From contig CP147779.1 of the NCBI GenBank assembly GCA_037308085.1, positions 1,120,001 through 1,184,000 of the forward strand: a stretch of DNA of 64,000 nucleotides, in the 5' to 3' direction. Within the stretch, counting starts at the first letter, position 1. Each line of letters starts with the position of its first letter. The translations under genes and the position numbers were made by a program. Under the pieces are notes generated by a model, which was not told the DNA's origin, searched no databases, and worked only from the letters and a program-made list of their open reading frames with translations. Positions 1 to 64,000 of this stretch are shown one piece after another. This DNA comes from Promethearchaeati archaeon SRVP18_Atabeyarchaeia-1. GTDB taxonomy: Archaea > Asgardarchaeota > Atabeyarchaeia > Atabeyarchaeales > Atabeyarchaeaceae.

Positions 1-1675
1 GAGCAAGAAGTCTCCATACGAATCCAAGATTTGGCTTAAGAACTATGACGAAGGTGTTCCGCCTAAACTACCTGAACCGAAATCTCCACTGAACAAGGTG
101 CTGGACGATGTTGCGAAGGAGTACCCAGAGAAGACTGCTGTTGTCTTCTACAAGAGGAAGATAACCTTTCGCGAGCTGAAGGATTACACTGACAGGCTAG
201 CCACAGCCTTCGTGGCAATGGGAATAAAGAAGGGTGACATCATTGGACTCCACATGCCTAACCTCCCGCATTATCCGATCACAATGTGGGGTGCATGGAA
301 AGCAGGCGCAGTTGTCATGGGTGTAAGCCCGCTTATGAAAGAACGGGATTTGAGACATCAACTCAAAGATTCAGGTGCCAAGGCCGTCGTGTCTGCTGAA
401 ATGTATGTGAAGATGGTTAGCACGATCAAGCCTGAAACGAAAATCGAACATGTAATCTCCGCAGGGCTGGGCGACTTCCCGGAGGGATCCCTTCCCAAGC
501 CCAAGGAAATACCAGGAGCAACTCACTTCATCAAACTCCTAACCGAATACAAACCGAACCCACCTCCTGTTCAGGTTGACTTAAAGGAAACACCCGCTTT
601 TCTCCAATATACGGGTGGGACAACAGGATTACCTAAGGGCGCTGTCATAACTCACTACAATCATCTGTCCAACATGTACCAATTCACGGCATGGCTTAAG
701 TTCAAACGAGGGGTAGAATCAGTCGTGTCGGGTTTTCCTTATTTCCACATAGCTGGGACACTAACATGCACAATGTCTATATTGAATGCGGCTCAGCAAG
801 CGTTGGTCGTGAACCCAAGAGATCTACCTCTGATTTTTCAGCTCGTCAATGAGCATAAGCCAACATTGTTAGCTAATGTTAGCACGCTCTACATGCTGAT
901 GCTCAGACACCCCGATTTCAAGAAATGCGACTTCAGCTCGGTTAAGTATTTCATAAGCGCAGCAGCTCCGTTTCCAGCAGAGGTCATAAAGGAATTCGAG
1001 AAAGCGACCGGGAAGAGAGTCATTGAAGCATACGGTTTGACGGAATGTTCTCCCCTCGTCACGGCGAACCCTGTTGAACACACAAGGAAAATCGGCTCAG
1101 TCGGAATGCCATTTCCGGATACAGAGATAAGAATCGTGGAACTGGGGGCAAAGAACAAGGAGGTTCCGCTAGGAGAACCTGGTGACCTTCTAGTCCGAGG
1201 TCCACAAGTCTTCAAAGGATACTTGAATAGACCTGAAGAAACTAGAACATCGCTAGTAGGCGACGGGTGGTGCCGAACAGGTGATGTAGCGAAAATGGAC
1301 GAAAATGGGTACATCTACATAGTAGACAGAACTAAAGACATGATTAATGTGGGTGGGTTGAAGGTGTATCCTAGAGAAGTTGACGACACATTGTGTGAAC
1401 ATCCCGCTGTGATGATGGCTGCAACAGTTGGGCTTACCGATCCCGATCGTCCAGGAAGCGAGAGAATAAAAGCGTTCGTCGTTCTCAAACAAGGCTACGA
1501 AGGAACTGGGAAAATGGAGCAGGAGCTAATACAGTTTGTGAAAGATAGGATATCCCCATACAAGGTTCCGAAGTACATAGAGTTCAGAAAGGAGTTGCCT
1601 CTTACACTCATAGGCAAAGTTGTGAAGGTATCGCTGAGAGAAGAAGAAAAGACCAAAGCGGCAGACCAGAAATGA
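1..1675 (+). CDS. Long-chain acyl-CoA synthetase (AMP-forming, FadD family), 5' end runs off the window
   Basis: YTGGTTGLPKG, YGLTE, RTGD and GKV motifs; frame is open from base 2 (SKKSPYESKIWLKNY...), so the true start is at or before the window edge. Confidence 0.93.
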   Translation, partial: SKKSPYESKIWLKNYDEGVPPKLPEPKSPLNKVLDDVAKEYPEKTAVVFYKRKITFRELKDYTDRLATAFVAMGIKKGDIIGLHMPNLPHYPITMWGAWKAGAVVMGVSPLMKERDLRHQLKDSGAKAVVSAEMYVKMVSTIKPETKIEHVISAGLGDFPEGSLPKPKEIPGATHFIKLLTEYKPNPPPVQVDLKETPAFLQYTGGTTGLPKGAVITHYNHLSNMYQFTAWLKFKRGVESVVSGFPYFHIAGTLTCTMSILNAAQQALVVNPRDLPLIFQLVNEHKPTLLANVSTLYMLMLRHPDFKKCDFSSVKYFISAAAPFPAEVIKEFEKATGKRVIEAYGLTECSPLVTANPVEHTRKIGSVGMPFPDTEIRIVELGAKNKEVPLGEPGDLLVRGPQVFKGYLNRPEETRTSLVGDGWCRTGDVAKMDENGYIYIVDRTKDMINVGGLKVYPREVDDTLCEHPAVMMAATVGLTDPDRPGSERIKAFVVLKQGYEGTGKMEQELIQFVKDRISPYKVPKYIEFRKELPLTLIGKVVKVSLREEEKTKAADQK

Positions 1676-1823
1676 CGCAAAGGAAATGGAGGCATTCATC
1701 TACCTCATCAGCGGACAGCTTCGCGTGGTGTCTCTCACGTCTGAGGTAGATCTCCTTCCACTTTTCTATTCTCATAGAGATAGGAAAAAGAGAAGATTAT
1801 GGGAATGGAGCCATGGACTAATT

Positions 1824-2996
1824 CTATAGTTGTTTGTTGGACAGTATCGTAACGCCTGCTACCGAACCCGTGCCTCCCAGATTGTGAGTTAATCCAATCT
1901 CGGCGTTGCTTACTTGGCGTTTATCTGCTTCATTTCTAAGGTGCCATGATATCTCGCATATTTGCGCGATTCCTGTTGCCCCTATTGGGTGACCTTTGCT
2001 CTTTAAGCCGCCACTTGGGTTAATCGGGATCTTTCCGCCTATTTCGGTGTTTCCTTGTTCAATGAATTTCCCGCCTTCGCCTTTCTTGCAGAATCCTAGA
2101 TCCTCTGTGTCAAGGATTTCGGTTATCGTGAAGCAGTCGTGCACCTCAGCTAGGTTAACGTCTTCGGGCCCAATGCCAGCCATTCTGTAAGCTTCTTTGC
2201 CAGCCTCGACTGTCGCGTAGAACGTGGTGAAATCTGGTTTTGAAGCCATGTTGAATGTGTCTGTCGCCAGACCCAATCCTGCAACGTAAACTGGTGCGTC
2301 GGTGTACTTCTTGGCTAGGTCAGCGCGGGTGATTATTACTGCCGCGGCTCCATCAGTTACAGGGCAGCAATCGAAGAGCCCGAGTGGAGAGCATACCATT
2401 GGTGCTTTTAGGGCATCCTCAAGTTTGATGGGTCTCTGGAAGTGGGCATACGGGTCTAGTGCTCCATTCTTGTGGTTCTTGACAGCCACGTAGGCCATTT
2501 GTTGCTTTGTGGTTCCAAAGTCATGCATATGCCTGTTTGCGTAGAATGCGAAGATGGCTGGCGCGGTCATTCCCCTAGCGTAGATTGGATGCATGCCTCT
2601 TGCGACGACCCCTTGGAGAGACTCGATTGGAGGGACGTCTCGCATCTTCTCTACTCCAAGGGCCAAGGCAACGTCGTACGTCCCTGATGCCACGGCGAAG
2701 CAGGCATTTCGAAAGGCGTCCATCCCGGTGGCACAGGCATTCTCCAGTCTGGAGACCGGTCTTGGAAAGAACCCGAGCGGCTCAGCAAGGGAGGCTCCAG
2801 TTAGGATCTCTCGTTTTATTATGCTGCCAATGCATGTCCCAAGCCATGCAGCTTGGATCTCCTTTTGGTCAATACCATTGTCAACGCTCTTGAGGGCGTT
2901 GAGATAGGCTTCGCTCATCATGTCCTCGTAACTTTTCTCGAATAGTTCCCCGAATTTAATCATCCCAAAACCTACAACTGCGACTTTGTTCTTCAT
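1824..2996 (-). CDS. Thiolase (archaeal/SCP2-type acetyl-CoA acyltransferase)
   Basis: ENACATG nucleophile Cys, HDCF, GHPIGATG, HNLGG. Confidence 0.93.
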   Translation of the reverse strand: MKNKVAVVGFGMIKFGELFEKSYEDMMSEAYLNALKSVDNGIDQKEIQAAWLGTCIGSIIKREILTGASLAEPLGFFPRPVSRLENACATGMDAFRNACFAVASGTYDVALALGVEKMRDVPPIESLQGVVARGMHPIYARGMTAPAIFAFYANRHMHDFGTTKQQMAYVAVKNHKNGALDPYAHFQRPIKLEDALKAPMVCSPLGLFDCCPVTDGAAAVIITRADLAKKYTDAPVYVAGLGLATDTFNMASKPDFTTFYATVEAGKEAYRMAGIGPEDVNLAEVHDCFTITEILDTEDLGFCKKGEGGKFIEQGNTEIGGKIPINPSGGLKSKGHPIGATGIAQICEISWHLRNEADKRQVSNAEIGLTHNLGGTGSVAGVTILSNKQL

Positions 2997-3042
2997 CTAG
3001 TTCTCACACTCCTATCAAGGAAATCGTTCTTGGCAGCTTGTT

Positions 3043-3456
3043 CTACTTCTTAGCCTCCGTCGCCTCCTTAACTGGTTTCGCCCGGAAACTGTACCTGAGA
3101 AGTCCTTCGGACTCACCAAATCTCCTGAAGACAAGCTCCACAGGCATGTCTATTTTCACTTCGTCTGGCTTCGCCTGAGTCATTGAAACCATTAGTCTTG
3201 CCCCGTCTTCCGTGTCCACTATGGCCATAATTGTCGGAGTCTCAAAACCGGGGGGCATAACATGCTCAACCGTGAAAGTCACGATTTTTCCCCTTCTAGT
3301 GATGTGGTGTTCCTCAAATCCTTCTGCGCTACCGCATTTGAGGCAAATGCTTCCCATCCTTGGGAAGTTTATGTAACCACATTTCTTGCACTTCAGACCT
3401 ACCAGTCTATAAAGTTGTGGAATCTCCCTCCACAACATTGGAGAAGCAATCGACAT
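3043..3456 (-). CDS. DUF35 Zn-ribbon/OB-fold acyl-CoA-binding scaffold
   Basis: CKKCG..FPR..CLKCG plus OB-fold; lies between thiolase and HMGS-like genes. Confidence 0.92.
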   Translation of the reverse strand: MSIASPMLWREIPQLYRLVGLKCKKCGYINFPRMGSICLKCGSAEGFEEHHITRRGKIVTFTVEHVMPPGFETPTIMAIVDTEDGARLMVSMTQAKPDEVKIDMPVELVFRRFGESEGLLRYSFRAKPVKEATEAKK

Positions 3457-3476
3457 TTTCTATTTCAACCTCCTCT

Positions 3477-4520
3477 TCAAGGGCTCGCCACAAACATTTC
3501 TTTCAGCTTCGCGTATTGAATGTAGTTTAGTATTTCCTTGGACTTCTGGAAGTTCTTGATTGAGTAGAATGCATTCTTTCTACTTTCTGCGGTTGGTGTC
3601 ACCTTTAGACTTATGGCATCGCTGCATCCTCCGCCGTAGGACAACAGCATGATTCTGTCATTTGGTTTTGACTGTTCCAGAACCTGCGCAAGACCTAGGA
3701 ACACGTATGCAGCACCCGTTTCTCCAAAAGAGTTGAACGTCACTCCCGGCATTAGATTCGGCATGTCGAACCCGATTTTCTTGGAAGCGTCTATCCCCTT
3801 CGACGGATCAATGCCAAAGGGTAGCATCTGCTGCACGACATACTTGAAATCCTTCGAAGTCTTACCAAGTTTCTTGACTAAGCCGATGGCCGCCTCAACG
3901 ACAGCTTTGGTATAGCCATACTCCCTGGAAAACCTGTCGTCTCCGCTGTCCCTTTCATACGGGTCTCCAGTTCTTTTCCACTTGTCGGCAAACTCTGAAG
4001 AGGAAGAGCTTGCGCCTTCGAACTCAGTTATTGTGTTCTCTTTGCCAATCACGACGGCTCCAGCGCCGGCGCCTGAATAGAATTCAAGAATGGAACTAGG
4101 TGCCCCAAGAAGGCCATCAGCGCCAACAGCTATGCCATACTTCGCTCTACCAGCGCTGATTAGATCCGTGCATGCCAATAATGCGGATGTTCCTGCTCTT
4201 GCAGAACCGCCGAATTCCATAATCGTCGCCGTACTAGGCAATCCAAGGTGAGCTGCGATCGTGGTTGCAATCATTCTTTCTGTATAGGGACTTGAGGTAG
4301 TTCCCAGGTAGACAGCCTCGATCTTCTCTGGGGGTATTCCCGAATGGCGAACGGCGTTAGTGGCTGCTTCTGCCGCCATCGTCACGGCGTCTTCATCGAC
4401 GTTCGGCACTGCCTTCTCAACATCCATTAAGGGTGGCGGGAAGTTGCTTGCCTTAAGAATCTCGCTTAACTTTATCCTGTAACTAGGAACATAAGCTCCT
4501 ACACCAACTATGCCGACCAT
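3477..4520 (-). CDS. HMG-CoA synthase-fold protein with degenerate catalytic residues (PhlA-like)
   Basis: GIVGVGAYVP, DEDAVTMA, GAGAGA, GETG, SYGGG; GTTS / GGSARAG / VQQM replace the GSES / FACKAG / HQPN motifs. Confidence 0.85.
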   Translation of the reverse strand: MVGIVGVGAYVPSYRIKLSEILKASNFPPPLMDVEKAVPNVDEDAVTMAAEAATNAVRHSGIPPEKIEAVYLGTTSSPYTERMIATTIAAHLGLPSTATIMEFGGSARAGTSALLACTDLISAGRAKYGIAVGADGLLGAPSSILEFYSGAGAGAVVIGKENTITEFEGASSSSSEFADKWKRTGDPYERDSGDDRFSREYGYTKAVVEAAIGLVKKLGKTSKDFKYVVQQMLPFGIDPSKGIDASKKIGFDMPNLMPGVTFNSFGETGAAYVFLGLAQVLEQSKPNDRIMLLSYGGGCSDAISLKVTPTAESRKNAFYSIKNFQKSKEILNYIQYAKLKEMFVASP

Positions 4521-4723
4521 GAAGTCTCCATCTCCCTTAGTAGCTTTTTCAACACTGTTACATTATCACCTCTAATTCTCTGTCCTTTTAATCTTTACCA
4601 AGGGAGAAGACTCTCTTCTAAAAAGAGGTTCTGGCGATCTGGAAATGATGGAAAGAGAGATGCGCAGAGTTCAGGACGGGGTCCAACTCGCACCAAATAT
4701 GATGCAATCTGGGTTGATTTTGC

Positions 4724-6169
4724 TCACCGATTATTCTCGGTGTGCTTCAAGTAGTCCCTGTAATCAAGCATAGCCCTTATGGCCTGCGCCGCGGTCTGAG
4801 GATCCTCGTACACTGGGACACCTCCGTCTCCCCTTAGGTATTGCAGAACCTTACTGTCCTCATTGGCGTGTATTGTCAGTCCTATTATTGGTTTTCCATA
4901 TCGATGTTTGAGTTCCGCTAGCAGCTTCGCTTCATCTAGTTCTCTCTTAGTTCCCATCTGAGTAATGATTGCGTCATGTAAGACTTCAGTAAAAGCTTCA
5001 AGCAACCCGATACCTATGACTATCACGCCATCGATGTAGTCTTGTTTCAGAAGTGTTTCAGCACATGTTGAAAGTATGCCTTCCCCGAAGGCACCGTCAC
5101 TAGTGTCTACGGGATTCGTATGGCTCCAGTATTTTGGGAGTATCTTGCTTAGTGATTCAACTTCCCCATTTTCAAGCGGCGGTACTTTGAGGTTGAGTCG
5201 GTCAGCGTGATCCATGAATTGTACACCGACGCCTCCGCCAAAGGTCACTATGCCTAGATTAGGTCCTCTCGGGATGGGTTGAGTTGAGAAAGCCGTCGCC
5301 AGGTCAAACATCTTAGCGACACTATCAGCACGTATTGCGCCGCTTGCCTTCAAGGCTGCGGAAACGACTTTGTCAGAACCAGCTAACGCTCCAACGTGAG
5401 AGGCTACGACCCTTTGGCTCGTCTCTCCTGTTCCGGCTTTCATTACAAGTACAGGTTTCCTCTTGGAAGCTTCCTTGACCGCAGCCATGAGTTTCCGGCC
5501 GTTCTTCAGCCCTTCGAAGTAGGCCATTATGACCTTGGTTGCAGAGTCTTTTCCGTAGTAATCAATCATGTCAGATATGTCTAGGTCTGCTGAGTCTCCC
5601 ACATTGACGAACTTGCTCAAGCCTTGCCTTCGTCGATGCGTCAATCCGTGGACGATGACCCCGGGGCTACCACCTTGCGATACAAATGCTATCTGGCCTG
5701 CAAGAGGCCTTATGGGACCGAGCAACGCTGAGAAGCTGGAGGCGGCGCTATACACACCATTGCAGTTAGGTCCAGTGAAACGCAACCCACCTTTCCTGGC
5801 AATTCGGATGACCTCATGCTCCAAGTTGGAGCCTGACTCATCAACCTCACTGAACCCTGCAGAAATAACAATTGCTGTCTTGACGTTCTGGGAAACGCAG
5901 TCCTCCATAGTTTCTGGCACATATTTCGCCGGAAGCGTGAAGACAGCGCAGTCAATAGGTTCCTTGATTTTGTTCACCTTGGCAACCGCCTGAAGACCAA
6001 CAATTCTGGCGGCTGCGTTGGGATTCACGGGGTAGACTCTTCCTCTAAATCCGCCATCGACGATATTTCTTAGTACGAATCCACTCACGCTAACAGGATC
6101 CCTTGACGCGCCGATGCAGGCTACGACTTTTGGGTTGAATAATGGTTCGAGTTCGTTTGAAATAGTCAA
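4724..6169 (-). CDS. acdA: ADP-forming acyl/acetate-CoA ligase alpha subunit
   Basis: CoA-binding IGAS..VYPVNP, GPNCNG, SQGG, phospho-His in SHVGALAG, NPVD. Confidence 0.88.
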   Translation of the reverse strand: MTISNELEPLFNPKVVACIGASRDPVSVSGFVLRNIVDGGFRGRVYPVNPNAAARIVGLQAVAKVNKIKEPIDCAVFTLPAKYVPETMEDCVSQNVKTAIVISAGFSEVDESGSNLEHEVIRIARKGGLRFTGPNCNGVYSAASSFSALLGPIRPLAGQIAFVSQGGSPGVIVHGLTHRRRQGLSKFVNVGDSADLDISDMIDYYGKDSATKVIMAYFEGLKNGRKLMAAVKEASKRKPVLVMKAGTGETSQRVVASHVGALAGSDKVVSAALKASGAIRADSVAKMFDLATAFSTQPIPRGPNLGIVTFGGGVGVQFMDHADRLNLKVPPLENGEVESLSKILPKYWSHTNPVDTSDGAFGEGILSTCAETLLKQDYIDGVIVIGIGLLEAFTEVLHDAIITQMGTKRELDEAKLLAELKHRYGKPIIGLTIHANEDSKVLQYLRGDGGVPVYEDPQTAAQAIRAMLDYRDYLKHTENNR

Positions 6170-6503
6170 CGGGATGGTTCACTTCCATTTACTTTTTCGC
6201 CAGAGCCTAATTAGGTGAATAAGCTAGGTATAAAAACATTCTGTACAGGCCACTGCTCAGAATAGGCTTCATGTTGTCTCCTAGTGAAAGCCATTTAGCG
6301 AATAGTCTTGCATGGTACGCTCTTGGGCTTCCGGCTTTCCGTAGTCCGTCTTCCGCATCCTCTGTCCAAGAGCTAAAAGGAGAATGTTGCGTTTTCCTTG
6401 CATTGATTCCAATGCGGTTGCCAAAAAGGAAGAATTGGAAGGATCGCTTCGTACTGCCGTGGAAGAGCCCTAGTCCTGTCTCTGGTTCGTTTTACTGGTT
6501 TCC

Positions 6504-7520
6504 TTAGAACTTGACTTTGTCTATTCCCTTTAGCTTAAGTATCTCTCTTGTGTCCTTCGGCGTCGCGATCTCGTAGTCGAGGTCATGGGCGATCTTCACG
6601 ATCTTCTCCACGAGTTCCCCATTTCCTTTGGCGAGCTCGTGGTGTCTAACATAGATGTTGTCCTCAAGTCCGACTCTTACATGTCCACCCATGGCCATGG
6701 CAGCAGCCCCTAGATGGAACTCTGCAGGGTATCCTATTCCTATGACTGACCACGTGTATTCCACATTACGACCCAGCATTAGCGAAGCTTGCCGTGCTAT
6801 TCTGTCAGTTTCCGTCTGGAGGTGAACCAATTCGTACACCGTTGCGGCAGTTCCTCCAAGTACTCCCAAGACGTACTGGATGTGTAGCGGGAATTCAACC
6901 CAACCGAAACGCAGCATGGCAGCGGTATTCCATAGGCCATTAGTGCCATAGAGCTCCAGCTCGGGCTTGACTTTGTGCTCTCTCATTGCTTTGGCGAACA
7001 CGTCAAGATCTTTGAACGTGTTTCTGAAAACCATGTCTTTGCTGGATTCCACCATCGATTTCTCCCAGGTTGTCTTCCACTCCTTTATCCTCTCGGCAAG
7101 TGGGAATACAGAGAAATTCATCGACTCAATATCAAAGCTGCACATCTCAGGCTCAAACTCGGGCACCACCGCGATTCTCTGCTCCGGTGTCATTCCCATG
7201 CCACCACCGGTGGTTGTGCAAACCACTAGGTCATCGCATTTCTGCTTGATTTTGGTCAACGTTTCTTTCCAAACTTTAAGGTCAGCTGACGGTAAACCTG
7301 TCTTTGGATCTCTAACATGTACGTGAACCACTGAAGCGCCAGCCTTGTAGGCTGCCTTTGCTTCGTCGGAGATCTGGTCGGGTGTAATTGGCAGATAAGG
7401 AGTCTGGCTAGGAACAGTGGCGCTTCCAGTCAGGGCACAAGTTATTATTACTTTGCGCGGAGGTCTCTTGGCAGGTGCTTCCGCTGTCTTGCCAGGTGCC
7501 GTTACCTTTTTAGTAGACAT
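6504..7520 (-). CDS. Beta-keto acid cleavage enzyme (BKACE/DUF849, Kce family)
   Basis: IITCALTG, PITPDQI, HVHVRD, TTGG, RVGLEDN. Confidence 0.92.
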   Translation of the reverse strand: MSTKKVTAPGKTAEAPAKRPPRKVIITCALTGSATVPSQTPYLPITPDQISDEAKAAYKAGASVVHVHVRDPKTGLPSADLKVWKETLTKIKQKCDDLVVCTTTGGGMGMTPEQRIAVVPEFEPEMCSFDIESMNFSVFPLAERIKEWKTTWEKSMVESSKDMVFRNTFKDLDVFAKAMREHKVKPELELYGTNGLWNTAAMLRFGWVEFPLHIQYVLGVLGGTAATVYELVHLQTETDRIARQASLMLGRNVEYTWSVIGIGYPAEFHLGAAAMAMGGHVRVGLEDNIYVRHHELAKGNGELVEKIVKIAHDLDYEIATPKDTREILKLKGIDKVKF

Positions 7521-7648
7521 CTTCCTCTCACTCCTCTTTTGAAAATCTTCTAGTTCCTAATGTTGTACTGTACTCTGCAGCGTCAAATAAATAAAGTATT
7601 AGGTTTTTGGATTTCGCCAAATTGTGGGTGCTTGCCTCGGCAATAAGT

Positions 7649-8821
7649 TCAGGGCTTCTTCTGTTTCTCTTTTGACTCCTTATAGATTTCGCGTTGGATC
7701 AAGTAGCGCAGTATTTCGGATGTGCCTCCTCCGATGGGCATTAGTCTTGCGTCTCTCGCGAATTGCTCGACATCGTATTCCTTTGTGTACCCAATTCCTC
7801 CGAGCATCTGCAGGGCGCTGTAAGTCACGTTTACAGCTGTCTCCACTGCGAAGAGCTTCGCCATCGAAGCCTCTTTGGTGGCGCCTAGTCCTTTGTCAAT
7901 CATCCGGGCTGCCCTCAGCATGAGCAGTCTCGCAGCGTCTATCGCCATACCCATGTCTGCAACCTTGAAGCTCACTCCCTCAAACCTGCTTATGGTCTGG
8001 TCGAACTGAACTCTCTCGGTCGAGTACTTGACCGCTGCCTCAAAGGGCGTCCGAGCGCAACCTATCGCCTGGCCGGCAATCATGGTTCTCTCTATGTCAA
8101 GTTCGTCCATAACTACGAGGAATCCGCTATTCTCCTTGCCGATGATGTTTTCTTTGGGAACCTTGACGTTTTGAAATGTCAAGTGGGCAGCCTTCGCTCC
8201 TCGGTTACCCATAAGCTCGTAGTCTTTGACATGTTTGAACCCAGGCATAGTTTTCTCAACCAGGAATGCGGTCATGCCTTGGTGAGCGTGGACCTTTGGG
8301 TCAGTTACTGCGAAGACTAGCAGGTAGTCTGCTTCTCCACCATTGGTTATGAACCTTTTTTCGCCGTTCAGCAGATAATAGTCTCCTTCTTTCTTCGCTG
8401 TGGTTTTCATCCCGGCGACGTCCGATCCGACGTTTGGCTCGGTGATGCATATGCAACCTATTTTCTCTCCCCGTGCTAATTGTGGAAGAACCTCTGTCTT
8501 CTGTTGCTTTGTGCCAAACCGCACAATTGGCCAAGTAAAGAGAACTGAAGAGGCACCAACGCACATTCCTATGGCGGGGCTTAACGCACCCATTTCTTCA
8601 GCGAAAAGTGAAGCTATCACTGCACCTTGGTCAGATCCGCCGTATTCCTTAGGAATCAAGCCACCCAAGTTTCCCGTAGGTCTAAGAATCCTGAAGACCT
8701 CCCGTGGGTACCGATCCGTCTTCTCAATTTCCTCAGCGACACCAGTGAGCTCCCTCTTAAGAAAGTCCCTTGTCTCAACTTGGTACATTGCTTCTTCATC
8801 ATTCAGAAAGATGTTACTCAC
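7649..8821 (-). CDS. Acyl-CoA dehydrogenase (IVD/LCAD-type catalytic Glu)
   Basis: ITEPNVGSD, NGEKRFITNG, ELDIER, RVQF, IGGGT; start placed at GTG 8821 after GGTGG and by alignment to the paralog at 12637. Confidence 0.93.
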   Translation of the reverse strand: MSNIFLNDEEAMYQVETRDFLKRELTGVAEEIEKTDRYPREVFRILRPTGNLGGLIPKEYGGSDQGAVIASLFAEEMGALSPAIGMCVGASSVLFTWPIVRFGTKQQKTEVLPQLARGEKIGCICITEPNVGSDVAGMKTTAKKEGDYYLLNGEKRFITNGGEADYLLVFAVTDPKVHAHQGMTAFLVEKTMPGFKHVKDYELMGNRGAKAAHLTFQNVKVPKENIIGKENSGFLVVMDELDIERTMIAGQAIGCARTPFEAAVKYSTERVQFDQTISRFEGVSFKVADMGMAIDAARLLMLRAARMIDKGLGATKEASMAKLFAVETAVNVTYSALQMLGGIGYTKEYDVEQFARDARLMPIGGGTSEILRYLIQREIYKESKEKQKKP

Positions 8822-9028
8822 GTATACCACCCAAGAAAAATCTTGATCTTCTATCGCAAGTCTGCTCCTTATAACATCATCGTCTTCTGGCATCGAAAAC
8901 AAGGTGCACTTCAGGAGATGCGAAAGGAAGAAAAAGGCATTGAGAGCCTCAGTCTCGGGTCCCTTTCAGAAAGACCGAAGGGGGGAATGTCTGATCAGGA
9001 CGCCAAACTTGTGCGGTCATGTTTGGGC

Positions 9029-9490
9029 TCAAGCTGTACCCGCAGTCCTCAGTCTTGAAGCATATTCGCGAATTGCCTCCTCCTGTTCAGGTGATTCGAC
9101 GGATCGGGGTCGCGATCTCCTGACTTCTTTAATGGCGCTGTCAGCATCAAAGCCTTTCCTCACAAGGTACGCTGCTAGCAGTGACCCTGTCCTCCCCAAG
9201 CCCATCCTGCAGCAAACAAGTACGGGCTTACCCTGCTTTTCCATGTTCTCAACAAAATCGATGAATCTGTCGATTTGCTCCTGCGTTGGGGGCATGAATG
9301 AGGGGACTTTCAAGTGGAAATACTCGAACCCCATGCCTCTCATAAGTCCTTCGTCGACCGGCCATTCCACTAAGCAGATTATCGCACGGATGCCAAGCCC
9401 CCAGAGTTCAGATAGAGTTTCGCCTGAATCAGCTAACGCTGCACCAGCGATCCTACCTTCAACGAGCCAACTGAAGTTTCGAAGATTCAT
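9029..9490 (-). CDS. Dual-specificity (Cys-based, CX5R) phosphatase
   Basis: NFSW, VLVCCRMGLGRTG P-loop, RPRSVE..EQ. Confidence 0.88.
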   Translation of the reverse strand: MNLRNFSWLVEGRIAGAALADSGETLSELWGLGIRAIICLVEWPVDEGLMRGMGFEYFHLKVPSFMPPTQEQIDRFIDFVENMEKQGKPVLVCCRMGLGRTGSLLAAYLVRKGFDADSAIKEVRRSRPRSVESPEQEEAIREYASRLRTAGTA

Positions 9491-9651
9491 GAGCACTAGC
9501 CACGCGAAACATTGTTAGATATCATTATATATAGGAGCATCGGGAGACTTAGAACGACGACTATAGACTTTCTTGGACTGTCTAGGTCTTCAAGCCAGTT
9601 ATATGCGTTACCCGAAAGGGAAGAAAGTCTGGATGGAGGGCGATTCGTTAT

Positions 9652-10806
9652 TTGGTTAAGCCTAAGGTTGCAATAGTAGGAGTGGCGCAAACCAAATGCG
9701 AGAGCAAGAAGAACGAAGTTTTCTACGACACCGTATACGAAGCAGCGTCAAAAGCTCTTCAAGATGCAGGAATGGAGCGAAACGAACTTGAAACCGTCAT
9801 ACAAGCCGGGGATGACGTCGCGGATGGGCGCACAATATCAAACATGCATGCTGTCACTGCCGCTGGTGGATACCTAAAGGACGAGAGCAGATGTGGCGAA
9901 GACGGAACATTCTCTCTTGCCTACGCCTACATGAGATTGGCTTCTGGTCTATTTGACACGGCCATGGTTACAGGTAATGGAACCACTGAGTCACCTTTTG
10001 AACTTGTAACGAACCTGGCGTTTGACCATCTTTTTACGAGGGGATTCGGGCTCAGCTGGGTAACTTCCTTCGCAATGAATGCAAACAGCTACATGAAAGT
10101 GACCGGAGTGACTGAGAAACAGGCTGCAAAGGTTGTCGTAAAGAATAGAAGGAATGGTGTGAAGAATCCTTATGCTCACCTTAGAAAAGCGGTCACTATG
10201 GACGAAGTCTTGCGGTCGCCAATGGTTTCATATCCATTGAAGAAACTTGACCTTCCGCCGTCATCATCAGGTGCATGCGCAGTCGTTCTGGCATCGTCTG
10301 AGTATGTTAAGAGAATTACCGATAACCCAGTCTGGATAGACGGGTTAGCATGGAATGTTGGCTCATATTACTTCCAAGATGCGGAGCCGGGAGAACTGCT
10401 TCCATTACGTTGGGCTTCTGAGAGAGCCTACAAGATGGCTGGAATAGAGAATCCTCCAGAAGACCTGCAGGTCGCTGAACTCCACGACATAACATCCTAC
10501 CACGAACTCATGGAGTATGAAGCGCTCAAGTTCTGCGATAAGGGTCGTGGGGGTGCGACAATTGACGAAATGGACGAAGACGGGCGAATAGGCGAGGTTA
10601 CAGTTAATCCGTCAGGCGGCGCTCTCTCATCGCATCCACACCACGCAGCGGGTCTCTTCAGGGTCGTTGAGGCGGCTCTTCAGCTTAGAGGAGACGCGGG
10701 CAAACACCAGGTCAAAGGCGCTAAGAAAGCGCTGGCTCACGGTATAACTCACATCGCAGGGGCTGCATCGATGGGACACGGTGTAGTCATCTTGCGCGGG
10801 GAGTAA
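9652..10806 (+). CDS. Thiolase-fold protein, Ltp4-like
   Basis: Thiolase fold with DESRCGEDGTFSLAYAY instead of the xxCxSG motif; NPSGG; SHPHHAAG. Confidence 0.8.
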   Translation: MVKPKVAIVGVAQTKCESKKNEVFYDTVYEAASKALQDAGMERNELETVIQAGDDVADGRTISNMHAVTAAGGYLKDESRCGEDGTFSLAYAYMRLASGLFDTAMVTGNGTTESPFELVTNLAFDHLFTRGFGLSWVTSFAMNANSYMKVTGVTEKQAAKVVVKNRRNGVKNPYAHLRKAVTMDEVLRSPMVSYPLKKLDLPPSSSGACAVVLASSEYVKRITDNPVWIDGLAWNVGSYYFQDAEPGELLPLRWASERAYKMAGIENPPEDLQVAELHDITSYHELMEYEALKFCDKGRGGATIDEMDEDGRIGEVTVNPSGGALSSHPHHAAGLFRVVEAALQLRGDAGKHQVKGAKKALAHGITHIAGAASMGHGVVILRGE

Positions 10807-10824
10807 AGGAGGGAGAGCGAAAGA

Positions 10825-11991
10825 ATGGTAGTAAACAAGGCAGCTATAATTGGTACCGGCTTGACAAAAACCGCCACAAAAAGAAGGGAAGTCACGCACC
10901 CAGACATAACATATGAGGCTGTGACAGCAGCTTTGAATGATGCGGGCATAACGCTGAAAGATGTTGATGCCGTTGTCTATGGCTGCATGGATCCATTTGA
11001 TGGAGTTGAAGCTCCTGACAGGTGGGATGCCGACTCAACTGGTGCTCCTCTTGGTAAACCCTATATGAAAATATCTACAGGTGGAACTACTGGAGGCTCA
11101 GCGGCTCAGGCAGGTTATTATCACGCAGCCTCAGGTCTCTTCGATGTGGTGCTGGTTGTCTGCTGTCAGAGAGTCGGTGAGTGCGAGGACGCACAACTTG
11201 TACTCAACACGGCGGTGGACCCGATTTACGAGAGGGAGACTGGGGCTGGAGCAATAACTGTTGCGGCGCTGCAGGGCGCAGCCCACATGGCGAAATATGG
11301 GACGAAGATGGAGCATTTTGCAATGGTTGCAGCCAAGAACCATGAGAATGCTTTCAACAACCCTAATGCTCACCTGCACTTGCACATGGCTGTCAAGGAT
11401 GTCATGAACTCTGGCGTCATCTCTTGGCCATTGACTCTCTACATGTGTTGCCCAAGGTCAGATGGGGCAGCGGCTGTCATATTTGCCTCAGAAAAGAAAG
11501 CGAAGCAACTATGCAAGGAGCCTGCTTGGGTTAAGGGTGCTGGTTCAATTTCAGACGCCTATTCAATGGGAGAGCATCCAGACTTTGCCGACTGGGATAC
11601 GCTGGAAATACTTGGCAGACGAGTGTACCGCAAGGCGAAAATATCAAACCCTCTTAAGGACTTCCAAGTGGCTGAGCTCTACGAAGCATTTGCGTGTCAA
11701 GAGGTACTGGAGTATGAGGCACTACGCTTCTGCGGCAAAGGTGAAGGGGGAAGTCTCGTGGAGAGTGGCTTGACAAGCATGAAGGGGGATCTTCCAGTAG
11801 ACCCGTCAGGTGGGGTCCAGGCTACTAACCCAATAGGTGCCACGGGGCTGATCAGAGTGGCTGAAGCGGCTCGTCAAGTCATGGGGAAAGCGGGTCAAAT
11901 GCAGGTATCCAACGTTCAGACAGCCTTAGCGCACGCGTGGGGAGGCGCGGTATCACTTCACACGATGATGATCCTGTCTAGAACGCCTTAG
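10825..11991 (+). CDS. Thiolase-fold protein, Ltp3-like (no nucleophilic Cys)
   Basis: KISTGGTTGGS, ELYEAF, TNPIGATG, HAWGG. Confidence 0.8.
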   Translation: MVVNKAAIIGTGLTKTATKRREVTHPDITYEAVTAALNDAGITLKDVDAVVYGCMDPFDGVEAPDRWDADSTGAPLGKPYMKISTGGTTGGSAAQAGYYHAASGLFDVVLVVCCQRVGECEDAQLVLNTAVDPIYERETGAGAITVAALQGAAHMAKYGTKMEHFAMVAAKNHENAFNNPNAHLHLHMAVKDVMNSGVISWPLTLYMCCPRSDGAAAVIFASEKKAKQLCKEPAWVKGAGSISDAYSMGEHPDFADWDTLEILGRRVYRKAKISNPLKDFQVAELYEAFACQEVLEYEALRFCGKGEGGSLVESGLTSMKGDLPVDPSGGVQATNPIGATGLIRVAEAARQVMGKAGQMQVSNVQTALAHAWGGAVSLHTMMILSRTP

Positions 11992-12082
11992 AGACATTTG
12001 GAGGAGCCACAAGACAAGTTGGGTAATCAGATCAGAATCAAGATGATCAAGAAGTGTGGGTAGAAGAGGTGAAGGTAGAGTC

Positions 12083-12580
12083 ATGAGTAGTGGGAGCAAA
12101 GATGTTGAAAAAGAGAAGAAAGAAGTATTCCTAGAGTTTCCCGGCAGATGGAACATCCCTTACGTACACTCTGCCGGTAGAGCAGCAACAAAGTTCTTCA
12201 CCGAGCTAAAGAACAAGAAGATCGTGGGGAACAAGTGCCCCAAATGCAACAGGGTTCTGATCCCTCCGAGGAGTTTCTGCGAGAGATGCTTTGTTCCGAC
12301 AACAGACTGGGTTGAAGTAAAAGACACTGGAGTCATTACGACTTTCACTATATGCTACGTTCAGTTTACAGGTTTGCCCAAACCTCCTTATGCCCTTGGT
12401 GGCGTCAAACTTGAAGGCGCTGACACGAGTCTGTTCTGGTTCATCGGAGGAGTACCGCTTGGAAACCAAAAGGAAGACTTCAAGAAAATGCCGATAGGTT
12501 CAAAGGCCAAAGCCGTCTGGAATGAAGATAGAAAAGGCGCAATGAGCGACATCAAATACTTCAAGCCATTGGGAATTTAG
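12083..12580 (+). CDS. DUF35 Zn-ribbon/OB-fold protein
   Basis: CPKC..PPRSFCERC plus OB-fold, LEGADT. Confidence 0.9.
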   Translation: MSSGSKDVEKEKKEVFLEFPGRWNIPYVHSAGRAATKFFTELKNKKIVGNKCPKCNRVLIPPRSFCERCFVPTTDWVEVKDTGVITTFTICYVQFTGLPKPPYALGGVKLEGADTSLFWFIGGVPLGNQKEDFKKMPIGSKAKAVWNEDRKGAMSDIKYFKPLGI

Positions 12581-12636
12581 CAGAAAAACAGATTATGAGT
12601 AGAGAACGTCGGCTAGTAGCGTTGGTGGTGTTAACT

Positions 12637-13812
12637 ATGAGTTCGGTGTTCTTCACTGAGGAAGAAAACAAGTTTCGAGAAGAAGTTAGAGAATTTGCGA
12701 GGAAAGAGATTGAGCCAATAGCTCAAGATATAGAGAAAAAAGATGGATATGACCTCATCAGGAGGTCTTTCAAGAAGCTTGGAGCACGTGGTTTCCTCGG
12801 GGTTTTACACCCAAAGGATGTTGGAGGATCCGCTAGGGGAGTAGCTTACGAGGTAATTGTTGGAGACGAGATCGCCTATGCGAGCGGCTCGCTTGATCTT
12901 TGCCGAGCGGCCTCGGTATGCCTATATGGCATGCCTCTGAACAGATTTGGAACGAAAGAGCAGAGGCAAAAGTACTTGGCTCCGGTAATAAAGGGCGAGA
13001 AGATTGGAGCCATAGGTATAACTGAGCCTGATGTTGGCTCAGACACGGCCGGCATGAAGACCAACGCCAAGAAGGAAGGGGACCACTACGTCTTGAATGG
13101 CGAGAAACGTTTCATAACCAATGGCAGTCAGGCTGATTTTCTCTGCATATTCGCAATTACGAACGCAAAGGCACACCCGCATCAAGGGATGTCGGCTTTC
13201 ATAATTGAAAAAGGGATGCCTGGGTTCAGCGCATTGAAAGACTACGAGCTAATGGGGTTAGACGGAGCGAGGGTCTCGCACCTAAAGTTCGAGAACGTAG
13301 AGGTTCCAAAGGAGAACCTGCTCGGAGCGGAAAGCTTCGGCTTTCCAATATTGATGGATGAACTTGACAGCGAACGAACGGCAATTGCAGGTCAACTCAT
13401 AGGTGGAGCCAGAGCAGCCCTAGATATCGCTGTGAAGTACTCGACTGAGCGAGTCCAGTTTGACCAGACCATAAGCAGGTTTGAGGGAGTGAGCTTCAAG
13501 GTTGCAGACATGGCGACGAGAATAGAGGCGTCGCGATTGCTGACGCTCGAAGCGGCTAGAAGGCTCGACAAGGGTCTTCCAGCGACGAAGCATGCGACGA
13601 TGGCTAAACTCTTCGCGTCGGAGACTGCAATCGACGTGACCTACCAATCGCTTCAAGTCCTCGGGGGAATAGGCTACACGAAGGAGTATCCAATGGAAAT
13701 GCTAGCCAGAAATGCTAGGCTCGCCACGATCGGCGGCGGAACTGCTGAGATATGCAGATTCCTAATCCAAAGAGAAGTCTATAAGGAATTTAAGGGCAGC
13801 AAGAAGAAGTAG
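12637..13812 (+). CDS. Acyl-CoA dehydrogenase (IVD/LCAD-type), close paralog of 7649..8821
   Basis: ITEPDVGSD, NGEKRFITNG, ELDSER, IGGGT. Confidence 0.93.
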   Translation: MSSVFFTEEENKFREEVREFARKEIEPIAQDIEKKDGYDLIRRSFKKLGARGFLGVLHPKDVGGSARGVAYEVIVGDEIAYASGSLDLCRAASVCLYGMPLNRFGTKEQRQKYLAPVIKGEKIGAIGITEPDVGSDTAGMKTNAKKEGDHYVLNGEKRFITNGSQADFLCIFAITNAKAHPHQGMSAFIIEKGMPGFSALKDYELMGLDGARVSHLKFENVEVPKENLLGAESFGFPILMDELDSERTAIAGQLIGGARAALDIAVKYSTERVQFDQTISRFEGVSFKVADMATRIEASRLLTLEAARRLDKGLPATKHATMAKLFASETAIDVTYQSLQVLGGIGYTKEYPMEMLARNARLATIGGGTAEICRFLIQREVYKEFKGSKKK

Positions 13813-14378
13813 GACAAGCCAAGAGGAACTAGTTCGTCCCCTCAAAAGAGGAGAATCCCAGTTGGTCTGCTGATTTTCTCTCAATCTTCATTCACCTCCT
13901 TCGAGTCAATGATCGAAAGCAAGACGGAGCAAGAGGCGAGCACAAGGCATGACGGCAACTATGTTGCCAACTGGTACTGCCAAAGCCAATTACGGCGTTG
14001 CCACCACCGACAGCGAGAAGACACGGCTGATATGAATAGAGAAATATGGTGGCGTTTAAGTTCCACAGGCATCCGCAAAATCCGAATACTTGTAGGCAAG
14101 GGGCTTCTGGGATCAACGGTGTGAGTCGAAAAGGTCTCACGACTTCGAGACAAACTTATCGATCCAAACGCAATCGCCTTGCCTCACTTGGCAATGCCTC
14201 CGAACTCTTCGCCTCAGCTGGAGCAACTCTATGTATGTCCAACCTTTACAAGTTTTCCGAAGCTTCGGCACTCCAGAAATCATTCTTTGCGGAGATATTC
14301 TTTAATTAGCCAGATAAAACCTAGTATGAACGGCATCTTCGCAGGTATTGCTTTCATCGTCACGAAGGTCAAGATAAG

Positions 14379-15548
14379 ATGACCAGTGCTAGGGACATTC
14401 TCAACAAGCTCACGTGGGACAAGAGGTTCAGTACACAGAATTATGCCGTGGTTTTCGTGCATAGGGGAGCGCCTCACGACCTCAAAGTTGTTAAGGCCAG
14501 CGCAATCAGGGAAAAGGGCAAGAGCTTCTTCATGATCGAGGAGGACACGATGATACCTTACCACAGGATTCGCGCCATCAGAGACCTAAAGAGTGGAGAA
14601 GACATATACTCCAAGAACGAAGGGGTACCGTTTCCACTTCGCGAGATCGAAGGACAGGAGGGACTCGGAGAATTCCAAGACGAAGCCCACAGTGGTACTC
14701 GAATCGAATTGGATGGTGAATATGGATCCACTATTCGCTGCGCAGCGAGGCTGTCTTTTCCCGAGGGTGATCCCGAGTCTTTCAGGGCGCGAGTTAGAGA
14801 CGGAGTAACAAAGTTTGGCTTGGTTGAACTGTCCTTTTTCCGTTACACTGGCGAACCAGAGGAATCTGAGAGATACGAATCCATGGTGGATTTTGCCTCA
14901 AAGGTCATTGCTGAGGCACACTTGGACGTTATCTCTCTTCACCTGCCAAGTATCAACATTCTCAACCGGTCGAGGACGAGGAGGATGCTAGATACATTTC
15001 TACCGTTCTGTACGCAGGTCGACTGCAAGAGCATTGTTGTACATCCAGGGATACTCGATGTGCAACACCTCTCTAAACTAGATAGGATTCGGGCAAGATC
15101 AGACCTCGCAGAATTCCTGAAATCAATCTCGCGTGAACTCTCAGAAAGCAAAATCATCCTCTCCATCGAAACCTACCCTGAACAAAACAGAGTGCCTTCC
15201 GGAACACCAGACATGCATGATTTTGTGTCCGCTCTGAGTCCGTCTTGCCAAATAGCGTACGACACTTCCCATACTATGGGGAGTACTGATTCTGTAGTCG
15301 AAGACATTATCAGGTGCATCGAAAAGATCAACGTCTTCCATTTCTCCAATCGATGCAGAGATGAACGGCACATGCCGATCTTCAGTTCCAGAGGCGATCT
15401 GAACTTCACTTCGATTATTGACGCGATAAAATCTGCGGGGTTCGAAGGGATGATAGTCCTCGAATACCAGCCAAAGAAATACAGAATGCTTCTCGAACGC
15501 GACTTAAGGTCACTTAGAGACGCGATCCGCCAGCGTGCGACGTGCTGA
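14379..15548 (+). CDS. Fusion: DUF504/MJ1316 domain + AP-endonuclease-2/xylose-isomerase-like TIM barrel
   Basis: N-term RDILNKLTW..HRGAP..IPYHRI; C-term SLHLP, VVHPG, IETY, YDTSH, FHFSN, ERHMP, LEY. Confidence 0.8.
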   Translation: MTSARDILNKLTWDKRFSTQNYAVVFVHRGAPHDLKVVKASAIREKGKSFFMIEEDTMIPYHRIRAIRDLKSGEDIYSKNEGVPFPLREIEGQEGLGEFQDEAHSGTRIELDGEYGSTIRCAARLSFPEGDPESFRARVRDGVTKFGLVELSFFRYTGEPEESERYESMVDFASKVIAEAHLDVISLHLPSINILNRSRTRRMLDTFLPFCTQVDCKSIVVHPGILDVQHLSKLDRIRARSDLAEFLKSISRELSESKIILSIETYPEQNRVPSGTPDMHDFVSALSPSCQIAYDTSHTMGSTDSVVEDIIRCIEKINVFHFSNRCRDERHMPIFSSRGDLNFTSIIDAIKSAGFEGMIVLEYQPKKYRMLLERDLRSLRDAIRQRATC

Positions 15549-15607
15549 CACGAGAAGACAAAAAAAGAGAGATTGTAGGAAAGTTTCCCCATTTCTGAAT
15601 CGGAGTT

Positions 15608-15988
15608 CTATCCTAGTGGAATCACGCCCACAGTCATGGCAAGCTTCGTAAACATGCCTATCTCGTTGCCGGCGCCGTAGATCATTAGTTTTCCTTGTTC
15701 TAACAGGGAACCGCTACCAATCGGCTTGGCCTTACCCGAAATCATGTCATTCCAAGCGTCTGGCTCAACCTTAAGTGTAAGATCTGGCGCTGGGTATAAC
15801 CCACTTCCGAACTGTGCGCCATCTGGTCGGAAGACGATGTGAAATTCCTTTTCTCCGATCTGGAAGTTGTGGATCTTACCGTAGTATCCCTTGAGCCATG
15901 ATTTCAGGATGTCCTTTGCTTTTGGGTTCTTGTTGATAGAGTCAACAAGCTTCTTGAACCCAGCTTCAACTTTTTGTAAGTCTACCAT
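15608..15988 (-). CDS. SCP2 sterol/lipid-binding domain protein
   Basis: PDLTLKV..DAWNDMISGK....LEQGKLMIYG pattern. Confidence 0.75.
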   Translation of the reverse strand: MVDLQKVEAGFKKLVDSINKNPKAKDILKSWLKGYYGKIHNFQIGEKEFHIVFRPDGAQFGSGLYPAPDLTLKVEPDAWNDMISGKAKPIGSGSLLEQGKLMIYGAGNEIGMFTKLAMTVGVIPLG

Positions 15989-16009
15989 AACCAACTCTCC
16001 TTTGGTTCT

Positions 16010-16258
16010 CTACTTTCCAGCAAATTCCTTGAGGGCATCTAGGCATATTCGCCGCAGATTGCCGGCAGAGATGCTACCGTACTTCTCGGTCATCTTCTCT
16101 TCTAGCTTCTCAACAACTTCGTCGGGCAGAACTAGATCCACGTGGACCTTGTTGACGTCGAGGAACCATCTGGCCATGCTACCGAAGTAGGCGTGTTCTA
16201 CCATCCATTTGGACAAATCTTCTTTCCCTATACGAGGTTTTCCAAGCCACTCGCTCAT
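16010..16258 (-). CDS. Small hypothetical protein, possible C-terminal ribbon-helix-helix
   Basis: Tightly spaced in operon with RBS-like upstream sequence; VHVDLVLPDEVVEKLEEK..KYG pattern. Confidence 0.55.
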   Translation of the reverse strand: MSEWLGKPRIGKEDLSKWMVEHAYFGSMARWFLDVNKVHVDLVLPDEVVEKLEEKMTEKYGSISAGNLRRICLDALKEFAGK

Positions 16259-16272
16259 TGTTTGACTTCCCC

Positions 16273-16566
16273 CTACTTCACAAGAACGTACTCCGCATCC
16301 ATAGCTGACTCGGAGTAGACTCCCTTTACTTTGTCAATTCTCTTGATACCTTTCGAATCCTTCATGAGGATCATGAACCCCATAGGCCAGTCAAGTGCTA
16401 TTCTCTGGATGTCGCCCTTCTTTCTGCCGACCTCGATCAATCCTCCGCCTGTCACCCAGTTCTCAATGACGATCTTGCAGAATTCTTCTGATTTTATTCC
16501 AGCGGCCTTGGCAAACTCGTCGATTTTTGCTTTTACCTGAGGGGTTATCTCAAATGCAATTGGCAT
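16273..16566 (-). CDS. Small hypothetical protein, possible N-terminal ribbon-helix-helix (CopG-like)
   Basis: IAFEITPQVKAKIDEFAKAAGIKSEEFCKIVIENW; operon spacing. Confidence 0.55.
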   Translation of the reverse strand: MPIAFEITPQVKAKIDEFAKAAGIKSEEFCKIVIENWVTGGGLIEVGRKKGDIQRIALDWPMGFMILMKDSKGIKRIDKVKGVYSESAMDAEYVLVK

Positions 16567-16590
16567 TATTCTTCTCACTTCCTCCTTTCT

Positions 16591-17304
16591 TCATTTCTTC
16601 CGCAGTGCAGCCCTCACATATGGCTTGCCCCAGTACTCGCTGAATGCAACGCCTTCAAATGGATATCTTGTGGGTCCGAGTGCCCTTGACCTCTCTGGAA
16701 CGCCTAGACAGAAAGCCGTTATTGGGCGCCAACCGTATGGGATACCAAAGTGCTTCATGACCATGTCGCGTCTGCGATCATCGCCTATGCATGGAAAACT
16801 GTCCCAACCCGCGCCGATTCCCAGCCCTGTTGCAGCCAGCCACATGTTCTGCATAGCCATCGCAAAAGCGGAGTCAGTTATCTCGCGTATCGACGAAGGA
16901 ACGTAAGGTATATCGTAGTACTGGTCTGAAGTGCAAGATAGAAGCACCACGTCAGAGTTCTCAGGGTACCTGAATAGAGAGCCGTCGAACATACCCTCAA
17001 CCGTATCCACTCTCGCTTCTGGTGCAACATACCAAAGTCGGTCCGCAGGCATATCATACTTAGCCATTCCAAAAGCCAGCGCAGATGTCTCTTGAGCTAA
17101 GTCAGCCAGCAGTTTCTTGGACTCTGGATCTCGGATTACGATCCACTTCCAAGGCTGAATGTTCTCTGGTGAAGGAGCTTGCCTTCCAGCATCAATTATC
17201 CTTTCCACGACATCGTCGGGTACTTTTTCATCTTTCTTGAAGTGCCTTATGGTTCTCCTAGAATAGATCGCTTCGAAAACATCCAAAGGCTTTGACACCT
17301 CCAT
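16591..17304 (-). CDS. Nitroreductase-family flavoprotein
   Basis: SRRTIRHF, APSPENIQPW, AMQNMWLAATGLGIG. Confidence 0.9.
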   Translation of the reverse strand: MEVSKPLDVFEAIYSRRTIRHFKKDEKVPDDVVERIIDAGRQAPSPENIQPWKWIVIRDPESKKLLADLAQETSALAFGMAKYDMPADRLWYVAPEARVDTVEGMFDGSLFRYPENSDVVLLSCTSDQYYDIPYVPSSIREITDSAFAMAMQNMWLAATGLGIGAGWDSFPCIGDDRRRDMVMKHFGIPYGWRPITAFCLGVPERSRALGPTRYPFEGVAFSEYWGKPYVRAALRKK

Positions 17305-17902
17305 GTTGACTAATTCGCTTCTATTTTATAACAAGGTTAAAAGCATATTGGGTAGAAAATCGCGGCTTACCTCGGATGAAATCCAATCCACTGCCACTCA
17401 GAACAACCTACTATTAGCTGTTTGCCAGGAAACCCCGTTAGCCTGATGCTCAACCGACGTGAAATGGACTTGATGCAATACATTTCATACAGTTGGGGAG
17501 AGATTGGTCAGCTACCCGCCGCTGAAGCTTGCGGGCTGGCAACTCGAGGATTTCGCAATATCTCATCCAAGGTGTCTGCTCTCTAATGTGGCCAGCAATT
17601 ATGGCCTTATTCGTGGTTGGCATCTTGGAACGATTCCAGTCCCTGAACTCAAAAATGTGGACATCTGTCGGAATCTCGGGGGGAGTTGAAGAAATCTGGC
17701 GAGATTTAGCATCAAAGTCACCAGGGTTTTTGAAAAAGACTCGCTGGCATGAGTTTTTCCCGAGGTAGGCGCTTTAGCAGTTCTGCGCCTTCCCAGATCT
17801 TTTCACCTCTTTTCGTCGTAGACTCTTTCTCCATTAAAGTGCAGAGATCTGAGAAGAGTGTGCCCGCAGGCATTCAGTATTTCGCCACAATCTCTTTGTA
17901 CG

Positions 17903-19813
17903 CTAGATTTTTCTGGCGATTTCAGCTGCACCATGTACGGCATCCATTATCTTTCCACGCTTCGCCGCGTCTCCCACGACATAGGTCTCAGGGATCTTCC
18001 TTCTCAGATTCTCGAGGAGACTCGTGCTTGATACTGTACCCAGAGCAACGACAACGGTATCAGCTCTTTCCAGGTATCTGCCGCCTTCCTTCTCGTAGAC
18101 TGCTCCATCTTCGTTGATTTCAACAACCTTTGCCGATGTTATCAGCTCTCCTCCGAAGTCAGCGAATCTGTGTCTAACGTAGGAGTTGAAGGCTGGGATC
18201 ATTTCAGTTCCCACTTTTTTCATCTGCTCAATTATGGTAACCTTCTTGCCGTGTTCAGCAAGGTGATAGCCCGTCTCGAGGCCTATCTCTCCTCCACCTA
18301 GAATAGCGACCTTTTCACCCACATTCACTTTCCCTGCCAAGACATCTGTCGCGGGAACAACGTTCTCACCTTCAATACCAGGGATATCAGGAAGCGCTAA
18401 GATTGAACCCGTAGCCATACAAGCTACGTCCGGCGCCATGTCGTCAATCATAGATTCACTGACCTCTTCTGCCAAATGAATGTCTACCCCCAGTCTGTCA
18501 AGCTCATGTCTAAAGTAGGGAACTATGTTTTTCAGTTCGTACTTGTACGAGGGAGTTGAAGCCAGCAAAACCTGTCCACCGAGCTCATTATTCTGCTCAT
18601 AGAGCGACACGCGATGACCTCTCAACGCCGCTATTCTCGCAAATTCCATTCCACCAACCCCACCACCAATCACCAAAACCTTCTTGGGTTTCTGCGCAGC
18701 CTTGAACCGGAACTCATCTTCCCTCCCAACTGCAGCATTGAGGACGCAAGTCACAGGCTTGAAAAGAAAGAGCATGTTTATGCATCCCTCATTGCAGGCA
18801 ATGCAAGGCCTTATCTCCTCCAGCCTGTGCTCCATTGCTTTCCTTGGAAACTCCGGGTCGGCTATCAACGCTCTGCCAACAGAAACCAAGTCTGCATGAC
18901 CCTTCTCCACAATTTCCTCGGCAAGCCTGACATCATTTATCCTGCCCACGGCGATGACGGGTATATTAGCAACCTCTTTTATTCCCTGAGCCAAGGGCAC
19001 CATGAACCCTCTCGGTAGCCACATTGGTGCCGTTGACTCGCCATTCTTGGAGTCGTAGATTCCGCCCGAAACGTGAATCGCATCAACTCCCGCCTTCTCA
19101 ATAACTTGCGCAATTCTCTTGGCATCAGCCAAGACTAAGCCGCCCTCAAAGTAATCATCCCCGTTAATTCTGCAAATGATCGGAAAGCTTTCCCCAACTT
19201 TCTTCTTAATCGTGTGAATTATCTCCAACAGGAACCTTGTTCTGCCTAAGAAATCCCCGCCATACCTATCCTTCCTTAGGTTGGTAAGGGGAGATAAGAA
19301 CTGGTTAACGAGGTATCCGTGGGCAGCATGTATTTCCACAGTATCGAATCCCGCGTCCTTAATTCTTCTTGTCGCCTCACCGAAGGCATCGATGGTCTCC
19401 TCTATCTCTTTAAGGGTCAGCGGACGAGGCGTCTCTCTAATCAACAAGCAGGGAACATCAGAAGCCGAAACCGACTGCGCTCCTATAATTGCAGAAGGTC
19501 CTTGCCTGCCTCCATGAAAAAGCTGGATCGCCGCCTTAGCCCCCTCAGCGTGAATCGCTCCTGCAAGCTTGCTCAAACCTGGGATCTTATCATCGTTGGT
19601 GAGACTAATCTGGTTATTCAAGCCTCTGGCCAGAGGGTGAACGAAAGCACCCTCAACAATCACCAAGCCCACTCCGCCACGAGCGCGCTCCCGATAATAC
19701 TCGATCCCGCGTTGAGTTATCGAGCCATCTCCAGTCGCATAGTTTGTGTTCATCGGAGGCATTACGAGGCGGTTCCTAAGTTCCACACGTCCGATTCTTA
19801 CTGGTTCAAACAA
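17903..19813 (-). CDS. NADH:flavin oxidoreductase (Old Yellow Enzyme + FAD/FeS domain; 2,4-dienoyl-CoA reductase/BaiCD-like)
   Basis: RNRLVMPPM, HAAHGYL, CIACNEGC, GGGVGG, GGGEIG; start may lie 3 codons upstream (see findings). Confidence 0.92.
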   Translation of the reverse strand: MFEPVRIGRVELRNRLVMPPMNTNYATGDGSITQRGIEYYRERARGGVGLVIVEGAFVHPLARGLNNQISLTNDDKIPGLSKLAGAIHAEGAKAAIQLFHGGRQGPSAIIGAQSVSASDVPCLLIRETPRPLTLKEIEETIDAFGEATRRIKDAGFDTVEIHAAHGYLVNQFLSPLTNLRKDRYGGDFLGRTRFLLEIIHTIKKKVGESFPIICRINGDDYFEGGLVLADAKRIAQVIEKAGVDAIHVSGGIYDSKNGESTAPMWLPRGFMVPLAQGIKEVANIPVIAVGRINDVRLAEEIVEKGHADLVSVGRALIADPEFPRKAMEHRLEEIRPCIACNEGCINMLFLFKPVTCVLNAAVGREDEFRFKAAQKPKKVLVIGGGVGGMEFARIAALRGHRVSLYEQNNELGGQVLLASTPSYKYELKNIVPYFRHELDRLGVDIHLAEEVSESMIDDMAPDVACMATGSILALPDIPGIEGENVVPATDVLAGKVNVGEKVAILGGGEIGLETGYHLAEHGKKVTIIEQMKKVGTEMIPAFNSYVRHRFADFGGELITSAKVVEINEDGAVYEKEGGRYLERADTVVVALGTVSSTSLLENLRRKIPETYVVGDAAKRGKIMDAVHGAAEIARKI

Positions 19814-19960
19814 CTTGGTCGTTTGGCATTCCTCCGAGCATGCAGAAAACCAACTCTAGATTGGGCATCAGTTATATAAGTATGAAACAACGAAAAACAA
19901 CTCATAATAACCAATAAGATAAATCGATAAGGGAGAGCGGAAAAAACGAGCTTCCAATCT

Positions 19961-20254
19961 ATGATTAGAGGCCAGATCCTGAAAGCAGCCGTCATTGGAG
20001 GAATAGTCGTCTTCATCCTCACTGTTATTCTAGCGCTTGTCCTTGGAACCGTACTTATACCCACAGTCTTGGCAGACTACCTCATCATGTTTATTGTGAT
20101 TCTGCTGATATCAGGCTTTGTCGCGGGATTCATAGCAGTGTACCTGATAATGGGCATGGCCATTAAGCAGATGATAGCAATGTTCATGCCAGCTGCCAAG
20201 CCAGAGAAACCTGAGAAACCTGAGAAACCTGAGAAACCTGAGAAGAAGAAGTAG
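19961..20254 (+). CDS. Small membrane protein with (KPE)5 tail
   Basis: Two long hydrophobic segments followed by charged repeats. Confidence 0.7.
   Translation: MIRGQILKAAVIGGIVVFILTVILALVLGTVLIPTVLADYLIMFIVILLISGFVAGFIAVYLIMGMAIKQMIAMFMPAAKPEKPEKPEKPEKPEKKK
20198..20242 (+). repeat. 9-bp tandem repeat (AAACCTGAG) x5 encoding KPE
   Basis: Seen directly; first unit is AAGCCAGAG. Confidence 0.95.
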
Positions 20255-20423
20255 TGGCGGCCGGTACAAGAACTCTCTTCTGAGCTGCATGTATCAGGCA
20301 GGATAGCCATCGAATTCGACTAGACGTAGTCGGGGGAGAGATACGGATACTCTCCTTTGACCTATTTTTTATGCTTAATGTTTAAGTATGCGCTGAATCT
20401 CAGCACAGACAAGGCGATAAATC

Positions 20424-21479
20424 ATGCCAAAGAGTAGTTCATCGAGCTTGTCAGCGTTTGAAAGAGTGCGTTTAGCGATAGAGCTGAAGAAAACTGACAG
20501 GGTTCCAGTTGTTCCGGAAGCAACGTATGTCCTTGGAAAGCTTCTCAACGTGAAGTTCTCAGAGATCTCAAGAAGCGCAGAAAAGATGGCAAAGGTACTC
20601 ATACTGGGGCAAGAAGAGATAGGCTACGATGGCATCTATGTGGGATGGGAATCATCATTCAACTTGGTGGCTGAAGCCATGGGGTCCAAAATGAGGACAC
20701 TGGCAGACGGCGTACCGAGCATAGAAGATAATCTAGTGAAACAGGAATCTGACTTGGGCAAGGTGAAAATACCGAATCCGCAAAAGGATGGTCGGTTGCC
20801 TATACACCTTCAAGCGACGGAAATCATAAGAAAGAACGTCGGAGCAGACACCCCTATCTTCACCTACGTTCCAGGTCCACTTACGCTCTCAGGCATACTC
20901 CGCAAGACTGATCTTCTAATGATGGACTTACTGAAGAACCCCAGCTTGGTTCACGACCTGAACAAGATGACGACGGAAGCCTCCAAAGCTTTTGCATTGG
21001 CTAAGATTGAGAAGGGCGCAGACATAGTGGTTGCAGCAGATCCAACTGCCTCGACAACAATGATATCGCCCAAAATGTTCGAAGAGTTCTCGCTACCATA
21101 CCTTAAGGAGCTTCTGGGTGCCATATCCAAAGCCGGGGCAACGCCTTCGCTGCACATCTGCGGGCAGACAACCCCGATCCTAGAAAATATGCTGGAGACT
21201 GGGCCAAGGATACTTGAACTTGACTCTCAAGTAGATCTCCGCGAAGCAAAAAGCAGAGTGGGATCAAAGGTCTGCATTCAAGGCAACTTGAATCCCACAG
21301 GCGCTCTGCTTCGTGGAAGCACAGACGACGTTTTGAAAGAAGCCAAGGAATGCATCAATCGTGCGTCAATGGGAGGCGGCTATATACTGAGTAGCGGATG
21401 CGAGATTCCATACGAAGCCAGAATAGAGAACCTCAAAGCCTTGGTCAGAGCAGCCAAGACATTTGGAAAATACAGTTAA
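20424..21479 (+). CDS. URO-D family protein, MtaA/CmuA-like methyltransferase
   Basis: DRVPVVP, GPLT, DPTAS..ISP..F, LHICG, GNLNP, SSGCE (His-x-Cys...Cys Zn ligands). Confidence 0.85.
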   Translation: MPKSSSSSLSAFERVRLAIELKKTDRVPVVPEATYVLGKLLNVKFSEISRSAEKMAKVLILGQEEIGYDGIYVGWESSFNLVAEAMGSKMRTLADGVPSIEDNLVKQESDLGKVKIPNPQKDGRLPIHLQATEIIRKNVGADTPIFTYVPGPLTLSGILRKTDLLMMDLLKNPSLVHDLNKMTTEASKAFALAKIEKGADIVVAADPTASTTMISPKMFEEFSLPYLKELLGAISKAGATPSLHICGQTTPILENMLETGPRILELDSQVDLREAKSRVGSKVCIQGNLNPTGALLRGSTDDVLKEAKECINRASMGGGYILSSGCEIPYEARIENLKALVRAAKTFGKYS

Positions 21480-21561
21480 GAAAAGTGTAAAGACTTAAAT
21501 TGCCGAACAATAATCGGGAATCTGAGCCGAACGATAATAGAACAAAGGAGAATTGACAGTA

Positions 21562-21894
21562 ATGCTAATCAAGGTCAGAATAACACGCATAAACAGCTTT
21601 AAGTCACAAGGGGGAAAAGTGGGGAGACAAGTAGATTTCACCGAGGAGCAGAAGATCCAACAACCGATTTTTGCCTTATCCGACCAGGACCAGGCGCAGA
21701 CGGCAGGCGATTTTGCCGCTCTCATGGGACCGCTTATGAAGAGTTTCCAAGGAATGTTCCCAATGGCCATGCCAAGAATGAGCATTTGGCTTCTAGAGGA
21801 GGAAGTGGAGGAACTGGGCATACCACTGGAAGTCAACAGAGTCTACAACATGGAAATCGTTGGAGGAAGGATAAACCTTCAACCTGCGGACTGA
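21562..21894 (+). CDS. Arcadin-1-like protein
   Basis: Resembles Thermoproteales arcadin-1 as recalled: VDFTEE..Q.P, PRMSIWLLEEEVEELG..LEVNRVYNMEI..GRI. Confidence 0.65.
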   Translation: MLIKVRITRINSFKSQGGKVGRQVDFTEEQKIQQPIFALSDQDQAQTAGDFAALMGPLMKSFQGMFPMAMPRMSIWLLEEEVEELGIPLEVNRVYNMEIVGGRINLQPAD

Positions 21895-22057
21895 GAAAGT
21901 CCCGCTTCACAAGTGCGGCTTTCCGTCTCAGAATGTGAGTTGAGACTCCAACACTCTTATAGCTCACACATGGCACTAGTTGTGCATCTTAGGCCGGTCT
22001 TGGCAAGTTGCGGAGATCGCCGGCGCCCGTTTGCTCAAGTAGAAGAGGTTATCCGAA

Positions 22058-22522
22058 ATGAAGGTAATAGGCATCGTTTTTGAGAAGCTTGAAGGCGAAA
22101 GGAACGTGGGATTTGAAGAGCAGTTTCCAATGATCAAGAGCGTAGGAAACAACGTTAGGATAAAGTCGATCCAGAAAACTTCTCTCCCGATTCCTTCAGG
22201 CACATTCGAGGCTGTGAGGGTCGGGTTTACTTTTCAGTGCATCTATGATCCTAACGTTGCATCGATCCGCATCGAAGGATACATTCTTTGTGAAGCTTCG
22301 AAGGATGAGCAAGAAAAGATTATGTCTTCCTGGAAGACCCGAAGGGACTTGCCCCCAGAATTGGCTCCGATGCTTATTGGTCCCATCATTATGAAATGCT
22401 TGGTGAAGGCAGCAGGGCTGTCAGACGACCTCCAAGTTCCGCCACCTATCCCTCCTCCCCCGATGCCCAGACCTGAAAACAAGGGTAGGAATGAGAAGGA
22501 AGGGGAGAGCTATATCGCCTAG
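22058..22522 (+). CDS. Conserved archaeal hypothetical protein (possible SecB-like fold)
   Basis: F.F...Y.P.VASIRIEG, W....LP, LSDDLQVPPPIP signature. Confidence 0.6.
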   Translation: MKVIGIVFEKLEGERNVGFEEQFPMIKSVGNNVRIKSIQKTSLPIPSGTFEAVRVGFTFQCIYDPNVASIRIEGYILCEASKDEQEKIMSSWKTRRDLPPELAPMLIGPIIMKCLVKAAGLSDDLQVPPPIPPPPMPRPENKGRNEKEGESYIA

Positions 22523-23454
22523 TTCTCGTCAGAACCAGTTGCCCGACCTGCCGGAAATCTCGTGATTACTTTAGAGAAGTAGCTGATCTTCCCCAGGAAC
22601 TTGAATCCAATGCCGGCAAGTCTCTCTCTAGAAAAACTCCTGTCGGCGTCAATCACCACATAATCACACTTCTTCTTCGAAACGATCCTGACGGCTTCCG
22701 ATACTAGAGCTCCTGCTATAGCAGACCTATCCCTGAGATCTGGCAGAACGCTCAGCCTATCCAGGTAGCCCACATTCCTACAAATTGAGTATCCAATTGT
22801 TCCTACCGCTGACCCCGCATAATGGACGAGTAATCTTGCCAGATCATCCTCCTGTATCGTTCCGTAAGGCGTCTCGGAATGAACTTGTCTCCTGCACTCT
22901 TCGAAGGGTCTGGATGTGGTCGCTGCAAGATAAAGCGCGCGCCAGTTGAGGAGGGAGTCGGTAGCAGTGACCCTGAACGTTTCATCTGGTGCCTTAGACA
23001 CGCCTTTATGCTTTGGCACCTCCAGAAGCATTCTGTCCCTAACCGTTTCGGCAAAGCCCCGTCCTCTCAGAACTGTCTTGAGTGAGCCCGAATGCATTCC
23101 CTCAACATATTTGGCCTCTAGGTCTGGTGCTCTTCTGGAGTTTAGAAGAGCAAGGACATAATCGACCAGCAACTGAATTGCTGCATCATCATTCCTGGTT
23201 GTGTGAATGAGAAGTATCTCGGTCCTCAGAGGCTCCGTAGACAACGCTAGTACGCAGCAACCGATTGCACCCCGTTCCTCAACCGCGAGCAGAAACCTCG
23301 CTTCCCGCCCTATAATGCTAGGCAGTTTCTCATCAGGAAAGACAATGTCGGCAAATGGGGCCGTTAGGCTGCTCGGAACTTTCTTGCGGAAATCTTGGAT
23401 GATGCCGTGGCAAGAATGCAGGTTGGATGGAATCACTCTCACGGTTGACGTCAA
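22519..23454 (-). CDS. Tandem GNAT-fold acetyltransferase
   Basis: Two GNAT-like halves; LSVLPDLRDR..AGALV, GF motifs. Confidence 0.65.
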   Translation of the reverse strand: MTSTVRVIPSNLHSCHGIIQDFRKKVPSSLTAPFADIVFPDEKLPSIIGREARFLLAVEERGAIGCCVLALSTEPLRTEILLIHTTRNDDAAIQLLVDYVLALLNSRRAPDLEAKYVEGMHSGSLKTVLRGRGFAETVRDRMLLEVPKHKGVSKAPDETFRVTATDSLLNWRALYLAATTSRPFEECRRQVHSETPYGTIQEDDLARLLVHYAGSAVGTIGYSICRNVGYLDRLSVLPDLRDRSAIAGALVSEAVRIVSKKKCDYVVIDADRSFSRERLAGIGFKFLGKISYFSKVITRFPAGRATGSDEN

Positions 23455-23671
23455 CCACCTGTCGATTTGATCTCAGAGCAGACCCGTATTAAGACGCCAG
23501 ACTGTAACTCGCAGAAAGTTCGCAACCTTCAGAGAGGAAGCTTCATATTCGCCATCCACTATACAAATATGACAATATTAGGTTTAGGTAGATGGACAAG
23601 AGAAGTCACTGTCCTGCAGGATTTCTTTGGATGGGACTTCGGAACACGTTCAGATGGACGCTGGGATCACG

Positions 23672-24157
23672 ATGTCGCGCGGATCGAAAGCCGAGCATTG
23701 GGAGATAGTCAGGCAGACACCCCCTGTCGACAAGAAGATCGCCGTGCTAGTTGATGGTCCCAACATGCTTCGGAAGGAGTTTAACGTCAAGCTCGAGTAT
23801 ATTAGGGAACCTGTTGAGACTCTTGGGAATATCGTAACCGCCAAGGTCTTCCTCAACACTTTCGCCACTGATCGGCTACTGGAGGCGATAGCAAACAGCG
23901 GGTTCACGCCCGTAGTGACCGCAACTGACATCTACACCACGATGGCGGTAGAGGCAATGGAAGTCATAGCGACCCGCAGGGTAAACACTCTTGCTATAGC
24001 GAGCCGACATGCGAGATGCGCTCCGATCATCCGTAAGGCAAAAGAGAAAGGCGTGGAAAGCATAGTAATTGGTTTCGAGCCAGGATTCAGCACAGCCCTG
24101 CAAAACGCCTCGGATTACGTGATAAAAATAGTGACCGGCGCTGAGCAGCCAAAGTAG
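23672..24157 (+). CDS. NYN/DUF88 (TIGR00288-like) protein with degenerate active site
   Basis: VDGPNMLRKEF, MAVEAME, GFEPGFSTALQNASD. Confidence 0.85.
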   Translation: MSRGSKAEHWEIVRQTPPVDKKIAVLVDGPNMLRKEFNVKLEYIREPVETLGNIVTAKVFLNTFATDRLLEAIANSGFTPVVTATDIYTTMAVEAMEVIATRRVNTLAIASRHARCAPIIRKAKEKGVESIVIGFEPGFSTALQNASDYVIKIVTGAEQPK

Positions 24158-24195
24158 CTACCACTGCCTCACTTGGCGCGGAAGGGCAGGCGATT

Positions 24196-24921
24196 CTATT
24201 GTTTGGTCTTTGTCTTCTCTGCGTACTTCCTTATTTCTTCCTTCTCGAGCTTCACATATTTCCTATCTTCTGCTGAGACATACGCTATTTCCAGCTTCTC
24301 AGGAGGCAACGTCTCTTTGATTCCACTTGTCAGTGCTTTCAAGCCAAGTCCTATAGCCTCATCTCTCGACAAGTCGGCGTTGTAGTTCTTCTCAAAGTAC
24401 TCTCTTGCGGCGTCAGCCCCTCTTCCAATAGTTGACGCTTTCCAATTCCAGTAACTTCCACTGGGAAAAGTGGTAAACAACTGCGGACCAGTCTCGTCAA
24501 CGCCAGCTAACATTAGGGCTACTCCAAATGGCCTAACTCCGGCCTGTTGGGTGTATTGTTGCATAAGGTCACAGAGTCGCCTGGTAAGAGTTTCAACTGA
24601 TATGGCCTCATCATAAGTCAACCTGTTGACTTGCGCCTGAACCCTCGCATAATCTACCAGACGCCTTGCGTCGGCTTGAAGCCCTGCAATTGAAGCGATA
24701 ACGTGATTGTCGATTGGATATATCTTCGTGTTGTCACCTGGCTCCATCAACTGCTCGAGCTTGTTCTCCGCGATTATTATGACGTCACTCTTGATCTTGA
24801 CGCCCACAGCTATCGTGCCACGGCGTATCGCCTCAACGGCGTACTCGACCTGGAAAAGCCTTCCGTCCGGACTGAAAACTGTTATGGCACTATCATAACC
24901 CACGCCTGGAGGTCCAAACAT
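24196..24921 (-). CDS. psmA: 20S proteasome alpha subunit
   Basis: YDSAITVFSPDGRLFQVEYA, RPFGVAL. Confidence 0.96.
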   Translation of the reverse strand: MFGPPGVGYDSAITVFSPDGRLFQVEYAVEAIRRGTIAVGVKIKSDVIIIAENKLEQLMEPGDNTKIYPIDNHVIASIAGLQADARRLVDYARVQAQVNRLTYDEAISVETLTRRLCDLMQQYTQQAGVRPFGVALMLAGVDETGPQLFTTFPSGSYWNWKASTIGRGADAAREYFEKNYNADLSRDEAIGLGLKALTSGIKETLPPEKLEIAYVSAEDRKYVKLEKEEIRKYAEKTKTKQ

Positions 24922-25137
24922 ATCTCAACACCTAGACTCGTGAAACATGAATTCTACAGAGAAGCAGAGCACCTTACTAGAATAGCTTCCCAAAGGATGA
25001 CATTTTGTTCTTAAGAGTGAGCGAATATTTAAATGTCGTGGTGTCGCGCTCAACCAAGGTGATGAGGTTGCCAAAGGGGGCTAAACAGTGAAAATCTTTA
25101 ATTGGTTGAATGTCAACTAGTTGATAGGCTGATTATT

Positions 25138-25794
25138 ATGAGATACCATCTTCTCACCTGGGACGAGTGCTACAGACAGGCCAAAGAAGTCGCACGATTG
25201 ATAAGAAGAAGCGGGTTCTATCCTGAAGTGATAATTGCCCTTGCAAGGAGTGGGTTTGTTCCTGGTCGGATTCTGTCAGATCTACTCTCAGTCGATGATT
25301 TGGAGGGGCTACAAGTCCACCATGTGCTCAGTAGCGAACTGCCGGGAGAAGTTGAAGTAGAGAGCGAGTACGAGGCGGTAATCCCTTACAAAGCCCCGCT
25401 AGACATAAAAGGTGAAAGCACGCTCGTTGTCGATGACATTGCTGGAACAGGCAAGAGCATGACTGCTGCAGTTCAGTATCTTGAGTCACTAAAGCCAAAA
25501 GCTCTGAAGTCCGCTTCACTTGGATACTCAACAGAATCGATCATAAGGCCAGATTTCTTTGCCATGACAATAGGCGAAGATGATTGGCTGCTTTATCCCT
25601 GGAACTACTTTGAGGACTTTGAGGACATTATCATAAGAACGCAAAAGAAAACAAAGCGGCGAGATATGAGCCCTGAAGCCCTATCGAAGGCGATCGAGGA
25701 ACACTTTGGCATAACCCTTCCAATCGAGGAACTGAGATACGTAATGGGCGAAGCCAAAATACCTCATCCCGCCAAGCGCACCAAGCAGGAGTAA
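25138..25794 (+). CDS. Type I phosphoribosyltransferase (purine PRTase-like)
   Basis: IALARSG, LVVDDIAGTGKS, WLLYPW. Confidence 0.88.
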   Translation: MRYHLLTWDECYRQAKEVARLIRRSGFYPEVIIALARSGFVPGRILSDLLSVDDLEGLQVHHVLSSELPGEVEVESEYEAVIPYKAPLDIKGESTLVVDDIAGTGKSMTAAVQYLESLKPKALKSASLGYSTESIIRPDFFAMTIGEDDWLLYPWNYFEDFEDIIIRTQKKTKRRDMSPEALSKAIEEHFGITLPIEELRYVMGEAKIPHPAKRTKQE

Positions 25795-25860
25795 GAGGGG
25801 CACTCTTCGGACCAACAACTCTTTGTGCTACTCCCATCGTCTTAGTGTACCCTGCAAGTT

Positions 25861-26010
25861 GTGAAGCGAGACGTCAGGGAGCTTATCAAAGGCTCCCCAG
25901 AGACCGCCCTCATCTAATAGAGAGACGCCTATGCGATAGACTTAGAATCGGAGATCCTCCACATCGCACCTTACGGAAGGAAAAAGGCATGGCTTATCTT
26001 GCACGGCATT
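25861..26010 (+). pseudogene. Decayed 5' fragment of an AlaX paralog
   Basis: Translates VKRDVRELIKGSPETALI**RDAYAIDLESEILHIAPYGRKKAWLILHG, colinear with the N-terminus of the intact AlaX downstream. Confidence 0.75.
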
Positions 26011-26207
26011 TCACGCCGCGTCTTCTTTTTCTTGAGCTGTGGCAACTATGATGTCAAACTCCACTTTGGCTTCAACAAGAGGGAAACGATGTAGTACTCG
26101 GCGACAAAGTAAGGACAGGCTAATATACTAATCATTGTTTCAAAGCTTATTTATCGAATTGATGCAGGGAACATTAACAAGTGCGCCGAATAGTGTTCTC
26201 CGTGGAG

Positions 26208-26990
26208 ATGACTACATTGGATCTTCTGAAGGTTGTTGAGGGCTTACCCAAGACGGAACTTGTTTACTGGAGGGATTCCTATGTTAAGAGCTTCGAAGCC
26301 GAGGTTCTCAGGGTCGTACCCGACGGTAAGAAGAAGGCGTACCTCATTCTGGGAAAAACAATCTTTCATTACAAAGGTGGTGGGCAGCCGTCAGATTCGG
26401 GGAATTTGATGACCACCTCTGGCACGAGCTTCAGCGTCAAGAAGGTCATGGCTGCGAACGAAGTTGTGGTGCATTATGGCTTTATTGATGAGGGAGGGCT
26501 TGACCAGCTGAATACAGGGACGAGGGTGAAAGGTGAGATAAACTGGAGCGACAGGTACTCCGCAATGAGGAAGCATACGGCAGGACACCTACTCGACCAC
26601 TGCTTGGATACGGCGACTGGGCGGTCTCCGAGAACAATCGACTCTTGGCTCGGCGATCCGAGCTATGTCACATATGCTGGTCAAATGCCAAGCCCGGTGG
26701 AGATCGATAAGGCAATCGGGCTTGAGATTGAAAGCATCAAACGAGGGCTCCCCGTTAGAATTGATTTCGTATCTTATGAGGAGATGCTACGGGTCGCCGC
26801 AGATGCGCCTAACATAGCTAGGCTCCCTCAGTCGGACTTGATGAGAATTGTGACGATCGAGGGCTGCAAACCAATACCTTGTGGTGGAACCCACGTTAGC
26901 AACACCAGAGAAATCGGAAGGTTCGAACTGAGAAAATTCGAAGTAGTCGATGACGGTAGGAGTTTCAGAGTGTACTACAACTTGATATAA
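26208..26990 (+). CDS. alaX: Ala-tRNA trans-editing protein AlaX (AlaX-M)
   Basis: FHYKGGGQPSD, HTAGH, CGGTH. Confidence 0.92.
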   Translation: MTTLDLLKVVEGLPKTELVYWRDSYVKSFEAEVLRVVPDGKKKAYLILGKTIFHYKGGGQPSDSGNLMTTSGTSFSVKKVMAANEVVVHYGFIDEGGLDQLNTGTRVKGEINWSDRYSAMRKHTAGHLLDHCLDTATGRSPRTIDSWLGDPSYVTYAGQMPSPVEIDKAIGLEIESIKRGLPVRIDFVSYEEMLRVAADAPNIARLPQSDLMRIVTIEGCKPIPCGGTHVSNTREIGRFELRKFEVVDDGRSFRVYYNLI

Positions 26991-27027
26991 ATGACCTTCA
27001 GGCATCTTCACAGAACTGTGCGTCAAA

Positions 27028-27819
27028 ATGTCTCCTAAGGGATCACTACCATCTGGTTTGAGGAGGTCAGTGAGATTGGCTGATCCAAAGTTGCAGAGAA
27101 CAACGGACGTTTCTCTCGCTGCGGTTTTCGGAGCCATCATCGCCCTCTCATCGATCATACCATTGAGCATAATCGTCGGCGGAATCGGCGTGTTCAACCT
27201 GACGTGGGTTATGCAGACTCTGACTGGTATACTGCTCGGTCCATACGTAGGTGGAGGAGCAGCAATGGCGGGGGGAATTGTCGGTGAGACGATCAGCCCC
27301 TCCGCATTCGGTCTCCTAGGCTTTCTACGACCGACTCTGGGTGCCTTGCAGGCTGGGCTGATCGTCTGGAGACTCTGGCGCGTGGCAGCTCTTATGTTGG
27401 GCTCCCTGGTTGTGGTGTGGTTTCTCCTACCCATTGGCTTGTCTGTATGGCCCATGGCGCTGTTCCCACTCTTGGGTCTCGCCATTATCGTCTCTCTTGG
27501 CAGAAGGTTGCCAGCAACGATTCGAGAATCAAAGAACAATAGGAGCATATTCTTGGGTTGGCTTCTGACTGCATACTGTGCCAACATAACAAGACACATG
27601 TTTGGGAATATCTGGCTTGCACTTCTGTCGTTGCCGGAGCAGTATTTCTGGGCCGCCTTGCCCCTAACTGTGGTCGAGCAGACGATGTTCGCTCTAGCAT
27701 CGGCGGTAGTTGGCGTCTCAACGCTTCTGGCTGCGAGGAGAGCTAGACTTAATATACCACTCATCCGCCTAGAGGGACATCCGATTGCCCTAAGGCTGAC
27801 CTGCTTAAGGATCGCTTAA
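27028..27819 (+). CDS. Membrane protein, ECF-transporter S-component-like
   Basis: AAVFGA, GILLGPYVGG, multiple TM helices. Confidence 0.7.
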   Translation: MSPKGSLPSGLRRSVRLADPKLQRTTDVSLAAVFGAIIALSSIIPLSIIVGGIGVFNLTWVMQTLTGILLGPYVGGGAAMAGGIVGETISPSAFGLLGFLRPTLGALQAGLIVWRLWRVAALMLGSLVVVWFLLPIGLSVWPMALFPLLGLAIIVSLGRRLPATIRESKNNRSIFLGWLLTAYCANITRHMFGNIWLALLSLPEQYFWAALPLTVVEQTMFALASAVVGVSTLLAARRARLNIPLIRLEGHPIALRLTCLRIA

Positions 27820-27838
27820 ATCCAAGTTCTGCTTTTCG

Positions 27839-28147
27839 GTGTTAATGTTCCAAATGAATGTGGACGGGTGTTCTCCTCTGCCAGCAAAACTCCACGATTC
27901 ATCGAAAAGCCATGACCGCAAGAAGGACTCGCCTAGGAAGATAAGAGTCTGCCCTTTCTGCAAGAAACCGACACTGCGAGTGGCGGACAGCATATCTGGC
28001 TGGATGACGGCTGACATATACAGATGTGACACTTGTGGGTACCGAGGTCCCGTATTTATCGAGGTTGACCTAGACGAATTCGAGAAAATGATGCAAGCAT
28101 CACCTGCAGAGGACGAGCAAGAACAGGAAGAAGAAGACGAAAAATAG
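27839..28147 (+). CDS. Small Zn-ribbon protein with acidic tail (start uncertain)
   Basis: CPFC..SGW....Y.CDTCGYRGP. Confidence 0.7.
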   Translation: MLMFQMNVDGCSPLPAKLHDSSKSHDRKKDSPRKIRVCPFCKKPTLRVADSISGWMTADIYRCDTCGYRGPVFIEVDLDEFEKMMQASPAEDEQEQEEEDEK

Positions 28148-28157
28148 AAAAGCTGTC

Positions 28158-28718
28158 TTAGACGATTTCGAATGTGGATCCATCAGTGGCCTGAGGTCTC
28201 AGCTTGTTCACGCTGGGGGACATCAAATACTTTACTGAAAGCTTCACCTTCTCCTTTTCATCCGAAATAAGCCATTTCAGAGGTTTTCCAAGCAGATGCA
28301 GGGCAAAGAAATCCAATGTAATCTCTCTCTTTCCAAGTTCCTTGAGCCTCTGGACGGTTATCTCTGCTTCAGCCCTTTCGTTTGGAGGTAGCTCTCGTTT
28401 CAGCCTTTCTTCAAGAAGTTTGATCGGGGCGGAATTCCTTTCACCCTTAACCCACATCGAATTCCTGATCTTGTCAAAAGTACCCTCGACGCTTCTTATT
28501 GCACCCATTAGGTTGTCAACCGTTTGCCTAAGCGTTATTCCATCATACCTTTGATCAGCTATGAATGCAAGCCTGTCCATGATAGTATCTATGTCCATCC
28601 TCCACCTGTCAGACATCTCTCTTATGACATCGAGGACACAGCTCATGCAAGTTGGGCAGTCATCCTCCACGACCCATTTCGCACGCTTCAAGCAGTATTT
28701 CTTCTTGTCGATGCTCAA
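28158..28718 (-). CDS. Hypothetical protein
   Basis: Long protein-like ORF, N-terminal C-x-C-x2-C-x2-C cluster; no family recognised. Confidence 0.6.
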   Translation of the reverse strand: MSIDKKKYCLKRAKWVVEDDCPTCMSCVLDVIREMSDRWRMDIDTIMDRLAFIADQRYDGITLRQTVDNLMGAIRSVEGTFDKIRNSMWVKGERNSAPIKLLEERLKRELPPNERAEAEITVQRLKELGKREITLDFFALHLLGKPLKWLISDEKEKVKLSVKYLMSPSVNKLRPQATDGSTFEIV

Positions 28719-28999
28719 ATGCACGCCCCCGCTACAATAGAGTAATCCACAAGATAGTATAAAACTTCCACGCATTCTTTAATCTTTCTTCATTCAGAAG
28801 GATTGTGCACTCGTAAAGTTGCGACTGCCGCAAAAATCTAGCACAGACATCACGCGCCGAGTTGACCATTCGCATCTGGGAAAACACTTAAGGAGCGGAT
28901 TCCTTCCTAGAACAATCGAACATGATCGAGGAGCAGTCCTCAAGAACTTTGCCGGCAAATGTGCTTGAATTAATCCTTTTCTCCAAACATTGTCATGTC

Positions 29000-29659
29000 A
29001 TGGGGCGTCAGGGCTTGTTGACTAAGCTCATAGGTGGGATAGATGAGGCAGGTAGAGGTCCTGTCATAGGTCCAATGGTTCTAGCCGGCGTCGTAATGAG
29101 AGAAGATCGACTTCAGAAGCTTGTTGACATGGGGGCTCGGGACTCCAAGAAACTTACCCCGAAGAAACGGGCTGAACTCGCGCCGTTGATAGAGTGTGCG
29201 GCTAACAGGCTACTCTATGTGGAAGTCACGCCTGAGGAGATCGATGCCAGAGTCGACAAGGGGATCACCCTGAATCAACTCGAAGCAGAGAAGATTGTAT
29301 TCATGATAAACCAGCTTAAGCCTGATAAGGTCTATATTGACTGCCCCGACGTAAATCCAGAAAGATTCACCCAGTGGCTGAAGAACGGGGTAAAATCAAA
29401 GCAAGTCGAAATAGTAGCACAGCACTACGCGGACGAGAGCATACCTGTCGTCTCAGCGGCATCTATTGTTGCCAAGGTCAGGAGAGACAACCGACTCAAA
29501 GAACTTTCGGAGCGGCTCGGAGACATAGGAAGTGGATACCCGAGCGATCCGCGGACAATGCTGTATTTGGAGAAAGCCTTGGCTCACGGGGACAGGATGG
29601 CGGAAAGTCACACATCTCTGAGGCACAGCTGGGCAACGGTGAAACGACTTCGCAAGTAG
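29000..29659 (+). CDS. rnhB: Ribonuclease HII
   Basis: GIDEAGRGPVIGP, DSKKL, SAASIVAKV.RD, GSGYPSDP. Confidence 0.96.
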   Translation: MGRQGLLTKLIGGIDEAGRGPVIGPMVLAGVVMREDRLQKLVDMGARDSKKLTPKKRAELAPLIECAANRLLYVEVTPEEIDARVDKGITLNQLEAEKIVFMINQLKPDKVYIDCPDVNPERFTQWLKNGVKSKQVEIVAQHYADESIPVVSAASIVAKVRRDNRLKELSERLGDIGSGYPSDPRTMLYLEKALAHGDRMAESHTSLRHSWATVKRLRK

Positions 29660-29720
29660 TGGAGGTTGCGTTTTTTTTTGGACTGTTTTCTCAGGCTGGG
29701 ATTTTGTGGATCAGCATTCT

Positions 29721-29930
29721 TCACAAAGGAGGAAATGTGTCGTTAGCTTGTTTCCGCGTTTGCGTAATTGGTTTCACGATAATTATGAGTTTTCCTTTAC
29801 TGGTGGTTCTTGTATCCCATAGGATCTTGTCGCCCTGTTTCAGGTTGTAGAGTTTCACTATGAAGTTTGGTAGTGTGGTGCGAAGGCTTTCAGTCTCTGG
29901 TCTGGCTCTGGTTAATGTGGTTACTTGCAT
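29721..29930 (-). CDS. AbrB/MazE/SpoVT-type DNA-binding protein
   Basis: ESLRTTLP..IV..YNLKQGDKILW. Confidence 0.8.
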   Translation of the reverse strand: MQVTTLTRARPETESLRTTLPNFIVKLYNLKQGDKILWDTRTTSKGKLIIIVKPITQTRKQANDTFPPL

Positions 29931-29957
29931 GGTTTTCCCACTCCTTGGATGATTCAC

Positions 29958-30037
29958 ATAGGTAGACTCATCTATAGCCTTTTCTACCAAAAGATACATA
30001 TAGATAGGTAGCCTACCTATATAGGTAGAATAGGTAG
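29958..30037. promoter_or_regulatory. ATAGGTAG direct/inverted repeat array between divergent AbrB and LAGLIDADG genes
   Basis: ATAGGTAG at 29958, 30004, 30021, 30030; inverted CTACCTAT at 30013. Confidence 0.7.
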
Positions 30038-30054
30038 AAAAGGGAGCGGGGAAA

Positions 30055-31023
30055 ATGCGTGCAAATCCATTGATGAATCGCGAAGCGCTGAGTCAGGAGG
30101 AGCGAAGTTATCTTCTTGGACTCTACCTTGCAGATGGATGGGTATCTAGGCAGTCCAAAGGGAGCCTTATTGTTACTTTTTCTCTTCAGGGAAATGAGGA
30201 GGCAATAGTGGACAGGGTTGCTGCTCTAATGAGGCGGGCTAACTTGAAGCCTCATGTGGGTAGGTGGTTCGACAATTGCATCCTGGTCTACGCGTGTTGC
30301 AAGAACCTCTGCGATTTCTTCCCGGATAAGGAGGGGCTCTCTCGCGACAAGGCTGCGAGACAGAGGTTCTTTGACAATAACAATCTGCTGAGAGACTTTG
30401 CGAATCGTGTTGCGTTCTGCGCTGGTCTCCTAGATGGCGACGGTTGGTGTAAGGCTTATCTCCTTAAGGGAAGGAAGCCTGGAAGGCGGAGCTTCGAATA
30501 TATCCTAATCAAGTGGGGTTTCAGTCAGCTCAGTTACCCTTTTCTGATCCCCCTATTTCAGGGGTTTTTGGAGTCCCTTGCGCCGAACTCTACAAACATC
30601 GGCTACATCAGACATGTAGGCTACGAGACGGTGAGGTACGTACGTATCAATAAAAGAGCTAGGGAAGCTTTGCTGCAAGCAGGAGTTGCAGTCTGGTCGT
30701 GGAAGGCTACCGAGTTCCAGAACGTCGTCTCCGAGTTTCATGCGAAGAGGGACAGGGAGCGAACAGATGCGATGGAGAAGGCTGTTGGGGGAGATATCAA
30801 GCTTGTGGACGTGGCCAGGATGCTAGGCGTTAGCTGCCACACGCCGTATCAGAGGTATCGGTATGGAAGCCTCAATGCTAGGCTGGTGCATGTTCGGAAA
30901 GGTAGACCACAAAAGTACTTGGTGATACCGAGAGAGGAGGTCGAGAGACTTATGAAGAGAAAGAGTCAATACCAAAAAGAGAGAATATCAATGCAAGCTA
31001 GATCATATCAGCAAGAAGGGTAA
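30055..31023 (+). CDS. Free-standing double-motif LAGLIDADG endonuclease with C-terminal MerR/Xis-like HTH
   Basis: YLLGLYLADG and FCAGLLDGDG; C-term LVDVARMLGVS..T.Y...IPREEVERL. Confidence 0.82.
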   Translation: MRANPLMNREALSQEERSYLLGLYLADGWVSRQSKGSLIVTFSLQGNEEAIVDRVAALMRRANLKPHVGRWFDNCILVYACCKNLCDFFPDKEGLSRDKAARQRFFDNNNLLRDFANRVAFCAGLLDGDGWCKAYLLKGRKPGRRSFEYILIKWGFSQLSYPFLIPLFQGFLESLAPNSTNIGYIRHVGYETVRYVRINKRAREALLQAGVAVWSWKATEFQNVVSEFHAKRDRERTDAMEKAVGGDIKLVDVARMLGVSCHTPYQRYRYGSLNARLVHVRKGRPQKYLVIPREEVERLMKRKSQYQKERISMQARSYQQEG

Positions 31024-31208
31024 TAGGCTGTACGAGGTATTGTTGATCTCATGGTGAGTTACGATTTAACGATAATGCTTACAGCGGTGCGCGGTTAAGA
31101 GGATTAGGAATCCCAGCGATATGAAGCGGCGACGGATGTGAGCATAGATATGTCTCTATATTTTTCTCGGTCGGATGGTCCTCTGGTAGCGTGTCGAGGT
31201 AGTCGGAA

Positions 31209-32870
31209 TTGAGTCTAACCGATCTCAACAAGCTGCTGGAAGTGGGGGAAAACAGACGCTTCGAGTTTAAGCGGCAACTTTCGTTAGACGACCTAAGGAA
31301 TGATCGCCGAAGACAGAAGTTGGTCGCTCAGCTGAAATACATTACCGCGGAAGATGAGGGGATATTTCTTGTTGGGATTGAGGACATTCACGGAGATCGG
31401 TGGGAAGTACGTGGTCTTGGAGATAGCGAGATAGCTGTAGCTGAAGAAGTTCTTGGAGAGCTCTGTAAAGAAGCAGGCTTGGAGATTGCGGAGAAGGAAC
31501 TCTTTAGGACCAAAAACGGGCTTGTCGAGAAGTTTGTTATAGAAAGAAAGGCAATTCCAGCCGAAGCACAGGAGACAATTGGCATCAACATCGCAGGTAG
31601 AGTGAACGCGGGAAAGAGCACGTTAGTCGGGGTACTGACAAGCGGAGAGCTGGACGATGGGAAGGGTAGGGCGCGGGCGCCGTTGCTGAAGCATCCGCAG
31701 GAGCTTGAAGGGGGTCAGACAACAGATCTTCACGTAACCTTCCTTGGCTTCGATGCGGAAAACCAAGCTATGCTACTGAGGAAACCAGCTGACATCGAGG
31801 AGATCTCAAGGATCCTAGAGCAGTCCAAGAGAATCGTAATATTCTACGACGCTCCAGGTCATTCAATCTATGTCAAGACATTGATTCGAAGCATCTTGGG
31901 CGCCGACGCACAGTTCGCGATGGTTCTGATACCAGCAGCGGACGAGCATGAGTTGATCTTGAACGAGGAAATAAGATCCAACCTAACTAAGCTAGATGAC
32001 ATCACTCGTGAACACTTAGTTCTCCTCGCTAGCCAGAGTATACCATTCATGATAGTCGTCTCACGGGTAGACTTGGCTTCAGATGAGCAGCTTGAGAAGG
32101 TGATCCAAGTCACTAGAGATACCCTGAAGTCAATGGGACGAGTTCCCATGCTCATCAAGAATGGCACCGACTTGGATATAGCCTGCAGAGAGATCTCCCG
32201 TAACATACTCGTGCCAATGTTCGAAGTAAGCTCGACAACCGGAGAAGGAATAGAGTCGCTGCGCAGGACATTAGGCTTGTTGCCGTCCATGATCTCGGAC
32301 GAGATTCTACTGAAACCCGCGCTTGCCTACATCGACAAGATATATCGTGGGATCAAAGGGACCAATGTTGTCGTGACAGGTTCAGTTAGGCAAGGGATTT
32401 TCAAACCAGGGCAGAAGGTGAAGGTGGGACCAGACAGTCAAGGAAAATTCAGTGAAGGTCGGATAGCGACCGTGGAGATATTCAAGAGCCGTGTTGAGGG
32501 GGTAAAGGCTGGCGACAGCTTCGGTTTTGACATCAAGAGAGTCGACACGACAACCGTCAGAAGAGGGCAAGTTATTAGCGACGTTGATGTAGACCTTAAG
32601 CCCTCGCGAGTCTTCGAGGCCGATGTGATAGTCACGAAGCATCCAACCAGAATAGCTGAAGGCTACGCGCCAGTTTTGCAGTGCAATACGATCCACCAGA
32701 CCGTAGTGTTCGAGCAGATATACGGAAGGAAATATCTAGTAGTGGGTGATGCAGCTAGAGTTAGGCTGCGATTCACAAGACAGCCAGAATACTTAAGAAT
32801 TGGAGACCGAATAGTCACTAGGGAGTCGAGTACTCGAACCATCGGGACGATAACAAAGCTTGTTGAGTAG
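31209..32870 (+). CDS. GTPBP1/GTPBP2-family translational GTPase
   Basis: N-term GE..RFEFK..LVAQLKY..GIED domain, GRVNAGKST, DAPGH, SSTTGEG, EF-Tu-like domains II and III. Confidence 0.88.
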   Translation: MSLTDLNKLLEVGENRRFEFKRQLSLDDLRNDRRRQKLVAQLKYITAEDEGIFLVGIEDIHGDRWEVRGLGDSEIAVAEEVLGELCKEAGLEIAEKELFRTKNGLVEKFVIERKAIPAEAQETIGINIAGRVNAGKSTLVGVLTSGELDDGKGRARAPLLKHPQELEGGQTTDLHVTFLGFDAENQAMLLRKPADIEEISRILEQSKRIVIFYDAPGHSIYVKTLIRSILGADAQFAMVLIPAADEHELILNEEIRSNLTKLDDITREHLVLLASQSIPFMIVVSRVDLASDEQLEKVIQVTRDTLKSMGRVPMLIKNGTDLDIACREISRNILVPMFEVSSTTGEGIESLRRTLGLLPSMISDEILLKPALAYIDKIYRGIKGTNVVVTGSVRQGIFKPGQKVKVGPDSQGKFSEGRIATVEIFKSRVEGVKAGDSFGFDIKRVDTTTVRRGQVISDVDVDLKPSRVFEADVIVTKHPTRIAEGYAPVLQCNTIHQTVVFEQIYGRKYLVVGDAARVRLRFTRQPEYLRIGDRIVTRESSTRTIGTITKLVE

Positions 32871-32903
32871 CCCGAAAATGGGAATGGGGATGCGCAGATA
32901 AAA

Positions 32904-33179
32904 ATGGGATATTGCGAGGCATGGCTAGGATCGAGAAAAGTCCTAGGGGAGAAGGGAGATTCGAAGACCGAATATAGAGTAGAGTTTGCGGCCCCTCCGG
33001 AAAACAGCCCGCCTCCAAGTTACACCCCGATGGAAGAGAAACAAGCCGACGGAGGAAAGAAGATCTACTACTCACCATGGTTATCCTCAATCGAGGATGC
33101 AAAGAATGAGCTGGCAAAGGCGACCGACTACTGCCGTAGGCAATCCGTTAAGATAATCGTTTATTTCGAGATCAGATAG
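32904..33179 (+). CDS. Hypothetical protein
   Basis: ORF 33 bp downstream of the GTPase on the same strand; no family recognised. Confidence 0.55.
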   Translation: MGYCEAWLGSRKVLGEKGDSKTEYRVEFAAPPENSPPPSYTPMEEKQADGGKKIYYSPWLSSIEDAKNELAKATDYCRRQSVKIIVYFEIR

Positions 33180-33230
33180 CTGAAAGATGCATGATGACGC
33201 GTGTCTAAAGAATAGCCTAGGATGGGAAAG

Positions 33231-33794
33231 TCACCAGCGCCACCAATCTTGCTCACTTTCAGCTTGTGAGCGAGACATTATGCGTGGTCTCTGCCTTGGA
33301 CGCCACGCTCTCCATCGTCGCCAGCTTTTGTAGGCTGTCTTAACGTATTTCTCTCTGTTCGCAAGATCACCATGGATCCACCTTAGCTGAGCGTAGAACC
33401 TTTCTTTTCCAGGTTCAAATGGAACAGAACCTTTTGGAACACCGAGCCCCTCGAGCCTATCTATGAATGCCCCTTCGACCCTGAACTGAAGTTCCCCAAC
33501 TATCTTTGCAGGAACAACCTTATACCCTTCCTTGGAGAGGGTTTCTCTCACCTTTTCCAGCACCGCTGCCGTGCATATTCGGATTTCCTCACTCTTCTCG
33601 ACCTTCAGCTCCTGAAGGGCATCACGTGTCAGCCTCACTGCCTCGTCTAGATACTTTTTCTCCTTGAAGTATGGTTGCTTGAAGAACTTCACGTCTATGA
33701 GCTTTGAAAAGAATGTGCCAGTCTCTACCCTAAGATAGCCGAGCACAACCCCCTCAACCATATCGCCCCAACCAGCATCATCGATCTCAAGCAA
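33231..33794 (-). CDS. Hypothetical protein, RNase H-like fold candidate
   Basis: N-term IDDAGWGD resembles RNase HII IDEAGRG. Confidence 0.6.
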   Translation of the reverse strand: MLEIDDAGWGDMVEGVVLGYLRVETGTFFSKLIDVKFFKQPYFKEKKYLDEAVRLTRDALQELKVEKSEEIRICTAAVLEKVRETLSKEGYKVVPAKIVGELQFRVEGAFIDRLEGLGVPKGSVPFEPGKERFYAQLRWIHGDLANREKYVKTAYKSWRRWRAWRPRQRPRIMSRSQAESEQDWWRW

Positions 33795-34001
33795 GCTTAC
33801 AGTTCACCGCCTCAAAAGCAAAGCAAGCTTGGTCACAAACCCGGGCGCCAAGTAATTCAGAACCCTGTCCATCCAATCGCATCATGTCGATATTCAGAAC
33901 CTCAAAAAAATAGTGAAGGGGCTGCTGGCTTAACAAAAATCAAACCGCATCCCTTTACTCAATCCGTCGCAAAGACTCTCTAGTACCGTGCTCGAGAGAG
34001 C

Positions 34002-34370
34002 CTAAGATTCTTCGGCTTCATCCTCAGTAGATTCCTCAGTAGATTCCTCAGTAGCTTCCTCAGTAGCTTCCTCAGTAGCTCCCTCAGTAGCTTCCCCGCC
34101 AGCACCAGCTGGTTCGCCGATGGCAAAGCGTGGGCCGACTCGCGTTATCTTGACCTTAAGGGATTGTCCTGGCTTGGCACCCGGGATGAAGACTACAAGC
34201 CCTTCATACTTGGCTACGCCCTCACCACGCTTGCTAGTGTCAGTGACCTCAAGGTCGTAGACCTTGCCGACTTCTACAGGCTTCGGTGGGAAAGACCTTC
34301 CGCCACCGCCACCGCCGCTCCCGCCACCGCGACCGCCCCGGAATCCGCCTGGGCCTCTTCTGTAAGACAT
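34002..34370 (-). CDS. Single-TRAM-domain RNA-binding protein with RGG N-tail and acidic C-tail
   Basis: KPVEVGKVYDLEV..SKRGEGVAKYEGLVVFIPG. Confidence 0.92.
   Translation of the reverse strand: MSYRRGPGGFRGGRGGGSGGGGGGRSFPPKPVEVGKVYDLEVTDTSKRGEGVAKYEGLVVFIPGAKPGQSLKVKITRVGPRFAIGEPAGAGGEATEGATEEATEEATEESTEESTEDEAEES
34021..34092 (-). repeat. 12-bp tandem repeat x6 encoding (A/S)TEE
   Basis: TTCCTCAGTAG(A/C) units seen directly on the + strand. Confidence 0.93.
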
Positions 34371-34544
34371 CTTCTGATTCACACCTTACTTCGTTTTTCA
34401 TTTCATAAGTTGGAGAAGACACTTCCCCCAAAAAAAGTCCTCAAAAAACCGCCGACCTTATTCAGCCATAAGATTTCCGAGTCCTTCCTGGAAAAGCAGC
34501 GCCTTCGGCAACTCTGCCTTTTAATGAAGGTTACAGGTATTTAA
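34371..34544 (-). promoter_or_regulatory. TATA box and long structured 5' leader of the TRAM gene
   Basis: TTAAATA at 34544-34538; hairpins at 34522-34492 and 34474-34455. Confidence 0.5.
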
Positions 34545-34722
34545 GCATATCTAACACGATGCGCCTTGTTGTTTCGAAGTTCGTGCGCTCTTGGTGCCAC
34601 AGGTACACGTACGACTTGCCTATTGAGACAACCAATCACTAAATCTTTCGAAGGATCGTTGAGCCCGCGTTCAGTCCTCTAGTCTCCTGATCACATGCGC
34701 AAAAGCTAAGGCGCTGATCTTA

Positions 34723-35553
34723 CTATGCCATCTGCCGGCGCCTCATTAGAAGCGCGCTCAAGATCAAGCCTGCGACTAAATAGGATGCCATTATAGCGAT
34801 TCCCTCGACTACCGTGGCACTGTAGACCGTAAATTGAAGGGGAGGTCCGCCAGATATTGGCAAGAGCATTGTCCCTGAATGGGCCGGATAGGGGTCAATC
34901 AGAATGCTATTGACTATCCCTGAACCGTAACTAAGAATCATGAATGGCTCGAAACCCACGAACATCGACAACGCCTGTATGATTGCAAACAAGAAGAAAT
35001 ATGTCAGGAAAGGCACTATTGATGCTCCCATGCTGCCTTTCAAGAGAGCGCTGAACACGAATGTGAACGAAACGACACTACATACAAACAACAACGCAAA
35101 CAGATAGGAAAGCAAAACCTGCCCCGGAAAGGTTCCGAACCTTATGATTACGCCAACCGCAGTAATCAAGTAGGGCATTGTAACGACGAGCATGGATGCA
35201 ATGCAACATGACAAGTACTTGCCCATTAACAATGTAGTTCTTTTTATCGGGTTAAGGAAGATCACATAACCAGTTTTGTGTTCAAATTCGCTTGCTATTG
35301 CGTCGCCTGAGAAGAAGACCCCAGCGACTAACCCAAACAACGTGACCTCGCCAGCGCCAATAATCTCGCTGCTAAAATACAGGGCTCCAGCGCTGATCGG
35401 TATGTAGCCTAATCCTATCGCAACAGCCACCCCAGTAATCAGGGAGCCCAGTAGCAGAAGAGCATGGAGTCGAAAGCGCCTTACCTGCTTCAGCAACTCA
35501 TATCTTACTACTATCGAAAGTTTCCTTAGCTCTCCAGCAGAACCCACCGGCAA
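34723..35553 (-). CDS. ABC-2 type exporter permease
   Basis: GDAIASEFEHKTG..NPIKR....GKY; about six TM segments. Confidence 0.88.
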   Translation of the reverse strand: MPVGSAGELRKLSIVVRYELLKQVRRFRLHALLLLGSLITGVAVAIGLGYIPISAGALYFSSEIIGAGEVTLFGLVAGVFFSGDAIASEFEHKTGYVIFLNPIKRTTLLMGKYLSCCIASMLVVTMPYLITAVGVIIRFGTFPGQVLLSYLFALLFVCSVVSFTFVFSALLKGSMGASIVPFLTYFFLFAIIQALSMFVGFEPFMILSYGSGIVNSILIDPYPAHSGTMLLPISGGPPLQFTVYSATVVEGIAIMASYLVAGLILSALLMRRRQMA

Positions 35554-35557
35554 CTTT

Positions 35558-36490
35558 CTAGTCGCCTCCCTTCACGACTCGCATGTACACTTCCTCCAGC
35601 GAGCCTAGCGCTGGTCTGAATGACGCAACCCTTATGTTCATCTGCATTAATGCTTCAAGGATTTTCGCCTGAGTCTCTTTATCTCCCTTGAAATCTATGA
35701 AGACGATATTTCCTGACGCGGTTACTTTCTTGACTTCTTCGGTGCTTTCTATGGCTTTTATCTCGCTGGCTTCCAATGGCTTCAGAACTTCAACCTGTAT
35801 TCTTTGGGAGGCGAACACTCTTTCCAGTTTCTGAACAGAGTCAAACGCAAGGAGTTTTCCGCGATCTATTAGGGCAACCTTCTCACACGTTTCGCTGACC
35901 TCAAAAAGCAGGTGTGATGCCATGAAGATCGTTTTCTCTTTCTTAAGCTCGTTTACCAGATTCCTTACCTCAGTCATCCCCCGTGGATCCAGTCCCAGAC
36001 TCGGCTCATCAAGCATTAGGATCGGCGGGTCGTGCAGAAGAGTCTGGGCGATTGCCAGTCTCTGCTTCATGCCTTTTGAGAACTTGCCTATCCTGACGTT
36101 TGCCCACTCGAGCATCTTGACCCTATCTAACAATTTCTTGATAACACTGGGCAAATCGGATCTGCTAATTCCCCTAAGCCGGCCGAAATATGACAACGCT
36201 TCAACGGGGGTCAAGTAGGGATAGAACTCTGGGACCTCCACCATTGCCCCAAGATTCCCTAGGGCCTTTGTGCTTTCCTTGATTGCATCATAGCCATTGA
36301 CATAGGCGCTTCCGCTTGTGGGTTTTATGATATTCGTGAAGATCTTCATCGTAGTTGTCTTCCCGGCCCCGTTTGGTCCCAAGAGGCCAACGGATTCACC
36401 ACTAATGATCTTCAGGTTAAGACCCTCAAGTGCCCTGATTACGCCGTAGGACTTCGTGAGCCCTTCAGCAACCAAAGCTTCCTTCGCCAT
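35558..36490 (-). CDS. ABC transporter ATP-binding protein
   Basis: GPNGAGKTT, FSKGMKQR, LDEP. Confidence 0.95.
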   Translation of the reverse strand: MAKEALVAEGLTKSYGVIRALEGLNLKIISGESVGLLGPNGAGKTTTMKIFTNIIKPTSGSAYVNGYDAIKESTKALGNLGAMVEVPEFYPYLTPVEALSYFGRLRGISRSDLPSVIKKLLDRVKMLEWANVRIGKFSKGMKQRLAIAQTLLHDPPILMLDEPSLGLDPRGMTEVRNLVNELKKEKTIFMASHLLFEVSETCEKVALIDRGKLLAFDSVQKLERVFASQRIQVEVLKPLEASEIKAIESTEEVKKVTASGNIVFIDFKGDKETQAKILEALMQMNIRVASFRPALGSLEEVYMRVVKGGD

Positions 36491-36631
36491 TTCCCTCCAC
36501 CTCTCTAGCTGAGCAGGGACACCCTATGCCAGATGGTATCTTTAAGGATCCAGTATTCCAGAATCCATCTCAGTTTAACGACTACAAGACTTGGAATATA
36601 TAAGTACCTAGATGTGTGCAAAAACGATTAC

Positions 36632-36678
36632 AGACGCGGGCCAGAAAGCCTACGCCCTTCAAGGGGTTGGTGGCTCAC
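36632..36678 (+). mobile_element. 47-bp IS200/IS605 end-fusion relic (PATE-like)
   Basis: TTAC|AGACGCGGGCCAGAAAGCCTACGCCCTTCAAGGGGTTGGTGGCTCAC; 5' half matches the left end and 3' half the right end of the element at 54492..54722. Confidence 0.75.
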
Positions 36679-36794
36679 ACTCGGCATTGCAGAAAAACCC
36701 TGCATGAAATCGGCTCTGAACCCGGCGATCGTGGGAAGGCGCCAAAAAGAAGTGCGCGGGGGACAAACGTGTCCCCTTTTCCTTTTCATCGAAG

Positions 36795-37220
36795 CTAGTC
36801 TGCGGGAACGAAGACGTACTTGACTCCCATCTCGGGTGATTCCACGAACTCTATTCTCAGCTTCATTCCTACTTTCACATCTTCTGGCTTGATGTCCTTA
36901 AGCCATGTCATGGTTGCTGGTCCTTCGCTGAGTTTCACGACCCCAATTGTGTAGGTCCCGTACTTTGTGTAACTTTCAGGAGGCGTCGTGTTGACGGTGA
37001 ATGTCGCTAGCTCACCTTCACCACCAAACTCGATCCAATCCATTTCGTCTGAGAGGCACTTAGCGCAGTCGGCGCGAGGTGGGAAGTAGCTCGTGCCACA
37101 TTTCTTGCATTTCGTACCCATGAGCTTGTGCTCTTTCAGAGCTTCGAAGAACTTTGTGACTTTCGTGTTAAATGGCTGGGAGGGCTGTTGCCCGCCTACC
37201 GATGGTTGAGATTTTGACAT
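36795..37220 (-). CDS. DUF35 Zn-ribbon/OB-fold protein
   Basis: CKKCG..FPPRADCAKC plus OB-fold. Confidence 0.92.
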   Translation of the reverse strand: MSKSQPSVGGQQPSQPFNTKVTKFFEALKEHKLMGTKCKKCGTSYFPPRADCAKCLSDEMDWIEFGGEGELATFTVNTTPPESYTKYGTYTIGVVKLSEGPATMTWLKDIKPEDVKVGMKLRIEFVESPEMGVKYVFVPAD

Positions 37221-37233
37221 TTCTTTTTCCACC

Positions 37234-38409
37234 TCACCTTGTGTAGATATGTACGTATGCGTACTGTCCCGTGGCTCCAACGTTGTGCGTCAATCCATAC
37301 TCGGCTTTTTGAACTTGCCGCCCTTCGTCGGCTTCTCCACGCAGTTGCTTAGTTATTTCGACAGCCATGCTGATTCCAGTTGCCCCGATCGGATGACCCT
37401 TTGCCTTAAGTCCTCCATCGACATTGGTTGGGAGTCTTCCTCCAACGTAAGTCTGTCCTTCTTCTACGAACTTACCCCCATCACCCTTCTTGACGAACCC
37501 AAGATCCTCAAGCGCCATTATCTCTGCTATGGTGAAGCAGTCATGAACATCGGCCACATTTATCTCTCTTGGCTCAACCTTGGCCATCTTGAAAGCCTGC
37601 TTTCCAGCTTCGACAGCTGAGTTTACACCGACGTAACTTGGCTTGGCAGCAAAGTACTCTGCTTCACTGGCGCATCCGAGCCCAGTTAGCCATATTGGTG
37701 TGTCGCAGATCTTCTTTGCAACATTCGCGGAAGCTAGTATCGCGGCGGCAGCTCCGTCAGTAATCAGTGAGCAGTCATATAGCTTCAGAGGTGACGCTAT
37801 GACCCTTGACTTCATTACCTCTTCAAGCGAAACTGCTTTCTGCATATGGGCATACGGATTCAATGCACCGTACTTGTGGCTTTTCACTGCAACCTTTGCC
37901 AGCTGCTCTTCAGTAGTTCCAAACTCATGCATGTGTCGCCTCGCCATAAGCGCGTAGTAGCCTGGGAAGGTTGTGCCCCACCACGCGAACTCCCACTGTG
38001 CGTCGCCTCCTCTTCCAAGAGCCTCTACCGCCTTTGCGGTTGGAACTTCATTCATCTTCTCAAAGCCGAGAACCATCACTATGTCTGCCAGTCCTGAGAG
38101 TATCGTGCCATAAGCGACCCTGATCGCTGCGCTGCCTGTGGCACAAGCAGCTTCGACTCTCATTGATCCTTGTGGATTCACTCCAACGTAGTCTGCAGCG
38201 GCAGCTGCCGGCGATAGCTGACCATTCAGGAATTCGGCGCCAGCGACTCCTATCACTGAATACTGAATGTCCTTTGGAGCCAAACCGCTGTCCTCAAACG
38301 CGTGTCTTGTTGCTTCGAAACAGAGCTCACGGTAAGAGGCGTCCATTCTTTTGCCGAACTTAGATTGACCAACGCCAACAATTGCAACTTTCTTTTCTCC
38401 TTTACCCAT
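37234..38409 (-). CDS. Thiolase (archaeal acetyl-CoA acetyltransferase)
   Basis: EAACATG, HDCF, GHPIGATG, HNVG. Confidence 0.94.
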   Translation of the reverse strand: MGKGEKKVAIVGVGQSKFGKRMDASYRELCFEATRHAFEDSGLAPKDIQYSVIGVAGAEFLNGQLSPAAAAADYVGVNPQGSMRVEAACATGSAAIRVAYGTILSGLADIVMVLGFEKMNEVPTAKAVEALGRGGDAQWEFAWWGTTFPGYYALMARRHMHEFGTTEEQLAKVAVKSHKYGALNPYAHMQKAVSLEEVMKSRVIASPLKLYDCSLITDGAAAAILASANVAKKICDTPIWLTGLGCASEAEYFAAKPSYVGVNSAVEAGKQAFKMAKVEPREINVADVHDCFTIAEIMALEDLGFVKKGDGGKFVEEGQTYVGGRLPTNVDGGLKAKGHPIGATGISMAVEITKQLRGEADEGRQVQKAEYGLTHNVGATGQYAYVHIYTR

Positions 38410-38784
38410 TATACGTTTCACCTGCCAAAACTGTTCTTTCTGCACATTCAACAGAAGCCGTAACCGTATTTCCGATTGATATAAAGACAACTGGAGAGCA
38501 AGTATATATTTCTTGACATTCCCGCCTTGCCGTAAAAAAGTCCTCGGGTCGTGGAAGATTCAGACTGGTTTCTTCGCGAATGCCTTTCTATCGCTTGGAA
38601 AAACGAGATGGATAGACCACACCCCTTCACTAGTTCAACATAAGCCAACAATGCGGCTGAGCTGCGGCGGACCTATTATTTCTGATCAAAACTTAAATAC
38701 GTCTTCAAAGTTTTAAGTGATAATTGGGATCATAGAATATGGAAATCATGGCAAAATTGCTTTTTTGTAAGAAGGTGATTATGA

Positions 38785-39654
38785 TTGAATGCGAATGATA
38801 TTAAGAATGTCACCGTTTTGGGCGCGGGTCTGATGGGGTCAGGCATTGCCCAAGTATGCGCGCAAGCTGGCATGAACGTCGTCATGCGAGATATAAGTGA
38901 CGAGTTTGTAAACAAGGGGCTCAAAGGAATCAAAGACGCACTGGAGAAGGGAGTGAGCAAAGGTAAGTTGAAGCGCGAGGATGCCGACGCCACAGTCAGC
39001 AGAATTAAAGGAACGACAGACCTAGCCAAGGCGGTGAGTGAAGCAACCCTCATAATAGAAGCAATTCCGGAAGATATGAAGCTGAAGAGGGAGGTCTACA
39101 AAGAGGTCACCAAGAGCGCAAAAGAAGATGCGGTAATTGCCTCAAATACATCAACACTCAGCGTGACAGAGATGGCGACCAACGTGACCCACCCCGAGAA
39201 ATTCATCGGGTTACATTTCTTCAACCCCGCACCAATAATGAAGCTACTCGAGATAGTCAGGGGTAAGAAGACATCAGATGAGACTGTGCAGTTTGCCAGA
39301 GACTTCGCCAACAAGGTCGGCAAGACACCAGTTGTTTGCATCGACAGCCCAGGCTTCATTGCCAACAGGATCGCCCTGCCACTAATGAACGAAGCAATCC
39401 TAGCGCTGGAAGAAGGAGTCGCAACTAAGGAGGACATTGACACAGCCATGAAGTTGGGGTACAATCACCCGATGGGACCCTTCGAGCTGGCAGATCTTGT
39501 AGGTCTTGACACGCTTCTGCACTCGATAAGGTCTGTAGGAGACAAGCTGAAGTCTCCAAGGTGGAAGGCACCCAAACTACTTGAGCAGATGGTAAAGGAT
39601 GGCAAGTTGGGACGTAAAACAGGGAAAGGATTCTACGATTATACGCAGAAATAG
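38785..39654 (+). CDS. 3-hydroxyacyl-CoA dehydrogenase
   Basis: GAGLMGSG, SNTS, HFFNP, PMGPFEL.D.VGLD. Confidence 0.95.
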   Translation: MNANDIKNVTVLGAGLMGSGIAQVCAQAGMNVVMRDISDEFVNKGLKGIKDALEKGVSKGKLKREDADATVSRIKGTTDLAKAVSEATLIIEAIPEDMKLKREVYKEVTKSAKEDAVIASNTSTLSVTEMATNVTHPEKFIGLHFFNPAPIMKLLEIVRGKKTSDETVQFARDFANKVGKTPVVCIDSPGFIANRIALPLMNEAILALEEGVATKEDIDTAMKLGYNHPMGPFELADLVGLDTLLHSIRSVGDKLKSPRWKAPKLLEQMVKDGKLGRKTGKGFYDYTQK

Positions 39655-39699
39655 GAAATTCTCAGCAACAATAAATAGTAGAGGAGGTATGGCAAAACG

Positions 39700-40494
39700 T
39701 TGTCCTCACCACAATACAAGAATATAATTCTCGAGAAAAAAGATGGAATAGCAAGACTGACCGTTAATAGACCACAGGTGTATAACGCTCTAAACCCGGA
39801 AACCATGAACGAAATTGCGGACGCTATAGCGAACGTAGGCAAAGATGCTTCAGTCAAAGTTCTCGTGATTACCGGCGCGGGGGAAAAGGCCTTCGTTGCT
39901 GGGGCAGATATAAATACATTCCCCACTCTGACGCCGAAGCAGGCCAAGACATTCTCAAGACTAGGACAAGTCAACATAACTAGAGCACTTGAACTACTAC
40001 CCAAGCCAGTGATAGCAGCAGTTAACGGTCTTGCGTACGGCGGAGGCTGTGAGATAGTGCTGGCATGCGACTTCATTATAGCATCTGAGAATGCCAAGTT
40101 CTGCCAACCGGAAATAAACTTGGCAATTCTTCCGGGCTGGGGTGGAACGCAGAGGCTCCCAAGAATAGTCGGGACTCACAAGGCCAAGGAACTATGCATA
40201 ATCGGGGAACCGATTGACGCCAAGGAAGCTGAGCGAATAGGACTAGTGTACAAGGTGGTTCCAGTAGGAAAATTGAATGAAGCTGTGGATGCACTTATCA
40301 GTAAACTCGCGAGCAAGAGTCCTGTGGCAATCCAGCTCGCGAAAGACGCGGTGAATAAGGCACTGGATGAAGACTTGGATACAGGGCTAAACTACGAAGC
40401 AGAATTGTTTGCAAAAGCCTTCACCACGGAAGACCATGTTGAAGGGGCAAAGGCGTATTTGGAAAAGAGGAGAGCTGTATTCAAAGGTAAGTAG
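39700..40494 (+). CDS. Enoyl-CoA hydratase (crotonase)
   Basis: AFVAGADI, GGGCE, QPE..L...PGWGGTQRL. Confidence 0.95.
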   Translation: MSSPQYKNIILEKKDGIARLTVNRPQVYNALNPETMNEIADAIANVGKDASVKVLVITGAGEKAFVAGADINTFPTLTPKQAKTFSRLGQVNITRALELLPKPVIAAVNGLAYGGGCEIVLACDFIIASENAKFCQPEINLAILPGWGGTQRLPRIVGTHKAKELCIIGEPIDAKEAERIGLVYKVVPVGKLNEAVDALISKLASKSPVAIQLAKDAVNKALDEDLDTGLNYEAELFAKAFTTEDHVEGAKAYLEKRRAVFKGK

Positions 40495-40568
40495 AAACAA
40501 ACTGGAAAAAGAATTTCTCTTACCTTTTTTTGGAGATTATCAAAGTGAATTGAGGCGTCATAACCAAA

Positions 40569-41777
40569 TTGATTGAAGATATCGACAAAGAATTGTCAAA
40601 ATCGAAGTCCGATGCTTTGATCGTTATTGGAGACTCAACCTATGGTAACCCTTCTCTTGCGTACGTTGTAGGCGCGGTAGCGACGAGAGGTGGAATCTAC
40701 ATCAAGAACACTGGAGGGAAACCGCTTCTCATCGTTTCGGAGATAGATATTGGGACCTCGAAGAAAGGCCTGGTACAGGACATAAGATCTTACTCCCAGT
40801 TCGGCTACCTGGGGCTCGCCCAGGAGCTTGGAGAAGGAAAGGCGAAAATGGAGGTATGTGTCCGGGCGCTGAAGGAGCTGGATTTGAGAGGAAAGGTTTG
40901 CCTCGCGGGCAAAGTTGAAGCAGGAACAGCATTGAGCTGGGCAGAGTATCTGAAGAACAAGGGATTCACGGTTTCGCTTGACGAAGACTTGGTGGACAGG
41001 GTGCGAATGACTAAGGACAACATCGAGGTAGGCAAGATCAGGGATGTCGGAAGAAAAACAGAGAAAGTAGTCATTGCCACGATCAAGATGCTGACGCAAT
41101 GCAAAGCTGACAAGGAAGGAAAACTGAAATCAGACAATGGAAAGTCTCTCACAGTTGGGGACGTGAAAGCCTTCATACGCATGAGGTTGGCTGAAGAGAA
41201 CCTCGTGGCATCAGAGGATACCATCTTCGCGCAAGGAGCGGAGGGCGCCGATCCGCACAACCCAGGAGTGGACTCCACTGTTATTAGAAACAATACGCCA
41301 ATAGTCTACGATATTTTCCCACAACAGGTCGGTGGCTACTGCTTCGACACGACTAGAACAATAGTTATCGGCAAGGCATCAGAAGAGGTCAAGAAAGCCT
41401 ACACGGATGTTCTCGAATCACAACTGCTCGCCTTGAGCGACATAAAGGCTGGTGTGCAGGCAAAGGAAGTCATGAGGAAAGTCTGCGAATTCCTGGCATC
41501 AAGAGGACACAAGACACCGATCTACTACACCGAGAAGAATGCCCCCATGACGGATGGGTTCATTCACGGTCTGGGACATGGAGTCGGCTTAACAATAGGT
41601 GAACCACCAACGCTGAGACTGACCTCACGTGACATCTTGACCGAGGGAACTGTGACGACAGTCGAGCCAGGGGTCTACTATCCGGGAAAGTTTGGCGTCC
41701 GAGTAGAGGACATAGCAATTGCGAGAAAGAACAAAGCAGAGAACCTATCAACCCTCCCAAAGGAGCTAGAGGTGTAG
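40569..41777 (+). CDS. M24 Xaa-Pro aminopeptidase
   Basis: DTTRT, HGLGHGVG, EPGVY, GVRVED. Confidence 0.9.
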   Translation: MIEDIDKELSKSKSDALIVIGDSTYGNPSLAYVVGAVATRGGIYIKNTGGKPLLIVSEIDIGTSKKGLVQDIRSYSQFGYLGLAQELGEGKAKMEVCVRALKELDLRGKVCLAGKVEAGTALSWAEYLKNKGFTVSLDEDLVDRVRMTKDNIEVGKIRDVGRKTEKVVIATIKMLTQCKADKEGKLKSDNGKSLTVGDVKAFIRMRLAEENLVASEDTIFAQGAEGADPHNPGVDSTVIRNNTPIVYDIFPQQVGGYCFDTTRTIVIGKASEEVKKAYTDVLESQLLALSDIKAGVQAKEVMRKVCEFLASRGHKTPIYYTEKNAPMTDGFIHGLGHGVGLTIGEPPTLRLTSRDILTEGTVTTVEPGVYYPGKFGVRVEDIAIARKNKAENLSTLPKELEV

Positions 41778-42042
41778 ATAGAGCGCACTAAAACTAGCCT
41801 CCAATCCTAGCAGAAAGCCCGCTTCCACCTACAGTCTGTAGCGTTCCGTAGAAAAGCAGATTACCCCATACACTCGTTGAACTCTACCTCTAATCCTCAG
41901 TCAGATCACAGTAGGGCAGTCGAAGCCGCCTGCACGAATAACGGTCTTAGATTGGCAAATTCAAGGCATGGTTGAGACCCAACTCTGCAGTGTGCGCCAG
42001 TCGCGAAGCAGAAACGCCAATTCGGAGACATGACTTGTATCT

Positions 42043-42552
42043 CTAAGACTTCGCTGGTCGTTTGTAACTGTTTCTCGAGAAGAGTTCTTCAAAACTCTTG
42101 CGAGGTCTTGCAGGAGGGTCCTGATCTGGTGCGCCGAGCGCCAAAATCCCAGCGACAACGGATTCCTTGGGTATGTCTAGCGATTGCTTTACACTATCGT
42201 CGTCGAACGCGCCGACCCAGACTCCCTTGAGTCCGGCTTCATAAGCAGCCAGCATGATCAATGTAAGCGCAATAGCGGTGTCAATGACGTGCCATCTCGG
42301 TGACCTCTTTGGATCTGCAACGCCAACTACAAGAAGAGGGGCTTTCGCCAAGTTTGGTTGCCCCGACGCCTTAGCGATCAGATTCAGTTTTTCTGGGTCA
42401 TCGACAAGCACAAACCGGTACGGCTGCCAATTCACGGCTGATGGTGCTTGCTGTGCAGCTTCCATTATGATGTCTAGCTGCTTCTTTTCGACTGGCTTGC
42501 TCTTCCACTTCCTAACACTTCTTCTCGATCTTATGATATCCATCACGGTCAA
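42043..42552 (-). CDS. Nitroreductase-family protein
   Basis: RRSVRKW, APSAVNWQP, DTAIA. Confidence 0.92.
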   Translation of the reverse strand: MTVMDIIRSRRSVRKWKSKPVEKKQLDIIMEAAQQAPSAVNWQPYRFVLVDDPEKLNLIAKASGQPNLAKAPLLVVGVADPKRSPRWHVIDTAIALTLIMLAAYEAGLKGVWVGAFDDDSVKQSLDIPKESVVAGILALGAPDQDPPARPRKSFEELFSRNSYKRPAKS

Positions 42553-42623
42553 AGTCGATCACCTCGCAAAAGCAACCTGCTAACAGAGATAAGATACTAG
42601 ACAAAACCGTAGAACCCTCGGCT

Positions 42624-43562
42624 CTACGGTTTAGGTACCGCTAGGTCACTAGCTCCGCTTTCAGACAACCTTCCTTCGGGGTAGTTCTTCTCGATTATTC
42701 CATGGATTATCTCAGCGAACTTTACCTTCTCCCTGGCCTGGAACGCCAAGGCGTCAGGGCTGACCCATGGTCTGTAGGTTGAACCTATGTTGGAACCAGG
42801 CTCGATCTTAAAGTAGACAGGGCTGCAGACTCTGACTATCTCCGGGCAGTCGTAGAACCTGTTGAACCCACCAAAGGAGTCGAACAATATGGCAAATATG
42901 TCTAGTGGTATGTCGCATGCGCTTCTAAGTGAACCCAACTGGGGTAGTGAGAGATCTGCCAGTGGGTTGAAAGTATCAGCTCCGAGTGACTCGAGTAGTT
43001 TTGCGCTTGCTGGTGAGGCATGTCCGGCAAAGACCGAAACCTTGAATTTCACTTCCTTGGGGATCTCACCGATCCTCTTCAGTTCTTTTAGAAGCCACAG
43101 AAGCCCCTCGTCAATGACCAAGAATCCTCTGAAGCCTACCTCTATGAGTTTCTTTATCTCGTAGACGACATAGGAGAGCTGGTCAGCGCCCCTAAACCTC
43201 ATCCCTGAGAGAACCCCTTCGGGCGTAGCTATCTGCCTGCCAGTGTCCCAGAGTGATCTCGGTCCCGGTGTCGCTATGACCTCTATCTTAGCAGCCGCGG
43301 CGAGCTCAGCAAACTCCTCAAGCTCCTTCTCAGACAGTAGCGTCGCACCCATGACCATGCCTATAACTCTGTGAACTGGGACATCTCTCTTCTCAGACTC
43401 GTCTATCAGAGCCTCCAAGGTAGATGGACGTTCAATGCCGCTGATCTCGATTCGATAATTGCATCCGTCTGGGAAACTCTTCTTGCTCTTGGTGAGCTCG
43501 TAAAGATCTCTCCCTGGTATCCCAAGCTTCTGAAAAGCGTTACGCACATCATCAATATTCAA
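42624..43562 (-). CDS. TIM-barrel protein of the U32-like family (function unknown)
   Basis: FPDG..YRIEI, GFRGFLV.DEGLL, FK.SV..GH; GGAGGGTGA upstream of TTG 43562. Confidence 0.65.
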   Translation of the reverse strand: MNIDDVRNAFQKLGIPGRDLYELTKSKKSFPDGCNYRIEISGIERPSTLEALIDESEKRDVPVHRVIGMVMGATLLSEKELEEFAELAAAAKIEVIATPGPRSLWDTGRQIATPEGVLSGMRFRGADQLSYVVYEIKKLIEVGFRGFLVIDEGLLWLLKELKRIGEIPKEVKFKVSVFAGHASPASAKLLESLGADTFNPLADLSLPQLGSLRSACDIPLDIFAILFDSFGGFNRFYDCPEIVRVCSPVYFKIEPGSNIGSTYRPWVSPDALAFQAREKVKFAEIIHGIIEKNYPEGRLSESGASDLAVPKP

Positions 43563-43655
43563 TAACTTCACCCTCCGAATACATTGTGACACAATCTACA
43601 ACGCCGTATTTAACAGTCTCGGAATTCATAGACCTAAGTAGGCGTAGAGAAGAGG

Positions 43656-45119
43656 ATGGGCGTTCATATTGAGAATCCTCGCACACTAGTATTGGTGAGG
43701 ATAAGCTCCTATCCAGCGCGGATGTGGCGAGGAAGGGACAAGCCACCAATGAAGGCCACGGCGGAGAAGCCACTGAAGAGCATGGCCGCCGAACCCATGA
43801 ACCCGGAACCCTCCGAGAACGAGAACCTGCAAAAACAGGGGTTGTTGAAGGCGCTAAGAACCTACTCGCTGAGCTGTAACCAGGGCGAAGCACTCAGCGG
43901 TCTGACGTCTGCATATAACTCCACCCTCAACGAGATGCTACAGCGCATCTGGGGAACAATGCAGTGGAGGAAGCACCAGATCAAGGGCAAGAAGCAGCAG
44001 AGGCTCTACCCCGCCTACAGGAAGGACAACGCCTTCAAGCGCGGGCTGAGAGACACATGCCTTGAAGGGTGGGTCTACGCTGCGCACTGGGTTGACTCTT
44101 CCCCGAAGACCGCCTTCAGCATCATGTCCTCCTGGAAGAGAAACTATGAGAAGGGTGAGAGGAGGAGGAGGTGCCCACGTGCAGGGAGGCTCTTCCTGCG
44201 GGCAAAGCAGACCCTCCTCAAACTTGAAGACGAGAAACTGAGGGTCACCGTGAAGTCGCGCGAGTTCGTTTACATCGATCTCTCCAGGCGCTACTTCAAG
44301 CTGCCTGGTAGTGTGTCCTCCGCGGGCATAGGTGAACCCGTCATCACACCCGATAGAATACACCTGCCCATCCACGTACCGGAAGAGCCTCGGAAGAGGC
44401 CCGCGGAGGCGGTGGCGTGGGACTCGAACATGCTCAGCATGGATGGCTACGGTCCTGAGACTGGTTGGGTGAAGATTGATACGAGGAGGCTCGCCTCCGT
44501 CCACATCTCGGCCTTCGAGAAGAGGCGCAGCGTGCAGAGAAAGGCCTCAAAGTCGAAGAAGGCGAAGAGCACCCTCACAAAATACGGGAGAAGGGAAAGG
44601 GACCGCGCCAAGAAGCGGCAGGTGGAGATAGCGAGGGTGATGCGCTCCCTATCTGGGAGAAACGGCTTCGAGGAGCTTCGCAAGGAGCGGCTCTACTCCA
44701 AGTCGAGACTGTGGAACAGGCGAGTAGCACGCACGGACTGGCGCGGAATAAGGAGACTCGCGGACGGCGTTGAGGTGCCTCAACAGTTTACCTCGAAGAC
44801 CTGCTCCAGATGCGGGTGGACCAACAAAGACCTAAGAAGAGGGGCAGCAGTCTTCGAGTGCGGGAACTGTGGCCTTCGAATTGACAGGCAGCTCAACGCC
44901 GCCATCAACCTCTACCTGAGGATGGAGGGCGTTCCCCACGAGAAGGAACGATGGGATGCGAGCATCCTGCAGTCGCTTTTTGTGGGCGGGTACGTCCTGA
45001 CGGGGGCGGAGCGGAGGGGTGCCGATGAACTCGTGAGGCGCCTATATGATGCGGTGAAGCCCCAGATCTACATAGCATACGATAGGTACGCCGACGCATA
45101 CCAACCTATGCTTACGTAG
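43656..45119 (+). CDS. tnpB: TnpB (IS200/IS605 family RNA-guided nuclease-like), no TnpA; start uncertain
   Basis: AVAWDSN (RuvC-I), GFEEL (RuvC-II), TSKTCSRCG..FECGNCG, IDRQLNAAINL; visibly higher GC than flanks. Confidence 0.88.
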   Translation: MGVHIENPRTLVLVRISSYPARMWRGRDKPPMKATAEKPLKSMAAEPMNPEPSENENLQKQGLLKALRTYSLSCNQGEALSGLTSAYNSTLNEMLQRIWGTMQWRKHQIKGKKQQRLYPAYRKDNAFKRGLRDTCLEGWVYAAHWVDSSPKTAFSIMSSWKRNYEKGERRRRCPRAGRLFLRAKQTLLKLEDEKLRVTVKSREFVYIDLSRRYFKLPGSVSSAGIGEPVITPDRIHLPIHVPEEPRKRPAEAVAWDSNMLSMDGYGPETGWVKIDTRRLASVHISAFEKRRSVQRKASKSKKAKSTLTKYGRRERDRAKKRQVEIARVMRSLSGRNGFEELRKERLYSKSRLWNRRVARTDWRGIRRLADGVEVPQQFTSKTCSRCGWTNKDLRRGAAVFECGNCGLRIDRQLNAAINLYLRMEGVPHEKERWDASILQSLFVGGYVLTGAERRGADELVRRLYDAVKPQIYIAYDRYADAYQPMLT

Positions 45120-45130
45120 GTTGAAACCCC
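44925..45130 (+). ncRNA. Putative omegaRNA/right end overlapping the tnpB 3' end
   Basis: GGGGCGGAGCGG..GATGAA..GGTGAAGCCCC segment and terminal hairpin CAACCTA..TAGGTTG. Confidence 0.5.
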
Positions 45131-45303
45131 TCTATTTCTATCTTTCTTTAGGCAGGACGATTCGTCAGGACATGGGAAAAGAATGCATAGTTCTGGGTCG
45201 ACATTATTAGCCCAAGGTATAGTGTCGCACAGTGCAGGCTGCGCCGTTCCTTAGATTAATAAACGTATTTGCCTTTAATTGTCAATCTGAGGTGCACTAA
45301 TTC

Positions 45304-46797
45304 ATGAGCAAGAACTTCAAGTTATCTGGTGTAATTCCGGCACTTGTTACCCCTTTCGCGAAGGATGATGAAGAGGTAGACGAAGGAGCGCTGAAGTCGC
45401 TGATAGATTTCGTTATTAGCAAAGGGGTGACGGGTGTAGTTCCATGTGGAACTACGGGCGAATTTACTTCTATGTCCGACTCTGAGAAGCAGAGAGTTCT
45501 CAAGTTGACTGTCGACCATGTGAACGGCCGGGTTCCGGTAATCGCAGGCACAGGGTGTGCTGCGACTAAACAGACCATCGAGATGTCGAAATACGCGAAG
45601 AACGTTGGGGCTGATGCTGCCTTGGTCGTTACGCCCTTTTACCTAAAGCCGTCTGACCGAGGTATCTACGAGCACTACAGAAGAATCGCTGAAGCTCTCG
45701 ACGGATTCCCACTTATAATGTACAATATCCCGCAGGTCACGGGAGTCACGCTCGGATGGCCGCTGGTTGAGGATCTCGCCGAGATCGACAACATTGTAGG
45801 ACTAAAGGATAGCAGTGGTCAACTCCCCTACATGATGGCTGTGCTTGAGAAAGTGAGAGACAAGATCTTTGTGATGTGCGGACACGACGAGGTTGTCCTC
45901 CCGGCGCTTGCAGGTGGTGCCAACGGAGTCATCCTAGCATCAGCAAACGTCATCCCTGACATGTGGCTCAAGCTGTACAAGGCAGCCAAGGAGGGGAAGG
46001 TTGAGGAAGCCCGGAAAGTTCAGATGCAGATCCAGAAATTCGCCAGGATAATCGTTGGAAGCGGGGCCGTCGGAGTCAAGGAAGCGCTAAAAGCCATAGG
46101 CATCAACGCAGGGGCACCCCGTTGGCCACTATCCGTTGGAGGAGAACTATCATTCGAGAATAGGGAAGAGATTAGAATAGAACTCGAGAAATTCGGTAAG
46201 ATTGTGAAGAAGACCATAGAGTTTGAAGTCGTACCCGGAGTTCCAGTGGAAGATAGATTCGCAGCCGTCGAGATAACGCCGAAAACCATCAAGGATTTCT
46301 CACTCAAGGTGGGGGAAGCGCTGATAGACTCTGGGAGTGAGGTAGCACACATTGACGTGATGATAGGCAGAAAGGATGGCCCCGTTGGGGAAGGCTTTGC
46401 AAAAGCCAAGGCGAACCCCGCGCCTGGGCATGAAGCGCTACTCGCGGTCTTGGAACCAAACCTGCCAGTCAAGCCACCAACCCTAATCATGCCCACCGTC
46501 ACGATTAGGAACCTCAGACAAAGCCAAATGATATTCGGACCAGCTCAAGCTGGCGTAGCCAAGGGAGTGGTCGACAGCGTGGCCGATGGCATCATACCTA
46601 AGGGAGCTCTCGACGATCTTGTCATCGTGGCGAATGTGTTCGTCCACCCCTCAGCCGTCGACAGACATCGGGTATTCATTAACAACTGGAAGGCAATGAG
46701 GCAGGCCATAAGAAGGGCAATGGAGGGAAGACCAACTGCCGAGGAACTGGAGAGAGATAAGGAAGCAGCTAGGCACCCATTCAAGCACACGCCCTAG
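45304..46797 (+). CDS. Fusion: DapA/NAL-family class I aldolase + formaldehyde-activating enzyme (Fae)
   Basis: GTTGE, YNIP, KDSSG; from about 46300 VGEAL..EVAHIDVMIG.KDGPVG..PGH..LLAV..GPAQAGVAK.V.D. Confidence 0.9.
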   Translation: MSKNFKLSGVIPALVTPFAKDDEEVDEGALKSLIDFVISKGVTGVVPCGTTGEFTSMSDSEKQRVLKLTVDHVNGRVPVIAGTGCAATKQTIEMSKYAKNVGADAALVVTPFYLKPSDRGIYEHYRRIAEALDGFPLIMYNIPQVTGVTLGWPLVEDLAEIDNIVGLKDSSGQLPYMMAVLEKVRDKIFVMCGHDEVVLPALAGGANGVILASANVIPDMWLKLYKAAKEGKVEEARKVQMQIQKFARIIVGSGAVGVKEALKAIGINAGAPRWPLSVGGELSFENREEIRIELEKFGKIVKKTIEFEVVPGVPVEDRFAAVEITPKTIKDFSLKVGEALIDSGSEVAHIDVMIGRKDGPVGEGFAKAKANPAPGHEALLAVLEPNLPVKPPTLIMPTVTIRNLRQSQMIFGPAQAGVAKGVVDSVADGIIPKGALDDLVIVANVFVHPSAVDRHRVFINNWKAMRQAIRRAMEGRPTAEELERDKEAARHPFKHTP

Positions 46798-46866
46798 TCA
46801 TGTTGCCGACTGGCAAAATCCTGACAAGATGGCATGAGTGCGAGACCGGCTAGTTCCTTCTCGCAC

Positions 46867-47175
46867 TTATTTTATCAGGTTCTGGTCTGCTACATCGATG
46901 ACTAGAACATGCCTCTTGGTTGGATCGGTCGAGAACTCATCCGAGTATGTAACCTCATGCGTAATGGTGTTCAGCACAGCATACTTCTTCTTGATCTGTG
47001 GGGCCTCAACATAACAAACGATCGCCTTCCCCATGACTGGGAGAATGGCGAAGTACATGTGCTTTCCAGCCTTCTCGGTATGGCACAGGTACGATGGGGC
47101 CATTGGGGAAAGAACTATCATTACGAGATCCTCAACCCGCTTCAGCCTCATATAGAAGTGCTCTTCCTCAGGCAA
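46867..47175 (-). CDS. Hypothetical protein
   Basis: Beta-rich protein-like ORF with RBS-like sequence upstream. Confidence 0.6.
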   Translation of the reverse strand: MPEEEHFYMRLKRVEDLVMIVLSPMAPSYLCHTEKAGKHMYFAILPVMGKAIVCYVEAPQIKKKYAVLNTITHEVTYSDEFSTDPTKRHVLVIDVADQNLIK

Positions 47176-47333
47176 GATCGATCAGCTCTCCTTCTCCTCT
47201 GTCCGCCATAACAGTTGCGGGCTAACCAGGCATGGTTAACCCGAAGAAGTGAGTAGGGAAGAATGATTCATTAATTTATCGGAAAGGCTCGGAGCAGGGC
47301 AATTGCGCCCCTTCTGCCCGACGCCCTTGGCGC

Positions 47334-48749
47334 TCAGAGGGCAACAACCACTATTATATCATTGACATTGGTGCCTGTGGGGCCAGTCACTATTAGTCCG
47401 TCGCCGAGTGCTTTGAAGAAAGTGTTTGAATCATTCCTTAGAAGGTAGTCATCTATGTCCAAGTTTCTCGATCTTGAATTCACGGACGAGGAGGCGTCGA
47501 TAATCGCTCCTGCTGCCTCAGTGGGGCCGTCGATGCCGTCGGTTCCCATGGCAGCTATAGTTGCCCCGCCAACGTCTTCTATTGATCTCAACGCGGACAG
47601 AACTAGTTCTTGGTTCCTGCCGCCTTTACCGCTCCCGCGTACGGTGACAGTTGTCTCTCCTCCCATGATGACTGCCGCTGGTTTGCGAAGAGGAGAGTCA
47701 TACTTCACAATCTCCTTTGCCATCGCTCCGGCGAATTTGCCTACTTCTCTAGCTTCACCCTCCACCATTGTAGAAAGTACGAAGCTGTTCAGATTCAGCT
47801 CGCGGGCTTTTGCGTGAGCCGCGGCGCAAGCCTGCCTGTTGCTACCTATCAACACATTGTGAACACGGCTGAATGTCGGGGACCCAGGCTTGGGGGTCTC
47901 AGGAGCTTGGCCAGCTGTTCCCTTCAGCAAGTACTGTCTGGCGCTATTCGGAATATCGTTCCAGAGTTTGTGGTACCTCAGCACTCCCACCGCATTCTGG
48001 AAGGTCGTGGTGTCCGGAGCTGTTGGACCGCTAGCTATGACATCAAGGGGATCTCCCACGACATCGCTCAGTATTATTGATGCTACTTCACAGCCTTTCG
48101 AAGCGGCTTTTTCCGCGAGTCTCCCTCCTTTCACCAATGAGAAGTGCTTGCGGACTGTGTTCAACTCTCTGATGGTAACACCATGCTTCTGCAGCATCTC
48201 AATCACAGTCTGGAGTTCTTCCAGTGGAACCTCGGGAGGGGGAAGGCAGAGCAATGCAGATCCTCCTCCGGAGATCAGACATATAATAAGGTCTTCTGGA
48301 TTTGCATTATCCACGATCGAGATGATTCTCCGTGTCGCCTCTAGGCTGTCACTCTTAGGTATTGGGTGACTCGACTCGCGTAGTTCCACAAGTTTCGTGT
48401 TGAACATGTTTCGGGTTCCACGCAGAATGCTTACACAACCGCCGGCGATCTTCTCGCCCAGAAGGTTCTCGGCTTCCTCCGCCATGGCTCCGCTTGCCTT
48501 ACCTCCCCCAACGACATATATTCTTCCCGATTTCTTGATTCCAATGGTATCTTTGCCTATCCTGAGGGTTTTCCCATCTTCGGATAGTCTCAAAACCCTC
48601 CTCAGCGCAATTCTTGGATCGGAAGCTCTGACAGCTTCCTCAAGAAGTGTCAATGCTATTGTTCTTGCCTTCCTATCGGTGAATTCAGTTGTCTTTGACA
48701 ACAGATCCTCAAAGTTCTTTACAATATGATCCATCATATCGGGTGGCAC
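47334..48749 (-). CDS. Glycerate 2-kinase (MOFRL/GckA family)
   Basis: GKAS, SGGGSAL, IASGPT, GGETTV..GKGGRNQE, GTDGIDG, TGTNVND. Confidence 0.94.
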   Translation of the reverse strand: MPPDMMDHIVKNFEDLLSKTTEFTDRKARTIALTLLEEAVRASDPRIALRRVLRLSEDGKTLRIGKDTIGIKKSGRIYVVGGGKASGAMAEEAENLLGEKIAGGCVSILRGTRNMFNTKLVELRESSHPIPKSDSLEATRRIISIVDNANPEDLIICLISGGGSALLCLPPPEVPLEELQTVIEMLQKHGVTIRELNTVRKHFSLVKGGRLAEKAASKGCEVASIILSDVVGDPLDVIASGPTAPDTTTFQNAVGVLRYHKLWNDIPNSARQYLLKGTAGQAPETPKPGSPTFSRVHNVLIGSNRQACAAAHAKARELNLNSFVLSTMVEGEAREVGKFAGAMAKEIVKYDSPLRKPAAVIMGGETTVTVRGSGKGGRNQELVLSALRSIEDVGGATIAAMGTDGIDGPTEAAGAIIDASSSVNSRSRNLDIDDYLLRNDSNTFFKALGDGLIVTGPTGTNVNDIIVVVAL

Positions 48750-48794
48750 CTCAAAAGGGATGCCCGGCGTCAGGCGGGTGAGGGTACGAATTGC

Positions 48795-50099
48795 TCAGCT
48801 TTTCTCCTGCGAAACCATCCCCATCAGTATGGGCATCAGTTCACTGCCTTTTGACAAGATCTTTAGGCTTCCCTTGGCACATTCCCGCTCTCCAAACTTC
48901 TTCAGGCCGTCTCCTCTGATCTTATTTCCAGATATTAGGACTGGCACTGGATCATCGCTGTGACCCTTCAATGAACAGGGCGTCGAATGATCTGCTGTCA
49001 CGCAGATAACGGAATTTGGAACATCAATTATCTTGAGGAGCTTGCTGAAGAAGAGCATATCGATCTTCTCAATGATCTCCTTTTTCAAGTTCACATCTCC
49101 GTCATGCCCTGGCTCATCAGGACCCTTTATGTGTATGTAAAAGCAGTTATGTGCCTTCATGGCCTCCTTGAGTCGAGCTATCCTCAGCTCCATGTCTCCT
49201 TGAACATCCTTCGATGGCGGAGGCAATTCGAATACGTCCATTCCTGCCAATCTGCCAATGCCAATCTCCACTGGCATATCAGCTAGACAAGCAAACTTCA
49301 CGTTGTACCTCTCGTTGAGGCTGAAGAGTTGAGGGACATGATCTCCTGCATCTCTCGTCAGTACAACATTCGCCTTCTTCTTTCCATCCCTAGCTCGCCG
49401 CTCATTTACTGGATGATCCCTGAGTACAGCGATGGTCTTCTCAACGAACTCGTTAACCAGGTCAGCGGAGATCTTGGAGCTCCTCTTCCTATCAAGTGGC
49501 TCACATTTCATTAGCTTGTTCTCAGTCACCGCCTTAGCCACGCCGAGCCCATTCACGCGCGCATATGCGGAATCGGTATTAGATACGTTACCTGAAAGTG
49601 GACCTTCTCCACTTCTTATAACCAAGACGCACCGGTGACCGACCGTATTCTTGAATTCAAACACCGCAGGATGCGACTCAAGTTTGACAGTCTCGTTGAT
49701 TGACTTGCTGAGCTCTGTCGCCTCATCATTGCTTAGGTTTCTGCCGGCGCGCCGATCAATAATAGCATTTCCCTCGCCAAGGGTAGCGAAGTTGCATCGT
49801 GAGGCCAAATCGCCGTCATTGACCGCAAGTCCTGCGCCAAATGACTCAATGGGTCCCCTTCCCGTATGATACTTAAATGGATCATATCCGAGTATTGAGA
49901 TGACTGCCACGTCGCTTTCAGGTGCAACGCCCTTCCTCACTGTGTACATCAAACCGGTTCTGCCATTATTCGCCAGCTTATCCAAGTTGGGGGTGGACGC
50001 AGCTTCAAGCGGGGTTTTCCCGCCAAGTTCATCTACAGGTCGATCTCCCATTCCATCTATGCAAACATAAAACAGATTCATCACAAACAACATCTCCAA
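48795..50099 (-). CDS. apgM: 2,3-BPG-independent phosphoglycerate mutase (archaeal type)
   Basis: DGMGD..TPLEAA.TPN.D, PESD, HIKGPDEPGHDG, TADHSTP. Confidence 0.93.
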   Translation of the reverse strand: MEMLFVMNLFYVCIDGMGDRPVDELGGKTPLEAASTPNLDKLANNGRTGLMYTVRKGVAPESDVAVISILGYDPFKYHTGRGPIESFGAGLAVNDGDLASRCNFATLGEGNAIIDRRAGRNLSNDEATELSKSINETVKLESHPAVFEFKNTVGHRCVLVIRSGEGPLSGNVSNTDSAYARVNGLGVAKAVTENKLMKCEPLDRKRSSKISADLVNEFVEKTIAVLRDHPVNERRARDGKKKANVVLTRDAGDHVPQLFSLNERYNVKFACLADMPVEIGIGRLAGMDVFELPPPSKDVQGDMELRIARLKEAMKAHNCFYIHIKGPDEPGHDGDVNLKKEIIEKIDMLFFSKLLKIIDVPNSVICVTADHSTPCSLKGHSDDPVPVLISGNKIRGDGLKKFGERECAKGSLKILSKGSELMPILMGMVSQEKS

Positions 50100-50206
50100 T
50101 GTATCTATTGCGTCGACAGTGAATTCTGATAAAGGGTCTAAGAGAATCCGCGTTCCACCCGCTAACCCAGCTGGTTCTGGGAGCGGCAGGAGGACAGAGT
50201 TTCAGA

Positions 50207-51526
50207 TTACTGTAATTTCTCTTTTAGAGTCACTATGAATTTGCAGTGATCGTGGCCAGTTCCATAGCATTCAATTTCTTGGACGTTCGCCTCAACCTTC
50301 AGCTTAGCTTCCATTATGCCTTCGATCAAGCCTTCATCTAGCGTGCAGAGTGTATCTCCCACGTTTGGCGAGTCCTTGCACTCAAGACACTCATCCACAA
50401 TAATGGTCAACGTGTTATCTTCTTGCTGGAGCCTCATAATACCTAGACCGTGAGTACTCCAATATTCGGCTAGTTCCTTCATCAGTGCCCCCTGATTCTT
50501 CGCCTTTAATGAATGAGCCACATCTGTGCCGACTTGTTTGCCAATCTGCCTGAACTGATCCCTCAGATTAATCCCGAGAAAATCCAACGCGTGAAATATC
50601 GACTTCAACTCTGTTCCGAAGCTCAGTTGATCTTCGCCCACATGGTTGACCAGCTTGGCGAGCTTCTCATATAGCTGGTTCTCGGTGAGGTTGATGTTAA
50701 TGCGACCAGAAGGCTTCCCTGTTTCTATCTCCTCAATTCTGCTTTTTCCCTCGGTAGCCCCAGTCCACATTAGCCCGAAAAACTCCTTCTGGGACATCAC
50801 GAAGTCTTTGCTGTCTGTCCACAAGGCCGTGTCTCTTTCCGCAGGAAGCCCAATTGAGCTACCCAGCGCAAGCTGAGCAATGGCTTCCTTGTCATCTACA
50901 ACAATGAAGCTCGATGGATTCTCGCTCTTCAAATGCCTTACGTCAGCAAATTCCATGAACCGTTTAACGGACCTGATATTGGCCTGATCGATCTCGCAGA
51001 TTACCCTGACCTTGGTCTTATTCTTCTCCACGAGTTCTTCAAGCGAATCGTCGACTCCGTTCAGCACCGCGAGGACGACTCCACGCCTAGTGGTCACCAT
51101 GCCTACTTCTTTTCTCGGCTCCTGGAAGACTTCCGCGAGAACGTTGTAAATGCGCTGTGCGCCATGAATTAGCCTGAGAGTAGGTTGAACCTCAACCTTT
51201 CCAGGCGGAATGGATCTCCACAACTTGAGAACAGCATCTTTGCTTCGTTCAATCTTGGAGATCTTGTTTCTCTGCTCCTGCATCAAGACATCGAATCCTT
51301 TTTCAAGGGGAACCGCAACGAACCTCATTGGCTTCTCAAGAGTCCTCTTCACCAAGCTCCTCTGCTCAAGTTTCTCGAGCGTTCGATAGGCATCCATCCT
51401 ATCGAATTTTAGGGAATCGGCGACAGCACTAGCTTTGCTCGGTCCCAACCTGTTCAACTCAAGATATATCTGGGCTTCCTTCTCAGTCAACCCGGACTCG
51501 ACAAGCTCATTGGTTATCGATTCCAT
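50207..51526 (-). CDS. TrmB-family regulator with C-terminal V4R domain
   Basis: GLTEKEAQIY HTH, PLD-like effector domain (IVVDDKE), C-term G.G..ECLEC..C..GLIEG..E.EC...G...CKF. Confidence 0.85.
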   Translation of the reverse strand: MESITNELVESGLTEKEAQIYLELNRLGPSKASAVADSLKFDRMDAYRTLEKLEQRSLVKRTLEKPMRFVAVPLEKGFDVLMQEQRNKISKIERSKDAVLKLWRSIPPGKVEVQPTLRLIHGAQRIYNVLAEVFQEPRKEVGMVTTRRGVVLAVLNGVDDSLEELVEKNKTKVRVICEIDQANIRSVKRFMEFADVRHLKSENPSSFIVVDDKEAIAQLALGSSIGLPAERDTALWTDSKDFVMSQKEFFGLMWTGATEGKSRIEEIETGKPSGRININLTENQLYEKLAKLVNHVGEDQLSFGTELKSIFHALDFLGINLRDQFRQIGKQVGTDVAHSLKAKNQGALMKELAEYWSTHGLGIMRLQQEDNTLTIIVDECLECKDSPNVGDTLCTLDEGLIEGIMEAKLKVEANVQEIECYGTGHDHCKFIVTLKEKLQ

Positions 51527-51604
51527 CGGGATCTTTCCTCCATTAGCCCCCAAAGAAGCAGCACATGGACCTATCTGTAATTAGCTTCATCTACTAAGGT
51601 TCTG

Positions 51605-52831
51605 TTATCTCTGCGGTTGATAACCGTTTTGGTTAACTTCACCACTTCTGCTCACCGCCTTGTTTAAGGGTCGGATCACGGCTACACGTGCGGAGCGATC
51701 CAGCCTGAACCGCAGGCTTTCATCTTGGATTTTCAACAGGTTTAAGCAGGCGTTTACATGTCGGTCTATTCCACAGCATTCTAGGGTTTTCGCTTTCGGG
51801 TCTCGCGTCGCGCACCCACATACCGCGCAGGCCCTAGAAGTGTTCCAAGGGCTCACTTTGACGGATTTGACTCCCTCCCAGAGAGCCTTGTACTCGATGA
51901 AGCCTTGCGGCTTGCGGAAGCTCCACGAGTTCAGCCTCCGCTTCAGCCTCTTAGAACGTGTGCTCACCTTCTGAATTCTCCCGTTGAAACTGTTGACGCC
52001 TAGGGCTTTCCTGTTGATTGCTCTACGAATATGCGTGAGATCCTAGAGGATAATGCCTTGCTCCCTGGTTTTCGCTTGCCTGACTATCGCTGAACTCACC
52101 TAGTGCAGGACTGTGTTGACCTTGTTGTCTTGGCTGGTGAACCATTTTCTCTGAATCTTCTTCGTTACCCGTCTATCCTTCGCGTGCTTAGCTTGTGTCC
52201 TCCGCACTCGCTCAAAGTATCCGTGCCTAGCCTCTGAAACCCTTGACAAGTCGTGGCTTTCGAAGGTTAGTTCTCCATCTTCTCTAACGCTGGCTCCATC
52301 TATCGCGCGTTCATTCGTGTCGTACGCCACGTAGCTAGTGGGTTCGGCAACTTCAACGGTCTTCGAGAAAACCACTGAAACCGTGCAGGCAGTTAAGCTC
52401 ACTGAGCCTAGCTTGAGCGCGGCATCCGACAGGAAGTGTGTCGCCCTCTTGTGCAGGGGGACGCAGAAGTACTCTCTTGGCTTAATTGGGATTCTCAGTT
52501 TGCCGTCGACAACCTTGTAGGCTTGGTTTCCGAGTTTAGCCGTGAGCTTCGTGGCCCTTGGCGTTCGAACATTCCGGCGCCTTCTTTTCGCTTTCCGGTA
52601 GTTCTTCAAGATGGCGGTGGCAGCCTCGATGGCTGAGAGGCTGTACCAGGTATGGAGACCGAAACCGCTCAGCTGGTGGTACGTCTCGCTCTGCAGCCTG
52701 AACCTGGAAGTTGCATTCCTCTCCAGGCCGACGCGGATGCAGTGATTAACCATGGTTCTGAAGGTTTCAAGGAGGCTGAGAACACCGCTCGCAGACTGGT
52801 ATGGTATCACCACCGCTTTAACTGCATGCAC
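51605..52831 (-). pseudogene. tnpB: tnpB pseudogene with two in-frame TAG codons
   Basis: VAYDTN (RuvC-I); TAG at 52102-52100 and 52045-52043; frame continues to NSWSF..IEYKA..TSRACAVCG..DRHVNA. Confidence 0.88.
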
Positions 52832-53011
52832 AAAGAATTACAAACTAAAACGCTTATTTAAACTCACCAACCGAAGAGGTAGCAGAGCCTCTGCTAATAA
52901 ATAATATGATAGCAATTGTCTTTTGTAAACTGAATTCGGGCTGGCGGCGGTGGGCTGGCCCAGAAGGCAACCGTACAGTGTGCAAATCCAAGAGAATCGT
53001 GGGCGAAGATA

Positions 53012-53497
53012 TTGGGGCAGGAAATCTCTATCGGATCAGCTAAGATGAAGCAGGAAAGGGTCGAAATCCGCAATCTTGCTGCAATAGCAGGTGCCGAAGA
53101 GGACGAGATCGATGATATGATTGAAGGCGATAGAGTCTTTGTTGCCAGAAAGAAAAGAATAATCGTTGGCTTCATATCGGTGAGATACAGAACCGAAGAG
53201 AAGTGTTTCGAGATTAGTGGTCTAGCAGTGGATGAAAGGGAAAGAAGAAGAGGGCTTGCCACTCTGCTGCTGAAACATGCCGAAGGATTTGCCCGCGACA
53301 AAACGGTCGATAAGCTGACTACAAAAACCAACAATGATAACATACCCGCATTGGCACTCTATCAGAAAGCTGGGTTCAAAATAACAGAAGTCAGGATAGG
53401 AGCACTGATCGCGCATCACAAGGGAAAAGAGATCCAAGGATGGAGCAAGATACCCGTAAGAGACGAAATAGTATTAGAGAAGAACTTGTCTAACTAA
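53012..53497 (+). CDS. GNAT acetyltransferase
   Basis: LAVDERERRRGLA, NDNIPALALYQKAGF. Confidence 0.9.
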   Translation: MGQEISIGSAKMKQERVEIRNLAAIAGAEEDEIDDMIEGDRVFVARKKRIIVGFISVRYRTEEKCFEISGLAVDERERRRGLATLLLKHAEGFARDKTVDKLTTKTNNDNIPALALYQKAGFKITEVRIGALIAHHKGKEIQGWSKIPVRDEIVLEKNLSN

Positions 53498-53550
53498 TGA
53501 ACATGAATCCAGGACGAATGCCGTAACTCAAAGATGGAGAGTATCAAGAA

Positions 53551-54345
53551 ATGCCACAGATCGAGATTAACGGAGCAAAGCTCCATTACGAAGAACGCGG
53601 CAAAGGTGACCCCATAGTCATGGTGCACGGATTGGGCGGATCGATTTTTGACTGGGTAATGCAAATTCCATTTTTCTCGAAGGCGTACCGCGCCATTGCA
53701 GTGGAAATGCGTGACCATGGAAAGTCAGGGAAATGGAAAGGTTCCTACGACATAAAGATGTTCTCTGATGATGTAGCCGGCTTCATCCAGAAGCTAGAAT
53801 TGGGCAAGACGATCCTCTTCGGCGTATCAATGGGAGGAATGATAACCATGCAACTAGAGCTGGATCACCCAGATCTGGTGAAAGCGCTGGTTCTGGCTGA
53901 CACGCAATACGGTCTCACCGAGGAGACGATCAAGGCAGGACTGGAAATGGCATCAATGAGTCAGAAGATGAGTGGCAAAGAATTGGCCATGGCAACAATG
54001 AAGTTCAATTTCAGCCCCGAGTTCATTCGAAGCCACCCAGAGATAGTCGAGGAAGCAATAAAGGTTTCAGATGCCCGAGATCCATCATCTACCTTTCGCG
54101 GCGCACAAGGATTAGCCAGTTTCAACGTAAAGAATAGGCTCAAGGAGATTAGAACCCCAACTCTCATTGCCAATGGCGAGGACGACCCTGTAGTGCCAGT
54201 CAGCATGGCAAAGTACTTGAAGGAAAACATCAGAGGCGCGAAACTGGTTATTCTCAGAAAAGGAAGGCACATGGCAATCATAGAAAAGGCAAGTGAATTC
54301 AATGACGCCGCAATCGATTTCCTAAAAGGAATAGAGAAGCGTTAG
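53551..54345 (+). CDS. Alpha/beta hydrolase (enol-lactonase-like)
   Basis: HGLG, GVSMGG, GEDD, GRH triad. Confidence 0.92.
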   Translation: MPQIEINGAKLHYEERGKGDPIVMVHGLGGSIFDWVMQIPFFSKAYRAIAVEMRDHGKSGKWKGSYDIKMFSDDVAGFIQKLELGKTILFGVSMGGMITMQLELDHPDLVKALVLADTQYGLTEETIKAGLEMASMSQKMSGKELAMATMKFNFSPEFIRSHPEIVEEAIKVSDARDPSSTFRGAQGLASFNVKNRLKEIRTPTLIANGEDDPVVPVSMAKYLKENIRGAKLVILRKGRHMAIIEKASEFNDAAIDFLKGIEKR

Positions 54346-54491
54346 ACGTTAATTCTCTATTCTCTTGGAACTCAAAAGCACTCAATGAACTGACCTTTAC
54401 CCCCAACCCCGACTCTAGGATCCCAGCCAAAGTCTGACTTACGACTCCTGAATATCAATGCCAAACCACACCGAAGATCCCGAGTCTAACT

Positions 54492-54722
54492 GTGAGCTAC
54501 CAGCCCCTCAAAGGGTGTTGGCTTCCTGGTTCATGGACCGGGCTTGCCTTGGCGCGTGGGGCACCGTTGACGTACCTAATAGGCGCTGGGGTAGCGGCTT
54601 CGATCTCCGCAGGCGTAGATTCGGCACGCACCGTACCTATTGCTGAGACAGATGTGTGTTTCCAGATTTAAACCCGCCATTCATCCCACCCCTAAAGGGC
54701 GTGGGATTTCTGGCCCACGTTT
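54492..54722 (-). mobile_element. 231-bp non-autonomous IS200/IS605 mini-element: left end + TATA-like box + omegaRNA-like right end, no ORF
   Basis: Minus strand TTAC|AAACGTGGGCCAGAAATCCCACGCCCTTTAGGGGTGGGATGAATGGC..TTTAAAT..GGTACGGTGCGTGCCGAATCTACGCCTGCGGAGATCG..GGTCCATGAACCAGGAAGCCAACACCCTTTGAGGGGCTGGTAGCTCAC. Confidence 0.82.
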
Positions 54723-54830
54723 GTAAACGCACTCTTCGATGCATACAAGCGTACTTAAAAAAGCGAAAATTGATAGTTGATTCGGCTGGCGTTCGAACTA
54801 GTTTGTTAATGGAGGTCGAGTGAGTCCCCT

Positions 54831-55724
54831 TCACTGCCGAGGGATCTTGAAGTACTCGTAGAATCCTCCCTTGCCCCCGATTTTCATTCTCGGGTTCCCA
54901 GTGAAGCCGGATTTAACAAGCTTCTTGAGTGTCAACGGAGGAGCATATCGCGGATCTCCTATCTCGTTGTACAGGTATTCGGATATGTGAAGAAGAGTGT
55001 CGAGGCCTATGAAATCCCCCAGCTCAATAGGGCCTAGTGGCCAGTTGAATGCCAGCTTACTCATTGCATCGATGCCTTGAATTCCAGCGACGCCCTGCTC
55101 GAAGAGCCTTATTGCCTCAAGAATCCAGCTTGCTATGTACCTTGTGGTGAAGAAACCTGGTGTGTCGTTTGCTGGGATTGGCGCTTTGTCAAGTCGCTTG
55201 CAGAAATCCAGCATGAGATCATAAGTCTCGTCGGATGTGACAGCCCCCCTTACGACTTCTATTAGCTTCATTACAGGCGCAGGATTGAAGAAATGCAGAC
55301 CGATTACTTTCTCGGGTCTGCTTGTTGCTGATGCGATGTCCGTTATCATTATCCCGGACGTGTTTGACGCGAGAATAGCCTGTGGGGGGCATAGTCCGTC
55401 GAGCTGTTTGAAGACTCTCTTCTTTAATTCCAAGTCTTCTGGGGTTGCTTCAATGACGAGGTCAGTATCCTTGGCAGCTTCTCTCATGTCAGTGGTGATC
55501 CTAATGTTTGAGACTGTCGCTTCAACCGCGTCCTTCGTTGTTTTGCCTTTCTCGAGAGCTCTGCTTAGACTTGCTTTGATCTTCTCAAGCCCTTTAGTGA
55601 CGAGTTCGTTGGTCAGATCAGTCATGTAAACCTTGTAGTTGCTCCTGGCACATACTTCCACAATACCTGATCCCATTATGCCTGCTCCTAAGACTGTGAT
55701 TTTCTTTATGTCTTCGAACCTCAT
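54831..55724 (-). CDS. 3-hydroxyacyl-CoA dehydrogenase
   Basis: GAGIMGSG, SNTS, HFFNP, PLGPIEL.D.IGLD. Confidence 0.95.
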   Translation of the reverse strand: MRFEDIKKITVLGAGIMGSGIVEVCARSNYKVYMTDLTNELVTKGLEKIKASLSRALEKGKTTKDAVEATVSNIRITTDMREAAKDTDLVIEATPEDLELKKRVFKQLDGLCPPQAILASNTSGIMITDIASATSRPEKVIGLHFFNPAPVMKLIEVVRGAVTSDETYDLMLDFCKRLDKAPIPANDTPGFFTTRYIASWILEAIRLFEQGVAGIQGIDAMSKLAFNWPLGPIELGDFIGLDTLLHISEYLYNEIGDPRYAPPLTLKKLVKSGFTGNPRMKIGGKGGFYEYFKIPRQ

Positions 55725-55913
55725 CGATCATGTCAACCTCAAAAAGCAGAATATTCTTGATCTTGTTCTGAAGTAAAAAATGCGAAAAGGTCCTCCTGCC
55801 CTATGACGAATGGTTAAGGGCTTCTACTATTTAAGCAATGATACGAGCTCTATTTTTGGGCCTTGCCTGCACAGCCGGCGCGAATTTATGATAATGAATC
55901 TCGGAAAGATTGT

Positions 55914-56711
55914 TTAGCCCTCTTGGACCAGTGCCCGTATCCGGTTCGTGTCGATCTCCGACATTGTCTGACGGAACCATGCAGTTGCCTCAGAATACTT
56001 CTGTCGCAGATCGTTTTCATCTCTAACAAAGTACAAATGTTGAAGTCGATGAATCACTTCAGTCGGAAGTTCGTAGTGCACATACCGAGTCTTGAAGTCA
56101 AAGTGATACGGATTGTGCTTCATGCGTAGTGCTTCAAGCAATGATCCAAGAGTAAGATAATGATAGTTGTCTATCGCTTCAATTAGATTCCCCCTGTTTA
56201 TTTCCTTCATAACGAAATTGTTGAACATGTCCATCCTCCCTTCGAGCCTGCCTTTTCTCTCGAGTATTCTCTCACCTAATGCGTTCCTATCGGTGTGAGG
56301 AATCCTGATCTTGCCAGACTTATTGAAGTGGAACACCGCGTTGCCATGAATCTCTGGCTCTAGGAACCTCTCCCGGCCACTACGTTGCATTATGGCTAGG
56401 TCTACGAGCAAGTACTCGCTCGCCAGCTCCAGTTTGTAGAATGCTTGAGCGATGTTTGGCTCAGGGGGAACTGGCGGTTGATACTTCCGTTCTATTGGTG
56501 ACAATGATTTCAATGCCTTCTCGACGGCTAGAAATGCATCGTCGACTTTCTTGTCATCGACAACTAGGTAGAGATCGATGTCTGACCATTCATCAACTCG
56601 GTGGAAGGCTATCGCGCCAGCTTCCCAAAGAGCATCGACATATTCGAGCGGTTCCAAGTCCTCAACAAGCTTCTGAACGATGACCTCGCGCTTCAGGCTT
56701 CTACTGTTCAT
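55914..56711 (-). CDS. Pol-beta-superfamily nucleotidyltransferase + helical domain
   Basis: WEAGA.A....DEWSDIDL and VDLA acidic motifs. Confidence 0.82.
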   Translation of the reverse strand: MNSRSLKREVIVQKLVEDLEPLEYVDALWEAGAIAFHRVDEWSDIDLYLVVDDKKVDDAFLAVEKALKSLSPIERKYQPPVPPEPNIAQAFYKLELASEYLLVDLAIMQRSGRERFLEPEIHGNAVFHFNKSGKIRIPHTDRNALGERILERKGRLEGRMDMFNNFVMKEINRGNLIEAIDNYHYLTLGSLLEALRMKHNPYHFDFKTRYVHYELPTEVIHRLQHLYFVRDENDLRQKYSEATAWFRQTMSEIDTNRIRALVQEG

Positions 56712-56825
56712 GCCTCAATCGCCCCACCTGCAGAGATGCAAAAACTTCTAATGCAACCTCCAATTCCCAAAGAATATATGGCTTACAAATCAAGTATCTC
56801 GCAACAGTGAGACTAATATCCGTTT

Positions 56826-58175
56826 CTAGAAATGTGGAATTTCGTGGAAGGCCGCATTTCTATTCGGTGCGTTGGCAGCATACTTGGTCCAGCCTGCTCT
56901 CCCGGCCTTCGGCTCTCCGGGAGTGTACAGGTATTCATTCCTCATATGCTGCCAAGAGGCGACCGCACTCACGGCAAACGGTTGACCGCAAAGGCGCAGA
57001 CCGCGCTGGAGTATCGCCAAGCTGGCGAGCCTGTCACGGTCGTAGTCCACGCCGCATTTCCCGCATCTGCTTATGACCCAAGCTGGGTGCTTCAACTTCC
57101 CACCGCAGACGGGACACTCAGATGACGTCCCCCTTGGGCTAACATACAAGGTCCTGCAACGACTCTTATACTCCACCATTCCTTGGAAGGCCGTGTAGGG
57201 CCAGCGGTTAAGGTGCATCCTCAGCTTCTTGCTCGTCCCACGTTTTTGCCCGTTTCTCCGTATACCTTTAAGGTCCTCGAAGACGAAGCTTGTGTCAGGG
57301 TTCTCCCGGACGATCTTGGTTGACAGCTTCTGCAGGGCGTCTGTGACCCTGCGCCTCTGCCTGCCCCTCGCCTCGCTGAGCTTCCTGGCTCTCTTCCCCG
57401 GGTTCCTGACGTGCAACTGGAGGCGCCTCCGCCTCCTCGAAAAGTCGTTCTGAACCCGGACTATCCCGCCAAGCGGCTCCGTGTGAGGTGGCTCAAGCTT
57501 GCCGCCGCTGACCGCAGTGTAGTCTACGCTTTGGAAGTTGAGGTCTGAGCCTGCTCGCCTCCTGCCGAGAGGTTTCCCGCCGCTGGCCCCGACCAGGAAT
57601 GTGACCGCCAGTTTCCTGTCGGTGAGCAGGATCTCGGAGACCCTCCCCGCGCTGCTGTACTCGCTCCACTTCTTGTGGCTCGGGGTGAACGTGATGTACT
57701 CGTAGGTGAAGGGCTTCAAGGTCACCCTGACGGTCACAGCTCCATCCGGGTTCGCCATGGCCCGGAAGAGTTCGGAGTCAATCCTCATGGCTAGCCTCCT
57801 GGCTCGTGGTAAGCCGAGCTTCTTGTTGCGCTTCCTGTACGCCCTGAGTAAAGCTACGGCGGTTCTGCAGACCGGGTTGATGTGGTGCCTGGCGTAGCCG
57901 CCATACGCTGAGTCGAACCAGGGCTTCACCTTCCTTCTCAGTAGGATTGGGTTGGGCACCAGGCCGCTGATATCGGCCAGGGCGTACGCGTGGGCTAGAG
58001 CCTCGTTCAGCGCGTTCCTCATGTCTTCGAGGTACTTGAGGATGGCGTGAGAGGGCTCGTACCTGACCGCGATGGTTCTCTTCTCGCCTTCTCCAGCCTT
58101 CCACCCATGGTGCTTCCCTTGATGCGCCAGCACCGGCGCGGCAGCTGCGCCAGTCTTAGCGCGGGCCCGAAGCAA
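56826..58175 (-). CDS. tnpB: TnpB (IS200/IS605 family), intact D-E-D triad, no TnpA
   Basis: GSDLN, VFEDL, NRWPY..VEYKS, TSSECPVCG..CGKCG, DRDRLA; high GC. Confidence 0.9.
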   Translation of the reverse strand: MLRARAKTGAAAAPVLAHQGKHHGWKAGEGEKRTIAVRYEPSHAILKYLEDMRNALNEALAHAYALADISGLVPNPILLRRKVKPWFDSAYGGYARHHINPVCRTAVALLRAYRKRNKKLGLPRARRLAMRIDSELFRAMANPDGAVTVRVTLKPFTYEYITFTPSHKKWSEYSSAGRVSEILLTDRKLAVTFLVGASGGKPLGRRRAGSDLNFQSVDYTAVSGGKLEPPHTEPLGGIVRVQNDFSRRRRRLQLHVRNPGKRARKLSEARGRQRRRVTDALQKLSTKIVRENPDTSFVFEDLKGIRRNGQKRGTSKKLRMHLNRWPYTAFQGMVEYKSRCRTLYVSPRGTSSECPVCGGKLKHPAWVISRCGKCGVDYDRDRLASLAILQRGLRLCGQPFAVSAVASWQHMRNEYLYTPGEPKAGRAGWTKYAANAPNRNAAFHEIPHF

Positions 58176-58343
58176 CTTTCGTGTTCCCCCAAGAGAGTGA
58201 AGCCGCTACACATCCGCTTATATCTAATTACACCTATTTATACAATCCATCCGAACTGTTCGTATCCCTTCCGCAGTCAGTACCAATCAAATAGGAGATA
58301 TAGAATCATCGCGAACAGGATATTAGAGACAGGAGTTGAGAAA

Positions 58344-59297
58344 ATGGTTTCTGAAGGAGCAAGAAAGGGGGAGAATAGGCTTGCTTCCCAGGAGGTTCTC
58401 TTCGAGAAGAAGAATATGGTCGCCAAGGTTACTATTAATCGCCCCAAGGTTTACAACGCGTATACCACGAACACCTTGAAGGAGCTTGCTCAAGCTTTTG
58501 ATGATGTCTCAGACGATGACTCGATCGGTGTGGCGATCCTGACGGGCGCTGGTCAAGCCTTTTGTACGGGCGGCGATGTGAAGGAGTACGCGGCGGTCTA
58601 CCAGAACGCGCCCCACCGCTACTGGAACTACATGGTTACCTTTGACAAGGCTGTCACCAGTATCAGGAACTGCAGGGTACCTGTCATTGCGAGAGTTAAT
58701 GGTATTACTGCCGGGGGTGGAAACGAGCTTCACCAAGCTTGCGATCTCTCTATAGCTTCTGAGGATGCCAAGTTTCTTCAGGTGGGAGTCAGAGTGGGGA
58801 GTGTGGCAGCAGGAGGAGCAACCCAGTGGCTTCCGATTCTCATCGGGGATAGAAGAGCTCGATGGATGCTGTATACCACGGATGAGGTTGACGCAGCAAC
58901 TGCTGAGCAGTGGGGGCTAGTCAACAAGGTCGTCCCAACAACCAAACTTGATGAAGCTGTGCAGGAGCTCTGCGACAAGATCCTCACAAAGTTCCCTGAG
59001 TGCCTACGATATACGAAGGTTCAGGTTAACTTCTGGAAGGATTTTGCATGGAACAGCACGATTCAGCACGCAAGAGATTGGCTTGCACTGCACATGGGGT
59101 CGGCTGAAGCAAACGAAGGAATGCGCGCATTTGTTGAGAAGAGGCCAGCAGACTACGCTGGCATTAGAGAGAAGCTCGCCAGAGGCGAAGCGCCAGAGTT
59201 GCCCTACGGGCAACCGACAAGAACATGTCCTAAGTGCGGGGCAAGGAACATCCCCCAGCGATTCAAGTTCTGTGGAATGTGCGGCAGCAAACTATGA
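58344..59297 (+). CDS. Crotonase-family C-C hydrolase (Oah/BamA-like) with C-terminal Zn ribbon
   Basis: YNAYTT, AFCTGGDVKEYA, GGGNE, QVG..VGS..AGGATQWLP, CPKCG..FKFCGMCG. Confidence 0.78.
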   Translation: MVSEGARKGENRLASQEVLFEKKNMVAKVTINRPKVYNAYTTNTLKELAQAFDDVSDDDSIGVAILTGAGQAFCTGGDVKEYAAVYQNAPHRYWNYMVTFDKAVTSIRNCRVPVIARVNGITAGGGNELHQACDLSIASEDAKFLQVGVRVGSVAAGGATQWLPILIGDRRARWMLYTTDEVDAATAEQWGLVNKVVPTTKLDEAVQELCDKILTKFPECLRYTKVQVNFWKDFAWNSTIQHARDWLALHMGSAEANEGMRAFVEKRPADYAGIREKLARGEAPELPYGQPTRTCPKCGARNIPQRFKFCGMCGSKL

Positions 59298-59548
59298 AAC
59301 CTCCATCAGCACACCCAACATCTTTTTCTCTTCCTATCAACTTCGTCGCGTCGAAATAACCCACGACCAAGCAGTGCGCGAAAAGCGAGGTTCCCTTCTA
59401 GACGAGTCTACCTTCGCGCGAATTTTCCCCAATTGACCAAAGGAATCTTATGATCGGTCATGTGAGCTTCGCTGGTCACTAGTATCGCGCGCGCCTGCGA
59501 TCAGAAAGTTTTAAAAGAATCGCGGACAGAGAAGATGAATGACCCGAG

Positions 59549-61012
59549 ATGTTTGCGAAGAAACTTAAGTGTATCTACTGCGGAGAAGAGTATGACATAC
59601 CGCGGGATGGGGAAGATCCGCGACTGGACAACAAGTTGATGTGTCCAAAGTGCGTGGGTATTCACAAGTGGATCTATGGGTCGCTAGATGTCGTGTACGA
59701 TTATGACGAGATCCGTGAACACGTGGATCTCAAGAAGCTTTTTGATTTTGATTTTCAGATAGACACGATGTGGGGCTTCAAGGATCTCCTCCCGATCAGG
59801 AGACAGGCCGTAAGCCTAGGTGAAGGGGATACACCTTTCTATACGTGCGAGAGGATTTGCCAGGAACTTGATGTGTCAAATCTCTACCTGAAACATGAAG
59901 GTGCCAACCCTACAGGGTCGTTCAAGGATAGGGAATCGGCAGTCTGTGTCTCACGCGGTCTCGAGATTGGAGCCAAGGGAGTCACGTGCATATCATCGGG
60001 GAATGCGGCAGGATCTCTGGCTGCATATGCCTCACGGGCCGGGCTGAAATGCCTTGTTTTCACGCCCAGTAGTGCTTCTCCTGAGAAGATGACTCAGATA
60101 GGGATATTCGATGCGGAGCTCATTGCAGTTGACGGTATCCTCGAGGACGTGTGGGAGCTCATAAACAGAGATCCCAATGGTGTGGAAGACGACCAACTTC
60201 TGAAGCTAGTTGGCATGACGTATAGATACTACTATGACTGCAACGCAGCCCTCAACCCCTACAGAGTCGAAGGGGATAAGACCGAAGCGTACGAGATCTA
60301 CAAAGGAATGAAGGACGTGCCGGACTGGGTTGTAGTTCCGACGGGGAACGGCAGTAACCTTGCTGGTATTTGGAAAGGATTCAAAGAGATGTATGTCCTG
60401 GGCATCATCGACCGGTTACCAAAACTCATCTGTGTTCAGGTCAAAGGCGGAGATCCGATCGCCAAGGCGTTTGAGCAGAAAAAGGATTACTCAATCAGAA
60501 TCGATAATCCGCCTGACTCGATAGCTGAAGGCATAGTTGCGAGGGATTGCTACGACGCGACAAAAGCCCTTCGCGCGCTCAAAGAATCCAATGGGATAAC
60601 TGTAGCCGTCGACGATCTTGAAGTCATCGAGTATATGGAGCTCCTCGCAGGAAAAGAGGGCGTGTTCGTGGAGCCGACATCCGCAACATCATTGGCTGCT
60701 GTAGGAAAGCTAAGGGAGACATACGCACTTGACAAGTCTGACCGCATAGTCTGTGTGCTTACTGGGTCAGGTCTCAAGGCGACTAAGGAAGTCATGGTTA
60801 AGTGTAAGAAAGAAGTCAAGCCAATTGACAAAGTCAAGAAGAATGATTACTCTACACTTATCAGAGACATAGCAAAAGTAGCCAAGAAGCAATTTCCATC
60901 ACTTCAGATCCCCCTGCCTAGCTCCATTGCACCTGAAGCAGCAACGAAACCTGCCAATGGATCTTCAAGTAGAAGCGGTGCAGCGAACAACTCATCAAAT
61001 CACAGGCAATAG
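59549..61012 (+). CDS. thrC: Threonine synthase-like PLP enzyme
   Basis: SLGEGDTP, NPTGSFKDR, SSGNAA.S, PTGNG, EPTSA, LTGSGLK. Confidence 0.85.
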   Translation: MFAKKLKCIYCGEEYDIPRDGEDPRLDNKLMCPKCVGIHKWIYGSLDVVYDYDEIREHVDLKKLFDFDFQIDTMWGFKDLLPIRRQAVSLGEGDTPFYTCERICQELDVSNLYLKHEGANPTGSFKDRESAVCVSRGLEIGAKGVTCISSGNAAGSLAAYASRAGLKCLVFTPSSASPEKMTQIGIFDAELIAVDGILEDVWELINRDPNGVEDDQLLKLVGMTYRYYYDCNAALNPYRVEGDKTEAYEIYKGMKDVPDWVVVPTGNGSNLAGIWKGFKEMYVLGIIDRLPKLICVQVKGGDPIAKAFEQKKDYSIRIDNPPDSIAEGIVARDCYDATKALRALKESNGITVAVDDLEVIEYMELLAGKEGVFVEPTSATSLAAVGKLRETYALDKSDRIVCVLTGSGLKATKEVMVKCKKEVKPIDKVKKNDYSTLIRDIAKVAKKQFPSLQIPLPSSIAPEAATKPANGSSSRSGAANNSSNHRQ

Positions 61013-61047
61013 CAGTCTCCTCTTTCCTTTGGCCTCTCGATTCCCAA

Positions 61048-62532
61048 CTAAGTTATGTTGTAGACTGGCGCCGTAGGTATCATATTATAGTTGCTTGAAA
61101 GTGCCTGCTGGTAGGCGCCGACGTCTAGAACCATGAGGATGTCTCCTTTCTCAGTTCTCGGTAGTCTCCTTGGACCAGTGCGGTCTCGTCCCCATGCGAA
61201 AACATCCCCGGAATCACAGGCTATCCCACCAATATTGTAAAGACCCTCCGAGGGCTTGCCTATTTTCGAGGCATTTAGGATCTCGAACCACTGTTGAAGC
61301 AGGACAACGTCATGTGTGTCAGTCATTGCGCTTCCATCAGTGATGATCCACTTGTCGGATCCTTTGAGCGAACCCCTGAAATCATTGAGCACGTCGAAGG
61401 TATCCGTAACGGTAAGTACAAGCGCCGTTGAGTTGGCGACCAGCCATCTTCCAGGCTCCAGGCATAACTCCGGGTAGTCCCCTCCCTCATCTTCGTAGAT
61501 CCTAGTTAGGGTGGAAGTGACCTCAGATGCATATTCCTCTATATCATAGCTGGGCCAGAACTCTCCATATTCCTCGATGTCTGTCGGCTCAGTCTTAACA
61601 TATTTCACGGCGACGCCTCCCCCAATGTTGACCTGTTCTATGTGGACCCCGAGCTTCTGCTCAAGTTCGAGTGCCTTTGAGCATAAGATCGGTATCATTC
61701 CCCGGCTATCATCCTCGTGCTCCCCAGCTACCCCTAATAACGCGTCTAGGTTTGATATCTGGGAACCAATATGGGAGTGTAGCTGAACGACCCTGAGGTC
61801 GCCACTTCCTTTAATCTCTCTTACGATATCCACAGTGTTTTCGAGCGGAACCCCGAACCTCGTATAGCCAGCGCCAGTCGCTAGGTCTTCGGCAGTCCTT
61901 GGTCTTATTGCTGGGTTGACCCGAACACCAACACGCACTCCGCCACCGAGCTTGTGTGCGATCTTGGCCGCAAATCTGGCTTCTTCAGCCGAGGACAGAT
62001 TGACGATCACATTGTACCCATCCTTTAGCTGGCTTCTAAAGGCGACTTCAATAAGTGATTCCTTGTATGGACGTTGCGCATAATGTTTCGAAACCCCATT
62101 ACAGGTAATCTGAGGCTTCTCTTTTCCGGTTGCGTCCTCCTTCAGGAGGCTCAAAGAGTAGATAAGCTCATGAATATTCGTGACTTCGGTCCCAAAACCT
62201 TCTCTCACCATTCGCTCTGCGACAGGTTGAAGCGGGTTTGCCTTCACCGCGTAGGATGGACTAAACTTGCCAGGGTACTCTCTGAATGAGCGAACAAGGC
62301 GCTTGGCGTTGCCCGTGACTTGTTTCAAATCGACCAGATACTGACGAGTTCCACGTTCGCGAACAAAATCCAGAACGTCAACGCCGCCAAAAGTGACACT
62401 CCCACCCGGTGTGAGTCTCAGGCTCTCCGCAAGGTTCTTCTTTCCTATGTAAACAGAAGGATCAACTTGGCAGACGGCATCCAGTTGAGTGGCATGAGTC
62501 AAATCTGGTGCAGACCTCCAACTGAAAAACAA
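61048..62532 (-). CDS. Group IV PLP decarboxylase (LysA/diaminopimelate decarboxylase family); likely start TTG 62502
   Basis: YAVKAN, RFG, HSHIGSQ, NIGGG, EPGR, CDSGD, GAY. Confidence 0.85.
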   Translation of the reverse strand: MFFSWRSAPDLTHATQLDAVCQVDPSVYIGKKNLAESLRLTPGGSVTFGGVDVLDFVRERGTRQYLVDLKQVTGNAKRLVRSFREYPGKFSPSYAVKANPLQPVAERMVREGFGTEVTNIHELIYSLSLLKEDATGKEKPQITCNGVSKHYAQRPYKESLIEVAFRSQLKDGYNVIVNLSSAEEARFAAKIAHKLGGGVRVGVRVNPAIRPRTAEDLATGAGYTRFGVPLENTVDIVREIKGSGDLRVVQLHSHIGSQISNLDALLGVAGEHEDDSRGMIPILCSKALELEQKLGVHIEQVNIGGGVAVKYVKTEPTDIEEYGEFWPSYDIEEYASEVTSTLTRIYEDEGGDYPELCLEPGRWLVANSTALVLTVTDTFDVLNDFRGSLKGSDKWIITDGSAMTDTHDVVLLQQWFEILNASKIGKPSEGLYNIGGIACDSGDVFAWGRDRTGPRRLPRTEKGDILMVLDVGAYQQALSSNYNMIPTAPVYNIT

Positions 62533-62613
62533 TCATGATTAATAGTTGTTTCTGGTACCGTACCTAGTCTTTAGTAATCCGCTTATTACATTGTCTGTGG
62601 GAGGACGCAGAAG

Positions 62614-63357
62614 TTGAGAGTCATTCCAGTAATCGATATTCTTGGTGGCGTGGTCGTTCATGCGAAGAAGGGGGAGCGAGGCAAATATCAACCTATCAAA
62701 AGCATATTATCGGCATCGGCTGAACCAGTCGAAATCGCCAAGGCGTTCTACAGGGAGTTCTGCTTCGAGGAACTCTACGTTGCCGACTTGGACGCAATAC
62801 TGGGCAAAAGTATCGCCGTTGACCAAATAAGGAGAATCTGTGAAACGACTCCAATGCACCTCATGGTAGATGCCGGCGTCAATACTCTCCAAGGTGCAAA
62901 GAAGCTCAGAGAGGCTGGGGCATCGAAGATCATCGTTGCCAGTGAGACCCTCAACAGTCTCCCAGCGTTATCACGAATAGTCGCGAAGATGGGTTGCGAC
63001 CGAATAATATCAAGTCTTGACCTAAGGGATCGGAAGGTCGTGAGCAGGTCTCCGAAGATGAGAATGCAGTCACCAGTCGCCGTGGCCGGGATTCTAGAAG
63101 GTTTAGGCGTTTCCCAACTGATCGTGCTCGAGTTGACTAGAGTTGGGAGCGAACTAGGTGCAGATAGATCCATCGCCGAGTCGATCGTGAACTCTGTCAA
63201 GATCCCTGTCGTGACAGGTGGCGGTGTCAGAGACATTAACGATCTGAATGAGCTCAGAAGAATCGGAGTTGACGGTGTTCTCGTTGCCACTTCTCTTCAT
63301 ACAGGCGCCATAACTCCTGGAGATGTGCGCCATTTCATCGGAAAAAAGAGGCATTGA
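62614..63357 (+). CDS. HisA/HisF-related TIM-barrel protein (TIGR00734-like)
   Basis: IPVIDI.GG.VVHA..GER..Y.P, LYVADLDAI, L.RVGS..G, GGGVR. Confidence 0.82.
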   Translation: MRVIPVIDILGGVVVHAKKGERGKYQPIKSILSASAEPVEIAKAFYREFCFEELYVADLDAILGKSIAVDQIRRICETTPMHLMVDAGVNTLQGAKKLREAGASKIIVASETLNSLPALSRIVAKMGCDRIISSLDLRDRKVVSRSPKMRMQSPVAVAGILEGLGVSQLIVLELTRVGSELGADRSIAESIVNSVKIPVVTGGGVRDINDLNELRRIGVDGVLVATSLHTGAITPGDVRHFIGKKRH

Positions 63358-63488
63358 TTAATCGAAACTGCTGTGGTCCCTCTTTTGGCGAATGAGTGGT
63401 TAGCTTTTATCGGTTGACACCCCAAACCTATGGGTATAAGTAGAGGCGATCGCGACAAGGCAGTCTGAAAGCAGAGGTGGCGTTTGCA

Positions 63489-64000
63489 ATGCAGCGCAGG
63501 ATTTTCTCTATTACTGGAGTGCACGGCTCCGGAAAGACCACAGTCTACAACTCTTTGAGAGCGCTGCACACCGGAGATCCAAACTGGATCTTCATGCCAG
63601 AAAGAAGAGGTCACCCCCCATATCCTTTTGGCTCCAAAGATCCTCAGATCGCCTTCCGAGCTGAGTTGTGGTATCTGCGCCAGATGCTGCAACGAAATGG
63701 GCTAATCAGAGAACAGAAAGAAAACGGGGCAATTATCATGTGCGATAGAAGCCCAATATGCATCCTGGCTTATTCACACGCCCTCTGTTCGCCAGGTGAT
63801 TACAGGATCATCAGAGACCTCTACTTTGGGGTTGATTGGATGGAGGATGCTACATTCTACCTCCAAATGAATTTGGAGAGCACAATATCTAGGCTCACAT
63901 CCGGACGCAGAAAGAATCTGTCCAAGTGGAACGAGGGAGACGAGACATACATCCTAAAGGTGTTGGACGGCTACGAAAGGGCTTTCAAAGAGGTCAAAGA
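63489..64000 (+). CDS. P-loop kinase (deoxynucleoside/thymidylate-kinase-like), 3' truncated by the window
   Basis: Not in the ORF track; MQRRIFSITGVHGSGKTT..IIMCDRSP...AY stays open to the window end. Confidence 0.8.
   Translation, partial: MQRRIFSITGVHGSGKTTVYNSLRALHTGDPNWIFMPERRGHPPYPFGSKDPQIAFRAELWYLRQMLQRNGLIREQKENGAIIMCDRSPICILAYSHALCSPGDYRIIRDLYFGVDWMEDATFYLQMNLESTISRLTSGRRKNLSKWNEGDETYILKVLDGYERAFKEVK

Follow-up and report, generated by a model that had tools for sequence, protein, structure and literature searches.

A possible mosaic, aldolase-type acyl-CoA catabolic island in a wetland Asgard archaeon

Do the acyl-CoA-metabolism genes gathered at one place in the genome of Ca. Atabeyarchaeum ("Atabeya-1"), a wetland Asgard archaeon, make up one pathway, and what kind of carbon chain would they cleave? 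The window analysed here is a stretch of 64,000 nucleotides, of which positions 1–19813 hold 13 such genes in 20 kb. All the genes named in the initial annotation were recovered there with Pfam and NCBIfam models. They fall into four blocks (A to D), with five unrelated genes scattered among them.

1–1675, + strand: FadD-like acyl-CoA ligase, about 558 aa (PF00501, 299 bits, and PF13193)
1824–2996, − strand: SCP2-type thiolase (NF004720, 469 bits, above the cut-off of 420)
3043–3456, − strand: DUF35 zinc-ribbon/OB-fold partner of the triad (PF01796 and PF12172)
3477–4520, − strand: HMGS-like protein, presumed scaffold (E-C-H-N tetrad replaced by T/A/Q/E)
4724–6169, − strand: AcdA-like alpha subunit, NDP-forming acyl-CoA synthetase (PF13380, PF13607)
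6504–7520, − strand: BKACE (beta-keto acid cleavage enzyme), uncharacterised subfamily (PF05853, 327 bits)
7649–8902, − strand: acyl-CoA dehydrogenase (ACAD) with LDIER and IGGGT (all three Pfam ACAD domains)
9029–9496, − strand: dual-specificity phosphatase, interspersed (PF22784, 85 bits)
9652–10806, + strand: ThlA, degenerate thiolase-fold subunit (3-residue deletion at the nucleophile site)
10825–11991, + strand: ThlB, Cys-less thiolase-fold protein, candidate retro-aldolase (invariant Tyr286, Asn335)
12056–12580, + strand: DUF35 partner of ThlA/ThlB (PF01796 and PF12172)
12595–13812, + strand: ACAD with LDSER and IGGGT, starting 14 bp after DUF35
14379–15548: MJ1316 plus TIM-barrel gene, interspersed
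15608–15994, − strand: SCP2-domain protein (PF02036, weak at 27.7 bits; cut-off 21.3)
17903–19813, − strand: FadH/BaiCD-like OYE with Fe-S motif and FAD/NAD(P) domain (PF00724, 276 bits, and PF07992)
within the stretch: 101-aa ORF, interspersed
within the stretch, in block D: nitroreductase, interspersed

Gene density and missing steps

The stretch holds 13 of the 59 genomic members of its families where 0.42 are expected (Poisson P 1e-15), and none of 2000 random placements gave a maximum above 6; both values are to be read with the fact that the families were picked from these same 20 kb. In the 2.81-Mb genome, no other 20-kb interval is as dense in such genes as positions 1–20 kb. The count includes one of seven FadD-family members (1–1675) and one of eight AcdA-family members (4724–6169), and bears out the view that this acyl-CoA catabolic neighbourhood is non-random. 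The proposal of a dedicated pathway was not supported. Neither an enoyl-CoA hydratase nor a 3-hydroxyacyl-CoA dehydrogenase is present among the genes of 1–20 kb, and the genome has its sole racemase-family gene (PF02515) and its sole carboxyltransferase gene (PF01039) at a great distance from the stretch. A set of DUF35, intact thiolase, HAD and crotonase genes was found at 36.8–40.5 kb, as described initially. We tentatively read the stretch, at somewhat less than an even chance, as a real but mosaic, aldolase-type acyl-CoA catabolic island of operon-sized blocks and not as one inherited pathway cluster.

Two modules of thiolase-fold proteins

In block A, FadD is divergent from a triad of HMGS-like scaffold, DUF35 and active SCP2-type thiolase. 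FadD likely starts at a TTG codon 2 nt upstream of the window and scores under the cut-off of every NCBIfam ligase model. The thiolase has an intact catalytic set (Cys88, HDCF, GHP) and aligns with 7YVY (289 bits) and 6ESQ_A (283 bits) from the PDB. The HMGS-like protein aligns with 6ESQ_I (194 bits) and PhlA (173 bits) and has lost all four catalytic residues; it scores 295 bits versus 554 for the true HMGS at genome 797.9 kb, and a housekeeping HMGS-thiolase-DUF35 operon sits elsewhere in the genome. Its subfamily is narrow: 8 clusters share at least 75% identity, after which the next falls to 38%. A Pseudomonas fluorescens complex in the same state, with intact thiolase and tetrad-less HMGS-like protein, was able to cleave acetoacetyl-CoA and formed no HMG-CoA (PMC12960953). 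Of the two DUF35-scaffolded modules proposed initially, both are present, but in the first the thiolase is intact, the HMGS-like scaffold is dead and there is no branch-point enzyme.

Thiolase/DUF35 complexes could also condense, in an anabolic use such as reverse-beta-oxidation-type synthesis of fatty acids or beta-branched chains, and the reactions of aldolases and BKACE can in principle run backwards. An example of condensation is the fatty-acid synthase complex of Sulfolobus acidocaldarius, which is nucleated by a ketothiolase/DUF35 pair (bioRxiv 10.1101/2024.07.05.601840). However, the P. fluorescens analogue of block A did not condense acetyl-CoA (PMC12960953), FadD, ACADs and ATP-forming AcdA are typical of catabolism, and ketoacyl-CoA reductase, MaoC dehydratase and NADPH enoyl-CoA reductase are all absent from the stretch. 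We regard this use as very improbable.

Block C consists of ThlA, ThlB, DUF35 and an ACAD of IVD type, separated by 18, 64 and 14 bp. These tight gaps, together with the 20 and 46 bp that separate the DUF35 gene of the triad from its neighbours, support the existence of two operons. In ThlA, none of the three catalytic positions is constant across 13 homologues. In ThlB and its 15 homologues (35–91% identity), the nucleophile is replaced by Gly, the HDCF His by an invariant Tyr286 and the GHP His by Asn335. Ltp2, Sal and SLP have Gly at the nucleophile position and use as catalytic base the Tyr of their motifs YDHF, YDCY and YDCF, respectively (PMC12329534). ThlB shares with the thiolase-fold retro-aldolases Ltp2 and Sal both the Cys-to-Gly change and the replacement of the HDCF His by Tyr, by the motif equivalence of that study, and this active-site signature is consistent with the retro-aldolase activity first suggested for the module. 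In contrast, ThlB has Ala or Pro instead of the His/Cys that Ltp2 and Sal use two positions after the Tyr, and thus could be a non-catalytic scaffold. It is nearer to true thiolases than to Ltp2/Sal in sequence (165 versus 87 bits); its AF2 model (pLDDT 82) has the SCP2-thiolase fold, and Foldseek places true thiolases nearer, with Ltp2 at rank 19 and Sal at rank 44.

ThlA and ThlB are predicted to form a heterodimer, for which there is a precedent among aldol-lyases in Ltp3-Ltp4 (PMC6678751). The complex model scored 0.94, against 0.00 for the best of 3 controls, with at least 90% of contacts agreeing between runs and partner pLDDT of at least 91. Of 80 solved complexes, 58 reach the same mark, as do 2 of 110 mismatched pairs, counts that are only rough for this pair because our own alignments were used; the pass may also stem from likeness, because thiolase dimers have already been solved.

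The missing second residue in ThlB is one of the points in favour of straight-chain beta-oxidation or a crotonate/butyrate-type fermentation, in which the intact thiolases (1824–2996 and 37.2–38.5 kb) would cleave, the ACADs would be Bcd-like, and ThlA and ThlB would be catalytically silent scaffolds. The intact thiolase with DUF35, HAD and crotonase at 36.8–40.5 kb would serve such a use, and a published reconstruction of the organism predicts beta-oxidation and use of crotonate (PMC11291895). Invariance of Tyr286 and Asn335 down to 35% identity argues instead for a conserved active site and not for decay. Given also the evidence on the ACADs, BKACE and bacterial modules below, we consider straight-chain use rather unlikely.

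Acyl-CoA dehydrogenases, BKACE and the proposed reactions

Both ACADs carry IGGGT and LDIER or LDSER, and lack the MCAD/Bcd-type Glu, as the initial annotation had noted. In HMMER alignments with the human (1IVH) and Brucella (4O5M) IVD, the LDxER and IGGGT motifs fall on Glu254 (LDLER) and on IGAGT (Gly374); the corresponding residues of Bcd and of a Bacillus ACAD are Gly and YEGT. The Glu254/Gly374 pair of the proposed IVD-type arrangement is thus present, but by score neither ACAD is an IVD orthologue: the best solved relatives are butyryl-CoA dehydrogenases (4L1F, 312 bits; 5OL2, 301 bits), ahead of IVD (287 and 273 bits). This ranking speaks for straight-chain substrates, and the absence of the MCAD/Bcd-type Glu speaks against them. 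The ACAD of block C is 59% identical to that of block B, and a paralogue at genome 76–77 kb shares 61% identity with it. Because five of the nine ACADs of the genome carry Glu at the IVD position, this residue is not special to the locus. The same type of ACAD adjoins ThlAB-type pairs at 71–77 kb of the Atabeya-1 genome and in a further genome (G049); in another (G009), the contig ends within the ACAD that adjoins such a pair.

Block B comprises the AcdA alpha subunit, BKACE, the IVD-type ACAD and the phosphatase, and is connected to block C by a 155-bp divergent intergenic region. AcdA scores 401 bits with TIGR02717, below the cut-off of 567, and its beta subunits are encoded at 731 kb and 991 kb. 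The best NCBIfam model for BKACE is 3,5-dioxohexanoate:acetyl-CoA transferase (344 bits; cut-off 430).

The IVD hallmark residues would also suit amino-acid fermentation, in which the ACADs oxidise isovaleryl-CoA or other amino-acid-derived branched CoA esters, BKACE acts as in lysine fermentation, and thiolase and AcdA turn acetoacetate and acetyl-CoA into ATP. Published genome tables annotate BKACE as kce, and a peptide-based life is predicted for the organism. Moreover, BKACE, a Bcd/IVD-like ACAD, thiolase and an ATP-forming synthetase share one strand, a set reminiscent of the lower part of lysine fermentation. However, BKACE stays under the Kce cut-off (255 versus 382 bits), lysine 2,3-aminomutase (TIGR00238) was not found in the complete one-contig genome, no methylcrotonyl-CoA carboxylase is encoded nearby, the single carboxyltransferase gene being at 2.30 Mb, and ThlA/ThlB are left unexplained. 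Amino-acid fermentation therefore seems to us unlikely. A search for the 5,6-aminomutase domain PF09043 gave 0 matches, but its control search also gave 0 anywhere, so that this absence carries no weight.

Taking gene content, motifs, residue conservation, paralogy and synteny together, we infer as the most likely function, with a confidence in the whole explanation just short of even, a modified, ATP-yielding beta-oxidation of chains ill-suited to ordinary thiolysis (C3-substituted or otherwise bulky). FadD would form the CoA ester. The ACADs would introduce the 2,3 double bond with a base on helix G as in IVD, their pocket probably opened by two glycines where MCAD has Tyr-Glu, and a crotonase encoded outside the stretch would hydrate it. 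The C-C bond may then be cut by a retro-aldol reaction on ThlB, with Tyr286 as base; ThlB would be paired with ThlA in a heterodimer that DUF35 docks. BKACE would convert a free beta-keto acid and acetyl-CoA into acyl-CoA and acetoacetate, the block A thiolase would cleave acetoacetyl-CoA or another 3-oxoacyl-CoA, and AcdA, with a beta subunit from elsewhere, would turn thioester energy into ATP. The chemical link from the aldolase product to the BKACE substrate is missing from this scheme; the single Hydantoinase_B (acetone-carboxylase-like) gene of the genome and the carboxyltransferase gene are far away.

Conservation of the blocks and similar modules elsewhere

Co-location of the genes is not conserved within the family: Atabeya-2 has them at five separate loci, and in LC30 they are spread over at least four contigs. 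Lack of such conservation had been named beforehand as an outcome that would speak against the proposed cluster, and it is what these two genomes display. Some links persist in both relatives, namely FadD next to the thiolase triad and the ACAD of block B with BKACE and the phosphatase. The ACAD of block C is unlinked from ThlAB in Atabeya-2, and its counterpart was not found beside ThlAB in LC30.

This dispersal favours a coincidental mosaic, in which unrelated acyl-CoA operons without a common substrate came to lie together because these genomes rearrange often: neighbourhoods are otherwise differently ordered, unrelated genes are interspersed, and a recombination breakpoint is marked by a 124-aa C-terminal AcdA remnant that both relatives carry next to the HMGS-like gene. 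The OYE of block D (NCBIfam BaiCD, 556 bits, below the cut-off of 825), which follows SCP2 and the nitroreductase, is missing from the corresponding position in both Atabeya-2 and LC30. On the other hand, 13 family members in 20 kb far exceed random placement, blocks B and C share their divergent intergenic region, and BKACE, ThlAB-DUF35, FadD, SCP2 and ACAD-like genes come together again in a distant Asgard family. Pure coincidence is in our opinion quite unlikely.

In 10 of 16 Asgard loci analysed, BKACE, of two subtypes, directly adjoins ThlA-ThlB-DUF35-DUF35, an adjacency without a role in straight-chain beta-oxidation; in many of them genes for crotonase, SCP2 and FadD are near, as is an ACAD-like gene whose product has Glu at the IVD position. 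In another Asgard family (f9), the module comes with BKACE, crotonase, SCP2, FadD and a CrtI-family flavoprotein. BKACE of Atabeya-1 is 63% identical to the ThlA-adjoining BKACE of three f9 loci (L024, L028 and L035), and the SCP2 protein of Atabeya-1 has no detectable sequence similarity to that of the f9 clusters.

Branched or bulky substrates are plausible for the island; nothing in the analysis identifies the phytanyl, terpenoid or sterol substrates of the initial annotation for this organism. The thiolase look-alikes with an aldolase-type tyrosine hint at an unstudied cleavage of carbon chains that are awkward and may be branched. Among bacteria, the nearest module found, on the Rhodococcus plasmid pLP1, sits in a steroid-side-chain-type cluster, which argues against straight-chain use. 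It consists of a ThlA-like protein, a ThlB homologue (44% identity, same Tyr/Asn motifs) and, after the latter, a DUF35 protein (41% identity to 12056–12580), with two ACADs, a split MaoC hydratase, a CaiB/BaiF protein, SDRs and an acyl-CoA ligase as neighbours.

Gene content and dispersal of the island

ORF calling and Pfam/NCBIfam scans identified 18 genes in the first 21.5 kb of the window (1-21.5 kb), and the gene content reported in the initial annotation was confirmed. Most of them fall into block A (FadD with an HMGS-like protein, DUF35 and an SCP2-type thiolase), block B (AcdA alpha subunit, BKACE, an acyl-CoA dehydrogenase (ACAD) and a phosphatase), block C (ThlA, ThlB, DUF35 and a second ACAD) and block D (SCP2, nitroreductase and OYE).

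Genes of the island in order along the window, with strand and Pfam/NCBIfam assignment.
First gene of the island, (+): FadD
After FadD, (-): SCP2-type thiolase, DUF35, HMGS-like protein, AcdA alpha subunit, BKACE, ACAD, dual-specificity phosphatase
Divergent from the (-) arm, (+): ThlA, ThlB, DUF35, ACAD, MJ1316+TIM-barrel protein
After the MJ1316 gene, (-): SCP2, 101-aa ORF, nitroreductase, two-domain FadH/BaiCD-like OYE
20424-21479, just beyond the island, (+): MtaA/URO-D-family gene

The short intergenic gaps within HMGS-like-DUF35-thiolase (20 and 46 bp) and ThlA-ThlB-DUF35-ACAD (18, 64 and 14 bp) suggest two putative operons, and a 155-bp divergent region connects the (-) and (+) arms. 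No hydratase or hydroxyacyl-CoA dehydrogenase was found in 1-20 kb, and an Rfam search of 1-22 kb returned no matching family.

The Atabeya-1 genome is a single 2.81-Mb contig. A genome-wide tblastn census of the island's families counted 59 genes, 13 of which lie in the 20-kb island where 0.42 were expected, an enrichment that is inflated, though not by orders of magnitude, because the families were picked from the window itself. No other 20-kb interval of the genome holds as many; under random placement the maximum never exceeded 6 per 20-kb interval. A further 7 census members lie within the following 50 kb. The published Atabeya-1 tables (Valentin-Alvarado et al. 2024) list BKACE as gene 1135 and the flanking DUF35 genes as 1132 and 1140. 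Within the island, these tables give threshold-passing KEGG calls for four genes only, namely the MJ1316 gene, both DUF35 genes and BKACE (labelled kce), and just past it for the URO-D-family gene; the text of the Atabeyarchaeia paper states only a capacity for beta-oxidation (PMC11291895).

In the relative Atabeya-2 (CP147780), whose proteins are 71-96% identical, parts of the island were found at five places.

Places of the island parts in Atabeya-2.
1.075-1.080 Mb: FadD, thiolase, DUF35, HMGS-like gene, then only a 124-aa C-terminal remnant of AcdA
1.116-1.123 Mb: AcdA, MJ1316 gene, SCP2, small ORF, nitroreductase and MtaA, without OYE
1.273-1.277 Mb: phosphatase, ACAD, BKACE
2.181 Mb: second ACAD, alone
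2.297-2.300 Mb: ThlA, ThlB, DUF35

In LC30, which belongs to the same genus, the parts lie on at least four contigs, no ACAD follows DUF35 and OYE is located elsewhere. Because the parts are scattered in both relatives, the blocks are the conserved units and the whole stretch is not. The proposal that 1-19813 constitutes a cluster dedicated to branched (isoprenoid- or sterol-side-chain-like) acyl chains is thus wrong at the 20-kb scale: this unit is dispersed within its own family, while the blocks are kept and a BKACE-ThlA-ThlB-DUF35 core recurs in another Asgard family (f9).

Several features of the dispersed parts were recorded. In both relatives, the gene beside the HMGS-like one corresponds to no more than the 124-126 C-terminal residues of AcdA (79-83% identical; loci L006, 9071-9787, and L005, 894-1271), and a full AcdA is encoded elsewhere; the remnant resembles the trace of a recombination event within AcdA by which blocks were either split apart or brought together. 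OYE and the 598-bp spacer before it (17305-19813) are missing between nitroreductase and MtaA in both relatives (gap of 800-870 bp), and this segment is a lineage-specific insertion or relocation. In both relatives, the MtaA/CmuA-type methyltransferase gene itself (URO-D family, 20424-21479) retains synteny with the SCP2-nitroreductase block, and it fits the published methylotrophy of the lineage rather than lipid metabolism. The dual-specificity (PTP-type) phosphatase (9029-9496) has kept its linkage with ACAD and BKACE in Atabeya-1 and both relatives. It is an odd partner for acyl-CoA enzymes and may have a regulatory role, or a phosphorylated substrate or cofactor as its target.

Two DUF35-associated thiolase-fold modules

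The HMGS-like protein of block A can be aligned over its full length with HMGS of the M. thermolithotrophicus complex (6ESQ_I, 194 bits) and with PhlA (173 bits). The catalytic tetrad of HMGS is Glu-Cys-His-Asn (PMC12960953), and compared with 6ESQ_I all four residues are replaced (T/A/Q/E): GSES by GTTS, Cys by Ala, His by Gln and Asn by Glu. An archaeal mevalonate HMGS/ACAT/DUF35 complex was rejected on this ground and because a better, genuine HMGS-thiolase-DUF35 operon is present at 797.9-800.5 kb of the genome (554 bits, against 295 for the HMGS-like protein of the island). The block-A thiolase (283 bits to 6ESQ_A) retains Cys88, HDCF and GHP. In PhlABC and MucABC the His of HDxF is additionally lost (PMC12960953); its retention here, together with the lack of a PKS or NRPS nearby, led us to discard a Friedel-Crafts acyltransferase as well. 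The catalytic state is that of the P. fluorescens complex, in which the HMGS-like tetrad is lost and Cys, HDxF and GHx are kept in ACAT, and which performs acetoacetyl-CoA thiolysis but neither condensation nor HMG-CoA formation (PMC12960953). From this identity of residues, block A is best read as a putative degradative thiolase with an inert scaffold. It shares three adjacent genes with 6ESQ, PhlABC/MucABC and the P. fluorescens ACAT/HMGS-DUF35 'intermediate' but differs from these complexes in its order (HMGS-like, DUF35, thiolase) and in its unfused DUF35.

The dead-HMGS subfamily comprises 8 clusters at ≥75% identity among 5.8 billion proteins, all from Atabeya/Njord-type Asgard archaea, and the next matches are true HMGS at 38%. 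The triad provides an archaeal instance of what a 2026 proposal on the evolution of PhlABC-type enzymes calls 'step 1' (PMC12960953). NCBI-derived names call the dead protein 'hydroxymethylglutaryl-CoA synthase', and the NCBIfam HMGS model scores it above cut-off; such labels, and the kce call for BKACE, would inflate mevalonate, thiolase and lysine-fermentation counts in Asgard metabolic reconstructions.

For block C, the SCP2-type thiolase paralogues of the genome were aligned with 40 homologues from other Asgard genomes. The nucleophile position is Gly in ThlB (10825-11991, +) and in all 14 of its homologues (35-91% identity). Tyr286 is invariant at the His position of HDCF, and Asn-Pro occupies the GHP position, with N335 invariant. 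In Ltp2 (YDHF), Sal (YDCY) and TbSLP (YDCF), this Tyr serves as catalytic base, and Gly has taken the place of the nucleophile (PMC12329534). The position +2 of the Tyr motif is Ala or Pro in ThlB, against His in Ltp2 and Cys in Sal, so that the second catalytic residue is absent from this position in ThlB; for Ltp2, Tyr344 is the alternative second residue. In ThlA-type proteins, three residues are missing at the nucleophile site and none of the three catalytic positions is conserved, and for this reason ThlA (9652-10806, +) looks like a silent partner as judged from its residues.

The ThlA-ThlB tandem pair is conserved, with the DUF35 gene 64 bp downstream of ThlB, and the heteromeric Ltp3-Ltp4 aldol-lyase provides a precedent for the pairing (PMC6678751). 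A ThlA+ThlB complex model scored 0.94 against 0.00 for the best control. Of 80 solved complexes, 58 attained this mark, as did 2 of 110 mismatched pairs; because own alignments were used, these counts hold only roughly. The runs agreed in at least 90% of contacts, with partner pLDDT of at least 91. The model shows a predicted canonical dimer interface and is no proof of binding; as thiolase dimers have already been solved, the pass may reflect likeness to them.

Global similarity places ThlB nearer to true thiolases than to Ltp2 or Sal. It scores 165 bits to solved thiolases and 87 to Ltp2/Sal (Ltp3 and Ltp4 have no solved structure), and a Foldseek search with the ThlB model, in which Ltp2 ranked 19 and Sal 44, did not separate aldolases from thiolases. 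The best NCBIfam model for the Thl proteins is PRK08313 (329 bits, cut-off 514), and PRK07937 gave 101-128 bits. Block C has in common with Ltp3-Ltp4, Ltp2-ChsH2(DUF35) and Sal-Shy(DUF35) the SCP2-thiolase fold, the Cys to Gly and HDCF His to Tyr replacements and a DUF35 partner. The tandem heteromeric gene pair likewise recalls Ltp3-Ltp4, which acts on C24-branched sterol side chains, a comparison of arrangement and not of sequence. Unlike these systems, block C has no adjacent MaoC hydratase, occurs in an anaerobic archaeon and is coupled to BKACE. Block C thus carries an aldolase-type active-site signature and, if this signature is a guide to function, is a predicted retro-aldolase. Both had initially been listed as DUF35-scaffolded thiolase-fold modules; the first is best read as an ordinary thiolase with a dead scaffold and not as a branch-point enzyme, and the signature is found in the second. 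If ThlA/ThlB/DUF35 is an aldolase, many anaerobic bacteria as well as Asgard archaea would possess a candidate C-C cleavage module for substrates on which thiolysis fails.

A paralogous thl-DUF35-thl-DUF35-ACAD set was found at 71,200-77,400 of the genome (locus L018, 5221-11400). Next to an AP_endonuc_2 TIM barrel it has two thiolase-fold proteins, each followed by DUF35, the first with G/Y/M and the second with G/H/H at the three catalytic positions, and an IVD-type ACAD that is 61% identical to the ACAD at 12595-13812. The xylose-isomerase-like TIM barrel that follows ThlAB-DUF35-ACAD in the window (14379-15548) is not a close paralogue of that AP_endonuc_2 barrel.

Acyl-CoA dehydrogenases and BKACE

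MDELDxER and IG-GGT are present in both island ACADs and in the third paralogue at 76-77 kb. When aligned to 1IVH and 4O5M with HMMER, these motifs fall on LDLER (Glu254) and IGAGT (Gly374) of isovaleryl-CoA dehydrogenase (IVD); the corresponding residues of Bcd and of a Bacillus ACAD are Gly and YEGT. In the structural literature on IVD, the Glu254/Gly374 residue pair is credited with making room for a 3-methyl group. The island ACADs thus share with IVD the catalytic Glu and a Gly where MCAD has Tyr-Glu. They differ from it in that no liu-type carboxylase/hydratase context surrounds them and in that the genome has three such paralogues, each lying among thiolase-fold or BKACE genes. By overall score, the island ACADs come slightly closer to Bcd (312 and 301 bits) than to IVD (287 and 273 bits), and Glu is at the IVD/LCAD position in 5 of the 9 ACADs of the genome; both observations weaken the step from these residues to an IVD-type substrate. 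The assignment of both enzymes as IVD-type therefore stands for the residue pair, and not for orthology or a leucine-catabolic context.

The nucleophilic Cys is absent from 4 of the 8 SCP2-type thiolase paralogues aligned (a later census counts nine). With this and the 5 of 9 ACADs bearing the IVD/LCAD Glu, a tally of 'thiolases' and 'Bcd' based on family names would give a wrong picture of the beta-oxidation capacity of Atabeya-1.

BKACE matches PF05853 over its full length (327 bits, profile positions 1-274 of 274), as do Kce of lysine fermentation and the triacetate acetoacetate-lyase of phloroglucinol degradation. No curated NCBIfam subfamily cut-off is exceeded (nearest model, the 3,5-dioxohexanoate enzyme, 344 bits, cut-off 430; Kce, 255 bits, cut-off 382). 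It is distinguished from these two enzymes by its conserved neighbours, which are Cys-less thiolase-fold proteins, an association for which we found no description in the literature searched. Lysine fermentation as the source of its substrate was rejected, the lysine 2,3-aminomutase model TIGR00238 not being found in the one-contig genome; a genome search with PF09043 gave no match, and neither did its control search. Ketone carboxylation as a link between aldolase and BKACE was also rejected, the sole Hydantoinase_B (2.646 Mb) and the sole carboxyltransferase (2.30 Mb) being unlinked, as was a racemase in the cluster, the only PF02515 (CaiB/BaiF-family) gene lying at 768 kb. No BKACE-DUF35 fusion was seen in the best 120 of 4323 near relatives nor in 2 longer-protein matches.

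Related clusters and possible substrates

Of 16 Asgard loci retrieved around ThlB homologues, 10 have BKACE immediately next to ThlA-ThlB-DUF35-DUF35, and these 10 belong to family f9 (four genera). The f9 BKACE proteins form two subtypes, one of them 63% identical to that of the window. A crotonase follows in most of these loci, and many also contain the other genes listed here, the complete set being seen in one locus (L028).

Genes of the conserved f9 cluster (about 17 kb).
L028 (G205:C11:264500-284400), 1-19901; likewise L024, L035, L036, L026, L027 and L029
ACAD-like gene with Glu at the IVD position
Cys-less HDAF thiolase-fold gene
(F420-type LLM oxidoreductase)
BKACE, ThlA, ThlB, two DUF35, crotonase
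Fe-alcohol dehydrogenase, SCP2, FNR/2Fe-2S reductase
CrtI-family flavoprotein, second crotonase, FadD

This cluster looks like a fuller pathway starting from an alcohol or hydrocarbon, and its CrtI-family gene (87 bits to CrtI, PDB 4DGK; 147 bits to a carotenoid isomerase model) hints at isoprenoids. The Atabeya-1 genome contains no homologues of the f9 CrtI-like and reductase genes, and similarity between the SCP2 of the window and that of the f9 cluster was undetectable. A ThlAB-type pair with an adjoining ACAD of the window's type is present in another genome (G049), and in G009 the contig end truncates the neighbouring ACAD.

What survives of the initial interpretation is a non-thiolytic, aldolase-type module and IVD-like dehydrogenases, without the dedicated cluster or the first module as a branch-point enzyme. 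Because of these two elements, branched or bulky substrates are a reasonable guess for the island, whereas isoprenoids or sterols in particular may be proposed only by analogy. We also considered, as a rather improbable reading, that IVD-type ACAD, crotonase, the ThlA/ThlB/DUF35 retro-aldolase and BKACE make up a thiolase- and carboxylase-independent route by which anaerobic Asgard archaea would degrade isoprenoid-derived acyl-CoAs with a 3-methyl branch, and of which the f9 clusters with CrtI-family flavoprotein, 2Fe-2S reductase and Fe-alcohol dehydrogenase would be the complete version, from hydrocarbon or alcohol. Dehydrogenation would be followed by hydration to a tertiary alcohol, a retro-aldol step would free acetyl-CoA and a methyl ketone, and a beta-keto acid would re-enter via BKACE. 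Such a route, if true, would give a first enzymatic handle on the oxygen-free breakdown of isoprenoid lipids and hydrocarbons; as an aldolase, the module would also bear on the identity of the organisms that break down such lipids in anoxic soil and sediment, and on their means of doing so.

The best plasmid match to ThlB is on pLP1 of Rhodococcus qingshengii (L041, NZ_CP088909.1 29175-48338), with 44% identity and the same Tyr/Asn motifs. A ThlA-like 304-aa protein is encoded before it and a DUF35 protein 41% identical to that of the window after it. Around this module lie two ACADs, a split MaoC hydratase, a CaiB/BaiF protein, SDRs (mycofactocin-coupled) and an acyl-CoA ligase, a layout which we take to be typical of steroid side-chain clusters. 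The 304-aa protein (L041, 8084-8998), annotated as 'hypothetical protein', is a degenerate thiolase-fold subunit.

Follow-up and report, generated by a model that had tools for sequence, protein, structure and literature searches.

A conserved aldolase–Fae fusion of Asgard archaea and Bathyarchaeia as a candidate enzyme for homoserine formation from pyruvate and a C1 unit

Architecture and catalytic residues of the fusion gene

The window analysed here is a stretch of 64,000 nucleotides from the genome of the archaeon SRVP18_Atabeyarchaeia-1 (contig CP147779.1, positions 1,120,001 to 1,184,000); coordinates below are those of the window. On its forward strand lies a gene, P0001 (45304..46797), that joins a DHDPS/NAL-type class I aldolase domain (residues 1–300; 45304..46203, + strand) and a formaldehyde-activating enzyme (Fae) domain (residues 336–493; 46309..46782, + strand) in one open reading frame. 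The frame starts with ATG and runs for 497 amino acids without stops, which are abundant on the opposite strand. Pfam searches place DHDPS (PF00701) at residues 7–277 (E = 1.2e-81) and Fae (PF08714) at residues 336–493 (E = 8.3e-60), the latter covering positions 1–158 of 159 of the model. Both halves exceed the NCBIfam cut-offs, with 248.7 bits for dapA (TIGR00674, cut-off 206) and 211.8 bits for one_C_fae (TIGR03126, cut-off 118); the aldolase domain also matches NAL, KDG aldolase and KdgD. Together with the motifs GTTGEF (residues 49–54), YNIPQVTG (140–147), KDSSG (168–172) and AHID (348–351), these matches confirm a preliminary description, made from the sequence alone, of a class I pyruvate aldolase and a full Fae within a single frame. 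In the published annotation the same gene, 1_1177, carries K01714 and K10713. The fusion is conserved at 62–66% across phyla and has a single-copy, housekeeping-like distribution.

The catalytic residues of DHDPS are largely retained. Lys168 (codon 45805..45807, + strand), the Schiff-base lysine of KDSSG, aligns with the catalytic Lys161 of DHDPS, and Tyr140, Thr50/Thr51 and Tyr113 align with Tyr133, Thr44 and Tyr107; these residues are kept in 24–27 of the 27 intact fusions (Lys168 in 26). Where DHDPS has Arg138, the residue that binds the aspartate-semialdehyde carboxylate, the fusion has Val145 (codon 45736..45738, + strand), which HMMER aligns with the Arg of ‘ynvpsRt/ynvpgRt’ in the solved enzymes 2yxg and 3pud. 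Across the intact fusions this column holds Val (14), Cys (11), Leu (1) or Tyr (1) and never Arg (0/27); among the 122 nearest homologues that stand alone, 62 have Arg. The absence of this Arg, which had been read from the single sequence, is a property of the family. Trp152, in the stretch that follows the lost Arg, is present in all 27 fusions versus 1% of stand-alone homologues, and Gln144 and Glu196 are likewise family-specific invariant residues.

The Fae part aligns with the solved Fae of M. extorquens (1Y5Y) over 162 residues without gaps (E = 1.7e-39) and contains its core motifs (EVAHID, GPAQ and the C-terminal HPF). His349, Asp351, His491, Pro492 and the HPF tail are invariant across the family of intact fusions. 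An AlphaFold2 (AF2) model of the monomer (pLDDT 88, pTM 0.85) places the aldolase half on DHDPS structures, 2yxg included, with an r.m.s.d. of 1.6 Å and a TM score of 0.95 by target. Between the domains it predicts a structured linker (residues 301–333; 46204..46302, + strand) that forms a β-hairpin, with strands at residues 303–310 and 313–319 (pLDDT 86–91). Canonical Fae is a homopentamer that binds H4MPT between subunits, and the canonical DHDPS barrel is dimeric or tetrameric.

A TIM-barrel partner and other neighbours

A second conserved gene, P0272 (42624..43562, − strand), overlooked in the preliminary description, lies 1.7 kb upstream of the fusion and encodes a 312-amino-acid protein of no known family that is modelled by AF2 as a TIM barrel. 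It is 65–70% identical across phyla, occurs in 47 of 49 fusion-bearing Asgard genomes and 25 of 31 fusion-bearing Bathyarchaeia genomes, and adjoins the fusion in many lineages; on this co-occurrence we treat it as a partner. Asgard families without the fusion also carry the barrel gene, in some cases in a tight operon with genes for an aminotransferase, homoserine dehydrogenase (Hom) and aldehyde:ferredoxin oxidoreductase (AOR); one other family has it next to threonine synthase. The P0272 family has no Pfam match above the cut-off and no NCBIfam or PDB sequence match; its sequence matches are a weak one to U32 (E = 0.014) and others to S13 at chance level. Fold searches returned generic TIM barrels only, with Foldseek TM scores below 0.5 and, at VIA Z scores of 13–15, CutC, class II aldolases, the U32 protein Mk0906, RuBisCO-like proteins and MfnB. 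A predicted complex of fusion and barrel scored 0.00, which weighs neither way.

Between the two genes lies an IS200/605-type TnpB gene (43656..45119, + strand; Pfam Cas12f1-like_TNB); the published table has it as 1_1176, a ‘putative transposase’, and we place it outside the system. In a sister genome a methyltransferase gene takes its place. A methyltransferase is co-transcribed with the fusion in 54 of 60 Bathyarchaeal loci; we treat this linkage as synteny rather than functional partnership because the loci are close relatives of one another and Atabeyarchaeia-1 has the orthologue at a different place in its genome. The glycerate-kinase, iPGM and TrmB neighbours were rejected as partners, being conserved within Atabeyarchaeia only. 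Peptidase genes (M24 and M20) recur near the fusion, and a UxaA-type dehydratase gene adjoins one Bathyarchaeal fusion.

Homoserine and threonine genes in fusion-bearing genomes

Profile searches of the complete 2.8-Mb Atabeyarchaeia-1 genome found no match for asd (TIGR00978), hom (Homoserine_dh) or dapB (DapB_C), and the genome authors’ own table likewise gives zero for hom and asd. The H4MPT genes that the preliminary description had suggested looking for are represented by Mch (425 bits) and β-RFAP synthase (164 bits, cut-off 113.5), and an H4MPT-dependent Wood–Ljungdahl pathway has been published for this host.

The fusion is anticorrelated with Hom in two phyla. Hom is present in 7 of 49 fusion-bearing versus 39 of 72 fusion-less Asgard genomes and in 5 of 31 versus 69 of 90 Bathyarchaeia genomes, counts that are drawn from related and often incomplete metagenome-assembled genomes, such that Fisher P values overstate the association. 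The pattern recurs within one Asgard family (f9), in which Hom occurs in 2 of 10 genomes with the fusion and 5 of 6 without it. Both genes occur together in 12 of the 80 fusion-bearing genomes. A ThrC-family gene is found in 37 of the 42 Asgard genomes that have the fusion and lack Hom, and nine Bathyarchaeia genomes combine the fusion with a homoserine kinase in the absence of Hom. The distribution of GHMP-type ThrB in Asgard archaea is uninformative, since it was found in only 10 of 121 genomes and is missing from Hom-containing genomes too.

Gene order provides a second connection. In one Hom-less bathyarchaeon (G156) the fusion is followed by homoserine kinase (298 bits, cut-off 194) and threonine synthase (376 bits, cut-off 167), and there is an overlap between thrB and thrC; the complete genome CP070679 has a threonine synthase gene 3.4 kb downstream of its fusion. 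These are one operon and one nearby gene; in most cases the fusion is found by itself or accompanied by just the barrel. The window itself contains a threonine-synthase-family gene (59549..61012, + strand; 487 amino acids; TIGR00260, 188 bits, cut-off 167), the sole ThrC-family gene in the Atabeyarchaeia-1 genome and a candidate downstream consumer. Its product shares 38% identity with the canonical ThrC encoded in the fusion–thrB–thrC operon and is a long paralogue that passes the general thrC model only. No GHMP homoserine kinase was recognisable in the Atabeyarchaeia-1 genome. An iPGM-like gene downstream of the fusion (48795–50099) was considered as a ‘proposed homoserine kinase’ type and rejected (TIGR02535, 274 bits, cut-off 446); it is probably glycolytic, given its apgM score (426 bits, cut-off 320) and its being the single such gene in the genome.

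Candidate reactions of the fusion

The reading that we consider best, with a probability of about one half, is that the fusion is a bifunctional biosynthetic enzyme that converts pyruvate and methylene-H4MPT to 4-hydroxy-2-oxobutanoate (HOB), the precursor of homoserine. The Fae domain would interconvert methylene-H4MPT and enzyme-local formaldehyde; the aldolase domain would form a pyruvate Schiff base and then an enamine on Lys168, and the enamine would add to the formaldehyde supplied by Fae. An ordinary aminotransferase could turn the resulting HOB into homoserine, which would feed the synthesis of threonine and probably also methionine. Such a route would stand in for Hom here and in numerous genomes of Asgard archaea and Bathyarchaeia, and would tie amino-acid synthesis directly to the Wood–Ljungdahl C1 pool, with the conserved TIM-barrel partner perhaps acting in the same homoserine-centred pathway. 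We infer the substrates, product, channelling and direction from the sequence comparisons above. The preliminary description had proposed a pyruvate–formaldehyde aldolase serving either homoserine and methionine-carbon degradation or a natural analogue of the synthetic homoserine cycle. Its homoserine link is supported by the anticorrelation with Hom in two phyla and by the fusion–thrB–thrC operon; the evidence favours linear biosynthetic supply over a ‘cycle’ or methionine-carbon degradation.

Some observations count against the biosynthetic reading: Hom accompanies the fusion in the 12 genomes noted above, linkage to thrB or thrC is limited to the two loci described, Atabeyarchaeia-1 lacks a recognisable GHMP homoserine kinase and has the long ThrC paralogue as its sole ThrC-family protein, and the usual direction of the Fae reaction, towards methylene-H4MPT, is just as compatible with cleavage. 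In addition, a published metatranscriptome recorded 0 transcripts for fae genes.

The annotated function, that of a genuine DapA (4-hydroxy-tetrahydrodipicolinate synthase, EC 4.3.3.7) whose appended Fae domain is incidental or regulatory, is scarcely credible. The fusion does share the fold, the Schiff-base Lys and the Tyr/Thr catalytic residues of DapA, exceeds the dapA equivalog cut-off, is about 38% identical to the DHDPS of M. jannaschii and has DHDPS enzymes as its nearest solved structures. However, the family has Val or Cys in place of the essential Arg138, has its own invariant Trp152, Gln144 and Glu196 and carries an additional, strongly conserved Fae domain, and the host has neither a source of aspartate semialdehyde nor DapB. 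That the fusion is not the lysine-pathway DapA, as the preliminary description had argued, is well supported by the family-wide loss of Arg and by a complete genome without asd, hom and dapB. The fusion could also be an analogue of PanB that transfers a C1 unit from methylene-H4MPT to 2-oxoisovalerate, giving 2-dehydropantoate for coenzyme A. The reaction logic would be the same, with a 2-oxo acid receiving a hydroxymethyl unit that had been carried by a methylene-pterin, and this genome has archaeal pantoate kinase (PoK) and phosphopantothenate synthetase (PPS) without PanB. We nevertheless rejected a ketopantoate role as very improbable because PanB coexists with the fusion, with no anticorrelation, in most fusion-bearing Asgard families (15 of 17 genomes in f6, 16 of 17 in f12 and 10 of 16 in f9); a different candidate, an Hps–RraA fusion, lies directly beside the PoK–PPS genes in this genome. 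PanB, a single protein without a Fae domain, belongs to an unrelated Pfam family (PF02548); as a metal-dependent enzyme, it takes its C1 unit straight from methylene-H4F.

Two further readings keep the aldolase chemistry and alter its substrates or its direction. The enzyme might use another donor or acceptor (2-oxobutanoate, hydroxypyruvate or a larger aldehyde) or make a product unrelated to homoserine, in which case the anticorrelation with Hom would reflect lineage lifestyle. The substrate assignment is drawn solely from the lost Arg and the retained pyruvate-binding residues, the DHDPS family is diverse (as the matches to NAL, KDG aldolase and KdgD illustrate), one fusion neighbours a UxaA-type dehydratase, and the barrel partner belongs to no known family. 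We consider this quite unlikely: the completeness and conservation of the Fae domain point to formaldehyde as one of the substrates, the pyruvate-binding Thr–Thr pair and Tyr are conserved, and homoserine is indicated by independent lines of evidence from two phyla. The main rival, itself unlikely, is the catabolic direction, in which homoserine or another source of HOB would be degraded and HOB cleaved to pyruvate and formaldehyde, the latter being trapped by Fae as methylene-H4MPT for oxidation or acetogenesis. This is the usual direction of Fae and has a precedent in Fae–Hps; the hosts have been predicted in published work to ferment amino acids, and peptidase genes recur nearby. The barrel–aminotransferase–Hom–AOR operon can be read as oxidation of homoserine through aspartate semialdehyde and aspartate to oxaloacetate, and two alternative sinks would likewise produce an anticorrelation with Hom. 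Degradation is harder to reconcile with the fusion–thrB–thrC operon of a Hom-less genome, with the cross-phylum conservation and housekeeping-like distribution of the fusion, and with the retention of ThrC in Hom-less, Asd-less genomes in which no internal supply of homoserine is evident.

Returning to the biosynthetic reading, its net reaction would be that of the key steps of the engineered homoserine cycle, in which pyruvate and formaldehyde are condensed to HOB by the promiscuous E. coli RhmA, transamination yields homoserine and threonine follows, and which works in vivo (PMC8879981). In contrast to that cycle, the fusion would represent a natural enzyme, conserved and dedicated to this reaction, that draws formaldehyde from methylene-H4MPT. 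Tentatively, and with odds slightly short of even, we propose that fusion and barrel together constitute a natural counterpart of those steps: a route to homoserine, and thence to threonine and methionine, that avoids ATP-consuming acyl-phosphate activation, channels formaldehyde from the Wood–Ljungdahl carrier and replaces Hom in large parts of Asgard archaea and Bathyarchaeia. Threonine and methionine would then be built by condensation of C3 and C1 units through the Wood–Ljungdahl pathway instead of from aspartate, with the C1 pool as the source of their C4, in archaea some of which rank among the most abundant of the subsurface. HOB, the product of a pyruvate plus C1 reaction so far known from engineered pathways only, would become a natural metabolite. 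Thousands of ‘4-hydroxy-tetrahydrodipicolinate synthase’ labels in databases would be wrong, and reconstructions of Asgard archaea and Bathyarchaeia that include lysine synthesis or auxotrophy for threonine or methionine would need revision. An evolved HOB aldolase, possibly one that channels, would become available to synthetic methylotrophy as a substitute for promiscuous side activities, and the barrel partner and the barrel–aminotransferase–Hom–AOR operon would hint at further steps around homoserine.

Literature searches for a fusion of Fae with dihydrodipicolinate synthase, or for Fae and DapA with formaldehyde and tetrahydromethanopterin, found no description of such a protein, in agreement with the preliminary description. 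Among the closest known systems is the Fae–Hps of methanogens and many other archaea (5,6,7,8-tetrahydromethanopterin hydro-lyase/3-hexulose-6-phosphate synthase), in which Fae likewise shares a polypeptide with a formaldehyde-producing or formaldehyde-consuming aldolase and a C–C bond reaction is coupled to the H4MPT C1 pool. Its Hps has the OMP-decarboxylase fold and follows an N-terminal Fae, whereas the fusion described here has a Schiff-base class I barrel of the DHDPS type and a C-terminal Fae; its substrate is ribulose 5-phosphate, in a pentose phosphate context, rather than the 2-oxo acid (pyruvate) predicted here in a context of homoserine and threonine. A separate, true Fae–Hps gene, with a product of 395 amino acids, lies at position 439291 of the Atabeyarchaeia-1 genome.

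Architecture and family of the fusion protein

A single open reading frame of 497 codons with an ATG start (window 45304–46797, forward strand; the opposite strand is closed) encodes the fusion of a DHDPS-type aldolase with formaldehyde-activating enzyme (Fae). The DHDPS family profile matches residues 7–277 (E = 1.2e-81), and residues 336–493 cover 158 of 159 Fae profile positions (E = 8.3e-60); the two halves exceed the curated NCBIfam cut-offs for dapA (248.7 versus 206) and one_C_fae (211.8 versus 118), respectively. Among solved structures, the N-terminal half is closest to those of true DHDPS enzymes (M. jannaschii 2yxg, E = 7.7e-55). Alignments to solved DHDPS place Val145 at the Arg of ‘YNVPxRT’, with all other catalytic residues matched, and the Fae half aligns with the solved Methylobacterium Fae over 162 residues with zero gaps. 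The reading frame, domain matches and motif alignments bear out every detail of the preliminary description of an aldolase without this Arg joined to a full Fae domain. A confident AlphaFold2 model built with 27 family members as input (pLDDT 88, pTM 0.85) predicts a structured beta-hairpin as the linker between the domains, and its barrel fits DHDPS structures with an rmsd of 1.6 Å.

The best 120 matches among 5.8 billion proteins searched all have two domains (about 492–511 amino acids, mostly from Bathyarchaeia) and, where named, are almost always called ‘4-hydroxy-tetrahydrodipicolinate synthase’, with two labelled otherwise. The family comprises about 15 clusters at 50% identity, and the Fae half is degenerate in a subset of these. 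None of the 27 intact fusions compared has R in the Arg column, where V, C, L or Y is found instead; among the closest stand-alone homologues, 62 of 122 have R there. Lys168, Tyr140, Thr50/51 and Tyr113 are retained, and W152 is family-specific (27 of 27 fusions versus 1% of stand-alone homologues), as are Q144 and E196. The closest named relatives belong to Candidatus Atabeyarchaeum deiterrae (85% identity). Published surveys tally the fusion under ‘fae’ or ‘dapA’; in the supplementary table of the genome paper, ‘Atabeya-1’ gene 1_1177 carries both K01714 (DapA) and K10713 (Fae). As had been supposed, no description of the fusion turned up in a literature search.

Lysine, C1 and pantoate genes of the host

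Searches of the 2.81-Mb, single-contig host genome gave no match to asd, homoserine dehydrogenase (Hom) or DapB, although they were positive in 11–14 of 14 control genomes, and the genome authors’ own table agrees (hom 0, asd 0). Because there is neither aspartate semialdehyde nor DapB, the fusion is, with near certainty, not a lysine-pathway DapA, a view first put forward from the Arg loss. H4MPT genes, proposed earlier as a check, are present (Mch and beta-RFAP synthase). An H4MPT Wood–Ljungdahl pathway has been published for these genomes, with nearly all of its genes seen expressed; fae transcripts number 0 in the published table. A separate Fae–Hps gene is also encoded.

Two further proteins resembling lysine-pathway enzymes were noted. 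A stand-alone DHDPS homologue of 294 amino acids (P0121; genome C1:2314972–2315856, L002:1495–2379, outside the window) retains the Arg (YNNPSRAG), has GTAGAF in place of GTTGE and is flanked by a xylose-isomerase-like TIM-barrel gene and kaiC; it cannot be a lysine DapA either, as the genome lacks asd and dapB. A LysA-like PLP decarboxylase (window 61048–62532, reverse strand), convergent with a ThrC-family gene, scores 201 bits for TIGR01048 (cut-off 298) and, given a genome without the DAP pathway, is probably not a diaminopimelate decarboxylase.

PanB is absent from the host genome, which encodes pantoate kinase and phosphopantothenate synthetase. We rejected the fusion as a PanB analogue, as most Asgard families that carry the fusion also have PanB. 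Outside the window (genome C1:1038127–1041242, L011:387–3502), genes for a pantoate-kinase-like GHMP kinase, an archaeal phosphopantothenate synthetase and a 453-amino-acid fusion of Hps (hexulose-6-phosphate synthase) with an RraA-like aldolase (NF005442, 643 bits; cut-off 593) lie in a row. This Hps–RraA fusion, formaldehyde-releasing and class II aldolase-like, is a candidate for the step, otherwise missing, that forms ketopantoate.

Homoserine genes, the TIM barrel and the proposed reaction

Counted over related, partly incomplete MAGs, Hom occurs in 7 of 49 fusion-bearing versus 39 of 72 fusion-less Asgard genomes, and in 5 of 31 versus 69 of 90 Bathyarchaeia genomes, so that 12 of 80 fusion-bearing genomes have both. 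Five fusion-bearing Bathyarchaeia genomes from which Hom is absent include three single-record chromosome assemblies. Within Asgard family f9, Hom is found in 2 of 10 genomes with the fusion versus 5 of 6 without it; Asd is present in all 16, and it is therefore Hom specifically that the fusion appears to replace. Judged by gene content, fusion-bearing genomes without Hom are more than plain auxotrophs: 37 of 42 such Asgard genomes have a ThrC-family gene, and nine Hom-less Bathyarchaeia genomes combine the fusion with a bona fide homoserine kinase. In one of these nine, and in that genome only, the fusion, homoserine kinase and threonine synthase genes follow one another on one strand, with thrB overlapping thrC; the fusion thus occupies the place of hom in classical operons. 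Threonine synthase lies 3.4 kb downstream of the fusion in the complete genome CP070679. No GHMP homoserine kinase was found in the host genome, and its sole ThrC-family protein (window 59549–61012) is a long paralogue that passes the general thrC model only.

An independent line of evidence comes from the neighbourhoods of an unannotated gene (window 42624–43562, reverse strand) with no Pfam family above cut-off. Its product is modelled as a TIM barrel with no specific structural relative and has 2563 homologues, 65–70% identical, in Asgard archaea, Bathyarchaeia, Aigarchaeota, Nitrososphaeria and Chloroflexi. In Bathyarchaeia, 57 of 60 fusion loci have a barrel gene close by, in most cases as a divergent neighbour; in Asgard families f8, f9, f12, f17 and f20 it directly adjoins the fusion. 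Genome-wide, it occurs in 47 of 49 fusion-bearing versus 20 of 72 fusion-less Asgard genomes, and in 25 of 31 versus 11 of 90 Bathyarchaeia genomes. A longer form (419–435 amino acids) is a distant homologue; in the fusion-less families f4, f21 and f24 (L124–L129) it heads a tight operon in which genes for an Asp-aminotransferase-like enzyme, Hom and aldehyde:ferredoxin oxidoreductase (AOR) follow in this order, joined in L126 by a PatB C–S lyase. Asd is mostly missing from these families (0 of 9 in f4), and the AOR may convert aspartate to aspartate semialdehyde without ATP or oxidize the semialdehyde during homoserine breakdown. In family f6 the barrel is divergent from threonine synthase. 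The Hom pattern, the fusion–thrB–thrC order and the barrel neighbourhoods together tie both proteins to homoserine.

The fusion is probably a formaldehyde/H4MPT-coupled 2-oxo-acid aldolase. Its Fae domain would equilibrate methylene-H4MPT and formaldehyde in its active site, while a pyruvate enamine would form on Lys168; with a small residue in place of Arg and W152/Q144 conserved in the following stretch, only a small neutral aldehyde should fit, and attack of the enamine on formaldehyde would yield 4-hydroxy-2-oxobutanoate (HOB). An aminotransferase could then give homoserine, and a kinase and ThrC threonine. Among the specific readings, such biosynthesis of homoserine through HOB has the best support, with a probability that we put at about 0.5.

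Since formaldehyde is captured favourably by the pterin and also adds favourably to pyruvate in an aldol reaction, the net reaction (pyruvate + methylene-H4MPT + water <-> HOB + H4MPT) is expected to lie near equilibrium, with context setting its direction. For this reason the main rival is the same chemistry run catabolically. The biosynthetic sequence has an engineered counterpart, the homoserine cycle, in which promiscuous E. coli enzymes and free formaldehyde gave growth-coupled homoserine, and in the account of which HOB is called non-native (PMC8879981). The logic of the fusion is similar to that of Fae–Hps, but its partner fold, domain order, predicted substrate and pathway are different.

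Other genes around the barrel and fusion

In the host genome, the barrel and fusion genes are split by an inserted TnpB element (IS200/605, Cas12f-like; window 43656–45119, forward strand), which corresponds to the transposase 1_1176 immediately preceding 1_1177 in the published table; in the sister genome of A. deiterrae this place is taken by a Methyltransf_24 gene. A second such TnpB lies at 56826–58175 (reverse strand). A nitroreductase-family gene (42043–42552, reverse strand) directly adjoins the barrel, and homologues occur beside peroxiredoxin within 3–5 kb of the fusion in four f9 loci. A thiolase and DUF35 (zf-ChsH2/OB) gene pair (36795–38490, reverse strand) lies about 5 kb or less from the barrel, an association that recurs across phyla (L030–L032, L133–L135), in Asgard f12 and on Aigarchaeota/Nitrososphaeria contigs; the latter also have Mch and a class III aminotransferase close by. 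On a Chloroflexi contig (JACRBP010000034.1, L132), a short barrel follows genes for a RACo corrinoid activator, a CooC-like ATPase and a pterin-binding methyltransferase (PF00809), a Wood–Ljungdahl-type context, and a hint that a C1 unit carried on a pterin may be what the barrel works on. Convergent with the fusion is a DUF4147/MOFRL ‘glycerate 2-kinase’ (47334–48749, reverse strand), which falls far under both glycerate-kinase equivalog cut-offs (247 versus 550 and 217 versus 670) and may act on a substrate other than glycerate.
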